A stretch of DNA of 64,000 nucleotides from a virus (IMGVR_UViG_3300031576_000034:4367-68366); one strand, 5' to 3'. Numbered from the stretch's first letter, positions 1 to 64,000 are shown. Translations and numbers: made by a program. The notes: generated from the letters alone by a model not told the origin.

Positions 1-42
1 CCGGCCCCACTTCTTGCCCTTCTTCTTGGTCTTCTTCGCCAC
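1..42 (-). CDS. 5' end of a basic protein (MAKKTKKKGKKWGR...), runs off the window
   Basis: GTG at 42 preceded by GAGGT, just after the stop of the 55..345 gene. Confidence 0.5.
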   Translation of the reverse strand, partial: MAKKTKKKGKKWGR

Positions 43-54
43 GGGCGACCTCGA

Positions 55-345
55 CTACTTCTTCTTCTTGCGGAAGACGAAGAACGCGACGACGCCACCG
101 ACGACGAGCCCCGCGCCCGCCCACGGCAGCCACGTCGGCATCGTCATCGCGCCAAGGCCGCGACCTCCGAGCCCCACGATGCCGCGGCTGTTCGGGATCG
201 AGTGCCAGCCCGTCGCCTCGGCTCGAGCCGCCGCGACTCGTTCCATCGCACCGGGCACGACCATCGTGCGAGAGATCGGCGAGACCCACCCGGGAGCGGT
301 GTCGCCGAGCGTGGGGGACCTACGAATCGCGCGAATGACCTGCAT
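55..345 (-). CDS. small membrane protein with C-terminal TM helix and KKKK tail
   Basis: RBS GAAAGGTGA; GLGGRGLG then WLPWAGAGLVVGGVVAFFVFRKKKK. Confidence 0.8.
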   Translation of the reverse strand: MQVIRAIRRSPTLGDTAPGWVSPISRTMVVPGAMERVAAARAEATGWHSIPNSRGIVGLGGRGLGAMTMPTWLPWAGAGLVVGGVVAFFVFRKKKK

Positions 346-429
346 GGAGTCTCACCTTTCCGTACATCGTACGCTAAAGACCTACACGTACGCAAGCAGA
401 AGCGGCAGCGTCGTGGTAGAGGGCGAACG

Positions 430-681
430 ATGGGCGACGTGATCGACCTCGCGGAGCGGCGCGCGAAGAACGAGCCACGGAAGTTCGCGACGATGAAGTT
501 CCCGACGATCATCGCGGTCGGGATTGGCAGCGATTCACGCGATCCCGACAGCGTCATCGTGTTCATCGAGATCGATGCCAAGCCAGCATTCGCGTGGACG
601 CTCGAGGCCGAGACGGCGAAGGCGCTGCGAGACGCGCTCGACAGGACGCTCGCACAGCTCGAAGATCCGCGCGTGGGCTGA
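430..681 (+). CDS. hypothetical protein
   Basis: ATG 430, MGDVIDLAERR start typical of small phage proteins; globular composition. Confidence 0.65.
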   Translation: MGDVIDLAERRAKNEPRKFATMKFPTIIAVGIGSDSRDPDSVIVFIEIDAKPAFAWTLEAETAKALRDALDRTLAQLEDPRVG

Positions 682-1148
<467 letters not shown>

Positions 1149-1149
<1 letters not shown>

Positions 1150-2456
1150 CAAGACACAACCTTTCCAACGATCGCGCCGACGATGAGTCCACCGACGGCC
1201 GCTGCCGCGGGGACAAGCCACGCGGGCGTTGACGGTTCCTCTTCGGGCGGAGCGTTCATCTCGTCGAGCCGACGCTGCGGATCGAAGCCCTGCGCGATGA
1301 GGCTCTCGTACATCCTGGGAACAGTGGAGATTGGCGTCGCACCTTCGCCCCACACGCCGCACTCGGGCAGGTCGATAACGCGCTCCTGAAACTGGTGGAA
1401 CGAGAACATGCAACCCGCTGCGAGATATTCCGACAGCGCGTAGATGAGGCCAGCAATCGCGGAGCAAACCCAACCGATCACCGGAATGAAAGCTCCAATC
1501 GTGGCGACCTTCCCCGCAATAAACTGTATGTCCGCCTTGTTCTTCACCTCGGCGAGCGTGCGCATCTGCGCGGGCGTGAAGCCGAGCGCGGCAGCGTTGA
1601 GATCGAGGTACTGGCTGTAGCCACCCCACGCGTACGCAAGAAGATCGATGAGCGGGTACTTCGAGTAGACCTCGAGCTTCTTCTTCCACCACTCAACGCG
1701 AACTGCGCCGTTCGTGCGCAAGGTCTTGTGGTACCGTTTGCCGCTAGGGTAGCCGGGGCACGGGCTTCCAAAGACTCCGCCGCAATCTCGGTAGAGGCCG
1801 GTCGTGTCGTAGTCGAGCCACTTGCTCCACTCGAAGTAGTCATCCGGCGCGGTCCACATGGCGCGGTCAGCCTCGCCACGTGTGGTGGCTTCCGGCCACG
1901 CGTAAATTACACGCGGACCCCAACCAAGAAGATCGATGTGGAACGCGCGCTCACCCTTGTGCCCCATGTCGCGTACCGCCGCCGCCTTCGCCGGATCGAA
2001 CACTGACTGCGCAAACGCATCTGCGCTGGGCGTGTCAAAAACGCCGTCCTTGCCGCCCGCCACTGAGCGTGTTCCCACAGGTAGACCCGTACGCCAGCCC
2101 CAGGCCAAGTTGTCGGCCTTGCGCATCACCCACGCCCAACGCGCCGAAGCGCTGTACCACCGCTCCCGTTCGTCAGGCTTGGGCGTGATCGCGAGCGCGT
2201 TCTTGAGGTGCTGCCGAGCCGTCTCGTAGAGGTCTGGTTGGATCAAGACCTGCCGCATCCGCGCCGGATCACAGGGACCCGAGAACAGGAGCGGCTCCCC
2301 CCCGCAGTTGCCCTTGATGTGCCGGGTGTAGCCCGTCTTCTCAATGCCCACGATGCGCTGCTCAGCCGCGAGCAGACCTGTCTCGAGCGATGCGATGGCG
2401 TCGCCGGAGATGGCTGCGCGGACGACGCCAGGGCGAAGCTGCGGGATGAACGTCAT
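1149..2456 (-). CDS. 435-aa membrane-anchored putative virion protein
   Basis: internal hydrophobic segment (IGAFIPVIGWVCSAIAGLIYAL) and C-terminal TM; packed in an operon. Confidence 0.8.
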
Positions 2457-2459
2457 GGC

Positions 2460-2642
2460 TCAGTTCGTGATCGCCGGGTCCTGTGCAGTTCGATTGATCA
2501 TGCCACCAGTGATCGGCTCGAACGGCTGGTTCTGCGACGGCATGAGCGGCACCGCCTTCGCGGCGAGGATCCGGTTGCGAACGTAGAGGACGCCGAGCGT
2601 ACCTGCGACACCGACTCCGAGTCCGAGGAGGAACTTGATCAT
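2460..2642 (-). CDS. small protein with N-terminal TM
   Basis: MIKFLLGLGVGVAGTLGVLYVR; RBS GGAGG. Confidence 0.8.
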   Translation of the reverse strand: MIKFLLGLGVGVAGTLGVLYVRNRILAAKAVPLMPSQNQPFEPITGGMINRTAQDPAITN

Positions 2643-2645
2643 CGA

Positions 2646-2864
2646 CTACCTCCACCGAAGGCCGGCAACGGTGGACTGCCCACGGTACGCGTTCATCGGC
2701 GCGAGCCCGAACATCCGCGCCGGGAGCGTGTTGTTCGCGTTCTGCGGGTCCACGTCGGGGATCACGCCGCCGGGGAACGTGCCCCAGCGCGTATACTCGC
2801 GGATGGCGAGGTACCCGAGCACCGCTGCGACTCCGACGCCGAACCCGATTCCGTACTTGAGCAT
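2646..2864 (-). CDS. small protein with N-terminal TM
   Basis: MLKYGIGFGVGVAAVLGYLAIR; RBS GGAGG; ends VAGLRWR. Confidence 0.8.
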   Translation of the reverse strand: MLKYGIGFGVGVAAVLGYLAIREYTRWGTFPGGVIPDVDPQNANNTLPARMFGLAPMNAYRGQSTVAGLRWR

Positions 2865-2867
2865 CAG

Positions 2868-3200
2868 CTACCTCCGTCCGAAACGAGTGATGACCCAACC
2901 GAGGAGGCCGCCGACGAGGACGCCACCGGCGGCTGCGAGAGGACCGACGAACGAGAACGAGGCAGTTCCGCCGCCGGCCGCTGCGCGGGCCTTCTGCGAG
3001 CGCATGATCCACTTCGCCGCGCCGAACGACCACGACGCTTCCCAGTTCTGCCCGTGTGCCGCCTCGTACCAGTCTGCTTCGAGCGAGTCGTACAGCTCGC
3101 GCAGTTCCGCCGGCATCGTCGTGCCGCCCCACGCGTTCGCCTCCGCAACCACACGATCGTGCAGCGTGCGCAATTCAGCCGATTCAGCCGGTGACATCAC
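2868..3200 (-). CDS. small protein with C-terminal TM
   Basis: ends LAAAGGVLVGGLLGWVITRFGRR; overlaps upstream stop. Confidence 0.8.
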   Translation of the reverse strand: MMSPAESAELRTLHDRVVAEANAWGGTTMPAELRELYDSLEADWYEAAHGQNWEASWSFGAAKWIMRSQKARAAAGGGTASFSFVGPLAAAGGVLVGGLLGWVITRFGRR

Positions 3201-3463
3201 TCGCCTCGCTTTCGCCCGAACACGAGGTACGAAATCCCGCCGCCCACGAACGCCCCGACGATCAGCGCGAGGCCCTTCTGGACGAGGGGGTCGCGGAGGA
3301 TGCCGCCGGGCGAACCTTCAGATCGCATGCTGCCGTCGCCCTCGACGTTGCTTCCCGTCTCCTCGATCTGCTGACGCTGTTGCTCCATCTCGACGTAGAG
3401 CTGCCGCTGCGCCGACTCGGTGAGGGGCGGGAGCGCGAAGTTGAACATGCTCGGAACGGCCAT
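3197..3463 (-). CDS. small protein with C-terminal TM
   Basis: ends GLALIVGAFVGGGISYLVFGRKRGE; RBS GAGG. Confidence 0.8.
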   Translation of the reverse strand: MAVPSMFNFALPPLTESAQRQLYVEMEQQRQQIEETGSNVEGDGSMRSEGSPGGILRDPLVQKGLALIVGAFVGGGISYLVFGRKRGE

Positions 3464-3466
3464 CAG

Positions 3467-4078
3467 CTACCTCGCAATCACGAAGCCGAGGCCCACGCCC
3501 GCAGCAAGCGCAGCGAGACCGATGAGGAGGTTCGTCTTGTCGAAGGCGGCGGTGGCCTCCCCTGCGGGCGGAGATCCGCCAGCGTCCTCCCGAGCCTGCG
3601 CGACGATGTCATCCGCGGAGGGACTGCGGCGACCACCGCGATCGTCGACCGCGTCGGCCACGTCGCAGAGCGAGCCGCCGATGTCGATGCCGCGTTGCAC
3701 ATCGAGCGCGGTGCCGGACGTGCTTTTGTCACCGGAGGTCGTGAACATGCCCGCGATCGACGAGCCGATCTGCGAGAGGCTGCCGCACGTGTCCCAGATC
3801 CCGCGAAGACCGCGGAGCTGCGCACCGCCTGCGATGCCAGCGTGCACAGCTCCGAGCCGGCTCACTTCCATGTTGTAGCCCTCGAGCCCGACGCCGAGCG
3901 GACGGTAGTTGCCCGAGAGGACGTAGGAGCCCTGGCCGAGACCGTTGCCGCAGCCGACGCAGCCCGGTCCGCAACCAGAGAGGCCGCACCGCTGCGAGGT
4001 CGGCTTGATGCGGACGCCCGAGGACGGGTCCGTCGCGACGGTCGTCGGGAAGCCGTAGCGGTCGTAGTTGTAGGACAT
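3467..4078 (-). CDS. Gly-rich protein with repeated LxG motifs and C-terminal TM
   Basis: GLSG, GLGQ, VLSG, GLEG, LRGLRG; ends LLIGLAALAAGVGLGFVIAR. Confidence 0.8.
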   Translation of the reverse strand: MSYNYDRYGFPTTVATDPSSGVRIKPTSQRCGLSGCGPGCVGCGNGLGQGSYVLSGNYRPLGVGLEGYNMEVSRLGAVHAGIAGGAQLRGLRGIWDTCGSLSQIGSSIAGMFTTSGDKSTSGTALDVQRGIDIGGSLCDVADAVDDRGGRRSPSADDIVAQAREDAGGSPPAGEATAAFDKTNLLIGLAALAAGVGLGFVIAR

Positions 4079-4135
4079 ACGCGCACATCATCCTACACCA
4101 AGGCGAACGGCGCGGCTAGACTGTTCGCAAACCCG

Positions 4136-4175
4136 CGTGTCCCGTCGTGTCCCAGCGTGTCCCGGCGTCCGGGAC
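4136..4175. promoter_or_regulatory. three CGTGTCCC repeats at 10-bp period plus an inverted half-site; possible operator
   Basis: copies start at 4136, 4146 and 4156, between divergent genes upstream of the HTH gene. Confidence 0.45.
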
Positions 4176-4286
4176 GCACGCGCGCAAATAGATACTAACG
4201 GGTGAACCGTACAGCAACGCGGTAGACCGCACGGAATGTCTACCCAGGTCGACCAGACCGCACACGAACGAGTAGAGGGATCCGGC

Positions 4287-4493
4287 ATGGAGCCCCTCGC
4301 AACACCGATCGAGATCGCCCGCGTCCTCCGCATCGAACCACGCGACGTGTACGAACTCGTCGCGCACCACGGCCTGCCTGTGATGCGCGTCGGTCGACGT
4401 TTGCGCTTCAAATGGGCGGAGATTGCGGAGTGGTTGCGCTCGCCACCTGCGATCGGAGCTTCTCAGCGATCCGCAGGTAGTTCCTGCCGTTGA
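4287..4493 (+). CDS. excisionase-like (HTH_17/MerR-type) DNA-binding protein
   Basis: TPIEIARVLRIEPRDVYELV..GLPVMRVGRRLRFKWAEIAEWL; alternative start 4236. Confidence 0.75.
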   Translation: MEPLATPIEIARVLRIEPRDVYELVAHHGLPVMRVGRRLRFKWAEIAEWLRSPPAIGASQRSAGSSCR

Positions 4494-4677
4494 ACCACAC
4501 CGTCGCGACCCCGAACGCGGCGAGCGTTCCGCCTGCGACGATGCCAACCGGTCCCGACCGACGAGCCATGAAGATCCCACCGGCGACCATGAGCGGACCG
4601 ATCACGAACACGTCGAGGACGCGGACCCACTGGGCCTTGATCTCGTCGCCGACGTGGACGGTGATCTCATCCGCCAC
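4408..4677 (-). CDS. small two-TM membrane protein
   Basis: VRVLDVFVIGPLMVAGG and GIVAGGTLAAFGVATVWFNG hydrophobic helices. Confidence 0.75.
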   Translation of the reverse strand: MADEITVHVGDEIKAQWVRVLDVFVIGPLMVAGGIFMARRSGPVGIVAGGTLAAFGVATVWFNGRNYLRIAEKLRSQVASATTPQSPPI

Positions 4678-4681
4678 AGGA

Positions 4682-4876
4682 TCACTCCGCAGCGAGACCG
4701 AGCGCGTTGTCGTCGAACGGCCGAGGACCGCGCTTGATCATCTCGACGGCCTTCGCACGAAGATCAACGAGCACCTTGTTGATCTCGTCCTGCGAGCCGT
4801 ACTCGCCGATGACTTGGAGCAGAAGGTACCCTTCGTGCACGCCTCGCGCCACAATCATCGAATGCATCGGAATCAT
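4682..4876 (-). CDS. hypothetical protein
   Basis: RBS GAGGAG upstream of ATG 4876; fits operon spacing. Confidence 0.65.
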   Translation of the reverse strand: MIPMHSMIVARGVHEGYLLLQVIGEYGSQDEINKVLVDLRAKAVEMIKRGPRPFDDNALGLAAE

Positions 4877-4886
4877 GTCGTTCTCC

Positions 4887-5396
4887 TCAGATGACGGGAA
4901 GCCCGTCCCTACCAGCCATGTGATCGTTCCACGGAAGCTCCGTCTGCGTCCCGAACCCGGTCCCCGTGAGCGCCGGACCAAGAGCAAGCAGGCGGCCCTC
5001 CGCAGGCGAGAGGATCCCGTCGCGCGTGAGCGGCTGCGGCCAATCCTCGCGATGCATGAAGGCCGCGGGCTGCGGGAGGGCGGGAGGTCCGACCCTCATC
5101 GGATGGGACGGCGTCCCAGGCGTTCCGTGGCCGAACGCGAGGTTCTGAAAGCCCCGCAGGCGATCTCGAGCGGCGGCGAGCGCGCGGACGGCGCCCCACA
5201 CGCTCGTCATCGCGTCGGGGGCGAACTTGCGCTGGCCGACGAAGGACGGATGGAACGTCTCGCGGTTGCGGAGGATCTCGGCGGTCTGCTCGTAGTGCTG
5301 CGGGTAGGAACCGGCGACGAGCGGGAAGGGCAGGGTGCGGATCTCCTGCGGGATGTTCGTTCGAGCGCCCCACGGTCCCGGAATGATCGGAATCAC
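4887..5396 (-). CDS. Pro/Gly-rich hypothetical protein, possibly structural
   Basis: GTG overlaps the stop of the protease gene (GTGA). Confidence 0.7.
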   Translation of the reverse strand: MIPIIPGPWGARTNIPQEIRTLPFPLVAGSYPQHYEQTAEILRNRETFHPSFVGQRKFAPDAMTSVWGAVRALAAARDRLRGFQNLAFGHGTPGTPSHPMRVGPPALPQPAAFMHREDWPQPLTRDGILSPAEGRLLALGPALTGTGFGTQTELPWNDHMAGRDGLPVI

Positions 5397-5983
5397 GAGT
5401 CCCCCATCGGAAAATCGCGCACGGCCTTCGCACGCGGAAACTCCCAGCCCGGCTCCTTGCCCGACTCGGTGATGTCGAGCGCGGTCCAACCTCGGCCCGG
5501 GATCATCACCATCGGGTAGACGTGCGCCCAGTAGCGGCCGTCCTGCGAGATGATGCGAGCCATCATCTTGAAACCGATCGCGCGGAGAAGTGCGCAGAAA
5601 GCTACCGTCGCGTCGTCGCAATCGGCGCTGCCGGTTTCAAGCGTCGTTCGCAAATCCTGATACGTGTCGTACCCATCCGCATCCGCGAGGTATTTTGTAT
5701 TCAGAACGAGGAAGTTCCAGATCGAAACGACCTCGCACGCGAAGTCTCGAGGTCCGCACGTCGGCGAACCCGGATGAACGCGGTAGGCCCGATTGTGGTA
5801 GCGGACCGCGGGAACCTGCTCGCCGGTCCGGGGGTCGTTGACCCAGACGTAGTTGCCGGACGCGAGAGCTGCGGCGAGCCAGCGCGTCTGTGGGTCCTTG
5901 AGCGACGCATCGACCTGCTCCCGGATGAGGCGGGCGTGGTCGTCGAGGGAGTTGGTCTCGATGATGCGGGTCGTCGTGCGCAC
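5393..5983 (-). CDS. transglutaminase-like (papain-fold) putative cysteine protease
   Basis: GSADCDD (Cys), WAHVYP (His), ALDIT (Asp) triad pattern; likely start GTG 5983 after a TGnTACCAT -10; ORF track start 6007. Confidence 0.8.
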   Translation of the reverse strand: MRTTTRIIETNSLDDHARLIREQVDASLKDPQTRWLAAALASGNYVWVNDPRTGEQVPAVRYHNRAYRVHPGSPTCGPRDFACEVVSIWNFLVLNTKYLADADGYDTYQDLRTTLETGSADCDDATVAFCALLRAIGFKMMARIISQDGRYWAHVYPMVMIPGRGWTALDITESGKEPGWEFPRAKAVRDFPMGDS

Positions 5984-6049
5984 GCTGTGTGGGATGGTAC
6001 CACACACCCGCCTGCGAGCGCTACGTAAGCTCGTCGCCGACCGGCCAGA

Positions 6050-6450
6050 CGATCTCCCAGTCCATCGCGGACAAGTCCGTCGGGGCGTACTACCGGGCTG
6101 CGGGAGCCGCGAGGATGCTCGCGTGCATGTACGCGTTGTCGGAGGGTCGGTGCTGGGCGAGCGTCGAGGATGCGAGGCGGGCGTGCCTGCTCTGCAAGCG
6201 GGCGATCGAGGCGAACGTCAAGACGGCTGCCGAGATCGACAAGAGCAACCCGGACTACACGATCCAGGACCGCATCCAGCAAGCGATCGTCGGAGCCGGT
6301 GAAGACGGGATCTCGCAGCGGGAGTTGTCGAGGTCGCTGCGCCTGTCGGCGGAGCAGGTTCGGCGGTACATCACGGGCCTCAAGGAGATCGGGACGGTCG
6401 CGGTCGAGAACGTGCAGGGGACGGTGATGGTGCGGGAGAGCAAGTGGCCA
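6050..6450 (+). pseudogene. diverged 3' fragment of a paralog of the 9123..10373 ATPase gene
   Basis: MLACMYALSEGRCWASVEDARRAC..EIDKSNPDYTIQ aligns with MIACMLALADGRAWANVEDVRLAC..EIDKRNPDYTMQ; no P-loop part. Confidence 0.8.
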
Positions 6451-6491
6451 AGTAGCGCGACACGAACTAGATCGTGTAGACTCGACCTAGG

Positions 6492-6719
6492 ATGGCCATC
6501 CGCATACTCAAGACACGTGAGCCGCACGCCGGTCCGAACGGCGTTCGCAACGATCGATCGTACGCAGAGCGCATTGCCAACAAACTGTGCCGCTCGGTCC
6601 AATACAGATACCGCTTCGGACGAAACGGAACCACCCTGGTCGTGTACACGGGCGGAAAAGCAAACGAACAAGATCGCTGGGCAGTGGGACCCACGTCGCC
6701 AGCGTGCCGAAAGCGTTGA
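6492..6719 (+). CDS. hypothetical protein
   Basis: 75-aa ORF between two relic fragments. Confidence 0.4.
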   Translation: MAIRILKTREPHAGPNGVRNDRSYAERIANKLCRSVQYRYRFGRNGTTLVVYTGGKANEQDRWAVGPTSPACRKR

Positions 6720-6752
6720 CGTCCTTCGTGCCGCTCTGGTAAACGGACCAAG

Positions 6753-6875
6753 TTGGGTGCGTACTACAACGAGATTGAGCCGTTCGCGGCGCGTTGGCTC
6801 GAGAACCTAATCGCGGCCGGGCACATCGCGTCGGGCCGAGTCGACTCCCGGAGTGTTCGGAACGTACGTGCACGT
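6753..6875 (+). pseudogene. N-terminal fragment of a phage C5-cytosine DNA methyltransferase
   Basis: AYYNEIEPFAARWLENLIAAGHIASGRVDSRSV resembles the N-terminus of this phage MTase family; no catalytic PC motif follows. Confidence 0.7.
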
Positions 6876-7190
6876 GACCACGATCGCCATCAACTTGAAG
6901 TTCGGCACAAGCACCGCACCGAGAGCTTGCGCTGCTGCGCGCGCCCCGCGAGCCGTTTCCTCCGACTCCTCAAACCAGCGCAACTTCGCAGCAACACGCC
7001 GAAGTTCCGCACGATCCACATCGACGATCGCACCATTGTCGAGTCGTGAAATGCTGACGATCGCCAAGCGTTTCGTCGGACCGTGCGCCTCGAACGAAGC
7101 GATGAAACGATGCTTGGCCGTCTGGTACCTCCAGCCACCGAAAGGGTCGGCAACCGGCGCAGGAAGCAAGATGAGATCGCGATCGGTCAC
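6807..7190 (-). CDS. hypothetical protein
   Basis: GTG 7190 overlapping the upstream stop; plausible globular sequence. Confidence 0.55.
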   Translation of the reverse strand: MTDRDLILLPAPVADPFGGWRYQTAKHRFIASFEAHGPTKRLAIVSISRLDNGAIVDVDRAELRRVAAKLRWFEESEETARGARAAAQALGAVLVPNFKLMAIVVTCTYVPNTPGVDSARRDVPGRD

Positions 7191-7440
7191 GCTTGCCCGC
7201 CCTCGCCAAGCGTCTTGTCGATCGCCAGCGCCACGTAGTGCCAGGGCGAACGTCCCGCGGCTTCGCACGGTCCACGATCGCGAACGCGTCGTTGCCCTTG
7301 CGGAGCACATGGGCATCGTGAGCGGCGTCCTCGAAGTTCGCGTACGGAGGGTGGCGGACCTTGCCGTCGGGGCAGACGATCTCGAAGAGCTGGGACGCTG
7401 CGCTGCGCTGCGCTTCGGCGGAGGAGATCGTCGAGAGACA

Positions 7441-7644
7441 TCACGGCCGGCTCACCGCACCGCTCGGCTGCACCGTCCAACGAAGCCACGTCGAGCCGGG
7501 CGTTCGAGGATCGCTCTGGTACACGTCGATCGTCGCGCGACGACGGCGGGCGAGAGCCTTCGCGGCCTTGAGCGACGCAACGCAGCCGGTCGCAACGACC
7601 TTACCATTGCGCCAGGACTCCCATTCGTACTTGCAGCGTTTCAC
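7441..7644 (-). CDS. small basic hypothetical protein
   Basis: MKRCKYEWESWRNGKVVATGC..; follows the PAPS reductase gene. Confidence 0.55.
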   Translation of the reverse strand: MKRCKYEWESWRNGKVVATGCVASLKAAKALARRRRATIDVYQSDPRTPGSTWLRWTVQPSGAVSRP

Positions 7645-7657
7645 GATTGGCAGACTA

Positions 7658-8422
7658 TCACGAACCGCAGAAACCGGAATCGCAGCCAGCGGTCGGCGGC
7701 TCGTACTCGCCACGCTCACTCTGCGCCCACCGAACGACCTCGCGAATGCCGACCGCGCCGCCGTGTCGATACGGACGAAACAACGTACGCGGTTTACCCT
7801 CGCCGGTGTAACCCATCGACGTTTCGATGGCGGCAAGTTCCTCGATACGCTCCTCGGTGAGCAACCGGAGATCGGTTCGGTTGGAGTTGACGCACGGAAA
7901 GCACTCCATCGAACGATGCGGCAACGGCTCGAAGCCAGCGCGACGAACAAGTGCGTCTCGTTCCTCGATCGTCACGCGAACGAGCGGGGCCCAAAGCGAC
8001 CTGCCGTTGTGCTTGTCACTCGACTCGGCCCACTCCGGCCAAGCCGCGCGTGCGCGCGACTCCTCGCGACGCACACCGACGGCGCACACCGCTTCACGAT
8101 CTGGATCCACCTCATCGAGCCACACCTGCGCCGGCTCGATCTTCAAGACGGTGGTGCAGAACTGCATTCCGTTGCGAGGAAAGCCCTTGCGGAGCCGTGC
8201 GAGAGCGACGAAGCCGATGGACGGAATCCGGCACGGCTCGAATCCGTGCGAACGAGCGAGCGTCTCACCTTGCACGACACGATCGGGCCACTCACGCGAG
8301 GCCCAGCCGGTGTCGGAGTAGGCGCAAAGGACACGATCGTACTTCCGCAAGACGTCGGACTCGGCGAAACGCTGGACGAGCGCGATCGAGTCGTTGCCAT
8401 ACGAGACGAACACAACCAACAC
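7658..8422 (-). CDS. phosphoadenosine phosphosulfate reductase family protein
   Basis: PP-loop SYGNDS, DTGW, CTTVLK, GVRREES, CFPC. Confidence 0.85.
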   Translation of the reverse strand: MLVVFVSYGNDSIALVQRFAESDVLRKYDRVLCAYSDTGWASREWPDRVVQGETLARSHGFEPCRIPSIGFVALARLRKGFPRNGMQFCTTVLKIEPAQVWLDEVDPDREAVCAVGVRREESRARAAWPEWAESSDKHNGRSLWAPLVRVTIEERDALVRRAGFEPLPHRSMECFPCVNSNRTDLRLLTEERIEELAAIETSMGYTGEGKPRTLFRPYRHGGAVGIREVVRWAQSERGEYEPPTAGCDSGFCGS

Positions 8423-8428
8423 GCGCTG

Positions 8429-8458
8429 AACCTACCGCCGCCCCGCCCCGGCTGTCAA
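8429..8458 (-). promoter_or_regulatory. sigma70-type promoter, probably leaderless
   Basis: TTGACA-18 nt-TAGGTT-6 nt-GTG(8422). Confidence 0.6.
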
Positions 8459-8940
8459 CGACCAACCTCTCCGCAATCCCACGTGAGCGAGCACGCCCTC
8501 GCAACCCCGCGCTTCAAGCCGCGCCGTCGGCCTCGGAGTCCCTGAAGCACGCCGCACGGCCCGGCCTCCGCAGCGACGCCCTTGTCGTCGATGATGACGT
8601 GAGGCGAGGTCTTGATCGTCTCGTTGCAGTCGAGCCGCTGGAACTGCGAAAAGCGGTACGGATCGTAGGTGATGGGCGAAAGGCCGGCTCGGCGCGTACG
8701 CGGAGCAGAGTCGAGCGGCGTCGAGCTGACGAGCGTGCCCTCGACGAACGCATGCACGTTCTTACTCTTCTCGCGGATGACGCGCTGGCGTCCGGCCTCG
8801 GAGACGAGGAAGCGCGCGTTGTTGATCACGGCCCCGGACACGATGTCGATGACCTTGCCCTTCTTGGGGCCTTCCTGGGCCATGATCGACCACGCGCGCT
8901 TGTCGCGGATCTTCAAGTTGCGGTAAAGGCGGACCTTCAT
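8455..8940 (-). CDS. conserved-type phage hypothetical protein with LxG/basic tail
   Basis: YRNL..WSI..FLVSEAGRQRVIREKSKNVHAFVEG motif typical of phage proteins; tail GLRGRRRGLKRG. Confidence 0.8.
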   Translation of the reverse strand: MKVRLYRNLKIRDKRAWSIMAQEGPKKGKVIDIVSGAVINNARFLVSEAGRQRVIREKSKNVHAFVEGTLVSSTPLDSAPRTRRAGLSPITYDPYRFSQFQRLDCNETIKTSPHVIIDDKGVAAEAGPCGVLQGLRGRRRGLKRGVARACSLTWDCGEVGR

Positions 8941-9122
8941 TGCAGCCCAGCCACGAGCCCGACCTTGCCTGCCCGCGCTTGCGCTGTCAACACCCTTGCA
9001 GCCCCGCCCCCTCTTCGTGTACCAAAGGAAACGCCCTGCCGTCCCGGGAAAGGCTGGCAGGGCGTTGGACGACGAATCCGATCGGGAGACTAGCCCGGAT
9101 CGGTTGAGGATTTCAAGCCTCT

Positions 9123-10373
9123 GTGACCGACGTACGGGACTCACTCCCAAAGACCGGGCTGCTGCGAGCCTACGTGGACTGGGCGACGCGCGTCGTCCCT
9201 GTGCCGGGCTGGTACGTACTCTACACGATCCTGCCGTTCTTCGCGCACGAGCTGAGCCTGCGCGGGTACACGTGGCTCGATCAGCCGTTCCGGTTCTGGA
9301 GCGGCCTCGTAGGACCCACGGGGTCGGGCAAGAGCACCGCGGCGTTGCTTGCGCAGGACTTCGCGAAGGCGTGGTTCGAAGTGCGGGCGAGGGACATGGG
9401 GCCGTGCCCGGATCCGTTCATCTCGATCTCGAGCGCGTCGGTGGAGGCCACCGTTCACGCGATCGGCGAGAAGCATCAACAGCAAAACGATCTGTCGTGC
9501 GCGATCCTCGTCGCCGACGAGTTCACGAGCGTGATCCAGCGCAAGGGTTTCTTGGAGTTCCTCAACACGATCTACGACTGCCGCAACTACAGCCTGAACT
9601 ACATGAAGTACCGCAACACGGACGTGAAGACGCTGATCAAGAATCCGCGCGTATCGCTCTGTGTGCTCACGACGATCGACGCGCTCGGGATCAACGCCGA
9701 ACGCGACTTTGGCGGGGGCGGAATGCTCAACCGGCTCAACTGGGTGCGCGAGAACGCGATGCCGTACGACGACGAGGAGCGCGTTCGGGAGTACGCGAGC
9801 ATCGCGGGGATCTGGCAGGAGTGGGGAAGGCGGCTGCTCGTCAACGAATCGATGGGGTTCAAGCACGGTGGCGTGACGTACGCCTGGCCGAAAAACATCG
9901 AGTTCGATCTCGCCGCGAAACCGATCATCAAGGCGCTCGCGATGCGCAACGGCGAGCTGTCCATGACCGACAACCACGTCGGGACGCACTACCGCTCGGC
10001 GAACGTCGCGAAGATGATCGCGTGCATGCTCGCACTTGCGGACGGAAGGGCGTGGGCGAACGTCGAGGACGTACGGCTCGCCTGCGCGCTCTGCACGCGA
10101 GCCGTCGGGGCGGCGATCAAGACCGAGCGTGAGATCGACAAGCGCAACCCGGACTACACGATGCAGGAGAAGGTGAAGGAGGCGATCGTCGAGTCTGGCG
10201 AGAAAGGCATGACGATGCGCGATCTGTCGAGGGAGCTGCACCTGACGGCCGATCAGCTCCGCCGACACATCGACGGCCTACGGAGCATGGGAACGATCCA
10301 GGTCGAGATGGTTGGGCAGTCGCAGCTCATCCGGGACGTGAAGTACCCGATGGTCGCGATACGGTTGAACTGA
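9123..10373 (+). CDS. DUF3987/YfjI-like P-loop ATPase (putative replication helicase) with C-terminal wHTH
   Basis: Walker A GPTGSGKST, Walker B ILVADEF, GMLNR; MTMRDLSRELHL helix-turn-helix. Confidence 0.75.
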   Translation: MTDVRDSLPKTGLLRAYVDWATRVVPVPGWYVLYTILPFFAHELSLRGYTWLDQPFRFWSGLVGPTGSGKSTAALLAQDFAKAWFEVRARDMGPCPDPFISISSASVEATVHAIGEKHQQQNDLSCAILVADEFTSVIQRKGFLEFLNTIYDCRNYSLNYMKYRNTDVKTLIKNPRVSLCVLTTIDALGINAERDFGGGGMLNRLNWVRENAMPYDDEERVREYASIAGIWQEWGRRLLVNESMGFKHGGVTYAWPKNIEFDLAAKPIIKALAMRNGELSMTDNHVGTHYRSANVAKMIACMLALADGRAWANVEDVRLACALCTRAVGAAIKTEREIDKRNPDYTMQEKVKEAIVESGEKGMTMRDLSRELHLTADQLRRHIDGLRSMGTIQVEMVGQSQLIRDVKYPMVAIRLN

Positions 10374-10375
10374 CA

Positions 10376-10603
10376 ATGGTGACACTTCGATGTGGCATCC
10401 ACCTCGGTCCCCGCCCGGCACCGTGCTCCGTCTGCGCCCAAGTCCAAGCCGAGGCCCGCGACGAGGCGCTCGAGCGACAGAGGCGGGAGTGGGGGGCGCA
10501 CGCTGCGGGGCTTCGACGCCAGGAGCGGATCCGAACGGGGAGGAAGAACGAGCAAAAGGTGACGGAGGCGCAGAAACTCTGGAAGCCGAGGCGGGCGCGA
10601 TGA
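10376..10603 (+). CDS. small Cys/His-containing hypothetical protein
   Basis: CGIH..CSVC; bridges two genes with a 4-nt overlap. Confidence 0.65.
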   Translation: MVTLRCGIHLGPRPAPCSVCAQVQAEARDEALERQRREWGAHAAGLRRQERIRTGRKNEQKVTEAQKLWKPRRAR

Positions 10604-11214
10604 CCCTCCGAGCGCTCGATCTGTTCTGCGGCGGGGGCGGCGCATCCGCAGGGCTCGTCCGAGCGGGCTTCGACGTGACCGGTGTCGATCTGCACCCGCA
10701 ACCGCAGTACCCGTACCGCTTCGTGCGCGCCGACTGGCGCGAAGTGAACCTGCGCGGCTACGACTTCGTGTGGGCCTCGCCGCCGTGCCAAGCGCACACG
10801 CAGTTGCGCGGCCTCGGCAAGGCGAAACCGGATGACGTGGACCACATCCCTGCCGTGAGGGCGGCGTTGCGAGCTTGCGGTGCACCGTGGTGCATCGAGA
10901 ACGTCCTCGGCGCTCCGTTGCTCTCGCCGGTCACGCTGTGCGGGTCGATGTTCGGGCTCGATGTCCGCCGGCACCGCCTGTTCGAGGCGTCGTTTCCGAT
11001 CCGGCCGCTCGCCTGCAAGTGCCGGGGACGTAGGAACATCGCCGTGTACAGCAAGCGGCCAAGAGATCGGCTCCCGGACGGAGTGATCCGGGCTCGAGAC
11101 GTGGAACACGGACGACAGGCGATGGGGATCGATTGGCTCGACTGGCGGGGTCTGACGCAGGCGATCCCGCCCGCGTATTCGGAGTACGTCGCGCGCGAGT
11201 TGCTCCGGCGCTAG
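10600..11214 (+). CDS. C5-cytosine DNA methyltransferase (short phage type)
   Basis: LDLFCGGGG (motif I), WASPPCQ (IV), IENV (VI), RRHRLFE, QAIPPAY. Confidence 0.9.
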   Translation: MTLRALDLFCGGGGASAGLVRAGFDVTGVDLHPQPQYPYRFVRADWREVNLRGYDFVWASPPCQAHTQLRGLGKAKPDDVDHIPAVRAALRACGAPWCIENVLGAPLLSPVTLCGSMFGLDVRRHRLFEASFPIRPLACKCRGRRNIAVYSKRPRDRLPDGVIRARDVEHGRQAMGIDWLDWRGLTQAIPPAYSEYVARELLRR

Positions 11215-12035
11215 GAGTCGTCCCCCTCCGGGATCTCCTCCGGCCCGTCCATCGTGACAACCACGGGCGGCCCCGGCACGAATGACCCAGGTGGCGAGGG
11301 GTCGATGCAGACGGGGAGGCCGGGCGTCGGGGGGCGGTCGCGAGTGTCGTCGAAGATCTCGGCGTGCAGCTTCCCAATCTCGGCCTCCTCCTCGGGCGTG
11401 CGCTTCCACACCCACAAGCCGCGCTCGATCGTCTCGGCGCGTTGGAGCTTCTTCAACTCCTGAAGCACGGATGCTGCGCGCGCGTAGAACTTGGAACGCG
11501 GCGGCGGCACTTGATCGAGATTGTAGAGAAACTTGGCGATCATGCTGACGCTCAAGCCACGCTGATTCCGTTGGAGAAGTCGATACGCGCGGTACTTGCG
11601 CGTGCTGCTCTCCTGAAGTTTTGCTCGCTGGCGCGCGGCGCGGCGATCTCGAGCCTCCACACGTCGATCGTGCTGCTTGAGGAGCGGGTACGCAGTGAAG
11701 AGCATCGTCGTGTGGAAAACCACCGCCAATGGATCGTCCTGCGATAGCTGAACGCGCAAACCAAGCAAGTCGTGCACGAGGTGCCGTGTCGTGTCGTACC
11801 GCTGCGACGGCAGTTCGTGCCAGCGAGGCATGGACACACCGAACTTCGCCGCGTACTCGGAGACGGCGTCGAGGGCCGCGACCGTAGCGCCCTCGACCAC
11901 CTCAGCGAACGGGATGTCGATCTCGTGGTGCGCCCGGAGTTTGAGGGACCCCTCGCAACGGTAGGCGAGATCGAGTTGCTCGGGCGTGAACTCGGGCATC
12001 GGGATGCCGGCCGCTGGCGTAGGGGTATCGGTCAT
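11211..12035 (-). CDS. hypothetical protein with possible wHTH next to the putative origin
   Basis: GLSVSMIAKFLY..ASVLQELKKLQRAETIERGLW wHTH-like; Pro/acidic tail. Confidence 0.7.
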   Translation of the reverse strand: MTDTPTPAAGIPMPEFTPEQLDLAYRCEGSLKLRAHHEIDIPFAEVVEGATVAALDAVSEYAAKFGVSMPRWHELPSQRYDTTRHLVHDLLGLRVQLSQDDPLAVVFHTTMLFTAYPLLKQHDRRVEARDRRAARQRAKLQESSTRKYRAYRLLQRNQRGLSVSMIAKFLYNLDQVPPPRSKFYARAASVLQELKKLQRAETIERGLWVWKRTPEEEAEIGKLHAEIFDDTRDRPPTPGLPVCIDPSPPGSFVPGPPVVVTMDGPEEIPEGDDS

Positions 12036-12137
12036 AAAAGCTACGATAACCTGGGCAGCCGACAAAAGCAAAGCTCAACTAGGGCCGAAAAGCTTAGATC
12101 AGTCGATATAAGCTTATAAAGCCGTCCCAACTGCGGA

Positions 12138-12435
12138 GGTGTCGCAAGGTGTCGCAATGTACCTGTGTGACACCCACAGACCGCTAACTGCTCGGGTATG
12201 TTACACAATACACACCGTTTTCGTGGTGTCACAGGATAAAGGGGGGTACCCCGTGTTGGCCGAAAAACGTACCCATAGCCCGAGACCCCCCACGTAAATG
12301 GCACACACCCTCACCCCCCCTTTTTTGAGTGACACCCCCCTTCTTCCTTATAAAGAAGCTATTTTTTTCTATAAATACAGAGGGATGGCGGGGTGGGGGG
12401 TGTCACACAGGTCCATTGCGACACCTTGTGACACC
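12138..12435. other. putative replication origin: 38-bp inverted repeat around an AT-rich core with GTGTC(A/G)C iterons
   Basis: 12138-12175 vs reverse complement of 12398-12435 match at 36/38; A/T tract near 12348-12376. Confidence 0.6.
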
Positions 12436-12496
12436 CCCCACCGTCTTTTTAGGCCGTTGACGACCGCCCGGACGCCATGCCACGGTCAGCCTCCGG

Positions 12497-12865
12497 ATGC
12501 CCAACGCAGGCCCATACCGCTGCCCCCCGCCGTCCGCTCCGAGCCCGTCGGCATGGCGACGGAGGATCCGCCGAGTCCTCGGCGGGGCCTTGTGCGCGGT
12601 CCTCGGCCACCGATGGAACGTCAGCCGGACGTTCTTCGTCGGAGCTGCGGCCTGGCGACGACTTGCACCGTTTTCGGAAACGAATGGATGCGATGCGGAT
12701 TGTCGATGGTGCGGGCTTGAGATACGCAATTTCGATGATGCGTCGGCACCGCGAATCGAAACCAACAACGCGCGCGCACTCAACAACGCACTTGACGATA
12801 CGCTCGACGATGTGACGGCAATCGCTTCCCGCGTCGCAGCTCGTCAAGCCCGACGGAAGCGCTGA
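12497..12865 (+). CDS. hypothetical protein
   Basis: LCAVLGHRW..CRWCG motif typical of small phage proteins. Confidence 0.55.
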   Translation: MPNAGPYRCPPPSAPSPSAWRRRIRRVLGGALCAVLGHRWNVSRTFFVGAAAWRRLAPFSETNGCDADCRWCGLEIRNFDDASAPRIETNNARALNNALDDTLDDVTAIASRVAARQARRKR

Positions 12866-12910
12866 CGACCTCACCGATGTCGCGGTGGTCGGGCTCGAGA
12901 TCGCGGCGCG

Positions 12911-12990
12911 CCGAAGCCGACTCCTCCGAAGCCGACTCCTCCGAAGCCGACTCCTCCGAAGCCGACTCCTCCGAAGCCGACTCCTCCGAA
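12911..12990. repeat. tandem array of 5 exact 15-bp units CCGAAGCCGACTCCT plus a partial unit
   Basis: seen directly; no spacers. Confidence 0.95.
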
Positions 12991-13026
12991 GGGGGCCCAG
13001 AGCACGCCGGAATCGACCACCCAAGG
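12987..13026 (+). repeat. dispersed ~41-bp element, copy 1
   Basis: CGAAGGGGGCCCAGAGCACGCCGGAATCGACCACCCAAGG. Confidence 0.9.
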
Positions 13027-13050
13027 CAGCCAGTGCTCAAGCCTTGAATA

Positions 13051-13130
13051 CTTCCGCACGCAACCGCACGCAACCGCACGCAACCGCACGCTTCCGCACG
13101 CTTCCGCACACTATCGCACACTTCCGCACA
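13051..13130. repeat. eight 10-bp units with CGCAC(G/A) core
   Basis: cttccgcacg, caaccgcacg x3, cttccgcacg, cttccgcaca, ctatcgcaca, cttccgcaca. Confidence 0.9.
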
Positions 13131-13586
13131 CCGCCCTACATTGCGAACCTTTTCGGGTAGTTGTAGGCGTAAGTGGTGCGTCCGGTCCCGTCCTCGACTG
13201 TTGGTAGTGATCCCACGCTGCTCGAGCGTCGCTACCTACCAGCCCACCCCGACCCCTCCCGGCTCGGGCTCGGCGCGTTCCTAGACGCCCGCCTGACAGC
13301 TCGCGGCGCACAGCGGCGGGAAAGCTCGCTTGCCTCCCGCTCGGGCCTGAGGGCTGGCGCGAGGGGGCTGCGACGCGGCGCGCGCGGCCTACGGGCGTGC
13401 GGGCGCCTTCGGGAGGGGGCCGGTGGGGGCGGGGCCGGCGCACGCTGCCATAGTCTGTGACTATCGAAACAGGCATAGCCAAGCACTATTGCTAACTGGA
13501 AAATGATAGACTCCGGCTACGACGGGGGCCGAAAACCCCTTGACGCGAACCCACAGTTACCTACCTTCGCCCACACTCGGAGCCCC

Positions 13587-13961
13587 GTGACCGCCATCGT
13601 CCGCAGCCGATTCGCCCGCATCCTCGCCTGGTTGGCGCGGATCGTCTTCTTCTGGCGCGAGGAGCCGCGATGCGGCAACTGTCGGTACTTCGATCGCGCG
13701 GCCTTCGTCGCAACGGTCTCACCGATTTTCGCGCAGGCGATGGCGGTCATCTCGCCCGATCAGCTTTTGAACCAGAAGCGCGGCAGGCGTGATCCCGAGA
13801 CGATGGCCGTGCTCGACGACACGCCCGACGATGTGTCCCTTGCGCTCAAGGGGCGCATGCACACCTGGGATCGCTACGGCGCGTGCGGGATGAAGAACGC
13901 GGGCGTCTTCGAGGGTTTCCTCTGCGAGCAGTACCGCAGGGGGCGGAACAGCACGGAATGA
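13587..13961 (+). CDS. Cys-motif hypothetical protein
   Basis: CGNCRYF..GAC..FLCEQY; GGAG RBS; TTGACG upstream near 13540. Confidence 0.7.
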   Translation: MTAIVRSRFARILAWLARIVFFWREEPRCGNCRYFDRAAFVATVSPIFAQAMAVISPDQLLNQKRGRRDPETMAVLDDTPDDVSLALKGRMHTWDRYGACGMKNAGVFEGFLCEQYRRGRNSTE

Positions 13962-14362
13962 CCGACGAGAAGAAATACGACGCCGAGTATTTCGATCGGC
14001 GTATGAACGATCCGGACGAGATTGCGAAGATCCCCGATCTCACGGCTCCGAACGTCGGGACGATCCCACTCGTGAGGAAGGCGTCGGCGAACGAACTCAA
14101 GATCTTCGCCGATCAAGGGCAGCGCCTCTGTCTGACGTGCAGCAACTTCAAGCACCGCGAGGGCCAGGAGTCGATGCGCAGGCAGAAGTTCGTCGCGCGG
14201 CTCGTCCACGAGTTGTGGGGCAAGCGCGCGACCGAGTACCTCACCGACGCCCCGCAGAACATGGGGCTCTGCGCTGCGCGGAGCACGCCGCGCGATGAGG
14301 TGCTCGTCGGGCCGAGCACGCCGGCCTGCCCTTCGTACAAGAAGAACCCCTTTCAGCGATGA
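13958..14362 (+). CDS. Cys-motif hypothetical protein, same Cys pattern as the upstream gene
   Basis: CLTCSNF..GLC..ACPSY; ATGA overlap. Confidence 0.75.
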   Translation: MTDEKKYDAEYFDRRMNDPDEIAKIPDLTAPNVGTIPLVRKASANELKIFADQGQRLCLTCSNFKHREGQESMRRQKFVARLVHELWGKRATEYLTDAPQNMGLCAARSTPRDEVLVGPSTPACPSYKKNPFQR

Positions 14363-14703
14363 CGATGATGACTCACCTCCTCTGGGCCGCCTCCCTCGTC
14401 GTCGTCGTTTACGGCGTGACGACCTCGCCGCTCCTCTCCGTCCCCCGCATGTATCTTTCGCTCGTTCATCCGCTCTTCGAGGGCTTCGTCTACTGCGCGG
14501 TGTGCGTCGGCTTCTGGGCGGCCATCGTCCTCGAACTCATGCTTCGACCGTTCGACAGTTTTCTGGAAGCAGCCGTCTTCGGAGCGGCAGGCACCCACAT
14601 TCTGACGGCAGCACTCCCGCGGTTTTTGCCGAGCGCTCACGAGATAGAAGGCCCGATCATCGACGAACTTCGAGAAGTTCGCAGAAAGCTCAAGGAGAAC
14701 TAG
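14359..14703 (+). CDS. membrane protein with CxxCxGFW motif (DUF1360-like)
   Basis: three hydrophobic segments; CAVCVGFW. Confidence 0.7.
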   Translation: MTMMTHLLWAASLVVVVYGVTTSPLLSVPRMYLSLVHPLFEGFVYCAVCVGFWAAIVLELMLRPFDSFLEAAVFGAAGTHILTAALPRFLPSAHEIEGPIIDELREVRRKLKEN

Positions 14704-15342
14704 ATGGACCCCACACAGAACCAGCTTCAGCAGATCCTCGGAGTGCTCAAGTCAATCGGGCTCGACGAGGCCGCGATGGGACGCCTCGGCGACAAGCTCG
14801 TCAACGTGTCCAAGGCAGTGGGGGATTTCTTCGTCCAGCGGCTCGAGACCGACGCGAACTACGCCGCCGGCATCGGCGAGCTGGCGAGGACCGCCAAGTT
14901 CCGTGCCGAGCACAGCCAGCATCTCGAAAAGGAGCTTCACCGGTTCGAGGATCGCGTCTGCGACGCAGAGGAGCGGATCCTCGGTGCTGCGAGCCTGCTC
15001 GGCACCATGATCGCGCTCGCGCAGGATCCCGCGTTCGGGCTCACCGACGAGCAGCGCACGCAGGCCGTTGCGGGTCTTCGCGGCGTGCTCTCGGCGCTCG
15101 ACTACGAGACGACGCGTGCAGCGCCCGAGGTCGTCAACCCGCCGGAGGGCGCGGAGACGCACCGCGGCACTGCGGAGTGCATCAACGGCCACGAGTGGCC
15201 CTGCGCCTGGTACGTCGCGAGGGTGGCCTTTGGGCCCGTTTCTACGAGCAGGCGGATCGTGTTCCCGGAGCGGTGCGACAAGTGCGGTGAGCGCTGGAAC
15301 GAGATCGACACCGAGGAGCCGCTCACGGGCGAGCCGTCCTGA
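14704..15342 (+). CDS. coiled-coil protein with C-terminal Zn-ribbon
   Basis: GGAG RBS; CINGHEW..CDKCG. Confidence 0.75.
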   Translation: MDPTQNQLQQILGVLKSIGLDEAAMGRLGDKLVNVSKAVGDFFVQRLETDANYAAGIGELARTAKFRAEHSQHLEKELHRFEDRVCDAEERILGAASLLGTMIALAQDPAFGLTDEQRTQAVAGLRGVLSALDYETTRAAPEVVNPPEGAETHRGTAECINGHEWPCAWYVARVAFGPVSTSRRIVFPERCDKCGERWNEIDTEEPLTGEPS

Positions 15343-15356
15343 GCACGGAGAACGAG

Positions 15357-17219
<1,863 letters not shown>

Positions 17220-17228
17220 GAGGCATCG

Positions 17229-17495
17229 ATGGCCGATGTGGAAATCGAGTACGGATCGGCCGATGTGGAAATCGAGTACGGATCGATCCCCGACGATCAC
17301 ATCTCCGTGTGGTTCCAAATCCCGCCGGCCGTGGCGACGCTCGTTCGCGATCTGTTGCCGCACGTCGATTTCGATCGCGTGCAGATCGTCGTCGTCGTTC
17401 CTGCGGCGCTGCTCCCGCATTGGCGTCGCGCCATCCCGTACGATGCAATCTGGGCGGAGAGCGATCCGTTCACGGTGATGGTAGAACTCGGTTGA
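17229..17495 (+). CDS. hypothetical protein with duplicated N-terminal ADVEIEYGS
   Basis: GGAGG RBS; 27-bp tandem duplication at 17231-17284. Confidence 0.65.
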   Translation: MADVEIEYGSADVEIEYGSIPDDHISVWFQIPPAVATLVRDLLPHVDFDRVQIVVVVPAALLPHWRRAIPYDAIWAESDPFTVMVELG

Positions 17496-17535
17496 CATCG
17501 CGGCGCGGCCTGCCGTACACGTCGTCTCGGGTGCA
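17492..17535 (+). promoter_or_regulatory. sigma70-type promoter for the replication genes
   Basis: TTGACA-18 nt-TACACG followed by TCGTCTCGGGTGCA. Confidence 0.5.
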
Positions 17536-19161
17536 ATGAGCTGGTCCCGGTACGAGATCCCGGACGATCCGGAGTGGCGTTCGCTCGCTCGCGAGGCGGC
17601 TGAGGTCCCCGGGATCCGTGCGGACTACGCTGCGAGCCCGCCGCGAATCGAGTTGCCGAGCAACGCGGCGACGTTCTGGCCGCCAGCGAAGAGCGCGCCG
17701 CGTTTCTCCGCGACGATGGATCCGCCGGCCACGTCGCTTCTTCGCGGGTACCAGAAGCGCGCCGTCGACTTCATCCTCAACGCGCAGCGCGTTGTGCTTG
17801 CGGACTCCCCCGGCGTTGGCAAGAGTAGGGTCGCTGCGTTGGCCGCTTTGAACTTCCACGCGAAGCTCGGTCGCGGACCGATCCTCATCATCGGCCCCCA
17901 GCACCTCCGTCGTTCCTGGTACGAGGAGTTACGGCGTGTCGGTCTTCTTTCAGAGGAGAACGATCCGAGGTGGTGTGTGCTTCGCACCGTCAACAAATCT
18001 TCCGCGCTCGCTGAGGATCTGTGGCGGCCGGACGCGCAGTTCTACTTCTGCCATTACGAGATCCTGCACGCGTGGTGGGACCGGCTCTACCCGCTGCGGT
18101 TCGCGGCATCGATTCTCGACGAAGCGCACCTCGTCAAGAACTGGCGAACGCGCCGTGCGCAGGCCGTCGCTCTCGCTTGCGGCGCAACGCCGATGCGGAT
18201 CGTTCTGACTGGAACGCCACTCCTCAACCGGCCGTCGGAGCTGCATTCCCTCCTCTCGCTCGCGACGGGCAAGTTTACGTGGGGCACGCCGTCCGAGTTT
18301 CTCGTCCGCTACTGCGGCGGCAAGAAGAACAAGTACAACGGGGTCGAGAACGCAGCGGGCCTCGATACGCACCCGGAGGAGTTGCGAGCGCGTCTCGACA
18401 CGTGCTTCATCCGCCGGACGATCGAGGACGTAGGACTGGATCTCCCTCCGCTCACGAGGGAATCGATCCTCGTCGAGCCGGAAGCGGAGGAGCTGAAGAA
18501 GTACGCGTCGCTCTTTGACGGCTACGATCCCAAGGCGATCCTCGACGCGCTCCTCGATCGGCGCGGCAGCACGCAGACGTTCGCGATGCTCGATCGCGCG
18601 CGCAAGCTCGCCTCCGGGATGAAGCTGCGGGCGACGCTTCGGGAGTGTGAGTCCGCTCTCGCGGCCGGCGAGCAGGGCGTCGTCTTCACCTGGCTCAAGG
18701 TCGTCGCGAAGCACATCGGCGGCGTGTACGGGCAGTGCATCACGGGGGAGATGACGCAGGATCAGCGGGACGTGACGCTTACGGAGTTTCTCCGTCGCGC
18801 GGCGGACCGGGAGCCGGCCTTGCTGGCGGCGACGTACGGCTCGTTGTCCGTGGGCGTCAACCTCCAAGTTGCGCGCATCGTCATCCTGCACGACCTCGAC
18901 TGGACCCCCGCGACGCTTCTCCAGGCCGAGGCACGCGTCTACCGCTCCGGCCAAACGCGGCCGGTCCTCTCCAAGTGGATCCTCGCAAAAGGGACGCTCG
19001 ACGAGTACCTCGCGCAGATCCTCCTTGCGAAAGCCGACGTGATCGCGAAGACGCTCGGTGACCGCGAACCGCAGAAGCTCTCGGAAGTTCTCGGATCCGT
19101 CCGTCCCGAAACTGCATTCGATCGATTCTTCGATGAGTTGAAGCGATGGAGGCAGAACTAA
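17536..19161 (+). CDS. SNF2-family (SF2) helicase/ATPase
   Basis: LRGYQ, DSPGVGKS, DEAH, LTGTP, VGVNLQ, QAEARVYRSGQ. Confidence 0.92.
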   Translation: MSWSRYEIPDDPEWRSLAREAAEVPGIRADYAASPPRIELPSNAATFWPPAKSAPRFSATMDPPATSLLRGYQKRAVDFILNAQRVVLADSPGVGKSRVAALAALNFHAKLGRGPILIIGPQHLRRSWYEELRRVGLLSEENDPRWCVLRTVNKSSALAEDLWRPDAQFYFCHYEILHAWWDRLYPLRFAASILDEAHLVKNWRTRRAQAVALACGATPMRIVLTGTPLLNRPSELHSLLSLATGKFTWGTPSEFLVRYCGGKKNKYNGVENAAGLDTHPEELRARLDTCFIRRTIEDVGLDLPPLTRESILVEPEAEELKKYASLFDGYDPKAILDALLDRRGSTQTFAMLDRARKLASGMKLRATLRECESALAAGEQGVVFTWLKVVAKHIGGVYGQCITGEMTQDQRDVTLTEFLRRAADREPALLAATYGSLSVGVNLQVARIVILHDLDWTPATLLQAEARVYRSGQTRPVLSKWILAKGTLDEYLAQILLAKADVIAKTLGDREPQKLSEVLGSVRPETAFDRFFDELKRWRQN

Positions 19162-19937
19162 TGGGTGGTCGTCGTCGAGCCGAGAAGGCATCCAAGAACG
19201 TCGCTCGCACCGACTGGGGCACGCCGCTTCCGGTGCTCGAGTGCGTGCGCGAGTGCGGGCCGATCGGTCTCGATCCTTGCACCAACGAGAGCAGCGTCGT
19301 GTACGCGAAGGCGGCGTACTTCAAGTCGCCGGACGTTGACACGGATCGTTTGGATACGGAGCACGCGCGGAAACGCGCGCTAGGCCGTGCGCAGTGGAAG
19401 AGTGCGGAGGACGTTCTCGCCGTACGTGGCGCGCTTGTGCAACGCGCCCAGACCGAATCGCTGCAGGTTGTCGAGCAAGTGATCCCCGGAGACGGTCTGC
19501 TCGACCCGTGGCACACTGACCGCGGCTCTACTTACGTCAACCACCCCTTCTCTGCCGAGATGGTCGAGTGCTGGGACGGCAAGAAGCGTCGAACCAACGA
19601 AGCGTGGGCGCGCCGGGCAGCGCAGCAAGCCCCGTCGTGTCCGAACGACATCTTCGTCCTCACCCCCGCGAACCCCTGCTCGCTCTGGTGGAAGTGGTAC
19701 TGGGACTACGCGTCGCTCATCTGCTTCTGGGACGGGCGATTGCAGTTTCTCGGGGCGGAGTTCACGGCGGACTTCGAGGTGGCGCTCGTCTGGTTCCAGG
19801 GTGATGATCCACTTGCGGAGGCGGGCTGGCGGCTCGTTCACGCGTCACATGTGGGAGCGGCTCTCGCGAAGCGCGGGAGGGTTGTGAATGCACGTACGGC
19901 CGGGTACGCGGGATCGCGTCGGAAAGAGACGCCGTGA
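19161..19937 (+). CDS. phage DNA N6-adenine methyltransferase-like protein
   Basis: DWGTP, GLDPC, YVNHPFS (NPPY-like), GRLQF. Confidence 0.75.
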   Translation: MGGRRRAEKASKNVARTDWGTPLPVLECVRECGPIGLDPCTNESSVVYAKAAYFKSPDVDTDRLDTEHARKRALGRAQWKSAEDVLAVRGALVQRAQTESLQVVEQVIPGDGLLDPWHTDRGSTYVNHPFSAEMVECWDGKKRRTNEAWARRAAQQAPSCPNDIFVLTPANPCSLWWKWYWDYASLICFWDGRLQFLGAEFTADFEVALVWFQGDDPLAEAGWRLVHASHVGAALAKRGRVVNARTAGYAGSRRKETP

Positions 19938-20935
19938 GCATCATCTCCGTCGGCGGCCTCCCCGTCCGCCGCCTCCCCGAGGAAGTCCTCGGCATCGAGG
20001 GCGGCCCCTCCCGTCGCGGCTCGACGTACTGGTCGCGCTTCCTGCACTGCGAGTTCGAGCATTACCTCTCGAACGTCTTGAGCTGGGGCGCGGAACAGAT
20101 GACTGAGCCGCTCACGACGGGGATCGTCTGGCATCACGGCCTCGAGCGGTACTACCTCGACAGGCAAGCGTGGCAGGAGAGTGCGCTTGCGCAGGATCCG
20201 AACCTCGACAAGCGGGACCCGCACTTTCTGTGTGGGAACTCCGGGGGTCCTGCGGCGTTCTATGAAGCGATCCAGCCGTTCTCCTCGGAGCCCGGATACG
20301 AGGAGATCTACGAGACGATCGCCAGGATGGCCGAGGCGTACATCGCGAAGTGGCGCTTCGAGTCGTTCGAGATCCTCGCGGTCGAGGACACGATGGAGGT
20401 CTCCTCGCCGCTCGAATACTCGTCGCGGCTCGATCTCATCGTCGTCGACTGGGCGACGCGCATCCCAGCGACGCGCATCATCGAACACAAGAGCACCTAC
20501 CGGATGGACCACTACGTCCTCGAGGGCTACACGCAGGATCTCCAGACCCTCGGCCAGGTGTACGTGTTCGAGAAGTTCGTCGACCTCGAGAAGTACCCGC
20601 CTTTCATCGGCTCGCTCGTCAACGTGACGAGCAAGACGAAGAATCCGGAGTGCGAGCGGATCCACGTCCAGCCGAGCCCGGAAGCGCTCAACGTCTGGGA
20701 GCGCGCGATGCTTGCTCATGCGCGGAGAAGCGAACAGGCTGAGAAGGAAACGGATCACCACTACGCGAAGAACTACGCGGCGTGCACGCGCAGGTACGGC
20801 CGGTGCGAGTTCTTCGACCTCTGCCGCTCCTTTCCGTCCGTGGATGAGACGATGGCGCGTAGCATGACGACGGCGGGCGAGTTGCCGCCGGGGTACAAGG
20901 TGCGGCTCAACGTCTGGAAGGAGGATGCGCGATGA
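19934..20935 (+). CDS. PD-(D/E)XK (RecB/Cas4-like) exonuclease
   Basis: TGIVWH, RLDLIVVD..IIEHKS, Q..Y, CTRRYGRCEFFDLC. Confidence 0.85.
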   Translation: MSIISVGGLPVRRLPEEVLGIEGGPSRRGSTYWSRFLHCEFEHYLSNVLSWGAEQMTEPLTTGIVWHHGLERYYLDRQAWQESALAQDPNLDKRDPHFLCGNSGGPAAFYEAIQPFSSEPGYEEIYETIARMAEAYIAKWRFESFEILAVEDTMEVSSPLEYSSRLDLIVVDWATRIPATRIIEHKSTYRMDHYVLEGYTQDLQTLGQVYVFEKFVDLEKYPPFIGSLVNVTSKTKNPECERIHVQPSPEALNVWERAMLAHARRSEQAEKETDHHYAKNYAACTRRYGRCEFFDLCRSFPSVDETMARSMTTAGELPPGYKVRLNVWKEDAR

Positions 20936-21189
20936 GTATTCGAGTGATCTACCAGTGTGACGCGTGTGAACGAACGGCCGAGGCCGGAGCCGGCCGACGG
21001 TCGGCTCCGAAAGGTTGGAAGACGCTTGAGCGACCCCACGTCCACAGCGGCATCGTGGGGCTGCGCTGGCGACGTCACACGCGAACGATCGTCGCGTGCC
21101 CGAGCCCGGTGTGCCGCAAGCAACTCGGCAGCCGTGTCAAGCCGGTCGGGCCGACGTGGGCCAAGTTGCGTGGGACGTTCGTCGGATGA
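20932..21189 (+). CDS. small Zn-binding hypothetical protein
   Basis: CDAC..PKGW..CPSPVC; ATGA overlap. Confidence 0.7.
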   Translation: MSIRVIYQCDACERTAEAGAGRRSAPKGWKTLERPHVHSGIVGLRWRRHTRTIVACPSPVCRKQLGSRVKPVGPTWAKLRGTFVG

Positions 21190-21452
21190 ACGTCACGATC
21201 CACAAGCACATCCCTGACGCCGCTTCCCTCCGCTCCGCCGACTGCTACCGCGTCTTCGTAGATACGGGAGAATCTGTCTGCGGGAAGCTCGTTCGGGCGC
21301 GGTGGGTGGTCGATCTCGGTGACGGCACCGACGACGATCGGCTTCGTACGCTCCTGGGGGGCCTCCCGGCGGGGAAGTACTGGGTCTACCACCTGCTCAA
21401 GTCGATCACGAAGGGGCGGAGTAGGGTCACGTGGGGGGAGCCCAAGACGTGA
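21186..21452 (+). CDS. hypothetical protein
   Basis: 4-nt overlaps on both sides. Confidence 0.65.
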   Translation: MNVTIHKHIPDAASLRSADCYRVFVDTGESVCGKLVRARWVVDLGDGTDDDRLRTLLGGLPAGKYWVYHLLKSITKGRSRVTWGEPKT

Positions 21453-21793
21453 ATCGAGTTCGTCGAGTCCTCTCAGCCGCGCGTGTTGAAGCCTTTCGCG
21501 CCTGCCGTCGTCGAGGCCGGTTCGATGTCGACGACGTGCTCGACTACGTGGTCGGAGCGTTGGCGCTCGATGCCGTCGAACGTACATACGGTGCTGGCGA
21601 CGCGATGTGGGCTCCGGGGGACTCCGGAGAGGACTACGACAACGTGCCGGTGACGCATGTACGGAGCATGAATCAGAGCGTCGTGGCCGTTCTCGCCGCG
21701 CTCGATCCAGCGATCATCGCGCTTGGCGCGGACCGCGGCAAGGTCGGGGCGACCGCACGCGCAAGGGCGCGTCTCGCAGCGATTTTGCCATGA
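21449..21793 (+). CDS. hypothetical protein
   Basis: 4-nt overlaps on both sides. Confidence 0.6.
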   Translation: MNRVRRVLSAARVEAFRACRRRGRFDVDDVLDYVVGALALDAVERTYGAGDAMWAPGDSGEDYDNVPVTHVRSMNQSVVAVLAALDPAIIALGADRGKVGATARARARLAAILP

Positions 21794-22548
21794 GCGCGCT
21801 CGACCACTACCTCGTCATCGACACCGAGACGACCGGCTTGGATGCCGACAAGTCGCGCGTCCTTGAGCTGGGCCTCGCGCGCTTCGAGCGCGGGCAGCTC
21901 GTCGAGCAAGCCAACTACTTGATCCGGTGTGAGCCGCACGAGTGGAAGGAAGAGATCACGCGCATCAACGGGCTCACGTGGGCCGACGTGTTCGGCGCCC
22001 CCGAGTGGGCGGAAGTCTGGGAGGCGATCAAGACTCTCACGGAGGTCGGAACGTACGTCGCGTACAACGCATCGTTCGACCGTCGTTTCGTGGGAAACAG
22101 GACGCGGGAGGGGCTGCCGTCGGGACACCCGCTCCTCTCAACGACGTGGATCGATCCGCTCCCGTTCGCGTGGGCGATGAACCGGCCGGGCCCCAACAAG
22201 CTCGTCAACGTCTGCGCGCGGTACGGCGTCGATCTGAGCAACGCGCACAACGCGCTCGCCGACGCAATCGCGACCGGGCTGGTTCTCCCAAGGGTTTTGA
22301 AGGCGTACGACGGATCTCTCCTCGACGCCTCGGTCGAAAAAATCCTCGAAACGCAATTACGCTTGACGTGCGAACGCGCTCGCTACTACAAGGGGGGTGC
22401 TGCGGTCTTCGTGTGTGACGGCTGCGGCGAAGCGAAAGCTTCGGCGGATCCCAAAAAGGCCCCCGAGAAGTGGGCCTTGCGGGACGACGGGCGCGTGACG
22501 TGCTCGCTGGGCTGTGACGCGCAGTTGCTCTGGCGGAAAACCGGGTAG
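21790..22548 (+). CDS. DEDDh 3'-5' exonuclease (DnaQ-like) with C-terminal Zn motif
   Basis: VIDTETTG, AYNASFD, HNALADA; CDGC..CSLGC. Confidence 0.9.
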   Translation: MSALDHYLVIDTETTGLDADKSRVLELGLARFERGQLVEQANYLIRCEPHEWKEEITRINGLTWADVFGAPEWAEVWEAIKTLTEVGTYVAYNASFDRRFVGNRTREGLPSGHPLLSTTWIDPLPFAWAMNRPGPNKLVNVCARYGVDLSNAHNALADAIATGLVLPRVLKAYDGSLLDASVEKILETQLRLTCERARYYKGGAAVFVCDGCGEAKASADPKKAPEKWALRDDGRVTCSLGCDAQLLWRKTG

Positions 22549-22566
22549 CGAACCAAGGGTGCAAGG

Positions 22567-23274
22567 ATGCGATTCGAGCATGCGACGGGTGTACCGTCTC
22601 GACTCCGCGTGTTTCTCTACGGACACACGCGCAGCGGCAAGACGCGCGTGGCCGCCACGTTCCCGAGGCCGCTCTTCGTGTTCCCGAGGAACGAGAACGG
22701 CGAGATCGCGCTCGCCGGGAGCGGCATCCCGTTCGTCAAGGTCGCCTCGCGCGACGAGATGAACGCCGTCCTCGACGAGTTGCTCGCCGCGAACAAGGCC
22801 GGGCGCCTGAACGAGTACGGCGACACGATCGTGGTCGAGAGCTTCACGCACGTCGCGCGCTTCGTCGAGATGGAGCTGACGAGGTCCGGTGCGCGGGAGA
22901 TGAAGGGCCAGTGGGGCTACATGGACAGCTTCTTCAAGCACGTGCTCGACGTGCTGTGGCAGCTTGACGCCCATGTCGTCTGCACCTCCCTCGCCTCGAT
23001 CAAGGCGAGCAAGGACGGCGTGATCCTCTCGGCAGGGCCCGACATGCCTGGCAAGAGCGCGGGGATCTTCGCCTCCTCGGCCGACATCCTCGGCTACTGC
23101 TCGCAGATGAGCACGGGGCAGGGCTCAATCTTCCAGACGGCGCTGATCAAGCAGGGCGAGTTCGACGCGGGCACGCGCATCCCGCTCATGCCGCAGGGCA
23201 TCTACACCAACTTCAACTACCCGCGCGACATCGCGCCGTACGTTGGCGTGCCGGAGCAAATTGCGGCGCAGTAA
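22567..23274 (+). CDS. AAA_24/Sak4-like ATPase (putative recombinase)
   Basis: VFLYGHTRSGKT, DTIVVES, ADILGY; clustered with nuclease and SSB-like genes. Confidence 0.8.
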   Translation: MRFEHATGVPSRLRVFLYGHTRSGKTRVAATFPRPLFVFPRNENGEIALAGSGIPFVKVASRDEMNAVLDELLAANKAGRLNEYGDTIVVESFTHVARFVEMELTRSGAREMKGQWGYMDSFFKHVLDVLWQLDAHVVCTSLASIKASKDGVILSAGPDMPGKSAGIFASSADILGYCSQMSTGQGSIFQTALIKQGEFDAGTRIPLMPQGIYTNFNYPRDIAPYVGVPEQIAAQ

Positions 23275-23318
23275 ATCGTCAGATTTTTGCGTCGTAAGAC
23301 GCGTTGAATTCGTAGGAG

Positions 23319-23597
23319 ATGATCATGGGACGACCGAAGAAGGATGGAACTCCGGCGGCGAAGCCGACCAAGACGCGCAGCAGCAAGGCGTGCAGCGTGC
23401 TCGTGCCCGCGACGCATGACGAGATCGAGGGCGCTCTCAAGGAGACGGGCGAGATGCTCTACCGTCGGCACGACGCTCCTGGCGGCCTCAAGCAGGCCAA
23501 GGAGATCATCGCTGGGATGACCAGCGATCTCGCTGGCGTGGAGATCGTGGTCAAGAGCAAGCGGCCGGAGCGGACGACGAAGGTCAAGTTCGTCTGA
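23319..23597 (+). CDS. small basic hypothetical protein
   Basis: AGGAG RBS; GRPKK start. Confidence 0.7.
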   Translation: MIMGRPKKDGTPAAKPTKTRSSKACSVLVPATHDEIEGALKETGEMLYRRHDAPGGLKQAKEIIAGMTSDLAGVEIVVKSKRPERTTKVKFV

Positions 23598-23598
23598 C

Positions 23599-23790
23599 AT
23601 GTTCTGGAACGGCGCACTCGCAGCAAAGATCGTCGCCGGAGCGGTGAGCGCGTTCGCGTTCACCCTCCGCAAGGGCGGCAACGTGCTCGTCGAAGTGCGC
23701 GGGAGCAACGTCGTCGTCTACCCGGCCGAGATGGATCTGAAGAGCGCGCAGAAGGCACACGATCTCGTCGTGATCGACTGCGACAAATGA
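23599..23790 (+). CDS. hypothetical protein
   Basis: adjacent ORF with coding-like codon use. Confidence 0.55.
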   Translation: MFWNGALAAKIVAGAVSAFAFTLRKGGNVLVEVRGSNVVVYPAEMDLKSAQKAHDLVVIDCDK

Positions 23791-23838
23791 CGCGTGTGGA
23801 AAACACGCTGCCCTAACTGAACTGAGGAGAAGAGAACC

Positions 23839-24435
23839 ATGCCCGTGATCGAAACCAATGGAGACACGTCGGGAAGCGGCTCGAGCGGCCGAGAGCGGCT
23901 CATCCCCGCCGGCTACCTGCACGTCCGCATCACCGAGAGCCCCCTCGGCACGACGAAGAACGGCCACCCGCAGGTCACGCTCAAGGGCGAGATCATCGCG
24001 CACGAGGCCGATCAGCGCGCCGCGGGCCGCAAGGCGACCATCTACCAAGTGCAGGGTGCGAAGTCCGCTCCCTACACGAAGCGGCTCCTCGACGCCGCGG
24101 GCTTCGAGGCGCTCGACGCGTCGGCGAACCCGCAGATGGTGCAGGGCGCGCGTCGGTACATCAACAAGGGCGACAAGATCGTCTGGGACACCGACATGCT
24201 TGCGGGCTGCATCGTGCGCGTCGAGTGCACCCACGACGAGTGGGAGGCAGGCAAGTGGAGCGAGCGCTGGGGCAACTGGAGCCCGTCGCAGTACGCCGCC
24301 CAGCCCGGTCACGGCCACGTGCCGATCCACGGCGGCATGCAGGGCGCTCCGCAGGTCTCGCAGAGCGTCCCGCAGGGCCCGTATGCGCAGCAGCCGTACA
24401 TGCCCGGCCAGGGCAACCCGCCGCTCCGCCGATGA
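23839..24435 (+). CDS. putative ssDNA-binding protein (DUF669-like)
   Basis: LIPAGYLHVRITE..TKNG..; Gln/Pro/Gly-rich tail; near the Sak4-like gene. Confidence 0.6.
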   Translation: MPVIETNGDTSGSGSSGRERLIPAGYLHVRITESPLGTTKNGHPQVTLKGEIIAHEADQRAAGRKATIYQVQGAKSAPYTKRLLDAAGFEALDASANPQMVQGARRYINKGDKIVWDTDMLAGCIVRVECTHDEWEAGKWSERWGNWSPSQYAAQPGHGHVPIHGGMQGAPQVSQSVPQGPYAQQPYMPGQGNPPLRR

Positions 24436-24848
24436 AGCGGTCGGAGGAAGAGCAGATGGTCGCGGGCCTCGCGCAGGCGCTTCTCGACGCCCTGCGCGGG
24501 GCCTTCGGGCTCGACTTCGATGTCGAGCGCGGCAAGCACGCCGCGAGTCACGCGGCGACCGACGTGCTCGCGCTCGCACCGCTGCTTGAGCAGTTCACGC
24601 CCGAGGGCCGACACAAGATCTGGCAGATCGCGCTCATCCGCATGAGCGACATCATCGGCAGCAAGCCCGAGGTGCTCGTCGAGGCCGGCGTCAGGCTCGA
24701 GCGCGAGGCGTGGCGCGATGCGAATGCGCCGATGTTCGGCGCGACGATCCTCGCGCTCGCCACGTCGCCGATCGCGCGCGCGTTCCTCTACTACGAGGGC
24801 TACGAGCTGCGGTTCCGGTTGCTCGATCCGCCCAAGCTCGACTCCTGA
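24432..24848 (+). CDS. hypothetical protein
   Basis: ATGA overlap; helical globular composition. Confidence 0.7.
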   Translation: MKRSEEEQMVAGLAQALLDALRGAFGLDFDVERGKHAASHAATDVLALAPLLEQFTPEGRHKIWQIALIRMSDIIGSKPEVLVEAGVRLEREAWRDANAPMFGATILALATSPIARAFLYYEGYELRFRLLDPPKLDS

Positions 24849-24944
24849 TCCACGTACGGGTGGAGTCTCCCGGGACGTGAATCGACTGGCCGGCGCCGCA
24901 GCGGTCGGAGGACTGCGGCACTTTTCTCATTCTGGGAGGTATCG

Positions 24945-27900
24945 GTGCGTGAGCTTCGTCTCGAGTACGTCTACGACCACCGCATCGCAAACTGCGATGC
25001 GTGCGGTCTGCGACCGTTCCGAGACGAGACCCTCTGCCTCTCCGAGCCGAATGCGATTTCCCACCCGTGCGGATCGGCCGTCGGGGAGGGGTCCAAGTCC
25101 GGCGAGAAGCCTTTCAACTGGAACGGCCTCCTCATCCTCGGCGAAGGCCCCGGCAACACCGAGGCGCGCCTCAAGCGGCCGTTCATGGGCCCGTCCGGCG
25201 AGCTACTGACGAAGCTGCTCACGAAGGCCGGTCTGAAACGGGAGGAGTGCTACGTCGGAAATACCACGCTTTGTCGGCCGGATTACGCCGGGCTCGACAC
25301 GAAGCGTAAGAGCCTCACCGACGCGTTCCCCACGGCCGTCCCGTCCTGCCGCCCGCGTCTGCTCGCCGAGATCGAGGCGCTTCAGCCCCGGGTGATCCTC
25401 GCGTTCGGGCAGGCCGCGCTTGCTGCGCTCACTGGAGTCGAAGAGACGGTCGCCAAGCGTGTCCCGTACACGTGCGGCACGTGCAAGGGAGAACTTCGTT
25501 GGCGCCGCTGGGGGTGCGCGAAGTGCAAGAAGATCTATCCTGAGTTTCCCGTTGTCGATGAGAACCGACCATCGGACGTGACGACCTGTTGCTTTGCCAA
25601 GTGGCAGCCGCGCAACGAGGTTTGCGACGAGTGCAAGGGCCTGAAAACGTCCGTGCAGACAAGTCAGGAGTTCAAGACGCTGCACACCTTGGGGGAAGTC
25701 GCTGGCGGCGTCTTCCGCGCTCAGAATCTCCCAGCACTCGTCGGGATTCTCAAGGAGCCGGACAAGACGTTCGTGATCGCGACGTACCATCCGGCGCATC
25801 TGCTTCGGCCCGCGGAGACGAAGGGGGACAAGAAGATTGGGGGGCAGTTCCTCGCCTCCGCGGTGCTCATGCACTGCCGCAAGGCCGCGCGGCTTTTGCA
25901 CGAAGACCCCGTGTGGTCGATGCGGCATCAGACGATCACGACGGCGGAAGAGCTGAACGCGTACCTCGAACGCTGGGCTGGTGATGTCTTCACAGTGGAC
26001 ATCGAGACGGACAACGAAGAGCCGCTCAGCGTCACGAAGATCACGTGTGTCGGGTTCAACGCGTTGAGCACGGACGAGGTGATCGTCTGCGACACAGACG
26101 GGCTCCCGCGCGAGCATCCGCTCGTTCAAGCCATCTGTGATTTTTGGTCTGACGCGCGCTACCACAAGGTTGGGCATGGCGCGGTGTACCGCAAGGCTGG
26201 CCAGAACATCCTCTACGATTCGACGGTGATCCGGCACGTGTGGGGCGCGGAACTCGAAAACTTGCACTTCGACACGATGATCGCGCACATCGCGGTCGCG
26301 CCCGACGAGCCGCATCACCTTCAGCACATCGCCTCGAGCTTCACGGATGCCGAGCCGTGGAAGCCGCCGAAGAAGGCCAAGACGGGCGGGTTTCACTTCG
26401 ACTCGAAGGAAGAGCTGCACCTCTACAACGCGCGCGACGTACGCAACACGAGCCTCGCAACCGGCCCCCTCTCCGCGCTCATGGTCGAGGAGAAGACACG
26501 CCAGGTTCACGACCTCGACATCCGCAAGGTCGAGATCGCGCGGCACATGACGCTCGCCGGCATGCCGGTGGACCGCCGAGAGATGCTCCGCATCGGTGCA
26601 GACGCGCAGTACGAACGCGAGACCGAGCAACGCGAGATGCGCGCGATGTTCGGACGGCTGCCCGACTCAGTTCTGAGCAAGGCCGCCCAGGAGGACGTGC
26701 GGAAGGGTTCCCAGGACGCCTTCTACTTCAACCCGCACTCGACGCCGCAGCTCCAATGGGCTCTCTTCGACCCGCAAGGCCCGTTCAAGATGCCGCCGAC
26801 AGGCTTCACGGACGGCGGGGGCGCGTCCACGGACAAACCTGCGCTCATGGCCGTCCTCTCGGCGCCGCACGCCCCTCGTGAGGCCAAGGACTTCGTGCAG
26901 CGGCTCATGCGCTACCGCGATGCGAAGATGGTCACGACGCTCTGCAACATCTCAGAGGGCGAGAAGGGGCTCCAGATCGGCGTGGACGGTCGTGTGCACC
27001 CGTCATGGTACCCGAATGGTGCACGGACGGGGCGTTGGACGAGCGAACCGAACTTTCAGAATTTCAAAAAGTGGCTGCGCGCGATGTTCCGCGTCGGCGA
27101 AGGCCGGCGGCTCGTTGGAGCCGACAAGGCCCAGTTGGAACTTCGGATCATGGCCGCCCGCGCTGGCGCGACCGACCTCATCCGCCGCTGCAAGACCGCT
27201 GTCGAGTCCCGCAAGCTCGAGCCCGAGTGCGACCCGCACAGCTTCATCGCGAGTAAGTTCTTCGGCGAGACGTTCACGCTGCTCTCGCTCGCCGATCCAC
27301 TCCACGACAGGGCGAACAAGCGGTGCAAGTGCGAGACGTGCATCCGCAAACTCCTGCGCGAGGTGATCAAGCGCGGCATCTACGGCCTCGCCTACGGTGC
27401 GACCGAGTACACGGTCTACGAGGCCCTCATCGACGGCGGCTACGACGGGCCGCCGATCTCGGTCGAGATGATCCGTGCCGCGATCGATCTCGTCTTCACG
27501 ACGTGGCCGGAGTTGCGGACGTACTTCGACGGGCAGTACGCGCTGGCGCTCAAGACCGGGTACGTGTTCGACGGGCTGCTCGGGCGGATGCGGTGTTTTC
27601 CGCTTGGGGATGTGTCGCAGACGGAAGTATTCAACTGGGGGGTCCAGTGCCTTCCGGGCAACGTGCGTGTGCTGACGGCTGGCGGCTACATTCCGATCGG
27701 GGAGATCGCGCGGCCAGTGTTCGCTTGGACTGGCAACCGCTGGTCGCCCGCTCGGAGGATCTCAAAGGGTGCAGAGCAGGTGTGGCGCGTGACAACGGAC
27801 GCCGGGCATGCGCTGGAGGCAAACGCTGCGCACCGGTTGCTCGTAGCGGACGGCGCCGACTTCGTTTGGCGTGAAACGGCTGCCTTGAAACCTGGCGACA

Positions 27901-29138
27901 CAATTGGATTGTCGTTGGCCACCCCGATGCGCTGCGGCTGCACCGAAGAAACAGAGGAATCGGCGTTTTGGCTTGGGTACTGGATTGGCAATGGGTCGTG
28001 GACCCGGGGCCGCAACGAGGCCGGAATGACGTTTGGAACGCGCGTCTACGGCGAGACGCACCAGGAATACGCGTTGCGCTTTCGACGGTGGCTTGAGACG
28101 CAGGGCTTGACGCACCAGAAACCGACGACTGGGCGTCGACACGACGGCACGCGGTCGAACTGCACAATCATCGTGTCGTCCACGCTGCCCGCGTGGCTTG
28201 CGCGTTTCGAAATCGACGACACGTGGAAGTCGAAGACGAAACGCGTACCGCCGCCGGTGTGGCGGTGGTCGCTGGACCTTCGAGGTGCGTACTTGCGCGG
28301 CTATTTTGCTGCGGACGGTTCGTTGTCAGCCAGGGATCTGCGAGGCGCAAAAACGCCGACCGTCAACACGCCGAATCTAGAGTTGTTACGCGACACGCAG
28401 TTGCTGCTTCGTTCCTGCGGCGTTGAGAGTCGGATTCGCGGGCCGTACAAGGCTGATCGTGCGGGCCACATCATGTGGCGCCTCAACATGCACGGACGCG
28501 CGCTCCAGGAGTTTCTCGGCTGGGCCGCCCCGCGCAGCGAACGCGCGCAACTTCGGTACAGCACAGGCGTTGTTTGCACGCCCGACGCAGTGTCGAAGTT
28601 TCTCGACTTGTACCCGCGCAACCCGTTCGACTACGGCGCACAAGCGTCGTTCTACGTGCTGTGGAGCCGGCTCGCGCACGGCGGCAACACCAACCCGCAC
28701 ACGCTTGCGCGAATGCTAACCGCACTTGACGCGCGCTCGGCGATGGATCTGTACGCCACCGCCAAGGTTGCGTCCGTCGAAGCCCTTGAACGCGAAGCGC
28801 CGATGTACACGTTGATGGTGGGCCACAGCTCACACCGCTACGACAGCGCCGGGTTCATCTCGAAGAACAGCAGCGCAGCAACCGTCATGGACTCCGACAC
28901 GCTCCGTTTCTTCCACGGCACGAACGACCTCCCCTCCTTTCGCCAGATCGATCCCACGGCGAAAGTCATCGCGCAGGTCCACGACGCGCTCTACGTCGAG
29001 TGCGACGAGCGGAGGGCCGATCAGATGATCGCGCTGATGAACGTCGCCCTCTCGTGCGAGGTGCAGCTTGCGGCGGGTGAGTGGATGCCGCTCCCCGCGA
29101 CGGCGCACGCCGCCGACAACTGGATGGACGCCGCATGA
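24945..29138 (+). CDS. polA: family A DNA polymerase with N-terminal family-4 uracil-DNA glycosylase domain, 3'-5' exonuclease and an intein
   Basis: LGEGPG..E..RPFMGPSG..TYHPA (UDG4); VDIET, YNARD (exo); RTGRWTS, DKAQLELR (A), KRGIYGLAYG (B), QVHDAL (C). Confidence 0.93.
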   Translation: MRELRLEYVYDHRIANCDACGLRPFRDETLCLSEPNAISHPCGSAVGEGSKSGEKPFNWNGLLILGEGPGNTEARLKRPFMGPSGELLTKLLTKAGLKREECYVGNTTLCRPDYAGLDTKRKSLTDAFPTAVPSCRPRLLAEIEALQPRVILAFGQAALAALTGVEETVAKRVPYTCGTCKGELRWRRWGCAKCKKIYPEFPVVDENRPSDVTTCCFAKWQPRNEVCDECKGLKTSVQTSQEFKTLHTLGEVAGGVFRAQNLPALVGILKEPDKTFVIATYHPAHLLRPAETKGDKKIGGQFLASAVLMHCRKAARLLHEDPVWSMRHQTITTAEELNAYLERWAGDVFTVDIETDNEEPLSVTKITCVGFNALSTDEVIVCDTDGLPREHPLVQAICDFWSDARYHKVGHGAVYRKAGQNILYDSTVIRHVWGAELENLHFDTMIAHIAVAPDEPHHLQHIASSFTDAEPWKPPKKAKTGGFHFDSKEELHLYNARDVRNTSLATGPLSALMVEEKTRQVHDLDIRKVEIARHMTLAGMPVDRREMLRIGADAQYERETEQREMRAMFGRLPDSVLSKAAQEDVRKGSQDAFYFNPHSTPQLQWALFDPQGPFKMPPTGFTDGGGASTDKPALMAVLSAPHAPREAKDFVQRLMRYRDAKMVTTLCNISEGEKGLQIGVDGRVHPSWYPNGARTGRWTSEPNFQNFKKWLRAMFRVGEGRRLVGADKAQLELRIMAARAGATDLIRRCKTAVESRKLEPECDPHSFIASKFFGETFTLLSLADPLHDRANKRCKCETCIRKLLREVIKRGIYGLAYGATEYTVYEALIDGGYDGPPISVEMIRAAIDLVFTTWPELRTYFDGQYALALKTGYVFDGLLGRMRCFPLGDVSQTEVFNWGVQCLPGNVRVLTAGGYIPIGEIARPVFAWTGNRWSPARRISKGAEQVWRVTTDAGHALEANAAHRLLVADGADFVWRETAALKPGDTIGLSLATPMRCGCTEETEESAFWLGYWIGNGSWTRGRNEAGMTFGTRVYGETHQEYALRFRRWLETQGLTHQKPTTGRRHDGTRSNCTIIVSSTLPAWLARFEIDDTWKSKTKRVPPPVWRWSLDLRGAYLRGYFAADGSLSARDLRGAKTPTVNTPNLELLRDTQLLLRSCGVESRIRGPYKADRAGHIMWRLNMHGRALQEFLGWAAPRSERAQLRYSTGVVCTPDAVSKFLDLYPRNPFDYGAQASFYVLWSRLAHGGNTNPHTLARMLTALDARSAMDLYATAKVASVEALEREAPMYTLMVGHSSHRYDSAGFISKNSSAATVMDSDTLRFFHGTNDLPSFRQIDPTAKVIAQVHDALYVECDERRADQMIALMNVALSCEVQLAAGEWMPLPATAHAADNWMDAA
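27648..28868 (+). mobile_element. intein (407 aa) with LAGLIDADG homing endonuclease
   Basis: starts Q/CLPGNV, block B NAAHRL, WLGYWIGNGS and YLRGYFAADGS, ends ISKN/S; codon use differs from the exteins. Confidence 0.9.
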
Positions 29139-29638
29139 AGAATCTCCCCTCGTGGGCCGTGATGGCCGCAGGAGTTGGCCTCTTTCCGATGCTGCTCCTA
29201 CCCTACTTGATGAAGAGGAAGACGATGAATCCACTGACAACAGCAATCGGCGAGCAGTTCCACGCGCTCGAGAACACGATCAAGAACAGCCCCGGAGTCT
29301 CGCGCAAGCGGCGAGACGCGCTCCTTGGGACCCTCAAGGCGGCGTTCAACGCGATCAACGAGGCGCGCACCAAGCAGCGTGTCGAGGACGCGCGAGTTGC
29401 CGCTGAGAACGAGAAGCGTGCCCGCGAAGAGGGCCAGACCGAAGGGCTCCGGCTGGCCGTCACGCTGCTTCGTGCCCACGAAGCGTCGATCCTCATCCAC
29501 CTGACGGCACAGGAGACGCTCGACGCGGTGAATCGGGCGCCGGAGCGGGTCGCGGTGCGGACGTTCGCGGCGGGGGTGGTGTCGATGTTTGAGAGTGGGA
29601 AGGTCCACCCGAAGTCGGGGATGGGGAGGTCGGCATGA
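29135..29638 (+). CDS. hypothetical coiled-coil protein
   Basis: ATGA overlap with pol; alternative start at MNPLTT. Confidence 0.65.
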   Translation: MKNLPSWAVMAAGVGLFPMLLLPYLMKRKTMNPLTTAIGEQFHALENTIKNSPGVSRKRRDALLGTLKAAFNAINEARTKQRVEDARVAAENEKRAREEGQTEGLRLAVTLLRAHEASILIHLTAQETLDAVNRAPERVAVRTFAAGVVSMFESGKVHPKSGMGRSA

Positions 29639-29988
29639 AGACGATCAGTCGACTCCAGCGTGAGATCGGCGAGTGGTCCAAGTCGCGCGGATGGTTCCCG
29701 GCGGACGGCGCACTCGCCGATCCCGAGTTCAAGGCGCTCTTCGTCAGCTCCAAGCTGGCGTTGATCCACTCGGAGGTTAGCGAAGCGCTGGAGGCCGTGC
29801 GCGAACACGAGTACGAAGCGTACATTGCAGAGGGCAAGCCAGAGGGTTGCGCCACCGAACTCGCGGACGCCGTGATCCGTATTCTCGACCTCGCCGAGAT
29901 CCTCGGGCTCGATCTCTCGGGCGCGATCGATGCGAAGATGCTGTACAACCACACGCGGCCGTACAAGCACGGCGGCAAGGCGATTTGA
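29635..29988 (+). CDS. MazG-like NTP pyrophosphohydrolase
   Basis: LALIHSEVSEALE..ELADAVIRILD..KMLYNHTRPYKHGGK. Confidence 0.88.
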   Translation: MKTISRLQREIGEWSKSRGWFPADGALADPEFKALFVSSKLALIHSEVSEALEAVREHEYEAYIAEGKPEGCATELADAVIRILDLAEILGLDLSGAIDAKMLYNHTRPYKHGGKAI

Positions 29989-29990
29989 CG

Positions 29991-30296
29991 ATGACGGCTC
30001 CCTGGTCGATGCAGTGCCCGCACTGCGACAAGGACGCCCTCTGGATCGAGGGCGCGTACGTCTGTAGCAACGGCCACGAGTCGCTCGACGACGAGCCGCT
30101 GAGCTTCGGCCCAGAACCCAAGCCGAGACCAGTCACGCGCGAAGAGATCGTCACCTTCCTCGACGACAACTGCTCCATGACGCGTGAGGAGGTTCACGAG
30201 GCGATCCTCGCTGCGTGGGACCTCGCGTCGAGTGAGGAGACCGTCGGAGAGAAGTCGGCCGTGATACGCTTCCGCGCGGTGACAGAGAACCGATGA
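29991..30296 (+). CDS. Zn-ribbon hypothetical protein
   Basis: CPHC..CSNGH. Confidence 0.7.
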   Translation: MTAPWSMQCPHCDKDALWIEGAYVCSNGHESLDDEPLSFGPEPKPRPVTREEIVTFLDDNCSMTREEVHEAILAAWDLASSEETVGEKSAVIRFRAVTENR

Positions 30297-30769
30297 GCCG
30301 CGTCGTCACCTTCCGCGTCGAGGACCCCCTCTACGCCCAGCTTCACGAATTCGCGCAGCGCTCGAGCCTCTCCGAAGGCCAGGCCGCGCGCTTTCTCACC
30401 GAGGTCGGCCTCGGCAAGACGCCGCAGGACGCCGCGATCTCGGTCTACATGCGGGCTCTGTCCGCCAGGCTCAAGGCGCCGATCCGCGCGGCTCTCAAGA
30501 CCATCAAGTCGGATCTGGAGCGGTTCGCGAAAGCGTACGGTGGGGAGATGGAGTTCGAGCGAGTCGAGCCGAGGGAAGAAGAGATCCCGGAGGAGGAGAC
30601 GATGACGCCAGAGGAAGCTGGGGAGTCCGGGATGTTCGATCAGGACGAGCCGGCGGCGGAAGAACGGGGAGAGTCGGGAGCGTTCGACAGGGAGCCGGAA
30701 GTTCCGGCTCCGCCCGCAGGACTCAGTGGAAAGAAGAGGCGGCGAGGTCGCCGAGGAGGCAAGCGATGA
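30293..30769 (+). CDS. ribbon-helix-helix-like protein with acidic region and LSG-basic tail
   Basis: VVTFRVEDPLYAQL; ends AGLSGKKRRRGRRGGKR. Confidence 0.75.
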   Translation: MSRVVTFRVEDPLYAQLHEFAQRSSLSEGQAARFLTEVGLGKTPQDAAISVYMRALSARLKAPIRAALKTIKSDLERFAKAYGGEMEFERVEPREEEIPEEETMTPEEAGESGMFDQDEPAAEERGESGAFDREPEVPAPPAGLSGKKRRRGRRGGKR

Positions 30770-31032
30770 CGCTGTACTACGATACGACGCCCTCGTACCG
30801 GCCGACCATCCTTACGAGCATCACGAGCATGCAGATGCACGCCGTCGCCCCCGACGACCTGCTCGCGCGAGCCCGCGTCGAGGCCGCCCGCTACCGCGGC
30901 TGGAAGCGGATCGGCCGCTTTGAGCGAGCCGAGGAGCACCGCCGGAAGGCGCGAGAGTTCGTCGAGGCCGTACCGGTGGAGACGAAGCACCTCGGGGCGC
31001 ACAGCCGGATCCTCGCGGAGCTTTCCAAGTGA
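30766..31032 (+). CDS. hypothetical protein
   Basis: 4-nt overlaps; GGAGG RBS. Confidence 0.65.
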   Translation: MTLYYDTTPSYRPTILTSITSMQMHAVAPDDLLARARVEAARYRGWKRIGRFERAEEHRRKAREFVEAVPVETKHLGAHSRILAELSK

Positions 31033-31508
31033 TCGTCGAGCCGCCGTGCCCATCATACATTTACCTGATCGACACCGATCAGTACGCTGGCAATTTCGAG
31101 CGCGAGGTCGTCGCGTACGCGACCGGGTGCGCGTCTTCAGAAGACAGGTACGCCGTTGTAGCCGGCCACTACCGCACTGCTTTCCCGGAAGACTACCGCG
31201 GCAGGTACAACAGCATCATGTACGACGTGGTCGCTGAGATGCCCGACTACCAAGGATTCATGTGCGTCGCCGGGATCGGTGGAACACCAGTGCAGGTCGG
31301 GCAGGAAACGCAGCATCGAAGCGTCGTCATCTACCTCGTGCGGCGGCCTTCGGACGAGTTGCTTCGGCGCTGGCTCGATCGCGCGCGCGAATACCTCGAC
31401 GATCCGCAGAAGTACGACAGCCACGAGTTCGTTCCACGTGCGACGGTGTTCGGCGCAAGACTTCTCCGTGTCGAGCGCGTGTTCCACCCGGAATGGGCCG
31501 CGGCATGA
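31029..31508 (+). CDS. phage hypothetical protein
   Basis: IDTDQYAGNFERE..AYATG motif. Confidence 0.7.
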   Translation: MIVEPPCPSYIYLIDTDQYAGNFEREVVAYATGCASSEDRYAVVAGHYRTAFPEDYRGRYNSIMYDVVAEMPDYQGFMCVAGIGGTPVQVGQETQHRSVVIYLVRRPSDELLRRWLDRAREYLDDPQKYDSHEFVPRATVFGARLLRVERVFHPEWAAA

Positions 31509-31702
31509 CCGAACACGAGTTCACCACCGAGCACGTCTTCATGTGCCCCTTCTGCATGCTCGAGGTCCACATCGTTCGCGACGAGACGAACGAACCCGCG
31601 CTCATCCACGGGATGCCGCCGTGCAAGCGGTATCTCAACCTTGACGTGGTGGACTACATGCAGGCGGTCAACAGGGAGAAGGCCAAAACGGCGCCGTCGT
31701 GA
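31505..31702 (+). CDS. small Cys/His hypothetical protein
   Basis: CPFC..HGMPPC; 4-nt overlaps. Confidence 0.65.
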   Translation: MTEHEFTTEHVFMCPFCMLEVHIVRDETNEPALIHGMPPCKRYLNLDVVDYMQAVNREKAKTAPS

Positions 31703-32421
31703 AACGCATCCTCGTCACAGGCGGCCTCGGCTTCATCGGTTCAGCCTTCCTGCGCCGCTTCGTCGTGGAGCGCCCGAACATCGCGTGGCTCAACGTGGAC
31801 GCGATGACGTACTGCGCCGATCCGCGCCGCATCGACGGCATCGACAAGCTCCCGTGCTACGGCGCGCGTTTCGTCGACATCTCTCGGTGGGAGGACGTAG
31901 CTCGGTTGGTTTCGTGGGCGCCGGACACGATCGTGCACTTCGCGGCCGAGACGCACGTGGACCGAAGCATCCTCGACCCGGAGGTCTTCACGCGGACCAA
32001 CGTCGTAGGGACGCTCAACATGCCGATGGTGATCGAACGGTGCCTCACGCGGCAGCCGATCACGATCCACGGCGACGGCAAGAACCTTCGGGACTGGCTC
32101 CACGTCGAGGACCACGTCTCCGGGATCTGGACGATCCTCGAGCGCGGCAAACTCGGCGAGTCGCACAACATCGGCGGCACCGAGGAAGTCAGCAACGAGG
32201 ATGTCGTGAACGAGGTGTGCGCGTGCGTCGCCGACACGCTCGACGCGCATGTCGACGACTTCCTCGCCCTCAAGACGTACGTGACGGACCGGCCCGGCAA
32301 CGATCGGCGGTACGCCCTGGACACAACGAAGTTGCGCGCGCTAGGCTGGGCGCCGCGCAGAAGGTTCGACGAGGGCGTGGCAGAGGTTGTGGAGAGGGCG
32401 GTGCGTCGATGGAACCGGTGA
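31699..32421 (+). CDS. rmlB: dTDP-glucose 4,6-dehydratase with an in-frame internal deletion of the catalytic core
   Basis: TGGLGFIG, HFAAETHVDRSI, TNVVGTLN joined directly to MPMVI..HGDGKNLRDWLHVEDH; no STDEVYG or YxxxK. Confidence 0.85.
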   Translation: MKRILVTGGLGFIGSAFLRRFVVERPNIAWLNVDAMTYCADPRRIDGIDKLPCYGARFVDISRWEDVARLVSWAPDTIVHFAAETHVDRSILDPEVFTRTNVVGTLNMPMVIERCLTRQPITIHGDGKNLRDWLHVEDHVSGIWTILERGKLGESHNIGGTEEVSNEDVVNEVCACVADTLDAHVDDFLALKTYVTDRPGNDRRYALDTTKLRALGWAPRRRFDEGVAEVVERAVRRWNR

Positions 32422-32927
32422 AGTTCCGGCTCGAGCGGCACCGAGACGAACGCGGGCTCTTCGTCGAGCTGGCGCATCTTGGGCGGTCGATTCCGGGCTG
32501 CTCCGGGGCCCCCTTGGAGTACCCGGTCTTCGAGCAGTGGAATTGCTCGATGTCGCACGCCAGCGTCTTCCGTGGCCTCCACTTCCAAGCCCACCCTCAC
32601 GCCCAAACCAAGCTCATCACCCTCCTCTCCGGCGGCATCACCGACTGCTGCCTCGACATCCGCCCTGGCCCGACGTTCGGCCAGCTTCACAAGTTCGTTC
32701 TCGAGGTGTTCGAGGGCGTCTTCGTTCCGCCGGGCTTCGCCCACGGTTTCTACGCATTCAACGCGTCCGTCGTCGTCTACGGGTGTTCGCCGGCTCGTGT
32801 CGAAGCCGCGGAGCGCACGATCGCGCCGCCGTTCAGCGTGCTAACCGCGACGCAGTCGTTGCGGGATCGCGGTGCGCCGGCGCTCGAGGAGTTCGCGGCG
32901 AAGTACCCGGAGGAGTTGCCACGATGA
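32409..32927 (+). CDS. rmlC: dTDP-4-dehydrorhamnose 3,5-epimerase
   Basis: DERGLFVE, RGLHFQ..QTKL, DIRPGPTFG, VPPGFAHGF. Confidence 0.88.
   Translation: MEPVKFRLERHRDERGLFVELAHLGRSIPGCSGAPLEYPVFEQWNCSMSHASVFRGLHFQAHPHAQTKLITLLSGGITDCCLDIRPGPTFGQLHKFVLEVFEGVFVPPGFAHGFYAFNASVVVYGCSPARVEAAERTIAPPFSVLTATQSLRDRGAPALEEFAAKYPEELPR
32478..32515 (-). repeat. dispersed ~41-bp element, copy inside rmlC
   Basis: reverse complement AAGGGGGCCCCGGAGCAGCCCGGAATCGACCGCCCAAG. Confidence 0.85.
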
Positions 32928-33190
32928 GCGGCGGAGCCCTCGACTACGCCTACCAACACGTCGAAGCCGCGGCACGGTTGGTCCAGCAGATCGGTGAACG
33001 CGGCGAGGACCTGACGGATGCGCAGCGCGCCAAGTACGTGGCGTTCGCGGCGCATATCGACCTCGTCGCCGCGGCGTTGCACGACATCGAGTGGGTCGCG
33101 TCGGCCGACATGGGGCCGGGGGACGAGATCGCGGCCATCGACGCCTGCTTCACCGGAACGGACGCGGCGCGCGAAGGGGGCCCGAAGTAG
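32924..33190 (+). CDS. phage hypothetical protein
   Basis: MSGGALDY..LHDIEWVASAD motif; GGAGG RBS. Confidence 0.75.
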   Translation: MSGGALDYAYQHVEAAARLVQQIGERGEDLTDAQRAKYVAFAAHIDLVAAALHDIEWVASADMGPGDEIAAIDACFTGTDAAREGGPK

Positions 33191-33212
33191 TCGGAATCGA
33201 CCACCCAAGGAG
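33172..33212 (+). repeat. dispersed ~41-bp element copy
   Basis: CGAAGGGGGCCCGAAGTAGTCGGAATCGACCACCCAAGGAG. Confidence 0.9.
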
Positions 33213-33344
33213 TCGGGCCGAGCCGCCCAGGCGCACGCCACCCGGTGTGTTGGGTGCGAGGGGACGAAGCACCCAGACGGCTCAACCCGCGACAGGATCG
33301 GCGATCATGGCGGAAAGCGCAAGGGATGTGGTACTGTGCCCTAC

Positions 33345-33680
33345 ATGGCGTTCGTCAACTACGGTCCCGCCCCGCTCACCTACCGCGACCAGCAGGGGTT
33401 CGAGCATCCCGCGACGAACAACGGCCTCAAGCGCTGGGAGAACATGCTCGCGGCGCAGGGCCTCAACGGGCTCGGCTACGCCCCCGGCGAGACGCCCACG
33501 TGGCTTCGTGTCGGCTGGGGCGTCCTCGCGACGGCTTCGATGGCGGCGAGCGCCTACCACGGCTACAAGCGCAATGGCAAGGTCGGTTGGGCGATCTGGT
33601 GGGGGGCGATGGGGTTCCTCTTTCCCGTGATCACGCCGACCATCGCGCTGGCGCAGGGATTCGCGCGTCGAAAGAAGTAG
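33345..33680 (+). CDS. small membrane protein with AYHGYKRN motif
   Basis: GLNGLG; MAASAYHGYKRNGKVGWAIWWG..ALAQGF; leaderless after TGTGGTACTGT. Confidence 0.8.
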   Translation: MAFVNYGPAPLTYRDQQGFEHPATNNGLKRWENMLAAQGLNGLGYAPGETPTWLRVGWGVLATASMAASAYHGYKRNGKVGWAIWWGAMGFLFPVITPTIALAQGFARRKK

Positions 33681-34061
33681 ATGTTGATCCAGCCGAAAAC
33701 GTGTCGGTGCGGCGAAGCGTTCACGCCTTGGCGCGAAACGCAAACGCACTGCTCGACAGCGTGCTACCACCTTCGCGCGGAGACACTCCAAGGACCCGTC
33801 GCTCCGCTCGCTTCTACTCCGACGAGTGCGGCGGCTACTTCACCGCCCGCTTCCGCGACGCGCGCTACACGGGCGAGTGCGGCGGCAAGAGTGCGTACAA
33901 CATCGAGGTCGCTGGTGTGGTCGCCCGACGCGCCGCTCTGCGCCGCCTCGGACACGAAGGCACGCATCGTCGAAGACATCCAGGGCTTCTTCGAGTACGA
34001 GCGGTGCGGGCAGGGTCGGCTCGACGGGCTGAAGAAGCGCAAGCGTCGCCGGAGCAAGTGA
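33681..34061 (+). CDS. mosaic or frameshifted hypothetical protein with LDG-basic tail
   Basis: N-term CRCG..CSTAC; middle reads better in another frame; ends GRLDGLKKRKRRRSK. Confidence 0.45.
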   Translation: MLIQPKTCRCGEAFTPWRETQTHCSTACYHLRAETLQGPVAPLASTPTSAAATSPPASATRATRASAAARVRTTSRSLVWSPDAPLCAASDTKARIVEDIQGFFEYERCGQGRLDGLKKRKRRRSK

Positions 34062-34243
34062 TGGCGCACAAGACCTGCAAGCACCTGTGGGAGACGTTGC
34101 GCGACCGACGCCGCGTGCGGCTCTGCCTCACGCCGAAGGCCGCCCGTGCGCTCGCCAAGCGGACCGGGCGCGCGGTTGTGCGTGTGACGCCATCGGTAGA
34201 CACGCACTGGGACGAAACGCGCGCCGCGCGGAGCCGCGCGTGA
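34061..34243 (+). CDS. small basic protein
   Basis: TGATG overlaps on both sides. Confidence 0.6.
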   Translation: MAHKTCKHLWETLRDRRRVRLCLTPKAARALAKRTGRAVVRVTPSVDTHWDETRAARSRA

Positions 34244-34494
34244 TGTCCTGCTCCACCCGCACCTCCATCCAGACCGTCCTCTTCGACCGCTCCGTCTTCC
34301 GGTCGAAGAAGGCGATCCGCGCCTTCCTCCGCCGCAACAAGTTCCGCACGAGTCTCGACTGCAACGACAAGACGTGTCGCGCTCGCCAGCTCGCCCCCTC
34401 GCGATTCTGCAAGGGCACGTTCAGAACGATCCAGCTTCGGAAGAAGGGCGCGGGCGGAGTCAAGGCCGTGATCGGAAAGCGCAGGGCGGCGTGA
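34243..34494 (+). CDS. Tlr6F-like small basic protein
   Basis: IQTVLFDR..FLRRNKF..RARQLAP..FRTI..GVKAVIG resembles the Tlr6F pattern (recognised by eye). Confidence 0.6.
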   Translation: MSCSTRTSIQTVLFDRSVFRSKKAIRAFLRRNKFRTSLDCNDKTCRARQLAPSRFCKGTFRTIQLRKKGAGGVKAVIGKRRAA

Positions 34495-34838
34495 ACTACA
34501 CCTACAGCCAGGGCTTCTACACGCCCCCGCACACCCCCCGCCGCCCCGGCTTTTACGGCGCCGTCCCGGTCGACAACGGCTCCCCTCCGTCGACCTACGC
34601 CGTCGCAGGCGTCCTGAACAAGGAGCCGGGCTCGATGGCCCGCCTCGTCGGCGTGACGGCGATCCGCTCCATCTGCATCGCCCCCGGGATCTGGATCGTG
34701 ACCAAGCTCGTCGCTCCCGAGGTCTCGACGTGGAAGGTGCTGCTCATCTCGCTCGGGGGGTCGGCGACGATCTCGATCGGGATGCTGATGTGGTACTGGC
34801 TGCGAATGCGCGGCGAGCAGACGACGGGGGTCGCATGA
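34491..34838 (+). CDS. membrane protein
   Basis: two hydrophobic helices; 4-nt overlaps. Confidence 0.7.
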   Translation: MNYTYSQGFYTPPHTPRRPGFYGAVPVDNGSPPSTYAVAGVLNKEPGSMARLVGVTAIRSICIAPGIWIVTKLVAPEVSTWKVLLISLGGSATISIGMLMWYWLRMRGEQTTGVA

Positions 34839-35098
34839 AGAAGCAAAAGATTCCTGTGGTGGTTCGCGTCGGCCCCGGCAAAGACGTGTTTGCGGTCCTA
34901 CCTTCGATCGAAGCGAGTCGCGGGCGTTTCACGTGCTACTCGCACGCGGATCAGCACGGCGAATGCGATTCCGGGTATGTCAAGCGCGCGCGCCCTGCGA
35001 CGGCTGCGGAAGCAGCGCCGCTGCTTCGTGAGTTGCGGCGACGCTACGCGTCCGCTGGACGCGTCGTGTCGGGGCGTCGCTTGCCGCGGCGACATTGA
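34835..35098 (+). CDS. phage hypothetical protein
   Basis: VFAVLP..CYSHADQH..RPAT..LLREL motif; ends VSGRRLPRRH. Confidence 0.7.
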   Translation: MKKQKIPVVVRVGPGKDVFAVLPSIEASRGRFTCYSHADQHGECDSGYVKRARPATAAEAAPLLRELRRRYASAGRVVSGRRLPRRH

Positions 35099-35101
35099 TA
35101 G

Positions 35102-35989
35102 ATGCTCCCCGAAGGTGCAAAGTTCGAGGCCGACCTCGGCGACACCGTCATCTACGACGTGGCGCACCTCCTGCCTCGCCACGCCTTCAAGCGGTACGAG
35201 AATCGCTCCGTCTCCGAGATCGACCGCATCCTCATCCACAAGTCCGGCGCGAACGGACCTCCGGGCTACCGCGGCGCCGAAGGCATGGCCCGCTTCTGCG
35301 TCGACCACCGAGGTTGGCCCGGAGCGGCCTACCACTTCTGGCTTTCGCAGGTTCCCGACAAGGACAACGCCGGCAAGCTCGTCATTTACCGCTGCAACGC
35401 GACCTCGACGCGCAGCTACCACACCGGCAAGCTCTGCAACCGCTTCGGGATCTCGATCGCGTTCCAGGGCAACTTCGAGGGCGACGGCGATCTCATCTCG
35501 GAGGGCTTGAAGCCGACCGACGCGCAGATGGTGATGGCCGAGCTGCTCGTCTCCTGGCTTCGCGGGCAGCACCAGATCGTCTTCGGGAAGCTTGGGCCTG
35601 ACGACGACTGGGGCCTCTCGGGGCACTGGGAGTGGGGCAAGCCCGTCTGCCCCGGCGACTTCCTTCGCGCCTGGGTCATGCGCAAGCGCGGCGATGTCGC
35701 GCGCGACCCCGCCGTCGCAATCCCATCCTCGCACGAGGTCGACCCGCGCCGTTTCACCGCCCGCCAACTCCAGCAAGCGCTCGCCCTGCTTGGCCACAAC
35801 CCCGGGCAGGTCGACGGAGTCCACGGCTACCAGACTCGCGCCGCGCTCGAGGACTTCCAGAAGGGCTCTGGGCTTGTGCAGGACGGCGTGTACGGGCCCA
35901 AGACGGCCAACGCGATGCTTGCGGCGCTGCGGGCTCGGGGGCTTGCCGATGCGGGCCTCTTCGACGATCATGCGGCGAGGATCCAATGA
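35102..35989 (+). CDS. N-acetylmuramoyl-L-alanine amidase with peptidoglycan-binding domain (endolysin)
   Basis: ILIHKS, AYHF, GH..KPVCPG (Amidase_2); LQQAL..GQVDG..FQKGSGLVQDGVYGPKT (PG_binding_1). Confidence 0.88.
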   Translation: MLPEGAKFEADLGDTVIYDVAHLLPRHAFKRYENRSVSEIDRILIHKSGANGPPGYRGAEGMARFCVDHRGWPGAAYHFWLSQVPDKDNAGKLVIYRCNATSTRSYHTGKLCNRFGISIAFQGNFEGDGDLISEGLKPTDAQMVMAELLVSWLRGQHQIVFGKLGPDDDWGLSGHWEWGKPVCPGDFLRAWVMRKRGDVARDPAVAIPSSHEVDPRRFTARQLQQALALLGHNPGQVDGVHGYQTRAALEDFQKGSGLVQDGVYGPKTANAMLAALRARGLADAGLFDDHAARIQ

Positions 35990-36258
35990 AAGGCCCTGTC
36001 CGACTCACGAAGCGGGATCGCGGTCGACTTCGGCGCGCGGCCGAGTTGTACGACAAGGCTGCGCGTATTTCGCGGCGCTGCGCGGCGGGCGAGGGCTACG
36101 CGGAGTTTTCTGCGGAGCGAGCAACGCTCCTGCGGCGTGTTGCGCGCGAAAGCACCACGTTGCGGCTGAAGTTTCAAACCTCCGGTGCTGCCTACGTGCG
36201 CAAACAAGAATCGGCAGCGAGCGCCCAATTGCACGGCGCGCGTCGGCGGTGCGGCTGA
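35986..36258 (+). CDS. basic hypothetical protein with LHG-basic tail
   Basis: ATGA overlap; ends QLHGARRRCG. Confidence 0.6.
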   Translation: MKGPVRLTKRDRGRLRRAAELYDKAARISRRCAAGEGYAEFSAERATLLRRVARESTTLRLKFQTSGAAYVRKQESAASAQLHGARRRCG

Positions 36259-36509
36259 TGAACGCGTGGCAAGCAGCCGGCCTCGGCCTCCTTGGCGGTC
36301 TCACCGTCACGGGCCTCTTCTTCCTCTTCGGGCAGTCGAGGGTGGATACGGCCTTGGAGAACACGATGCGGGCGACGATCGATCGCGAGGTTCCGCCTCG
36401 TGTCCGGGCGGAGCTGGACGCGAAATTCGCGGAGTTGGGGATCGATCGGACGACGGGGACGAGGATCAACAGGTTGCTCGCGTCGATGGACCGGGCGGGG
36501 GTCCTGTGA
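36258..36509 (+). CDS. small protein with N-terminal TM
   Basis: AAGLGLLGGLTVTGLFFLFG. Confidence 0.75.
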   Translation: MNAWQAAGLGLLGGLTVTGLFFLFGQSRVDTALENTMRATIDREVPPRVRAELDAKFAELGIDRTTGTRINRLLASMDRAGVL

Positions 36510-36745
36510 AAGCACCGACGGCGATGAGGCCGGCAACCGCAGCCTTCGTCGGCGGCCTCACCGGAGCCCTCCTCGGCACGGCCGGCCTCCTCGTCTGGCG
36601 AGCCCTCCGCCTCGGCGCGATCGGGCAGGCATACGTCGTGGAGGTCGCCGCTCGAACCGCGGACGAGCACGTGGCAAGCACGTACGGCCTCACGGCGGAG
36701 CGGATCCAGCGTCTCGAATCGTACGGACGCCTCTTGACGCGCTGA
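36506..36745 (+). CDS. small protein with N-terminal TM
   Basis: AFVGGLTGALLGTAGLLVW. Confidence 0.7.
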   Translation: MKAPTAMRPATAAFVGGLTGALLGTAGLLVWRALRLGAIGQAYVVEVAARTADEHVASTYGLTAERIQRLESYGRLLTR

Positions 36746-36776
36746 CGCCGCCTCGGGTACATCGTCCTCGGGTGCA
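36734..36776 (+). promoter_or_regulatory. sigma70-type promoter for the glycosylation cluster
   Basis: TTGACG-18 nt-TACATC followed by GTCCTCGGGTGCA, similar to the 17492 promoter. Confidence 0.45.
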
Positions 36777-36851
36777 GGAAATGGATTCGGACTGGTTCGA
36801 GCTGCTCGTGATCAGCTTGTGCGTCGTGATGGCGCTGCCGTGGTTGCAGTG

Positions 36852-37502
36852 GTGCGCATCGTGAAGTCCATCTTCGCGACCATCTCCACCCTCGACCGAA
36901 TGAAGCGATTTGGCGTGTGGCACGATCAGCAGATCAACAAGGCGCGGCCTGGCATTCTGTACTTGCCGGATGCAGCGGACGCCACGCTTGGGGCGCGACG
37001 TGAGCGCGCGCGCATCGACATCCTGAAAACGACAGCGTGGGACACGCTCATCTGGCTTGACGACGACGACTACCTGCACCCCGATCGCGTCGCGAGGCAA
37101 GTGAAGTTGCTCGAAGAGCATCCCGAGGCGCCCTACACCGCCTTCACGGCCGCCCACTTCCTCGACATGAAGACGCGTCGCCTCTGCCCGTTCGAGTCCG
37201 GCGGCGCCGCCCCGCTCGCCCTCACGATGCTCCGCAGGCACGTCGTGGAGGCGATCAGCTTCGATACGAGCCTCGACTACGGCGAGGACACTCGGTACAT
37301 GATGCTCGTCGAGTCCAAATTCGGGCCCGGCCTCCGCGTTCACGATCCGTACATGACCGTCTTCGGCTGCCATCCGTACAACGTCTCCCGCGAAGCCAGG
37401 GCGGGGCTGCCGTTCACGATCCCGCTCGACGAGTTGCGCGGTCCGCTCGGCTGGACGATGGAGGACGACGCGGCGCTCGATGCGCTCGTCGCCGGGTTCT
37501 GA
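36852..37502 (+). CDS. GT-A (family 2-like) glycosyltransferase
   Basis: LGARR, WLDDDDYLHPDR, GEDT. Confidence 0.75.
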   Translation: MRIVKSIFATISTLDRMKRFGVWHDQQINKARPGILYLPDAADATLGARRERARIDILKTTAWDTLIWLDDDDYLHPDRVARQVKLLEEHPEAPYTAFTAAHFLDMKTRRLCPFESGGAAPLALTMLRRHVVEAISFDTSLDYGEDTRYMMLVESKFGPGLRVHDPYMTVFGCHPYNVSREARAGLPFTIPLDELRGPLGWTMEDDAALDALVAGF

Positions 37503-37807
37503 TGCCGCGCGTCTGGAACAAACACACCGAAGCACCCCCGGCCGACGCTGTGTACGTCGGGCGACCAACTGCGTTTGGCAACCCGTTCTCGCACATGACT
37601 GGGACGCTCGCAGCGCACCGCGTGCGCACGCGGCACGAAGCGATCGTCGCATTCGAGCGTTGGTTTGTTGCGCAGCCCGCGCTCATCGAACGTGCGAAGT
37701 TGGAACTGCGCGGCAAGGATCTCGTGTGTTGGTGCGCACCGCTGCCATGCCACGCAGCGGTGCTCCTGCGTATCGCGAACAGCGTCGAGGCGGACAAGGC
37801 TGTGTGA
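37502..37807 (+). CDS. DUF4326 family protein
   Basis: VYVGRPTAFGNPF..ELRGKDLVCWCAPLPCHA. Confidence 0.88.
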   Translation: MPRVWNKHTEAPPADAVYVGRPTAFGNPFSHMTGTLAAHRVRTRHEAIVAFERWFVAQPALIERAKLELRGKDLVCWCAPLPCHAAVLLRIANSVEADKAV

Positions 37808-37826
37808 TGTACCGAGACGGGTTCTG

Positions 37827-38033
37827 ATGCCTGCGGTGTGCGAGGGCTGTGGAGACACGGCCGAGTGCGTTATCGACCTGACGGCGATGCCGTGCACGGC
37901 GGACAATTCGCCGCTGCACATCGCGGCCTGGGATGGCACGCATCGTTTACCGCTCTGCGAGTCCTGTCGAGAACAAGCCGTCCACGCGTTACAGTGTCCG
38001 CTTGACCTGGAAGACGGAGAGGAAGACGAGTGA
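37827..38033 (+). CDS. small Zn-binding hypothetical protein
   Basis: CEGC..CESC. Confidence 0.55.
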   Translation: MPAVCEGCGDTAECVIDLTAMPCTADNSPLHIAAWDGTHRLPLCESCREQAVHALQCPLDLEDGEEDE

Positions 38034-38779
38034 TGCTATCCGTCCTCCTCGGCACCTTCAACCGCTTCCCCCACCTCCAACGCTGCCTCACAGCGTGCCG
38101 AGCGTCTTACGGTGGCGGCGATCTCGAGTTCGTCATCTGCGACGGCGGCTCAACCGACGGCTCGCGGGAGTGGCTGGCCGCGCAGCAAGACGTGATCCTG
38201 ATCGGCGAACGGAAGTTGGAAGGCGCCTGCAAGGCGATCAACCAGTGCTTCGCGCTCTCCCGAGGCGAGTACGTCACGATCCTGAACGACGACATCGCTC
38301 CCATCGAGCGAGCCCTGGATGCGGCCATCGAGCGCCTCGCCGATCCGACCATTGGTCAGGTGGCCTGCCCGTTCCGTCAGATCGACGAGGCGCGTCCATT
38401 CCACATCGAGCACGTCAACGGCCTGCCCTACGCGAACATCGCCGTGATGCGTCGCCCGCTCCTCGAAACGATCGTCGGCATCTGCGGAGGCGTCTGGAAC
38501 CCGCGCTACCGCACGTACGGCGGCGACACAGAGCTTTCATGCTGGGTCCATCGGCTCGGCTACAAGGTCGTCGAGGAGCCCAAGGCGTGCTTCGTCGACT
38601 ACATGCCACAGGACGAGCTTCGCAACGAGAACCACAAGGAGCAGCGCGGTGTCGCGGACAACCAACTCTTCTGGTCGAGGTGGAGGAGCCCGGAGATGCT
38701 CGTGCCGTTCGGGCCGCTGCCGACGGTGAAGGTGGCGGAGCGGATTGCGTTGGTGCGGTACGAGGATCGGAGACGCTGA
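38030..38779 (+). CDS. family 2 glycosyltransferase
   Basis: LSVLLGTFNR, ICDGGSTDGS, ILNDD, YGGDTEL. Confidence 0.9.
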   Translation: MMLSVLLGTFNRFPHLQRCLTACRASYGGGDLEFVICDGGSTDGSREWLAAQQDVILIGERKLEGACKAINQCFALSRGEYVTILNDDIAPIERALDAAIERLADPTIGQVACPFRQIDEARPFHIEHVNGLPYANIAVMRRPLLETIVGICGGVWNPRYRTYGGDTELSCWVHRLGYKVVEEPKACFVDYMPQDELRNENHKEQRGVADNQLFWSRWRSPEMLVPFGPLPTVKVAERIALVRYEDRRR

Positions 38780-38860
38780 TGGCGAAGGTCACGAAGCTGT
38801 GAAGAAGCTTGACATGCGCCGCGAAGTCCTTCGCGCCCTCAAGTGCGCGAGGAAAAAGTG

Positions 38861-39094
38861 ATGAACCGCAAGGTGCGTAATCTCATCTTAGGCGCTCTCG
38901 ACGATTCAGCGCAATCGGCTGAAGACCAGGCGGTGTACTACGACGACGTTCCAGGCCGGACTCGGCCGCAACACAACAAAGCGCGAGCGGCTGACCACAG
39001 ACGACGCGCAAAACGCCTGCTTGAAGCGCGCTACGAGTTCATCCTGTTGTACCAAGACACGTATCGGGACACGCGTCGGGGGAAGAAGCGATGA
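38861..39094 (+). CDS. small basic hypothetical protein
   Basis: GAGG RBS; TTGACA near 38809; ATGA overlap downstream. Confidence 0.55.
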   Translation: MNRKVRNLILGALDDSAQSAEDQAVYYDDVPGRTRPQHNKARAADHRRRAKRLLEARYEFILLYQDTYRDTRRGKKR

Positions 39095-40182
39095 CACTTC
39101 TCTCCGCCGATCAAATCGCACGCCTGCACGCCTGCGACACCCCCCTCGACTCCTGGCCGCTCCGTTCGGTCCTGCCGCCCAAGGAACGCATCCTCCACAT
39201 CCACCTCGACACCGACGACGACCCTCAGTACGGGATGCAGCGCGCGCTCAACCTCTGGGGCAGTGACGTGAGCCGGATCGCGTGGACGCGCGTCGGTGCC
39301 GAAGCGACGCGCAGACAGGCCGTCGAGGTCTGCCGACAGCAACAGCCGACGCTCGTCTGGATGCAGCTCCAGACCCCCGACGTTCTTGATGCTTCCACGC
39401 TTCGGCAGATGAGGGAAGCAGCCCCCAACGCGTTGCTCGTGACGTGGTGCGGCGACGTGGGCCGATGCGACCCGAACGAAGTGCTTCCGTGGGAGGCCGA
39501 GGTAGCTGACAACGTCCACCTCTGCCTCTTCTCATCGACGACGCAGGCTCACGCCTACCGCGCGCACGGTCACCCCGGCGCGTCCTATCTTCAGATCGGC
39601 TGCGACACGCAGTGGTTCCGGCCTGCGAACGCCACGAAAAAGTACCGCGTCGCGTTCCTCGGGCAGAACTACGGAACCAACTTCGATCGCACGTTGCCGG
39701 GTAACGACGCTGCGCTCCGCGCGGAGGTCGCGCGCGCACTGAAGCGGCGGCTCGGCCGAGATTTCTACCTCGCTGGCGGTGGATGGGGCGGCCTCGAGGA
39801 TGCGTTCGTCGCAACGCGCGACTCGCCTGCCGTCTACCACCAGTCCAAGCTCGCGCTTTCGATCTCCCTTTCGCAGATTCTTGGTCGCTACTCGTCAGAT
39901 CGGCTTCTTCGTGCGCTAGGGTGCGGCGTCCCGACGTTCGTCCGCGAGTTCTCCGGCATGGCCTCTTGGGGACTCGTGGATCGCGACAACTGCATCATCT
40001 GGCGGACGGAGATGTCTGTTGGGCACGTCGTGGAACTGATCGCGCAGGATTGGAGCGCTGAGATCGGCGAACGCGGCGCGAAACTGGTGGTACAGCATCA
40101 CACCTGGGAAGTCCGCGTGCGCGAGCTTGCCGTCTACCTTGCCGCGCTGCGCGGAGCCGAGATCACGACGGAGACGTTGTGA
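39091..40182 (+). CDS. GT-B glycosyltransferase (CgeB/Glyco_trans_1_2-like)
   Basis: VAFLGQNY, SDRLLRALGCG, IGERG..HHTWEVRV. Confidence 0.8.
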   Translation: MTLLSADQIARLHACDTPLDSWPLRSVLPPKERILHIHLDTDDDPQYGMQRALNLWGSDVSRIAWTRVGAEATRRQAVEVCRQQQPTLVWMQLQTPDVLDASTLRQMREAAPNALLVTWCGDVGRCDPNEVLPWEAEVADNVHLCLFSSTTQAHAYRAHGHPGASYLQIGCDTQWFRPANATKKYRVAFLGQNYGTNFDRTLPGNDAALRAEVARALKRRLGRDFYLAGGGWGGLEDAFVATRDSPAVYHQSKLALSISLSQILGRYSSDRLLRALGCGVPTFVREFSGMASWGLVDRDNCIIWRTEMSVGHVVELIAQDWSAEIGERGAKLVVQHHTWEVRVRELAVYLAALRGAEITTETL

Positions 40183-40952
40183 AGGTTGGGGCCTACTACG
40201 CCCTGCACTACGGCGCGGAGTACCTCGCGTGGTCGCTGAGATCGATCGCCGAGCAGGTCGATCACATCGTCGTTCTCTACAGCTCGCAACCGACGTACGG
40301 AACCGCGTCGCCCGTCGCGTGCCCGGAACCAGAGGAGCAGCTTCGACGCGAAACAACGCGCTTCGTCGACCCAGCTCGCGTCGAATGGATCCGCGGCCAC
40401 TGGCACGGCGAAGGTTCGCACCGCGACGCAGGCCTTCAGATCCTCCGTACACTCGGTTGTGAGATCGCCGTTCCCGTCGACTCCGACGAGTTTTGGATGC
40501 CCGACGCAGTCCGCGCTGCGGCCGAGCACGCTTACCAGATGAACTCTGCGTACGCGTGGCTGTGTCACTTCGAGCATTTCTGGCGAACGTTCAACAGGAC
40601 GGTGCACGACAGCTTCAGGCCGATCCGTGTTGTCGACCTGCGGCAGCCCATCGGAACGCAAGCATACATGCCGCTTGAGGCTCAACTCGCGCCCGTCTAC
40701 CACACGAGCTGCGCTCAAGCTGAGCGGATCACGCGCTACAAGTGGACTTGCCACGGTCACCAGTCAGAGCTTCGCGCGAACTGGCTCGAGGAGAAGTTCT
40801 TCGCGTGGACGTCGGAGAACGACCTGCCAGATCTCCACCCGGTCGTCTTCAACTTGTGGGACCGAGCGCGCGAAGCAAGCGAGACGACGCTCGCCGCTGT
40901 AGACACGCTCCTGCACGATCACCCGTACTACGGAAAGCCGCTCATCCGGTGA
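40179..40952 (+). CDS. GT-A glycosyltransferase-like protein
   Basis: EYLAWSLRSI..VDHIVV, VDSDEFW (DxD). Confidence 0.75.
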   Translation: MKVGAYYALHYGAEYLAWSLRSIAEQVDHIVVLYSSQPTYGTASPVACPEPEEQLRRETTRFVDPARVEWIRGHWHGEGSHRDAGLQILRTLGCEIAVPVDSDEFWMPDAVRAAAEHAYQMNSAYAWLCHFEHFWRTFNRTVHDSFRPIRVVDLRQPIGTQAYMPLEAQLAPVYHTSCAQAERITRYKWTCHGHQSELRANWLEEKFFAWTSENDLPDLHPVVFNLWDRAREASETTLAAVDTLLHDHPYYGKPLIR

Positions 40953-41746
40953 CGGTCGTCTTCGCGCGTACGCGGCACCGGTACGACTCGTACTGGCACT
41001 TCTGGAGGCTCGTCGAGCTGTCCGGCTACGAGACGTGCTTCCTCGACGAGGCGGATCTCGACGACCCAAGCAAGTGTTTCATCACGACACCGCTCAACGG
41101 CGAGATCGCCGCGTGGCAGCGCGAACGTCGTGCAAAGACGATCTGGTGGTGTCTCGAGCAGTACGATCCGGTTGGCGGCGGAGCGTCACTCTCCGCGCGC
41201 CTCGCCACCGTCATCCCAGGCACGTTCAACCGTATCTGGGGCTCGGACGAGTTCTTCTGCAAGAAGGATCCGCGCATCGAGTTCGTTCGGCTAGGCTCCA
41301 GCACGCAGCTCAACACGACGGGCCGCCTCGCGTGCGACGACATGTCCAACCGCTTCGATGCGATGCCGCTCGCGTACTTGTGGGGCCGTCGCGCGGAGTT
41401 CGTCGAGGCCCTCGTTCGGCACGGCGTCAAGATCGCTCCACCCTCGTACACCGAACCGGAACGCTCCGACTTGCTCGTGTCGAGCCGCTGGGTCCTCAAC
41501 CTTCAGCAGTACCCCGAGCCGTTCATCGCGCCGCTCCGGCCCGCCATCGCTGCGGCCTTCGGATGCGGGGTGATCTCCGAGCCGCTCGGCGTGCCGTACC
41601 CACACATCGTCGAGACAGGTGATCCGGCTCAGATGGCCGCGCTCGTCCGCGACGCGAGCCTCCTCTCTCGACGGTACGCCACCGGTCTGCGGCAACTCCT
41701 TTGCATCGACAACACGTTCCGCTCGTTCGTAGACGGTGCCGTATGA
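40949..41746 (+). CDS. putative GT-B glycosyltransferase
   Basis: SRWVLNLQQ..PLR..AAFGCGVISE; operon context. Confidence 0.6.
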   Translation: MTVVFARTRHRYDSYWHFWRLVELSGYETCFLDEADLDDPSKCFITTPLNGEIAAWQRERRAKTIWWCLEQYDPVGGGASLSARLATVIPGTFNRIWGSDEFFCKKDPRIEFVRLGSSTQLNTTGRLACDDMSNRFDAMPLAYLWGRRAEFVEALVRHGVKIAPPSYTEPERSDLLVSSRWVLNLQQYPEPFIAPLRPAIAAAFGCGVISEPLGVPYPHIVETGDPAQMAALVRDASLLSRRYATGLRQLLCIDNTFRSFVDGAV

Positions 41747-42684
41747 CGCTGCACCCTCGCGCCAACATCCACGTCGTTCACGTGATGCCGGACCACGGTC
41801 CGTTCGCGAGCAACTACACGCACTACGTTGCCGCAGCGCGCAGACTGCCGTGGCTCAGCGTCGTGCACCCGGACACACTCGATTTGTGGTGGCCGACCAT
41901 CCAGGCCGATCCGCACGTGCTCGTCGTCCTCTGGTCGGAACGAGCAGTTCCGCTGCGGGCCGATCGCCAGTGCCGCATCGTCGAGGTCTACGCTGAGGCG
42001 TTCGGGCCTTTCTGGCTGTCTGCGCACGCGGCGCACCTCGACCGAGCGCTAGCGCGCAGCACGGAACTGGATGCCTTCGTCGTGCACACTCCGCGCGTTG
42101 CAAAGCACCTCATCGCTGCGTTCGGGCTCCAGTCTGTTGTCATGCCGGTGGGTTGGGTGCCGGACTTTCGACGAGTTCCGCCGGGCGCTAGGACTCGCAA
42201 GGACGTGCTCTACTTCGGAAGCGCGACCGGCAAGCGTCTGTGGTCCGCTCCAGCGCTCTTCGAGCGCTGCGCCTCCCTGCGGGACGCTTCTGGCGCGTTC
42301 GGCGATGAGCTGGAGGTCCGGCTCTACGACGCGCTTGCCGCCGTCACGCTCCACCACTCAGATGTGTGGACGACCTCGACGTGGCGCCTTTGGCAGATCG
42401 CTGGCACAGGGGCGGCGGCGATCTTCGAGGCCGGGACCGAACTTGACGCGAGCGGCACCGCTCGAGAATCCGCGCCGGATCTTTGGCCGCTCTCCGGCTC
42501 AGGTGACTACTTCGTGCTTCCCCGGGTCACCGAAGCGAACGTGAGCCTTGTCGCGCGTGAGCTTGATCGGCTCGTCGCCGATCCAACCAAGCTCGCGGAG
42601 TCCGCCACACACATGACTGAGGAGCTTCGCGCGTGGCCGATCGAACGCTGCCACGAGGCGCTCCTTGAAAGGTTCGGCCGATGA
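41743..42684 (+). CDS. putative GT-B glycosyltransferase
   Basis: KDVLYFGSATGKR, GAFGDEL, WRLWQ..FE; operon context. Confidence 0.6.
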   Translation: MTLHPRANIHVVHVMPDHGPFASNYTHYVAAARRLPWLSVVHPDTLDLWWPTIQADPHVLVVLWSERAVPLRADRQCRIVEVYAEAFGPFWLSAHAAHLDRALARSTELDAFVVHTPRVAKHLIAAFGLQSVVMPVGWVPDFRRVPPGARTRKDVLYFGSATGKRLWSAPALFERCASLRDASGAFGDELEVRLYDALAAVTLHHSDVWTTSTWRLWQIAGTGAAAIFEAGTELDASGTARESAPDLWPLSGSGDYFVLPRVTEANVSLVARELDRLVADPTKLAESATHMTEELRAWPIERCHEALLERFGR

Positions 42685-43847
42685 TCCCGCTCTTCAAGGT
42701 CTTCACCGCTCCGACGGCTGCCGAACGCGTCGCCGAAGTTCTCGCGTCTGGCTACACGGCGCAGGGGCCCGTCGTCGAGATGTTCGAGACGATGCTCAAG
42801 GACTACCTCGGAGAGCAGAGTTTGCTCACGGTGTCGTCGGGGACGGCTGCACTCGATCTCGCGTGCCATCTGGCAGGCGTTGGGCCAGGGACGGAGGTGA
42901 TCTCGACCCCGCAAACATGCTCTGCGACGAACGGAGTCATTGCGAACCGCGGTGCGAAGATCATCTGGGCCGACATCGACCCGCTCACCGGCAACATCGA
43001 TCCCGCATCGGTCGCAAAGCTTGTCAACGAGAAGACCGTCGCCGTGATGGCCGTCGATTGGTCCGGTCGCCTCTGCGGCTACAAAGCGATCCGGGAAGCC
43101 CTGCGCGGTGACATTTGGATCATCCGCGACGCCGCACACGGCTTCGGGACCGTCGACAAGAACGCCGACTTCACATGCTGGTCGTTTCAGGCGATCAAGC
43201 ACCTCTCGACAGGGGATGGTGGCCTTCTTCTCGTACCGCCGAGTCAGTACGAACGCGCGCGGAAGCTCCGCTGGTTCGGCCTCGATCGCACCAAGGGCGA
43301 GTCCTTCCGTTGCGCGCAGGACATCGAGGAAGTCGGCTACAAGTACCACATGAACGATGTGGCGGCGGCGATCGGCTGCGCGAACTTCACCGCCGGCTTC
43401 GCGAAGTGGGTGGAGGTGGACGGCAGCACGTTCCAAGCACGCTACGGAGAGATCGACATCCTCGGGCGGCATCGTGAGAACGCACGCCTCCTCCTCGACG
43501 GCCTCACCCGCATCCAAGATGCCGTCAGCTACGACTTCGCGAACGCTCCGCCGTTCGACCCGACCTCGGCGTACTGGGTCCTCACGATCCTCGTTCCGCA
43601 CGAACGCGACGAGCTTCAAGCGTTCCTCGCCTCGCGCGGCATCGGCTCAAGTCGAGTCCACCGTTGCAACGACGAACACACGGCCTTCAAGCGCGTCTCT
43701 GAATGGCGCGTGCCGCACCCGGGTCTTGACGCTTTCGATGCTGCCCAGCTTTCGATCCCGTGCGGCTGGTGGGTCGGCGAGCACGAGCGGAACACGATCT
43801 TGATGGCGCTGTTCGACTTCGCAGAGCAGCAGAAGCGCGGCGCATGA
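42681..43847 (+). CDS. DegT/DnrJ/EryC1/StrS sugar aminotransferase
   Basis: SSGTAAL, DAAHGFG, SFQAIKHLSTGDGG (PLP Lys), GYKYHMND. Confidence 0.92.
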   Translation: MIPLFKVFTAPTAAERVAEVLASGYTAQGPVVEMFETMLKDYLGEQSLLTVSSGTAALDLACHLAGVGPGTEVISTPQTCSATNGVIANRGAKIIWADIDPLTGNIDPASVAKLVNEKTVAVMAVDWSGRLCGYKAIREALRGDIWIIRDAAHGFGTVDKNADFTCWSFQAIKHLSTGDGGLLLVPPSQYERARKLRWFGLDRTKGESFRCAQDIEEVGYKYHMNDVAAAIGCANFTAGFAKWVEVDGSTFQARYGEIDILGRHRENARLLLDGLTRIQDAVSYDFANAPPFDPTSAYWVLTILVPHERDELQAFLASRGIGSSRVHRCNDEHTAFKRVSEWRVPHPGLDAFDAAQLSIPCGWWVGEHERNTILMALFDFAEQQKRGA

Positions 43848-44293
43848 TTCGCTGCGTCACGACCGTCGAAGACGCCCAGATCGTCCGCGCGATCCGCAAC
43901 GCGTGCCGGCACTACATGACGCGCGACGCGCGATCGATCTCCGAAGAACAACAAGCGGCGTGGTTCGAGTCTCTCGACGAGAACGTGTCGCTTTACCTTC
44001 TGGACGAGGTCGGCTACGGCATGACCAGAACCGACGAGAGCGGCTCGTGGCTGACCGGCGGCCTCCTGCCGTCCGTACGCGGCCAGGGGCACGGTGAAGC
44101 ACTCTTCCGCCACCTCGTCGCGTCCAGCCCCGCCCCGTGGCTCCTCGAAGTGCTGCGCGGCAACGCGCCAGCATTCAGCCTCTACCGCAAACTCGGCTTC
44201 GTCGTGAATGACGTGTTCGAGCGCGAGGTGCTGCGGGACGAAGCGACGAACGGCCCCGTGACGATTGTGGAGATGAAACTTGAACCTCGCTGA
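43844..44293 (+). CDS. GNAT N-acetyltransferase
   Basis: RGQGHG, LEVLRGNAPAFSLYRKLGF. Confidence 0.85.
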   Translation: MIRCVTTVEDAQIVRAIRNACRHYMTRDARSISEEQQAAWFESLDENVSLYLLDEVGYGMTRTDESGSWLTGGLLPSVRGQGHGEALFRHLVASSPAPWLLEVLRGNAPAFSLYRKLGFVVNDVFEREVLRDEATNGPVTIVEMKLEPR

Positions 44294-44939
44294 CATCCGC
44301 GCGCTGGCAAAGAAAGCCGCGGTGGACACGCTCCGGCTTGACGTGCCTGAGGCGGGCAGCATGTACTACCGCTTTCTCAGGCACCTTGCGAACGCGATGA
44401 ACGCGCGCGCTTGTCTTGAGATCGGGACGTACCGAGGCTCGAGCGCAGTTCACCTTGCGATCGACTCGGATGCCTCAGTCGTCACGATCGATCTCAACCC
44501 AGACGCCCAACGTTGTGTGGACGAACTTGTCGTTCGCTTCGGATTGGACATCGTCCCGATCACAGCCAACAGCGGCTTCGTCCTCCAGGACCCCGCCGAA
44601 GCCGCGAAGATCCGCGCCCTCGCCCCCTTCGACATCCTCTACATCGATGGCGACCACACGTTCAACTCGGCCTACGGCGACTATACGACCTTCTGGCCGC
44701 TGGTCCGTGAAGGCGGCGTCATCGTCTTCGATGACATCACGCTGCCGATGGACGGGCAAGAGATGCACGTCTTCTGGGACCACGTCGTCGATCCGAAGGT
44801 CGAGCTGCCGTGGCTCCATGAGACGGGGTTCGGGGCAGCTATCCGCGGCAAGCTCCCGCCTCCGCCGTGGGAGATGGTGATCGGCGACGCTACCCGCGAG
44901 ATCGAGCGTCGGCGAGCGCCACGAGCCCCCACAGGATGA
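44280..44939 (+). CDS. class I SAM-dependent methyltransferase (Methyltransf_24-like)
   Basis: LEIGTYRGSS, DILYIDGDH, GGVIVFDD. Confidence 0.88.
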   Translation: MNLADIRALAKKAAVDTLRLDVPEAGSMYYRFLRHLANAMNARACLEIGTYRGSSAVHLAIDSDASVVTIDLNPDAQRCVDELVVRFGLDIVPITANSGFVLQDPAEAAKIRALAPFDILYIDGDHTFNSAYGDYTTFWPLVREGGVIVFDDITLPMDGQEMHVFWDHVVDPKVELPWLHETGFGAAIRGKLPPPPWEMVIGDATREIERRRAPRAPTG

Positions 44940-45051
44940 GCCCGCCCAACGCGACCGCCCCGCCGACCACCCCCGCAACGACCCACGGTGAGCCGCCAAG
45001 GTAGGGCGCGAGGTCGGGGTCGGGGACGAGCGGGGGTTCGTACTCGTTCAC
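44890..45051 (-). CDS. small membrane protein (53 aa, not in ORF track)
   Basis: MNEYEPPLVPDPDLAPYLGGSPWVVAGVVGGAVALGGLILWGLVAL. Confidence 0.6.
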   Translation of the reverse strand: MNEYEPPLVPDPDLAPYLGGSPWVVAGVVGGAVALGGLILWGLVALADARSRG

Positions 45052-45218
45052 GGCGTCTTCCGTTCTGCGGGCGTCATCCGCCGCCAGAGAAGGTCCAGAC
45101 GCTCAAGATGCGCGTCTTCCTCCGGCGATTCCGCACCGCCGTGACGCGCGCGGATCACCGCGAGGTCGACGAGCGCCAGCGCGTACTTGAGTGCGGCCGA
45201 CTCGCCCTCGTTCGTCAT
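45048..45218 (-). CDS. small hypothetical protein (56 aa, not in ORF track)
   Basis: MTNEGESAALKYALAL..LDLLWRRMTPAER; 4-nt overlaps. Confidence 0.6.
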   Translation of the reverse strand: MTNEGESAALKYALALVDLAVIRARHGGAESPEEDAHLERLDLLWRRMTPAERKTP

Positions 45219-45787
45219 GCGCATGCCCTCTGTTGATCGTACTGGAACACGCCCCGTGGCCCGAACGTGAGCCCCAGCTCCGCATAGAGCGGCTCGGGGT
45301 CCACGTTGTTCGTCCGGTACGGCCCCGGAAACGGCGATCGACCTCCGGCCCCGGCGTGCCGAAGCTCGTTGTGCAGATGGGCTCCCATCCCCGGGAACTT
45401 GCCGTTCGTCGTGTTGCCGACGAGGCCGAGCGGCTCACCGACGGCCGCCTCGTCGCCGACGGGCATCACAGAGCGGAGGTGGGCATACAGGGCCCAGAGC
45501 TTCGTCACGCCGCTCCCGTAGACCCGCTGGATGGCCGCCCGGTAGACCCCGGACAGCTCGACGACGAGCGCGTTGCCGTAGCCGTTCATCGGGCCCTCCG
45601 CGGCGCTGTCATACGCCTGGAGGACCACCCGGCCCGCGAGCATCGAGAAGATCGCGTCGCCTGGGCGGGCTCGGAAGTCGAGGCCCGCATGGAACGTCGG
45701 GGCGCCCGTCGCCCGGCCTGGACGGATCCCATAGCGGCTCGAGAGGGCGCCGTTCGGACCCAACGGCGGAAAGATGAGACAGGGCAC
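45215..45787 (-). CDS. M23 family metallopeptidase
   Basis: HAGLD, GYGN, YAHL, VGNT, HLH; leaderless after TGGTATCCT. Confidence 0.9.
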   Translation of the reverse strand: MPCLIFPPLGPNGALSSRYGIRPGRATGAPTFHAGLDFRARPGDAIFSMLAGRVVLQAYDSAAEGPMNGYGNALVVELSGVYRAAIQRVYGSGVTKLWALYAHLRSVMPVGDEAAVGEPLGLVGNTTNGKFPGMGAHLHNELRHAGAGGRSPFPGPYRTNNVDPEPLYAELGLTFGPRGVFQYDQQRACA

Positions 45788-45832
45788 GGGGGGAGGATAC
45801 CAGAGGTCGGCAGAGGGGGCAGGAACAGTGCT

Positions 45833-46439
45833 TCATGGGTACATGTAGCCGTCGTTGCGCGTCCCGGTGCAGACGACAAGTCGGTAGCCGCGCTCGCGCG
45901 CTTGTACCGTCCACGCCCTTCTCCGGCCGTCCCACGTGTCCGGGTTCTCCTCGCACGGCCGCAGCGTCTCCTCACCGCTCACGAGGCGCCAGCAGAACGC
46001 TCGGACTCGGGCCCACGCTCGTGCGTCCCACCGCTGTCGACGCGGCCAGCCAGCCCGCAGGCTCCTCGTCGTTCCAGCCCAGATTGCGCGACCAGAAGCA
46101 GTTGTTGCGGTGGTCGCACGGCCGGATGCCGAGGACGCGCGCAGAGTGCCGTTCGAGCCACACGCGACGTTCGTCGGTGATCGCTCGCTGGTTTTCGACG
46201 ATCTGAAAGATCATCGCGCAGTCCGCGAGCGAATCGAATCCGCTCTCGTTGACGCATACTTTCGCGAGTGCAAGCGCGAGTTCGCGCCGAGACGATCGGT
46301 GTACCGCGTTCACGGTGTGGACTTCGTGCGCGCTTGCACGCGGGCCCTGCGCGTGCACCTCGCTCGCGCACCACCCGATCGCGAACAACGCGACGAAAAG
46401 TGCAACGATCTTGATGATTCGCAAATACGTTTGGTTCAT
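45833..46439 (-). pseudogene. signal-anchored putative cell-wall hydrolase split by a frameshift near 46040
   Basis: N-terminal TM, LAKVCVNES; reading continues in a shifted frame as WARVRAFCWRLVSG..PC..WDG..CTGTRN to a stop at 45833. Confidence 0.55.
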
Positions 46440-46544
46440 GGGTCGTCCTCTGTACTCGCCGACGCGGGGTTACGTCAAGGTCCCGTCGGAATGTACTTGA
46501 CGGCGCGATTCGTTCGGGAGTACGAAACAGGTTGTGTTGTTGGG

Positions 46545-46582
46545 CTCCTTGGGTGGTCGGTTCCGGCTGCTCTGGGCCCCCT
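46545..46582 (-). repeat. dispersed ~41-bp element copy
   Basis: reverse complement AGGGGGCCCAGAGCAGCCGGAACCGACCACCCAAGGAG. Confidence 0.9.
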
Positions 46583-46688
46583 AATTCTGCGCCGTCCTGA
46601 GCGGCGCTGGGTGCGAGGATCTGATGGACGGCAAGGCACGCATCCGCCCCTCCCGGGGCGCGCAAACTGTGGAATTCTTGGAGGAGTT

Positions 46689-46934
46689 GTGACGCCGCGC
46701 GACATCGTCTGCCTCCGCAAGCGTCTTGGCTTCAACCAGCCGCGCCTTGCGCGATTCATCGAGATCAACCAAGTGACGATTTGCCGCTGGGAGACCGGGC
46801 ACAGCAAGCCAGCGGGCCTGTCGCTCGTCGTCCTGCGCGCTCTCCACGAGGCCGTCTCGACGGACGCGGGTCTGCGGCGGATCCTCAAGTTCCGCGATCT
46901 CGCGGAGCTGATCGAGGCTGCGGGGTTGCTGTGA
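46689..46934 (+). CDS. XRE-family HTH regulator
   Basis: LRKRLGFNQPRLARFIEINQVTICRWETGHSKP; GGAGGAG RBS. Confidence 0.85.
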   Translation: MTPRDIVCLRKRLGFNQPRLARFIEINQVTICRWETGHSKPAGLSLVVLRALHEAVSTDAGLRRILKFRDLAELIEAAGLL

Positions 46935-47197
46935 CGTTCGACCTGCGAGGCCTCTGCGACCAGCCGGGCTGCGTGCTCTGTGAAGCGCGTGTGGAGGCAG
47001 AGTGGGGCATCGCGCGGGTTGAGCGGGAGGCAGGGCGAAGGGCGGCGGAGCAACGAAGGGGCCGCGATGTGAATATCGCGGTGGTGGTCGCAGTGTCGGT
47101 GATCGTGGCCGTCACGTGTGGGGCGGCGTGGTGTTCGGCCAACGAAGGGGGCCCAGAGCAGTTGGAACCGGCCATCCAAGGAGTCGAACATGGCTGA
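46931..47197 (+). CDS. small membrane protein
   Basis: IAVVVAVSVIVAVTCG TM; C-terminus encoded by the dispersed element. Confidence 0.6.
   Translation: MTFDLRGLCDQPGCVLCEARVEAEWGIARVEREAGRRAAEQRRGRDVNIAVVVAVSVIVAVTCGAAWCSANEGGPEQLEPAIQGVEHG
47143..47183 (+). repeat. dispersed ~41-bp element copy supplying the RBS of the next gene
   Basis: CGAAGGGGGCCCAGAGCAGTTGGAACCGGCCATCCAAGGAG, ATG at 47190. Confidence 0.88.
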
Positions 47198-47369
47198 CAC
47201 GAAAGTCGACATCGCGAGGCTCCGAGAACTTCGCGCTTTCGCAGGCGGCTCCTCGGGTTCGCTCAAGGAGCGTGAAGCAGCGTTGCACGAGATCCGCCGT
47301 GCTTTGCCGGCCGTTCTGGACGAGTTGGAACAGCTTCGCACACAGGTAGAGAAGGCTGCACGACCGTGA
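47190..47369 (+). CDS. small helical hypothetical protein
   Basis: AAGGAG RBS; LPAVLDELEQLR. Confidence 0.65.
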   Translation: MADTKVDIARLRELRAFAGGSSGSLKEREAALHEIRRALPAVLDELEQLRTQVEKAARP

Positions 47370-47830
47370 AAATCTACGTTGCATCGTCCTCCCGCGACCT
47401 CGCCCGCCCCCGCCGCGTCATGGCCGCCCTCGAAGCCGCCGGCCTCGAGAACGCCCTCGATTGGACGAAGGACATCGACGAGGCCGCAGCGAACGGCTGG
47501 AAGACCGATCGGGAGGTCCCGGACGACCTCGCCATCCGCTCGGCCGAGCGCGACCTCGACGCCATCTTCAACGCTGACGCGATCCTGCTCCTCGTGAACG
47601 CGGGTGGGACGGGGCAGTGGATCGAGTTCGGGTTTGCGCTCGGCCTCAACGCGGAGCGAGAAGAGCACGATCCGATGATCTTCGTGGCGGGTGACTCCAA
47701 GCGGACGATCTTCCTTCGGCGCAAGGAGATCGTCGGAAAGTACCCGACGGCGCACACGTTGGTTTCCCGGTGGTTCGCGACCGACGAGGAAGCCATCCAG
47801 TACCTCATCGGCATGCACGAGAACTCGTGA
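47366..47830 (+). CDS. nucleoside 2-deoxyribosyltransferase-like protein
   Basis: KIYVAS, RDLDAIFNADAILL, GQWIEFGFALG. Confidence 0.75.
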   Translation: MKIYVASSSRDLARPRRVMAALEAAGLENALDWTKDIDEAAANGWKTDREVPDDLAIRSAERDLDAIFNADAILLLVNAGGTGQWIEFGFALGLNAEREEHDPMIFVAGDSKRTIFLRRKEIVGKYPTAHTLVSRWFATDEEAIQYLIGMHENS

Positions 47831-48291
47831 TCGTCGCCTTCAGCGGGCATCGTCCCGACAAGCTCACTGGGTACGGAGACACCCCCATGCGGCGGAACGT
47901 CATCGCAGCCCTCCAAAAGCACCTGGAGGACCTCCACCCAACGCTCGGGATCTCCGGCATGGCCCTCGGCGTCGACCAGTGGGCCGCCCAGCTCTGCACC
48001 GATCTCGAGATCCCGTGGGACGCGTACGTTCCGTTCAAGGGTCAGGAATCGGAGTGGCCTCGGGAATCGCAGGCGACGTACCGGACGTTGCTCGGCCATG
48101 CACGGAGGATCCACGTGACGGCGACGAGCTACAGCAACGCGGCTTTCCAGCATCGCAACATGGCGATGGTGAACGCCTGCGATCTGCTCCTGGCGGTGTG
48201 GGACGGCTCGAGCGGCGGAACAGGCAACTGCGTCGCGTACGCGCAGAAGGTTGGGCGGAAGATGGTGCGGATCGATCCGAGGACGTTGTGA
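47827..48291 (+). CDS. SLOG/YspA-like (DUF1273) protein
   Basis: AFSGHRP, SGMALGVD, RNMAMV, AVWDGSSGGT. Confidence 0.85.
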   Translation: MIVAFSGHRPDKLTGYGDTPMRRNVIAALQKHLEDLHPTLGISGMALGVDQWAAQLCTDLEIPWDAYVPFKGQESEWPRESQATYRTLLGHARRIHVTATSYSNAAFQHRNMAMVNACDLLLAVWDGSSGGTGNCVAYAQKVGRKMVRIDPRTL

Positions 48292-48829
48292 CCGCGCTCC
48301 CCACCACCCCCGCGACGTGCGGCGAGTGCGAGCACGTCATGCGAGGTCGTGCGCCGATCGACGACGCCTGCGGGCACACGTTGTCGAAGCGGATGCTGCT
48401 CGTGTCGCGCCTCTCGGTGCCGCACCCGCTCTGCCCCATCCGCCGCGCAGCGGCGCTCGCGGAGCGGGACGCGGAGATCGCGCGCGTGAAGCGGGAGCAC
48501 GGCGAAGAGATGGGACGGCTTCTCGCCGCCGCGCAGGGCACGATCGACGCCACGAAGGCGACCGCGACGCGCAACTTCGAGATCCTCATCGAAGGGCACG
48601 CTGCCGATCGCGACCACGCCTGCGCCCGCCTCGACGCCACGAGCGCATCGCCGCCGCCATCGCCCGCGCCGAGCAGGCCGAGTCGAAGGTCGCGGCACTG
48701 CGTGAGGCGGCGCGTGCCATCGTGCAGCGCGCTGACAGCGCACCGATGCCGATGCCGCCGAGCGTCGCGAAGAACTGGCGCGACGACTGCGCCGCTTTCA
48801 TCCAGCGCCTTGCGAGGGAAACGCCATGA
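48288..48829 (+). pseudogene. hypothetical coiled-coil gene with an apparent frameshift near 48640
   Basis: CGEC..HPLCP then coil; 3' part (ERIAAAIARAE..ARETP) is in another frame and ends at an ATGA overlap. Confidence 0.45.
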
Positions 48830-49260
48830 CCCCCGACGAGATCGCGCGCCTGCGGGCGCTGCTTGAGAGCATCGACGCGGCGGGCGCGTACACCGACCGC
48901 CTCGCGCGCGAACAGGTGGAGCGTGCTCGCGACGCGATCATCGCCGAGGTGCCCGCCCTACTCGACGCGCTCGAAGCGGCGACATCGGGCGAGGAGATCA
49001 AGAACAACGCGTTGCGTGAGTTGGAAGCGGTGCTGCTCCGACACGAGAACCGCATCGCCGAGGCGACGCGCGAGCGGGACGAGGCGCGGGCGGACGCCAA
49101 GTCTCTGCGCAGGACCGTTCAGCCTGCGGGTGTTGCGGCGCAGCTCGCGTATGACGCGGCAATCCTGCACGGCACCGCGCCGCAGTGGAAGAAGCCCGAA
49201 GGGAGTGGCACAAACGCAACCGATGACGCGGCGGTGCGTGCGGCGAAGGAGAAGCCGTGA
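48826..49260 (+). CDS. coiled-coil hypothetical protein
   Basis: 4-nt overlaps; ERDEARA. Confidence 0.65.
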   Translation: MTPDEIARLRALLESIDAAGAYTDRLAREQVERARDAIIAEVPALLDALEAATSGEEIKNNALRELEAVLLRHENRIAEATRERDEARADAKSLRRTVQPAGVAAQLAYDAAILHGTAPQWKKPEGSGTNATDDAAVRAAKEKP

Positions 49261-49445
49261 AGAGGGGCGAGAAGATCGATCCGTGGATGCGTGGTTACGC
49301 CGCCGCACTGGCGAACATCATCCGCACCAACGGCGAAACAGGCCTCGCGAAGATCGCGATGGACTCGGACAACCTCACATTTCAGGACTTCGTGAACGCT
49401 GGCGTCGAGCGGTACGACCTCGACGCGCTCAGGAAAGCACGATGA
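49257..49445 (+). CDS. hypothetical protein
   Basis: AAGGAG RBS; overlaps. Confidence 0.65.
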   Translation: MKRGEKIDPWMRGYAAALANIIRTNGETGLAKIAMDSDNLTFQDFVNAGVERYDLDALRKAR

Positions 49446-49935
49446 CCCCCGCTGACATCGAGCGCCTGCGGGCACGACTCGCCCATGAGCACGATGCATC
49501 GTGCTACCACACGAGCGCAGATCACTGCGCCGACCACCATCGGCACGACGAGCAGTGCACCCGCGCGCTCAGGTGCCGCCTGCCTGACGAGCGCATCTCA
49601 CGCGCGCAGGCGCTCGCGCTGCTCGACTCGGTGGAGCGCCTGACGCGCGAGCGCGACATGGCCACGCTGGCTCTTGCGTGGGCACGCGAGGCGTTGAGGA
49701 TGGGCGAGAACGACGGCGCTCCGGGTGACTACGCCCGCGCGGCGTTTCATCTCGTCGAGGGCAGCAATCGCGAGCGCGACGAGGCCGTGGCCCGCGAGGC
49801 GGCGCTGCGGGAGGCGGCGCAGTTGGTGGTTGATGCGCTCCGATTCGACCCGGACGGCACCGGCCCGACTCGGCAGACGCTGACCGACGCGCGCGCGCGA
49901 TACTCCGCGCCGCGCTCACGCGCGTGGGTGGGTGA
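49442..49935 (+). CDS. His-rich coiled-coil hypothetical protein; 3' end uncertain
   Basis: MTPADIERLRAR..HEHDASCYH..; frame stays open into later genes, so a frameshift is probable. Confidence 0.4.
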
Positions 49936-50174
49936 TGGCTCTCACGGACGGCACACGGACGACCGCGCGCTATCGCTGCTGCGAGCAGTGGGGTGGTGGG
50001 CGGGCGTGGCGGTGCATCAACGGCGGGCCATTGCGCCGAGGGGCTCGGTGGAAAGCGGGGCGAGATGCGACGCTGTACCCCGCGGGCTGTGTCCTCGTGG
50101 TCAAGACAACGACGATCATCGAAGAGGGCCGCGAGAAGGGGCGACAGAAGCGCGCGGCGAAGGAGGGGACGTGA
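49932..50174 (+). CDS. hypothetical protein
   Basis: ends RAAKEGT with an RBS for the next gene. Confidence 0.45.
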   Translation: MMALTDGTRTTARYRCCEQWGGGRAWRCINGGPLRRGARWKAGRDATLYPAGCVLVVKTTTIIEEGREKGRQKRAAKEGT

Positions 50175-50431
50175 CGACTGCCAAGGACCGACGCGAGCTG
50201 GTCGAGTCGAGCTTCGCCACTGTGCGGATCGAGTGCTCCTCGTGCGGCGGCGAAGCGGAGATAGACGTGGAGTTCGTGGTGCAGTCCCCGGGCGAACACC
50301 CATACGGGCACCGCTTCGATCTCCCGGAGGGGTGGACGATCAACGCACCCGAAGGCGCTCTTTGTGGCGTCGGACTCACGTGCGCGGAGTGCAACGGCAC
50401 GCCGAAGAAGCGGAAGAGGAACAAGCCGTGA
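50171..50431 (+). CDS. Zn-ribbon hypothetical protein
   Basis: CSSCG..PEGW..CAEC. Confidence 0.65.
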   Translation: MTTAKDRRELVESSFATVRIECSSCGGEAEIDVEFVVQSPGEHPYGHRFDLPEGWTINAPEGALCGVGLTCAECNGTPKKRKRNKP

Positions 50432-50715
50432 CACCGACACCGAGGAACTATTCGATCCACGGGCTGATCGGCCCGGCCGAGTCGCGCAAAGCCTGTCGCA
50501 AGTGTTTGCTCTGCGGGCACCGTAACCATTGTCACGCGATGATCAAAGTCGGCGTGCGTCACTACGTCCACGCGCGCTGTGCGATCGACAACGACCCGGC
50601 GATCATCGGCCGGATGCCGCACTGGATCCTCTCTCAGTTGCCGATCTCGGCGTTCGACGGGCAGGACAAGGCATTCCTGACCCGCGTGCTGCGCCTCGTG
50701 AGAGACACGCCGTGA
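50428..50715 (+). CDS. Zn-binding hypothetical protein
   Basis: CLLCG..HARC; overlaps. Confidence 0.6.
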   Translation: MTPTPRNYSIHGLIGPAESRKACRKCLLCGHRNHCHAMIKVGVRHYVHARCAIDNDPAIIGRMPHWILSQLPISAFDGQDKAFLTRVLRLVRDTP

Positions 50716-50960
50716 CCGACCAACACGCTCTCAATCGCGCCGTGGGTCTGGCGCGGTCGCCGGAAACTCGCAACGCCGCAGTGAAGGCTGCCCGTGCGCA
50801 CGGACGCGAGGTTGCGCGGCTGTTGCGGGTCTGGGCCGTGACGTTGCCGGTACTCAACTATCCTGCCCACCGCGAAGCTCGAAAGCTCGCTCAGCGCGCA
50901 CTTCGGATCGACGCGGAATACGCAGCGAAGCGGGGGCGCGCGGCGAAGGAGGGAACGTGA
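50712..50960 (+). CDS. basic hypothetical protein
   Basis: 4-nt overlaps; ends RAAKEGT. Confidence 0.55.
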   Translation: MTDQHALNRAVGLARSPETRNAAVKAARAHGREVARLLRVWAVTLPVLNYPAHREARKLAQRALRIDAEYAAKRGRAAKEGT

Positions 50961-51766
50961 CCGACATCGATCTGACAGGGTTGGAGGCAGCCGTGTACCG
51001 GGCGACAGCGGAGATAGATCGCTTGCGCGCCGAGCGCGATGCCGCCCTCGCTCGCGCTGAGGCCGCGGAGGCGCGCATCGCGGAGTTGCAGCAGGCGTGG
51101 CCGCACATGGTCGACCGGCACCGCGCGTTGGAAGGCGAGCGCGACGCAGCCACCGTTGCGTTCGCGGAGGCGACGCGAGCCACGGATGCACACGCGCGAG
51201 CCACGGATGCACACGGTTGCGCTCTGACGCCGGAACGCGAGGCCGATCTGCGCGCGGCGCTGACGACGAATAGCAACTGGGCGCCGACGTTCGTACGTGA
51301 GGTGTTCGCGGCACTCGACGCGGCTCGTGCACATGCCAGGCATGCTCGTGCAACGATGATCGAAGCCTGCAACTCCGGCGGCCTCGCGCTTCGTCGTGAG
51401 CGGGACAAGCACGCCGCTGCGCTCGCGGAGGTCGCACGGTGCGTGCGGGAGGAGCGATGGGCGTGGGAGCGGAAGGCGCGGGAACGGTCGGAGAGAGCGT
51501 GGCATGCAGCGCCGCGACGACGGCTACAGCCCCTCCGAGACGCCGTTCTCGCCGCCACCGACGCCGCCCTCGCCTCCGGCGCCGCTGCCGGGGCGCGCGT
51601 GATCGAGGCGGCGCAGGTGCAGGGGGCGCAGTGGGAGCAGCAGCGGGTGCTGGCTCGCTTGCACGGGGCCACGGTGCGACTCGCCGACGGCAGTCTTGGA
51701 GACGCCGACATCATGGGTTGGCCCGATCCGGCCGAGGTCGTCGCAGCGCGGAGGGGCAAGCCGTGA
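50957..51766 (+). CDS. Ala-rich coiled-coil hypothetical protein
   Basis: AAGGAGG RBS; internal 21-bp duplication at 51174-51215. Confidence 0.6.
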   Translation: MTDIDLTGLEAAVYRATAEIDRLRAERDAALARAEAAEARIAELQQAWPHMVDRHRALEGERDAATVAFAEATRATDAHARATDAHGCALTPEREADLRAALTTNSNWAPTFVREVFAALDAARAHARHARATMIEACNSGGLALRRERDKHAAALAEVARCVREERWAWERKARERSERAWHAAPRRRLQPLRDAVLAATDAALASGAAAGARVIEAAQVQGAQWEQQRVLARLHGATVRLADGSLGDADIMGWPDPAEVVAARRGKP

Positions 51767-52296
51767 CCGCCCCGCTCACCGACGAACGCCTCGCGGAGAT
51801 CGAGGAGATCCTCGACGGCGGCTCGATGTACGGTCGGGCGCGCCTGCACCTCGCAGCGGATAATCTGCTTGCCGAGATCCGCCGCCTTCGCGCGCAGGGC
51901 GCGATGGAGCGCGACGCTGTTCTCGACGAACTGCGCCACGTGAAGGAGCAGCGGGCCAGGCTGCGGGCCACGACGATGCCGACGGTAATCTGTCAACGCG
52001 CCTGGGGCGAAGAGGACGACTGGTGGGTGGTCGTCTACGAGAACGCGGGCCGGCTTGCCGGAGCATCGGTCGAGGGCACCGGCGCGGAGATGCGTGCGCT
52101 CGCGCAGGGCATCATCGAAGGCGATGGCTACCACGCGGTGCGGTGTGCCGTTCGCCGCGCACGCAACGGAAACTGGCAGGTCTGGTCGCCACGCAATCAC
52201 GCGAGCGACCGGCTGCCGGAGATCAGTCCGGCGCAAGCGCAGGGGCTTGCGGGGCAGATCCTCCGCGACGTGCCCGACGCGATGGAGGGGCCGTGA
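51763..52296 (+). CDS. hypothetical protein
   Basis: MTAPLTDERLAEIE..WQVWSPRN. Confidence 0.65.
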   Translation: MTAPLTDERLAEIEEILDGGSMYGRARLHLAADNLLAEIRRLRAQGAMERDAVLDELRHVKEQRARLRATTMPTVICQRAWGEEDDWWVVVYENAGRLAGASVEGTGAEMRALAQGIIEGDGYHAVRCAVRRARNGNWQVWSPRNHASDRLPEISPAQAQGLAGQILRDVPDAMEGP

Positions 52297-52583
52297 GCCG
52301 GCTGCGAGAGGTCGTGCGCGCGTCGGTTGTCGCGATCGACGCGGGCGGCCAGTCGACGGCGCGCGTGCACGCGGAGATCGTTCGTGCTGCGCTCGCGGAG
52401 CGAGGGCTCGGCGCAGACTGCCACGTGGTATCCCCTGGCAACCCGCGGATCCCACTGAACGACGAACAGATCCTGGAATGGTACGCCGGACAGCTCCTCG
52501 CGATCGTCGACGGCGGCACGTGGTTCGCGATGAACGCGTGGATCAACTGCGCCGAGAAGTTCGCAGGCATCACGCCTGCTTGA
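52293..52583 (+). CDS. hypothetical protein
   Basis: GGAGG RBS; overlap. Confidence 0.55.
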   Translation: MSRLREVVRASVVAIDAGGQSTARVHAEIVRAALAERGLGADCHVVSPGNPRIPLNDEQILEWYAGQLLAIVDGGTWFAMNAWINCAEKFAGITPA

Positions 52584-52715
52584 GATGCGCGCGGCGCGGT
52601 CGTGATTCTGACTCGACGCGATCTCGCCATCGTGGGACATGTGGACGCCGTGACCCCCTCTCACACGACCGCCCAAGGACAACTGGCTCGCTGTGCGGGT
52701 CCACAGGAGTGAACG

Positions 52716-53030
52716 ATGGCAACGAAGAAGACGAAGAAGACGAAGAAGACATCGCCGTACGTGGTGATCCGCACGTACAGTGCGGGCGTCCATGTCGGCG
52801 AACTGGTTGCGCGGACCGGCTCGGAGGCCCTGCTGCGCAACGCACGCCGCCTGTGGAGCTGGTCGGGCGGGCGGCTGTCGCTGCACGAGGTCGCGACGGA
52901 GGGCGCGCGCAGCGGCGACCGCATCAGTGTGGCGATCTCGGAGATCACGCTTGTCGGCGTGATCGAGGTGCTCGCAACGACGGCGGATGGCGAGCACTCG
53001 CTGCGCGTCGCGCCCCCGTACAAGTCGTGA
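52716..53030 (+). CDS. conserved-type phage protein (DUF6948-like)
   Basis: YVVIRTYSAGVHVG..ARRLWSW..SLHEVA; AGGAG RBS. Confidence 0.8.
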   Translation: MATKKTKKTKKTSPYVVIRTYSAGVHVGELVARTGSEALLRNARRLWSWSGGRLSLHEVATEGARSGDRISVAISEITLVGVIEVLATTADGEHSLRVAPPYKS

Positions 53031-53248
53031 TCGACCCCGTGACCGGCCTGCCGCAGATCTCCGGCTACGGCTCTGGCTACGGCCCTGGCTACGGCCCTGG
53101 TTACGGCTACGGCTCTGGCTACGGCTACGGCTCCGGCGACGGCGGCGGCTCCGGCAGCGGCTCCGGCTCCGGCTCCGGCGGCGGCTCCGGATCCGGCGAC
53201 GGCGACGGCTCCGGCTCCGGCGACGGCGACGGCTCCGGCTCCGCATGA
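53027..53248 (+). CDS. Gly-Ser/Tyr/Asp low-complexity repeat protein
   Basis: GYGSGYGPG..GSGDGDGSG; 4-nt overlaps on both sides. Confidence 0.65.
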   Translation: MIDPVTGLPQISGYGSGYGPGYGPGYGYGSGYGYGSGDGGGSGSGSGSGSGGGSGSGDGDGSGSGDGDGSGSA

Positions 53249-53547
53249 CCCACGCGCACACAACCGCGCAGGACTGCACCGTCACCGTCCGCCTCGTCGG
53301 CGCGAGCGCGGAGATCGTCGGCGAGAGCGTGGAGATCGTCGTGCAGCAGCCCTCGCTGCACCGCGCGTGGTGCGCCAGGCTGCATCCGGGCTGGCTGCCG
53401 ACGCGCCCGGACCCCGTCGAGCGGAAGTGCGACTGCGGCGCCGGGAGCGTGCGGACGTTCACCTGCTCGCAGGAAGATGCGGGCGCGATCGGGTCGATGC
53501 TCGTCTTTGCGGCACGCCCACGGCCGAGCGACGACGGGGGCGGGTGA
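53245..53547 (+). CDS. hypothetical protein
   Basis: HRAWC..CDCG; overlaps. Confidence 0.55.
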   Translation: MTHAHTTAQDCTVTVRLVGASAEIVGESVEIVVQQPSLHRAWCARLHPGWLPTRPDPVERKCDCGAGSVRTFTCSQEDAGAIGSMLVFAARPRPSDDGGG

Positions 53548-53753
53548 TGCTCGACACACTCAACCATGCCTGGTACGCGGTGACGCGCCCTGGGGACTGC
53601 CTCTGCGCGATGTGCCTCGGCGCGTGCGGCGACTGCTGCAAGCCGGCGATCGTGCCGATCAGGTCGCGTGCTCGCAAGGGATACACACCGTGCTGCGAGA
53701 CGTGCGCGGTAAAGCGAGCGAAGAAGATGCGCGCAGCGCGGAGGGGCAAGTGA
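53547..53753 (+). CDS. small Cys-rich protein
   Basis: CLCAMC..CGDCC..CCETC. Confidence 0.55.
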   Translation: MLDTLNHAWYAVTRPGDCLCAMCLGACGDCCKPAIVPIRSRARKGYTPCCETCAVKRAKKMRAARRGK

Positions 53754-54124
53754 TCGCGCTCGCGCAGTACCTCGACTGCGACGACCTGTGGGCGGACGAA
53801 CAGCGGACCCAAGAGGACCTGTTCGAGCGCGAGGCGGAGCGTCACGATCTGCTCGCGTTCATCGCTGAGGGCACGAACACGATCTTCGACCCTGCGTGGC
53901 GACCGCCGCCATGCGGCCAAGGAGGGCCGCCGTGCATCACACCGTGCAGCGGGAGCATCGTGGTCGTGGACTACGACACGCTCGCGTGGAAGACGCGTGA
54001 CGAGGGCTTCCTTGTCTTCGTCGTGTACGCGGAGCCGCGACCGGTGACGACGGGATGGACGTGCGCGGCGGAGTGGATCCCCGCGCACCGCGTGCGCTCC
54101 CCGTGGCCCGCGAGGACGCCGTGA
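53750..54124 (+). CDS. hypothetical protein
   Basis: GGAGG RBS; overlaps. Confidence 0.55.
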   Translation: MIALAQYLDCDDLWADEQRTQEDLFEREAERHDLLAFIAEGTNTIFDPAWRPPPCGQGGPPCITPCSGSIVVVDYDTLAWKTRDEGFLVFVVYAEPRPVTTGWTCAAEWIPAHRVRSPWPARTP

Positions 54125-54357
54125 GCGGCTACGTCAAGCGTCGCGCACGGTCGCAGGCGTGGCGCGCGTTTCGCGCTACGGCCCGCGCGTTCCGCGGACG
54201 GCGCGGCATGTGGGCCCGCTACGACTCGGCGCCGCAGTACCAGGACGGCGGTTCGGGTGGTCGCGTCGTCGTGTGGCTCGCGGAGCCGCTCGTGCTCAAC
54301 GGCGTCACCTTCGGCGAACACCACAGCCGCATCGTCGTCTCAGGCGACCGGCCGTGA
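54121..54357 (+). CDS. hypothetical protein
   Basis: GAGG RBS; overlap. Confidence 0.5.
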   Translation: MSGYVKRRARSQAWRAFRATARAFRGRRGMWARYDSAPQYQDGGSGGRVVVWLAEPLVLNGVTFGEHHSRIVVSGDRP

Positions 54358-54375
54358 CCGCGCCCGCGATCGAGC

Positions 54376-54570
54376 CTACGGATTGCGGTGCGAACCCAGC
54401 GTCGAGCACTCCGCCGCCGTCGCGCGCACGAGCGCCGTCACCTCGTCGTGGCGCACTTTGAACGCTGGCAGGCTTGGATTGCTGCGACGCTGCTCTCTGT
54501 CCGCGCGGAGCTTGCGACGCATCTCCTCGACGAGTTCCGGCGATGGATCTCGATTCCCATTCTTCATCAC
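54376..54570 (-). CDS. small hypothetical protein
   Basis: AAGGAGG RBS; overlaps upstream stop. Confidence 0.55.
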   Translation of the reverse strand: MMKNGNRDPSPELVEEMRRKLRADREQRRSNPSLPAFKVRHDEVTALVRATAAECSTLGSHRNP

Positions 54571-54872
54571 GGCCTCCTTGCTTCCGCAGCGAGCCGATCG
54601 AGCGCCTCGCTGAGCTTCTCGTGGGCCTCGACGGCGCTGCGAGCCATCTCCTGCGCGTCCTTCGTGCGAGCTTCCTGGACCTCATCGAGCCGTTTGTAGA
54701 CACGGAAGAGGGCCCACGCCAGACCGAGGATGACCGCCCCGAGCGGGCCTGCGGCGAGGAGCGACGCGGCGATGCCTGGGTCGGGCTCGAGGCCCGCTTG
54801 GGCGTACACGACGGCGGGAACGGACAAGATCGCGAGGGCCGCGCAGAGCTTGATCAGGCCCGGTGTCGACAT
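54567..54872 (-). CDS. small two-TM membrane protein (holin-like architecture)
   Basis: signal/TM, then GPLGAVILGLAWALF and coiled-coil tail; TGTGGTACACT -10 upstream. Confidence 0.7.
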   Translation of the reverse strand: MSTPGLIKLCAALAILSVPAVVYAQAGLEPDPGIAASLLAAGPLGAVILGLAWALFRVYKRLDEVQEARTKDAQEMARSAVEAHEKLSEALDRLAAEARRP

Positions 54873-54898
54873 GCCTGTGGTAGTGTACCACACACGTC

Positions 54899-56002
54899 GT
54901 GCCGAAGAGGAAGCCGAAGGGTCTCGGGTACCCGCAGCAGCCGTGCGGGCTCTCGTACGAGCAGTTCCGCTCGGGCTGGCGGTACGCGGACGCCTACGAG
55001 TTCATCGCGTTCCGGCCTGAGTCCAAGGGCGTCTCGCAAAAGGCGGTTCTGCGCGAGATGGGGAAGTTGAAGCGCGCGGAATTTGAGCGGTACCGGGATG
55101 AATGCGAGGGAGCTGCGGCGGTCGGGCTCGGCCGCACCTATGCTCAGAAGCGCGCGATCGAGCGTTCGCGGCTCATCACGGTCCCCGAGGCGCAAGCCCG
55201 CGTCGCGTCGAAGGGCCCTGTCCCGACGACGCTCCCAAGCCACATCAAGCCGTTCGCGAACTGGATGGCGTCGCGCCAAGGACACCTCCCGAGCAATCGC
55301 GAGGTGATCAAGGCGTACGTGATCGCGCGATCGAGTGTGATGCGCGGCGGTCTGCCCAAGGCCACGGTCTGCAAGACCTTCCCCGAGTACCGTGAGATCA
55401 AGCGCCTCGCGCAACGCAAGAACGTCCGGCCCGAGGACACGATGGCGACGCTCCTCTTCACGCCAGAGGGCAAGCGGTATCTCGACGCGGCCGAGCGCGG
55501 CCGGCTCGATCAGAAAGCCGCGAAGGCACTCGCCGAGCGCACGGCGTGTTTCGGCTTCTCGAACGAGATGCTCGCCGATCTCGAGTACGCCCCGGGCCTC
55601 GCATGGAAGCGCGACGCTCTTCAGCACGCATACCGCGGCCCGCGCACTGGGTGGATCTCGTTCGTACAAGAGAACGTGAGCGGGATCTCGGCCGCGAAGG
55701 CCGGCTTCTTCGCAGCCCTCCTCGGTCGTGGCGACATGCCGACGTACGATGCGCGCGAGATCGCGCTCTGGCGCCGCAAGAAGCCCAAGAAGGGCTCGCC
55801 CGCTCCCGAGGGTCCGGAGGTCGAGGCGTTCGTCGAGCGGATCAGCGCGTACCCGATGACGCTCGCACCAGAGCACGAGCCCTTCCGCGAGCACCTCGTG
55901 CACCACGCGCTCTGGGAGGCGTACCCGGTCAAGGGCAAGCGGAGCAAGACGACGCACGGGGCGACGATTCGGGCGATGCAGTTCGCTGGAGTGAAGCGAT
56001 GA
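54899..56002 (+). CDS. protein with HhH DNA-glycosylase-like motif and GLG-bounded N-terminal module
   Basis: VSGISAAKAGFFAALLG..PTYD (HhH plus downstream Asp), HHALW; KGLGY and VGLGR; ends QFAGVKR. Confidence 0.7.
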   Translation: MPKRKPKGLGYPQQPCGLSYEQFRSGWRYADAYEFIAFRPESKGVSQKAVLREMGKLKRAEFERYRDECEGAAAVGLGRTYAQKRAIERSRLITVPEAQARVASKGPVPTTLPSHIKPFANWMASRQGHLPSNREVIKAYVIARSSVMRGGLPKATVCKTFPEYREIKRLAQRKNVRPEDTMATLLFTPEGKRYLDAAERGRLDQKAAKALAERTACFGFSNEMLADLEYAPGLAWKRDALQHAYRGPRTGWISFVQENVSGISAAKAGFFAALLGRGDMPTYDAREIALWRRKKPKKGSPAPEGPEVEAFVERISAYPMTLAPEHEPFREHLVHHALWEAYPVKGKRSKTTHGATIRAMQFAGVKR

Positions 56003-56033
56003 AGGTCCGCTTCTACCGCCGACGCCGACGCCG

Positions 56034-56702
56034 ATGACCGAGATCGTCGCGCCCGGCTTCCGCTATCGCCTCACACGCGCCGACGTGCTCTGGGCGGCGC
56101 GAGCTGTCGCCTACGAAACCTCCGACGCCGAGGAGCAGGCCGCAACGCTCTGGACGCTCACGCAGGCGTTCGTCGCCGGCACCGCGAGCGTCCCCGATCC
56201 GCGAAGCCGGTTCGGCACCTTCGCTGATTTCGTTCGAGCCTACGCGCAGCCTGTGAATCCCCTGTGGGATTCGCTCGACGACGACAAGTGCCGCCGGTTT
56301 CCCAACTCGTGCACACCGCGACAAATGGCGCGACGCACCGAGGCGCGGACTGCACGCTTCGACGACTTGGACGAGCTGGCGGAGTTCCGCGATGCCTCGA
56401 ACATCGAGGAAATCGTGACGTTGTGGGCCTCTGGCCTGCTTCCCAACCCTGTACCTGGCGCCGTGGAGTACGCGGCACCGAGCGTCTCCTCGTCGTTCCT
56501 CGCACGCATAGACGACGCGGAGATCGTCAGTCGACAAGACCAATGGTACATCGCGTTGCGACGCAATCGCGCTCAAGCAGAGCGCGTCGCGATGCGTCCT
56601 GGGCCGTATCCGTTCTCGCTTCTAGGCGGCGCGCTCCTCGCCACAACCATCGCCGGAGCGGTTGTCGGCGGAACGTATGTTGCGCTACGCTGGGCCCGAT
56701 GA
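56034..56702 (+). CDS. putative cell-wall hydrolase-like protein with C-terminal TM
   Basis: LWAARAVAYE resembles the SleB-type catalytic Glu helix; C-terminal hydrophobic anchor. Confidence 0.55.
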   Translation: MTEIVAPGFRYRLTRADVLWAARAVAYETSDAEEQAATLWTLTQAFVAGTASVPDPRSRFGTFADFVRAYAQPVNPLWDSLDDDKCRRFPNSCTPRQMARRTEARTARFDDLDELAEFRDASNIEEIVTLWASGLLPNPVPGAVEYAAPSVSSSFLARIDDAEIVSRQDQWYIALRRNRAQAERVAMRPGPYPFSLLGGALLATTIAGAVVGGTYVALRWAR

Positions 56703-56932
56703 AGCTCGACCGCACCGACTGGACCCACCTCGCCTTGCTAACTGCGGGGGCGACCGGGCTTAGCGTCGGTGCGCTGGCCGTGAGTGACGGAATCAGCCCG
56801 CCAGAGCACCCGCGGCCTGTCGAATTTTGGCTCAAAGCCGCTGGCATATTCGCTGCCAGCGCGGCTTTGAGCGTCGGATTGGCAATCGGTGCGGCGGCGG
56901 TAATCGTGAAGATCGAAGGGCTGGACTCGTGA
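56699..56932 (+). CDS. small two-TM membrane protein
   Basis: two hydrophobic helices; 4-nt overlaps. Confidence 0.7.
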   Translation: MKLDRTDWTHLALLTAGATGLSVGALAVSDGISPPEHPRPVEFWLKAAGIFAASAALSVGLAIGAAAVIVKIEGLDS

Positions 56933-57549
56933 GACTCGTACTCGTCGGCGACTCGCACATGGAAGAAGCCGGGCTCGCCCCCGGCCTCATCGACGGCCTG
57001 CGCGCCGCGGGTCTCGAGCCCGTCGCCATCCACGCGACGCGCGGTAAGGGCGTCCGCTGGTACCTCGACGAGGGCCGGCTCGACCGCATCCTCGAAGTCC
57101 ATCGGCCGACGGTGCTCGTCGTCGAACTGGGCGCAAACGATTCGGTGACCACGAGCGGCAGCGAGTACGAGCGTCGGCTCGGCGAGTTCGTCACCAAGGC
57201 GAAGGCCGCAGGCGCCTCGATCGTTTGGATCGGGCCGCCGCACGCCACGGACGCTGAAGTAGGACGCCGCCACGAGGCCGTGGCCAACGTCCAGTCGCTC
57301 TACTTCGACGGGCGCGGTGTGCCGTGGATCGATGCGCGGCCGATGACCGCGGACCTCCAGCACGCCCGGGACGGCGTGCACTTCATACGTACGAGCTACG
57401 ACGAATGGGCGCGCAGACTCGCGCCGGCCGTTGCCGCCGAAGTGAAGGCGCTCGAACGACGCGGCAAGGTGATGCCGATCGCTGTCGGGCTCGTCGCCGG
57501 GCTCATCATCGGCGGGACGGTCGGGGCGATCGTCGCGTTCTCGCGCTAG
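56929..57549 (+). CDS. SGNH/GDSL hydrolase with C-terminal TM anchor
   Basis: VGDSH, ELGAND, DGVH; ends IAVGLVAGLIIGGTVGAIVAFSR. Confidence 0.88.
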   Translation: MRLVLVGDSHMEEAGLAPGLIDGLRAAGLEPVAIHATRGKGVRWYLDEGRLDRILEVHRPTVLVVELGANDSVTTSGSEYERRLGEFVTKAKAAGASIVWIGPPHATDAEVGRRHEAVANVQSLYFDGRGVPWIDARPMTADLQHARDGVHFIRTSYDEWARRLAPAVAAEVKALERRGKVMPIAVGLVAGLIIGGTVGAIVAFSR

Positions 57550-57591
57550 GCGCGGCACTTCCGCTTTTGCGCTGCCGCTCGACGCGCGCGG

Positions 57592-57882
57592 TCATCGGAT
57601 GTCGTCCCCTTGCCCGGCTTCTTCCTCAAGCGCATCGTACCCGCCCGCCTCGGCCCACGTGTCGTGCTGCACCGTCTCTTCGTCGTTGAGATCGGAGCAC
57701 GCCTTGAAGCCGGGCCCGTCCTGCACGAGCGCGGACACGTCGGCGTCTTGGAGGCCGTGCCGAGCGTACGCGATGTCGCACGCCTCGGAGAGCAGCTCTT
57801 CCTCGGTTGAGTCGTTGGGTGCCGAGAGCCACGCCTCGGTGAGGCGTTGGACGTAGGCGGGGATGTCTTTCAAGGTCGTCAT
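57592..57882 (-). CDS. acidic hypothetical protein
   Basis: AAGGAG RBS supplied by the dispersed element; very acidic. Confidence 0.7.
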   Translation of the reverse strand: MTTLKDIPAYVQRLTEAWLSAPNDSTEEELLSEACDIAYARHGLQDADVSALVQDGPGFKACSDLNDEETVQHDTWAEAGGYDALEEEAGQGDDIR

Positions 57883-58121
57883 CGTCGGTCTCCTTGGGTA
57901 GTCGGTTCCGGGCTACTCTGGGCCCCCTTCGGAGGGCGAGTCCTCGCTGCGTCGTCCGGCCACACAACCAAATCCCACGGGTACGGCGACGCCGTCCCCC
58001 GCTCGCGTCTCTGTCGCCCCCGAGCCTCCTCCGTCAACCGGAACGCTTCTCGCGCTTCGTGTTCGGTCGCGAACGGCCCCGCCTGCGCGATGCCGCCGCC
58101 GGATGCGTACCAGGCGGTCAC
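57879..58121 (-). CDS. hypothetical protein
   Basis: WYASGGGIAQAGPFATEHEA; C-terminus encoded by the element. Confidence 0.6.
   Translation of the reverse strand: MTAWYASGGGIAQAGPFATEHEAREAFRLTEEARGRQRRERGTASPYPWDLVVWPDDAARTRPPKGAQSSPEPTTQGDRR
57890..57931 (-). repeat. dispersed ~41-bp element copy supplying an RBS
   Basis: reverse complement CGAAGGGGGCCCAGAGTAGCCCGGAACCGACTACCCAAGGAG. Confidence 0.9.
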
Positions 58122-58450
58122 AGTCCAGCCCGCTGTTTCGCTCGGACGCTCCTCGCGCACTTGATCGCCTCTGCGTAGAGCTTGCGAACAGCGGCGTAAC
58201 CGTCCAAGTCGTTGATCATCTCGACTCTGGCACCAGCGACCCCGCGCAGAAGCTCGAATGTGGCGTGCGAGGCGTCGATCCGGTCTAGGGCGCCTGTCGC
58301 GCACCACTGCACAGCATACTCGCTGCGCGCTGTGCACGCGCGGCCGGTCTTCGTGCGCGCGTACGCGTCTTGCGTCCAGCGCTTCTTGCTCGCGATGAGT
58401 TTCCACGCCGCGCGAAGATCGCGAAGGATTGCCTTCTGGTTCGTCGTCAT
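58118..58450 (-). CDS. phage protein (DUF6197-like)
   Basis: WTQDAYAR..WCATGAL..IND..V..LYAEAI. Confidence 0.7.
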   Translation of the reverse strand: MTTNQKAILRDLRAAWKLIASKKRWTQDAYARTKTGRACTARSEYAVQWCATGALDRIDASHATFELLRGVAGARVEMINDLDGYAAVRKLYAEAIKCARSVRAKQRAGL

Positions 58451-58797
58451 CGGTCAAGCTCCTCTCTCACAGCCGCCCGCAACCCGTCCACGTCCCCCTT
58501 CACGACCCACGGCACGCCCTCCGCCGGCTGCTCGCTTCCCGAGAACACGACGGCGGGCGCCTTCACCTGGCGCGCGTACGCGAGCACCCGCACCCCAGCC
58601 CCTTCAAGCTCCGGTCCGCTCGGTTCGGCTGGGAAGCGCCAGTCCGTCACCACGAGGTCCACCTTTGGGCCGTAGAGCAGGCGCACCCGGGCCTCGGAGA
58701 GGCTCCCAGCGTGCTGCACGCGGCCGTAGTCGCCGAGCAGGCGCACGAGGGCTCGGGCGGTGGCGGGGTCGTCTTCGACGAGGAGGATCGTTTTCAC
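58447..58797 (-). CDS. single-domain response regulator (receiver)
   Basis: ILLVEDD, DLVVTDW (phospho-Asp), VVFSG, VVK. Confidence 0.8.
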   Translation of the reverse strand: MKTILLVEDDPATARALVRLLGDYGRVQHAGSLSEARVRLLYGPKVDLVVTDWRFPAEPSGPELEGAGVRVLAYARQVKAPAVVFSGSEQPAEGVPWVVKGDVDGLRAAVREELDR

Positions 58798-59021
58798 GTT
58801 CGTCTCCCTGCCAGCATCGTGGCGTAGTCGTCGGCGAGGTCGTGATAGAACCTCGCGCGCCCTGTGCAGTGCCCGACGCGCTTGTGGTCGCCTTGGAGGA
58901 GCGCGAGCCGCGCCTCTGTCTCGTGTTCGGCCGCGTGCGCAAGGTGTGCCGCGCGCATGTGCTCGTACCCGCGGACATGGTGCGCCATCGCTTCGTCGTG
59001 CAGTTGTTCGCGAGTCTTCAT
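58794..59021 (-). CDS. His-rich hypothetical protein
   Basis: 4-nt overlaps on both sides. Confidence 0.6.
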   Translation of the reverse strand: MKTREQLHDEAMAHHVRGYEHMRAAHLAHAAEHETEARLALLQGDHKRVGHCTGRARFYHDLADDYATMLAGRRT

Positions 59022-59299
59022 CGCTTCATCTCCGGGTGCTCCGCCTGAAAGTGCAGGCCGGCAAATCGGATCCCGCCCGGCGCGAACGCGCCGATCGCCA
59101 AGCCTTCCGCCAGCGCGTTGAACGCCTTGGCCGTCTCGCCCTTCTTCTTGCTCCGGTACTGGATGATGTCGCCCTTCTCGGCGACGATCTGCGCGCACTC
59201 GGCGGCGCGAGTTTGCAGCTCGGACCACGGACGGCGCTTGAACTCCTCGACGCGGAGCGGGACGGCGGCCGAGAGGGCGATCGTCAGAAGGTCGTTCAC
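59018..59299 (-). CDS. phage hypothetical protein
   Basis: LSAAVPL..IVAEKGD..AFNALAEGLA..PGGIRFAG. Confidence 0.7.
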   Translation of the reverse strand: MNDLLTIALSAAVPLRVEEFKRRPWSELQTRAAECAQIVAEKGDIIQYRSKKKGETAKAFNALAEGLAIGAFAPGGIRFAGLHFQAEHPEMKR

Positions 59300-59342
59300 G
59301 GCGCCGCCGTGAAGTCCGCGTGCGTCGAGATCGATCACGGTC

Positions 59343-59699
59343 TCATCCTCCCGTCCGCGCAGCGCGCCACGCAATCAGCCGATCAGCCCGGCGCCCAAAC
59401 TCGGCCAGTGCCAACTCACGCGTGTCCTGCGGCCCGATGTCGAAACAGAGGCCGTACTCGGGCGACCTCGGATCCCACGAGCGCGCCGGCATCTCTCCGG
59501 ACCAAACGAGCTTGGATATCGAGCAATGCGGACGCTCGCCGTAGCCCCCGCCGCCCTGGAACATCTGCCCGACTTCGACGCCCTCCCGGGTGATCGTCCA
59601 AGTCGTCTCGACTCCCCAAGGTCCCGGCGCCTCGCGAGAGACGGCCGCCACGTAGGACCCGACGGTCAGCGTTTGGGGACGCTCGGTCAAGGTAGTCAC
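59343..59699 (-). CDS. hypothetical protein
   Basis: GGAGG RBS; globular composition. Confidence 0.6.
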   Translation of the reverse strand: MTTLTERPQTLTVGSYVAAVSREAPGPWGVETTWTITREGVEVGQMFQGGGGYGERPHCSISKLVWSGEMPARSWDPRSPEYGLCFDIGPQDTRELALAEFGRRADRLIAWRAARTGG

Positions 59700-59703
59700 G
59701 TTC

Positions 59704-60900
59704 TCACCCTCCCGTCAACGACGCATCCGCGCGTCGCGAGTATTCCGGCACTTCGATCCGAACTGCATTGAACTTCGCGCGAACCGCCTCGAGCGCGGCC
59801 TCATGTCGCGTGATCCGCTCCGGCGAGCACGTGCACACACGCCGCACGGTCCCGTGGTAGCCACACGGACACGGGCTCGCCGCGAGTACGACGACGGCCG
59901 GCTCCGCAGGCATCTCGACGGTCCCGTCCGTCCGCGCGATCCTGGCGGTTCCGCGCCTGATCGTCGTCGCAAGCGCCTCGAGCGCGTCGCGTCGATACTC
60001 GGCGATCTCGTCAAGGAAGAGGACACCACCGTGCGCAAGCGTGACCTCGCCAGGCCGCACCGGATCGCCCCCGCCGATGAGCGCACCGGCGCTCACGGTG
60101 TGGTGCGGGGCGCGGAACGGCCGCTCCGTCGCGGGGATCCCGAGCCCGGCCGCGCTCGCAATCGTGTCGATCTCGAGCCGCTCGGCGATCGTCGGCGACG
60201 GAAGGATGCTCGTGATCCGTCGCGCGATCATCGTCTTGCCCGACCCTGGCGGGCCGACGAGTAGGAGCACCTTCGCGCCGTCGTTGACGGCCTTGACGAT
60301 CTGCTCGGCCGCGTCCGCGCAGCTCGCTGGCACGTCCTGCCACGCGAGATCCGACGAGATGAGCGACGGATCTCCCGCCGTTGCGATCTCGAGCGCCGAC
60401 AGGAAGCCACGGAGGAAGTCTCGGACGTCGACGAGCCGCCGCGCGAGGTAGATCGGGATCGTCACGCCGGCTCGGACCGCGCACTGCGCCTCGTCTCGAT
60501 TGTCGAGCGGGACCACAACCCACGGCAGGCCCTCCCGCTCTGCGGCGCGGATCGCCGGGATGACGCCGCGCGCGGCTCGAAGCTCGCCCCCAAGCGACAG
60601 CTCGCCGACGAGCAGCCCCGCGGGGGCTGGGATGTTGCCGATCGCGTCGAGCACGGCCGCCGCAATCGCGAGATCGCCCGCCGACGAGCGTTCGGGCGGC
60701 AGCGTGACGCGGATCTCGCGATCGAGCTTGACGCCAAGCGCGTCGAGGGCGGCGCGGACGCGGATCGCGTGCTCGCGGCTCGCGGCTTTGTTGCGCTTGC
60801 CGTCGATCGTGACGGTGAGGCCGGCGAGGCCCGGCGACACGCTCGCCTTGACGCGATCGAGAGTCGCGGTTGTGCCGCGGAGGGTGAAGAGGGCGGTCAC
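59704..60900 (-). CDS. ComM/YifB (Mg-chelatase-like) AAA+ ATPase, C-terminally truncated
   Basis: Lon-like N-domain GELSLGG, GPPGSGKT, RPFRAPHH, GEVTLAHGGVLFLDE, PCPCG; start GTG 60900. Confidence 0.88.
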   Translation of the reverse strand: MTALFTLRGTTATLDRVKASVSPGLAGLTVTIDGKRNKAASREHAIRVRAALDALGVKLDREIRVTLPPERSSAGDLAIAAAVLDAIGNIPAPAGLLVGELSLGGELRAARGVIPAIRAAEREGLPWVVVPLDNRDEAQCAVRAGVTIPIYLARRLVDVRDFLRGFLSALEIATAGDPSLISSDLAWQDVPASCADAAEQIVKAVNDGAKVLLLVGPPGSGKTMIARRITSILPSPTIAERLEIDTIASAAGLGIPATERPFRAPHHTVSAGALIGGGDPVRPGEVTLAHGGVLFLDEIAEYRRDALEALATTIRRGTARIARTDGTVEMPAEPAVVVLAASPCPCGYHGTVRRVCTCSPERITRHEAALEAVRAKFNAVRIEVPEYSRRADASLTGG

Positions 60901-61511
60901 GACACCACCTCCGCCTCCGCCGCCTCCGCCGCCTCCGCCGCTTCCGCGACGAGATCGGCGAGGTACTCCCGAGCCGCCGCCTCGGCGGCCCGCCCGTACG
61001 CGAGATAGTACGCCTCGCGCACGTTGTCCGCGCACCCGCGCGCCTCCGAGTGCGCGAGATCGAGCGCACCCGCGTTGCACGCAGCCTCGTTCCACGATCG
61101 CGTCGAGTCGATCGCGCGGCGCAGCGTCTCGGCCGTGTACGCGATCGGGCCCTCCGGCCCCGTGCCGGAGCCGTCGTCGATCCACGCGGTGTCTTCGGCG
61201 CCGTCCTCTGCGCCCCACGCCGCCGCACGCTCGACGCACGATCGGTGGCGCGCGACGGGGCCGGCGTACTCGGGATCGCCCCCGCATCCGTCGCACACCG
61301 CGATCACCGTCCAACCGCCTCCGTCCTCCGCGTCGGGCGCGTCCTCCGCATCGCCGTGCTCCGGCGCAACACACCCGATCGCCTCGATCAACTCCGGGAT
61401 CGCCGCCGCGGCTTCCGCCTCGGAATCGAACCTGTTTCCGTCGTAGCCGGCCGCGTACCGATCGCGCGTACCGGCGGGCACGATCGCCCAGAAAACCTGA
61501 AAGCTCGCCAT
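60897..61511 (-). CDS. acidic Ala-rich hypothetical protein
   Basis: GGAGG RBS; ends in an AEAAEAAEA repeat. Confidence 0.7.
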   Translation of the reverse strand: MASFQVFWAIVPAGTRDRYAAGYDGNRFDSEAEAAAAIPELIEAIGCVAPEHGDAEDAPDAEDGGGWTVIAVCDGCGGDPEYAGPVARHRSCVERAAAWGAEDGAEDTAWIDDGSGTGPEGPIAYTAETLRRAIDSTRSWNEAACNAGALDLAHSEARGCADNVREAYYLAYGRAAEAAAREYLADLVAEAAEAAEAAEAEVVS

Positions 61512-61558
61512 CGTCGCATCCTCCCGGCGCCATTGGCGCCGCCTCGTTCGTTCCCGTT

Positions 61559-61840
61559 CTACTGCTCGTCTCGTACCGCGCTGATTCCGCCGTCGTTTCG
61601 TGCCGCTGCGGGTTCGAGCGTGTCAGCCCGGACGCGGCGTTTGTCCCCGCTGCGCGGCGTACGGCCGCAGCAACACGGGCGGGAGTCGCACACGTCGCAG
61701 ACAACTTGCGACGCCTGGTACCGGGCCACACAACGCGGCCCCGCTCTGTGCGCCGACCAAGCCCACACGCGCGCAGCGTGAATGTTGTCACGGGCGACGA
61801 GCACAGTCCCAAATTGATCGGTGCGGACGGCGTAAATCAC
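61559..61840 (-). CDS. hypothetical protein
   Basis: GTGA overlap with radC stop; CDVC. Confidence 0.5.
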   Translation of the reverse strand: MIYAVRTDQFGTVLVARDNIHAARVWAWSAHRAGPRCVARYQASQVVCDVCDSRPCCCGRTPRSGDKRRVRADTLEPAAARNDGGISAVRDEQ

Positions 61841-62301
61841 GACGCACCCCCGCTGCGCGGCCGGAGCAAGCCGGCATCCAGAAAACTGAAGTGTCCTTCG
61901 CTCGCGACGATCACGTGGTCGAGCACTCGGACCGAGAGCAGATCGCCAGCGCGCACGATCCGCTCCGTCAACGCGATGTCCTCGGCGCTCGGCGTCGGAT
62001 CGCCCGACGGGTGGTTGTGCGCGATCACGATCCCGACCGCGCCCGCGACGAGCGCGCCGCGAAACACGGACCCGACCTCGACGGGACAACTCGAGACCCC
62101 GCCGCGCCCGACCACCTCCCAGCCGAGCGTCCGGTTGCGGCCGTCGAGGTAGACGACGGCGAACGACTCGCACGCGGCCTGCGCGGAGAGCGCGCCCGAT
62201 CGCGCGAGGAACCCGGCCGTGTCGCTCGACGACGCGATCCGCAGGCCGCGCGTTGCGTCGCCGCGGTAGGTGACCGTGGCCTCGCGAACCCAGGCGGTCA
62301 C
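61837..62301 (-). CDS. radC: RadC-like JAB domain protein
   Basis: ESFAVVYLD, HNHPSGDPTPSAED, VLDHVIV. Confidence 0.9.
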   Translation of the reverse strand: MTAWVREATVTYRGDATRGLRIASSSDTAGFLARSGALSAQAACESFAVVYLDGRNRTLGWEVVGRGGVSSCPVEVGSVFRGALVAGAVGIVIAHNHPSGDPTPSAEDIALTERIVRAGDLLSVRVLDHVIVASEGHFSFLDAGLLRPRSGGAS

Positions 62302-62467
62302 GGCGCCACCTCGCGCGTCCAGCGGTGCCGGGCCTCGTCGGGTGCGACGCATGCGTGGCTTCGCGCGGCTCGGGGCTCCAACGTCCGCTGCCAGGTCCAG
62401 GTGTCCATCGCTACCTCCCGCCCGGGTTCGCCGGACGCCGACGGGTAGTGCAGGCGCCGTGCCAGGG

Positions 62468-62517
62468 TGTCCACTAATCACGCCATTAGTGGACATGTTT
62501 ACATATATGTAAACATG
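62468..62517. promoter_or_regulatory. two overlapping inverted repeats at a transcription divergence point
   Basis: TGTCCACTAAT-6 nt-ATTAGTGGACA (62468-62495) and perfect palindrome CATGTTTACATATATGTAAACATG (62494-62517). Confidence 0.75.
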
Positions 62518-62749
62518 GCCCCGGGCGGCTCGAGCTTCGCCCACACGCACCTACATGTAACCGTGGCAAACGGGACACGCTCGAGTGTCCCGGCGGGGAC
62601 GTTTCCCTCGGCAGACACACTCGCGTGTCAGCGCAGACACGCTCGACTGCGCGCTTTCGCGGAACCATTCGACTTTCCGCCTGGTACCGGGATCGCATAG
62701 GTACCCGAGCATGGAAAACGGGACGGGTCGCAGACACGAGGAGGATGAG

Positions 62750-63142
62750 ATGGACACGACGACGATGCTGCGGTACGCACGCGACTACGCGCGCCAGGCG
62801 ATCGAGGCGCAGGTCGAGGAGACCGCGACGACGGAGATCGGCAGCCTGCTCGACGCGTGCGAGGACGGTTGGCGCCTCAGCGGCCTCAGCGGCCTCGACG
62901 ATGGCGAGATCCAGGATCTCCGCTACGCGTGTCACGACGCGTGGCGGGATCTGTGTGAGCAGCGGTCCCGCGCGCTGGTCCTCGACGCGATCGAGGATCA
63001 CGGCGAGGCGCTCGACGCGGAGCCCGCCGGCCGGCGCGGCGCGATCGAGGCGTACGACGCCTCGTGCGTCGAGTGCTACGCGAGCGCGGCGGCGGCGGAC
63101 GCGTGGGTGGTCTGGTACATCGACGCACGGAGGATACGATGA
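62750..63142 (+). CDS. acidic hypothetical protein
   Basis: GAGGAGG RBS; D/E-rich. Confidence 0.7.
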   Translation: MDTTTMLRYARDYARQAIEAQVEETATTEIGSLLDACEDGWRLSGLSGLDDGEIQDLRYACHDAWRDLCEQRSRALVLDAIEDHGEALDAEPAGRRGAIEAYDASCVECYASAAAADAWVVWYIDARRIR

Positions 63143-63429
63143 CGACGACGACGACCAGGCTGACGACCGCGCTGGATGGCGGCAAGATCACGCGGCGCAT
63201 AAGTGTTCGTATCGTGACAAGTGGGCACTGCGATCGGTACCTCGGGATGGCGGAGCAGATCACGCTCGACGACGGGGACGGACTGGTCATGCGGTGGTCG
63301 TCGCTCGACGAGGCCGCCGGCGCGATCGCGATGGCAGCGACAGCGACGGCGAGCGAGCGCGCCTGCGCGGTGTGGTGGCTCGCGGAGTGCGACCGCGAGA
63401 AAGTCGCCTACCCGGAGGCGCACGACTGA
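63139..63429 (+). CDS. hypothetical protein
   Basis: GGAGG RBS; ATGA overlap. Confidence 0.65.
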   Translation: MTTTTTRLTTALDGGKITRRISVRIVTSGHCDRYLGMAEQITLDDGDGLVMRWSSLDEAAGAIAMAATATASERACAVWWLAECDREKVAYPEAHD

Positions 63430-63483
63430 CGCACGCGGTGCGGCTCTGCGCCCCAGGACGGGTCGCAGACACAGGAGGATTTC

Positions 63484-63681
63484 ATGGATCCCGAAGCAAC
63501 ACTCTACTGGGCCTCCCGCGCCATCGAGGATGGCAACCCGATCGAGGCGCATCGCCTCCTCGCCGAATACACCGCGTGGCGGGGGCGAGGTGGCGTCGAG
63601 CCCCGCGTCGACCGACGACGCGGTGACCTCGTCGCTCGCGAGCTTGGGCGGTGGCTCGGGTCGCAGACCCGAGGAGGATGA
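63484..63681 (+). CDS. small phage protein
   Basis: MDPEATL..WRGRGGVEP motif; AGGAGG RBS. Confidence 0.7.
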   Translation: MDPEATLYWASRAIEDGNPIEAHRLLAEYTAWRGRGGVEPRVDRRRGDLVARELGRWLGSQTRGG

Positions 63682-63682
63682 G

Positions 63683-64000
63683 ATGGCGAAGGAACGGCAA
63701 CACGACGCGCACGTTCGCGCGCGTCTCGCGATCCTGCGCGCTGTGATCGCGCGAGCGCGGGAGTGGGACTGCACGTGGGCGCGGGCGGGGCGCCAACTGC
63801 CAGGCGAAGCGACCGCGGCTTTCTACGATCGTGCCAGTCCTGCCCTCGATCGGATCGAGGTCGGGACGGGTCGCATTGGAAGTCATCGACTGCACAGGGG
63901 GAGTGTTGTTCAAGTACGCTTTCGAAGAGCCGCCGCTGTGATCGGCGCGTGCGACGACTGCGGTTGTGCTCTGCACGAATGCGAGTGCACACCGCCGGAA
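63683..64000 (+). CDS. hypothetical protein, open to the window end
   Basis: ATG 63683 after the start-associated motif. Confidence 0.45.
   Translation, partial: MAKERQHDAHVRARLAILRAVIARAREWDCTWARAGRQLPGEATAAFYDRASPALDRIEVGTGRIGSHRLHRGSVVQVRFRRAAAVIGACDDCGCALHECECTPPE

Follow-up and report, generated by a model that had tools for sequence, protein, structure and literature searches.

The stretch of viral DNA analysed here (64,000 nucleotides, hereafter the window) belongs to an uncultured high-GC phage that carries six copies of a 41-base repeat on both strands, located at gene junctions, in leaders and in the interior of one enzyme gene (Table 1). An earlier note had listed these six copies, and all of them were recovered at the positions it gave when an nhmmer profile, built from the six copies, was run over the entire 68,366-bp record, with E values from 1.8e-13 to 2.5e-10. 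The note had also reported a 3' fragment near 52666; this was the next match after the six copies, at E = 10, and must therefore be regarded as a chance similarity that is unsupported. The exact consensus of the note retrieves two of the six copies when at most 3 mismatches are allowed (0 expected, 100 shuffles), and GGGGGCCC occurs six times in the record, every time within a repeat copy.

Table 1. Copies of the repeat and the inverted pairs formed by neighbouring copies
Feature	Position	Strand or orientation	Context or spacing
Copy 1	12987..13027	+	in 1.6-kb untranslated control region 12000-13586
Copy 2	32478..32520	-	antisense within RmlC-like gene 32409-32927 (+)
Copy 3	33172..33212	+	last 5-6 codons and TAG stop of gene 32924-33190
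Copy 4	46545..46585	-	divergent untranslated region 46440-46688
Copy 5	47143..47183	+	read through by orphan membrane-protein gene 46931-47197
Copy 6	57890..57931	-	read through by gene 57879-58160 (-)
Pair A	32478-/33172+	inverted	694 bp start to start
Pair B	46545-/47143+	inverted	598 bp start to start

The element is 41-43 bp long, or ~48 bp if the CTCC flank found at three of the six copies is included, with the 1-nt length variation lying mid-element, and pairwise identity among the copies ranges from 32/43 to 41/46. It consists of a T-poor core of 33-34 nt, non-palindromic and unstructured, between two AAGG words, the second of which belongs to AAGGAG. Four of the copies have AAGG at both ends, 33-34 nt apart, and the remaining two have TAGG or AAGA at one end; since all copies share this word, AAGG may belong to the element itself and not be a target-site duplication, which measures 2-10 bp in MITEs. 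The distribution of substitutions across the columns fits random decay (P = 0.17-0.20, a test with little power for six copies). Both the flanking DNA and the flanking proteins of the copies are unrelated, which excludes paralogous gene duplication. Three copies lie on each strand, in a strictly alternating order along the genome (+ - + - + -), and five of the six point the same way as the downstream gene. That the conservation is at the nucleotide level, as had been proposed, is borne out by the use of two sense frames and one antisense frame and by two copies being untranslated; the three peptides quoted earlier were reproduced by translation. The 41-base repeat has no match in Rfam, isolate phages, plasmids, IMG/VR, JGI metagenomes or 185,579 species genomes, and a pattern of its 22 invariant bases only gave 0 matches in the species genomes, JGI metagenomes and IMG/VR.

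The copies differ in their relation to the neighbouring genes. Between two same-strand genes, the upstream ORF reads through the element, from which it gains a disordered tail or a stop codon; at copies 5 and 6 AAGGAG stands 6-7 nt before the downstream ATG. Copy 5 gives its upstream gene the tail GPEQLEPAIQG, and the ATG at 47190 (gene 47190-47369) follows the AAGGAG of this copy after 6 nt. Copy 6 gives the tail KGAQSSPEPTTQGDRR to gene 57879-58160, which was called on one Logan contig only, and from its AAGGAG it is 7 nt to the ATG at 57882 (gene 57592-57882, minus strand), where stop and start overlap as ATGA. Independent gene calls thus agree with the earlier claims that the element forms the 3' end of a gene at 33172, 47143 and 57890, and that AAGGAG is the Shine-Dalgarno (SD) sequence of the next gene at the latter two positions. 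When 33 nt were removed in silico at copy 5, the upstream gene remained in frame (...SANEGVEHG, then stop) with a normal GAAGGAG-N6-ATG junction; removal of 34 nt at copy 6 restored no sensible frame. At copy 3 the AAGGAG is unused, the next called gene lying at 33345, 132 nt further, and the element is limited to the variable C-terminal tail of a protein whose family (418 matches) has a conserved domain that ends at about residue 77 of 88.

Copies 1 and 4, which rank with the best conserved, occupy the two main untranslated control regions, and there the element leaves an orphan SD. Copy 1 directly follows a tandem array of a 15-bp unit (5-6 times) and is followed, 14 nt on, by an array of a 10-bp unit (about 9 times). 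Its 3' end is AAGGCAG, which makes the SD imperfect, and the next plus-strand gene starts ~560 nt downstream. Copy 4, the nearest to the consensus with only 2 departures, is flanked by the minus-strand gene 45972-46439, whose ATG lies 105 nt downstream of the AAGGAG, and by gene 46689-46934 (+), which has weak helix-turn-helix (HTH) similarity (HTH_3/HTH_31, E 0.003-0.005, under Pfam's cut-off). Copy 2 is the most diverged, with GGGGCCCC and AAGATG, and encodes residues 24-36 of the RmlC-like protein, LGRSIPGCSGAPL. The AlphaFold2 model of this protein is otherwise a confident cupin (mean pLDDT 89.8), with pLDDT below 50 at residues 25-27 and 31-36, and copy 2 thus occupies, according to the model, a disordered and structurally tolerant loop. 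Among 13 aligned homologues most have a different sequence at this position, probably a short helix, and two have their own insert; the alignment indicates that the element swapped in for sequence of about equal length and was not added. We also observed a second junction repeat, 26 nt long and SD-bearing, with four copies that are 77-100% identical to the reference copy and sit among non-paralogous genes.

Several known families of short repeats share features with the element. MIRUs, which Supply et al. reportedly described in 1997, are intercistronic operon repeats of 40-100 bp in mycobacteria; they are bacterial, often tandem and confined to intergenic spacers. MIRUs and the element are alike in being gene-oriented and read through, with stop and start codons overlapping those of the neighbours; however, the element is phage-borne, with one copy per site and with copies on both strands. 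The RPEs, which Ogata et al. are said to have found in 2000 in tens of copies in the Rickettsia genome, are palindromes of 100-150 bp, and they sit in frame inside functional protein genes at surface-exposed, tolerant positions. Copy 2 resembles them in lying in frame within a protein gene, in a loop predicted with pLDDT <50; unlike an RPE, the element is non-palindromic, with a single intragenic copy among the six. Among phage repeats, the PeSL "mobile regulatory cassettes" of T4-type phages (Arbiol et al. 2010, PMC2839356) are defined by a strong sigma-70 promoter plus a terminator stem-loop, present ~50 times per genome, often with a G-run followed by a C-run; recombination between copies has been proposed as the way in which they spread and shuffle genes. 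PeSLs and the element are both short repeated motifs at the junctions of small orphan genes, with the upstream stop codon at the start and an SD and the next gene start at the end. Unlike PeSLs, the element has no promoter consensus or hairpin, and there are six copies, one of them intragenic; no terminator-like site overlaps any copy, and the promoter plus stem-loop of a PeSL was found at none. The SAS motifs (2011, PMC3203893; 2025 survey, PMC12699233) are 13 bp long and number 11-19; nearly all share one orientation and stand 3-7 bp before a start codon. SAS and the element are alike in being phage-lineage-specific, asymmetric and AGGAG-containing, in lying a few bases before the ATG of non-structural genes with the upstream stop sometimes inside, and in having occasional reverse copies unlinked to a start, unsupported RNA hairpins and an unproven function. 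The element differs in its 41 bp, in having only two of six copies 6-7 nt before a start and in its orientation (three + and three -), and the SAS consensus (up to 2 mismatches) gave 1 match in the window against 1.06 expected. In concept the element is like PeSL, MIRU and SAS, yet it is a member of none of them.

The element has been copied to six unrelated places, and the reading that we tentatively prefer, giving it somewhat less than an even chance, is that it serves as a portable module at gene junctions and in leaders, is specific to this phage and has spread by recombination. This reading is suggested by the unique copies with unrelated flanks and no coding constraint, by the use as a junction at copies 5 and 6, and by the insertion-like anatomy, that is, the AAGG ends and the clean in-silico excision at copy 5. 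It is also consistent with the location of copy 3 outside a conserved domain and of copy 2 in a loop predicted to be tolerant, with the random-decay substitutions, the unstructured copies and the second junction repeat, as well as with the recombination genes of the phage, which encodes a Sak4-like annealing protein and an exonuclease. Judging from the anatomy of the copies, spread would have occurred via recombination without a dedicated transposase, the likely routes being microhomology with ordinary ribosome-binding sites through their AAGG(AG), or exchange among copies already in place, and the Sak4-like annealase and the exonuclease might be the catalysts. The absence of secondary structure would keep the SD accessible, and the ~40-bp copies may in turn provide the homology by which the small orphan genes beside them are shuffled. 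On the other hand, that only two of the six copies serve a start codon counts against such a module, and so do the failed excision of copy 6 and the replacement at copy 2. Furthermore, a passive junction repeat leaves unexplained both the co-orientation of five of the six copies and the two close (-,+) pairs.

The main rival, which we consider possible but on the whole unlikely, casts the element as a cis-regulatory DNA site specific to the phage. It might be a GC-rich promoter of an unusual kind, recognised by host RNA polymerase that a phage factor has modified, or an operator, with an asymmetric site for a phage regulator in front of transcription units. In both versions the SD would merely be the start of the leader. 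Since copies 1 and 4 lie in control regions and are well conserved, a regulatory site fits them at least as well as a junction module: copy 1 is upstream of a long plus-strand operon, and copy 4 adjoins the small weak-HTH gene. Copy 3, moreover, stands ahead of a two-helix membrane protein and the endolysin block, and the orientation of five of the six copies with the downstream gene is as expected of such a site. A promoter footprint is also ~41 bp, the central 1-nt length variation is spacer-like, and the element, like phage-specific promoters, is confined to its own phage. A precedent exists in the SAS/ESAS of cluster K mycobacteriophages, which are dispersed motifs of unknown function beside starts (PMC3203893). 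However, no promoter-like site turned up around copies 2-6 in the search for sigma-70-like hexamers, the single one near copy 1 is unrelated, and the GGAAY of the element is followed by no conserved -10-like word at ECF-type spacing in the six copies. The 68-kb record has no match to Sigma70_r2; it has none to the single-subunit RNA polymerase family either, but the control for that search also matched nowhere, which makes it uninformative. In addition, copy 2 would fire antisense into sugar genes, and conservation is not focused in particular columns.

A further rival, which seems improbable, holds that the copies work in pairs, in that the DNA segment between them is inverted or looped, or that the two copies form a ~40-bp long-range duplex on plus-strand mRNA, which would make the SD of the distal copy inaccessible and be a substrate of RNase III. 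The perfect alternation of orientations fits pairing. When copies were placed at random 200,000 times, two adjacent (-,+) pairs within 700 bp arose with P = 0.0015 and any two close pairs with P = 0.032; both statistics are post hoc. Co-transcription is certain for pair A, both copies of which fall within one array of same-strand genes. In pair B, complementarity extends past the core (45 nt at 87%), the four positions at which copies 4 and 5 differ all turn into G.U pairs on the plus-strand RNA, the duplex is computed at -91.0 kcal/mol on this RNA vs -71.5 on the minus-strand RNA, and in the MFE fold of 46530-47200 57 pairs close between the two ends. The four-of-four G.U outcome, however, is only 1 in 16, and in pair A three differences favour the plus-strand RNA, two the minus-strand RNA and one is a transversion. 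Nor are pair partners more similar than non-partners. The 68-kb record contains no serine or tyrosine recombinase, and inversion of pair A would break the RmlC-like gene. Strand-switch joints were absent from the contigs of the only run, in which minority forms are invisible.

Still more doubtful is the view that the element is a non-autonomous transposon, MITE-, REP- or RPE-like, with AAGG as target-site duplication and a mobilising enzyme encoded in the host or in the 27% of the phage genome that lies outside the record. Its sharp boundaries and unrelated flanks, the AAGG at both ends of four copies and the copy in frame within a functional-looking enzyme gene would suit a transposon, and MITEs do occur in phages (0.2% of screened viruses, PMC11602168). 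The miniature mobile element proposed by the earlier note nevertheless fails, in the MITE sense, on size and ends. The copies measure 41-43 bp against the 50-800 bp that the same source gives for prokaryotic MITEs (PMC11602168), and the best 12-nt terminal inverted match is 6-7/12 in each of the six, so terminal inverted repeats of at least 10-15 bp are found in none. As the note had remarked, no transposase is visible: Resolvase, Phage_integrase, Y1_Tnp, rve (DDE) and the TnpB TNB domain are all absent from the 68-kb record, which is 73% complete and limits this negative accordingly. No autonomous relative was found there and no host copy in the 185,579 species genomes; a match to a host REP or MITE family, which the note had named as a refutation, is likewise missing, the 22-base pattern having 0 matches. 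MITEs, REP/REPINs and the element are alike in being small, non-coding, dispersed, sharp-ended and occasional in phages. Unlike them, the element has no terminal inverted repeats, hairpin, partner transposase or copy in the searched host genomes. The imperfect palindrome with a stable hairpin of a REP/REPIN is not shared by the copies, and REP/REPIN doublets are ~100 bp long, whereas here the partners of an inverted pair lie 598 or 694 bp from each other.

The reading as a structured RNA with its own ribosome-binding site (a ribozyme, a riboswitch-like leader or a protein-binding hairpin), another suggestion of the earlier note, is close to refuted and can hardly be true. Copies 1 and 6 can form a hairpin of 5-6 bp (CCUCC-GAA-GGGGG type) with the help of the 5' flank, but this hairpin is missing from copies 3, 4 and 5, and all six copies fold no better than their shuffles (z-scores +0.21 to +1.45). 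The covariation check gave an RNAalifold consensus of -3.79 kcal/mol with 1 compensatory pair of 9, Rfam had 0 matches at the gathering score in the whole window and 0 at E <= 1 around five of the six copies (copy 3 lay outside the searched stretches), and ARAGORN found no tRNA or tmRNA. A clustered packaging site seems unlikely, as the copies extend over 45 kb.

The inverted pairs also allow a bolder proposal, which we regard as quite improbable, namely that they are a working switch, each pair bracketing a cassette of 0.6-0.7 kb. Cassette A would comprise the body of the RmlC-like sugar gene and an orphan gene, and cassette B the Cro-like HTH gene and a small membrane protein. Either the phage's own recombination system might flip a cassette, or an mRNA duplex of 40-57 bp might clamp it, mask the distal ribosome-binding site and be cut by RNase III. 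If this were true, one 41-base word would govern both the modification of DNA or cell-surface sugars and an early regulatory switch.

The six coordinates given in the earlier note for the element, a dispersed repeat of about 41 bp, all hold: an nhmmer search of the whole record with a six-copy profile returned exactly six copies (E = 1.8e-13 to 2.5e-10), and the seventh-best match, which is the fragment that the note had reported near 52666, has E = 10 and is at the level of chance. A search for the typed consensus that allowed 3 mismatches recovered 2 of the 6 copies versus 0 expected, and GGGGGCCC is confined to the six copies within the record. Pairwise identities range from 32/43 to 41/46, and two sub-forms can be told apart: copies 1, 2 and 6 carry one additional base ahead of GGAA together with a 5'-side CTCC word, and copies 3, 4 and 5 have neither. 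Among the 41 columns, 24 are invariant (P = 0.20) and the variance (P = 0.17) is likewise as for random decay, in a test of low power with six copies. A degenerate 22-base pattern of the invariant bases only had 0 matches in IMG/VR, JGI metagenomes and genome_contigs, blastn of copy 6 against isolate phages and against plasmids gave no match, and no known host REP/MITE family, which in the note's view would have taken away the novelty, was matched as far as these are searchable. Half-pattern matches in IMG/VR (2 and 8 loci) were dismissed as chance, as only the typed half matched. The element is real, and it is apparently unique to this orphan phage.

The record, of which the window covers bases 4367-68366, is 68,366 bp long and linear, with a completeness of 73% (CheckV), and the GC content is 64-70%. 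Its replication and recombination genes encode an SNF2 helicase, an exonuclease, a DnaQ-like subunit, a Sak4-like annealase and a PolA-type polymerase (1397 aa), and an endolysin (Amidase_2 + PG_binding_1) is also present. Megablast of 20 kb of the phage against isolate phages and tblastn of a 620-aa ORF gave no match; identities in a tblastn search with the DNA polymerase did not exceed 28%, i.e. no close isolate phage, and a polymerase-based search for related loci found none in IMG/VR and none in metagenomes. Alignment of the endolysin pointed to one IMG/VR contig (50% identity) that has neither synteny nor the element. An attempt to infer the host through the DegT-like aminotransferase was uninformative, giving a best match of 44% identity and matches dispersed across many phyla. 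A phage related to this one exists: P0151, encoded on a 992-bp contig, shares 86% identity with the product of 33345-33680, the gene that follows copy 3. The endolysins P0097 and P0098 were also found, at 80% and 77% identity, and all three proteins come from contigs of 1-3.4 kb. Among the sequencing runs, the phage DNA was present only in the probable source sample, a cave metagenome, as contigs, and no RNA run containing it was listed. The contigs of the source run span the stretch in one piece, and at contig level the sole joint at any copy is a cross-match to copy 1; the 47160->33192 joint is just copy 1 of the same phage, and the other joints have sides of 20-26 nt and appear to be unrelated contigs.

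Several features of this genome were observed apart from the element. Nucleotide-sugar genes (window 31699-43847: epimerase/dehydratase, RmlC-like cupin, glycosyltransferase, DegT-type aminotransferase) may have a role in DNA or surface glycan modification. Three 6-bp palindromes that would be expected under a maximal-order Markov estimate are missing from the whole record (GAGCTC, 0 vs 26 expected; CAGCTG, 0 vs 12.9; CCATGG, 0 vs 7.5), which suggests restriction avoidance; GGGCCC is not avoided (28 observed vs 23.5 expected). A low-complexity coding stretch (window 53032-53259) consists of 6-, 12- and 18-bp repeats encoding a Gly-Tyr and Gly-Ser region.

The core of the element is 41-43 nt long and has 1-3 T in each copy, and one T in the majority consensus. 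It is non-palindromic, the best terminal inverted match being 6-7 of 12 nt. Four of the six copies have AAGG at each end, 33 or 34 nt apart, the exceptions being TAGG at the 5' end of copy 4 and AAGA at the 3' end of copy 2; the distal AAGG opens AAGGAG in four copies, the corresponding words being AAGGCAG in copy 1 and AAGATG in copy 2. Coding regions around the copies were assigned from a profile of codon log-odds, with 16 long genes as the training set, and checked against the gene calls of the protein collection.

Window positions and gene context of the six copies of the element
Copy	Position	Strand	Location	Relation to neighbouring genes
1	12987-13027	+	untranslated region 12000-13586 (1.6 kb)	between 15-bp and 10-bp tandem arrays
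2	32478-32520	-	RmlC-like gene	antisense
3	33172-33212	+	gene 32924-33190	supplies last codons and TAG; next called gene from 33345
4	46545-46585	-	divergent untranslated region 46440-46688	105 nt before ATG of minus gene 45972-46439
5	47143-47183	+	read through by 88-aa orphan gene 46931-47197	AAGGAG 6 nt before ATG 47190
6	57890-57931	-	read through by 57879-58160 (one Logan contig call)	AAGGAG 7 nt before ATG 57882

The earlier statements that copies 3, 5 and 6 form the 3' end of genes, and that the AAGGAG of copies 5 and 6 is the Shine-Dalgarno (SD) sequence of the next gene, agree with the gene calls; at copy 6 the junction is an ATGA overlap. The neighbouring genes show no mutual paralogy, and an exact look-up of nine neighbour products found seven alone in their 90%-identity clusters; the other two clusters contain, besides the neighbour products, just P0151 and an IMG-record form with a different start codon. 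Next to copy 4, an 81-aa gene (46689-46934) matches HTH_3/HTH_31 weakly, at a level under the Pfam cut-off.

The RmlC-like protein whose gene contains copy 2 has 93 homologues (E <= 0.001), the closest 39% identical. In an alignment with 13 of the 93, the columns H58, K68, Y124 and D153, which we take to be the catalytic His, Lys, Tyr and Asp of RmlC, are invariant; in the stretch encoded by copy 2, most of the 13 differ in sequence and two have an insert of their own. The AlphaFold2 model made from this alignment has a mean pLDDT of 89.8, with values <50 only at residues 25-27 and 31-36, which fall within the element-encoded residues 24-36. With this low pLDDT and the variable sequence among homologues, copy 2 occupies a tolerant loop, and the gene looks functional. 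This copy substitutes for sequence of about its own length and is not a clean insertion. The 88-aa protein ending in copy 3 belongs to a widespread family of small proteins (418 matches, E <= 0.001; no match in PHROGs) with the motif MSGGSxDYxY...HDIEWVDSGDxxPGDE. In an alignment with 19 of the listed matches of similar length, the conserved domain stops around residue 77 of 88, beyond which the tails vary, and the element is limited to the tail. If the 33 nt between the AAGG words are removed from copy 5, the upstream gene stays in frame and ends ...SANEGVEHG*, and a normal GAAGGAG-N6-ATG junction results; removal of 34 nt from copy 6 gives no sensible frame. Copy 5 has at its 5' edge an 11-mer (CAACGAAGGGG, 47140-47150) that recurs in another frame 89 nt upstream (47051-47061), which may be chance or a remnant of another copy's edge.

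Other repeats were noted in the control regions. The 1.6-kb untranslated region holds an inverted repeat (window 12135-12438; 41 nt, 93% complementary, arms 222 nt apart) with GTGTCGCAA- and GTGTCACA-like words around an AT-rich stretch (~12330-12385), and looks like an origin or master control region. Copy 1 is abutted by a 15-bp tandem array (12896-12991; 5-6 units, four identical), whose unit has CTCCGAAG in common with the element's 5' edge, and is followed by a 10-bp array (13041-13139; ~9 units). The first units of the latter are T-free and CA-rich, and such a stretch also follows copy 4. A candidate operator, the palindrome CGTCAAG-N16-CTTGACG (46475-46505), lies in the interval from copy 4 to the minus-gene ATG, next to the weak-HTH gene.

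Gene junctions elsewhere carry repeats as well. A 26-nt sequence including AAGGAGG and a GTGA start/stop overlap occurs in four + copies (49236, 50150, 50936 and 52272; 77-100% identity to the reference copy), and no ORF paralogy was found around it (48500-52700) at E 1e-3, which suggests that junction sequences of this phage become homogenised. A 48-nt direct repeat (62706-62753 and 63639-63686; 81% identity) terminating in GAGGAGGATGAGATGG is a further SD-plus-start junction sequence common to two genes. There is no compositional break at copies 4/5, and GC climbs only near 48.3 kb.

The reading that we favour, tentatively, is that the element is a portable junction and leader module copied by recombination. 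It is dispersed to unrelated sites, is read through as protein tails or as a loop, is without structure, and gives two junctions their SD and a third its stop codon. It would enter at AAGG(AG) words within ordinary ribosome-binding sites, the copying would be done by the phage's Sak4-like annealase and exonuclease, and the copies might then act as homology for shuffling the adjacent small orphan genes; this mechanism we infer from one genome with six copies. Such gene-shuffling homology has been proposed for PeSLs (PMC2839356).

The main rival, a phage-specific promoter or operator, is somewhat doubtful. It accounts better for copies 1 and 4, which lie in control regions, being well conserved and for the orientation bias, in that five of the six copies are oriented with the downstream gene (chance of at least five, 7/64). 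No sigma-70-like promoter or intrinsic terminator was found at the copies, and Sigma70_r2 had no match in the record; a search of the record for a single-subunit RNA polymerase also gave no match, but its control matched nowhere either, which makes this search uninformative. ECF-type, sigma-54-type and CsrA-type readings were unsupported on inspection by eye, and a peptide motif was ruled out because the reading frames differ between copies.

A paired function, either DNA inversion or looping or a long-range RNA duplex, seems unlikely. Copy orientation alternates (+ - + - + -; chance 2/64), and the partners in the two neighbouring inverted (-,+) pairs, copies 2/3 and 4/5, lie 694 bp and 598 bp apart. 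Random placement (200,000 trials) gave this arrangement in 0.15% of cases and any two close pairs in 3.2%, both figures being post hoc. On + RNA, pairing of copies 4 and 5 would yield a duplex of -91.0 kcal/mol vs -71.5 on - RNA, as the four differences between them can all be accommodated as G.U pairs on the former; for copies 2/3 the values are -68.0 and -64.2 kcal/mol. Pair partners are no more alike than either is to the other copies.

A true transposon is decidedly improbable: as the earlier note had it, no transposase is visible, the record being without Resolvase, Phage_integrase, Y1_Tnp, rve or TnpB-type domains, and a composite transposon built from the inverted pairs was rejected, as the segments between pairs have no similarity and the RmlC-like gene crosses one arm. 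The structured RNA that the note had also offered is scarcely credible, since RNAalifold gave -3.79 kcal/mol with one compensatory pair in nine, no copy with 20-nt flanks folded better than its shuffles (z-scores for copies 1-6: +0.60, +0.62, +1.13, +1.45, +0.21 and +0.50), Rfam had no match in the window at the gathering score and none at E <= 1 around copies 1, 2, 4, 5 and 6, and ARAGORN found nothing.

Among known repeats, those nearest to the element in concept include PeSLs (PMC2839356) and SAS/ESAS (PMC3203893, PMC12699233). MIRUs and, for copy 2, RPEs likewise belong to the nearest kinds. The element has the defining features of none of these four. It is a new variant within the dispersed junction repeats of phage and bacterial genomes, of which phage examples such as SAS/ESAS and PeSLs are known, though for the most part without an explanation. 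It combines, unusually, a terminal built-in ribosome-binding site with the lack of a promoter, a hairpin and inverted ends, and proteins tolerate its copies as tails or, in an enzyme, as a loop. As it comes from one metagenomic genome with six copies, its value is that of a well-described example and a testable hypothesis and not of a discovery. Junction repeats are candidates for how phages acquire, lose and express small orphan genes, and if this one spread via ribosome-binding-site microhomology, it would offer a simple route to homogenised junctions that then become recombination handles.
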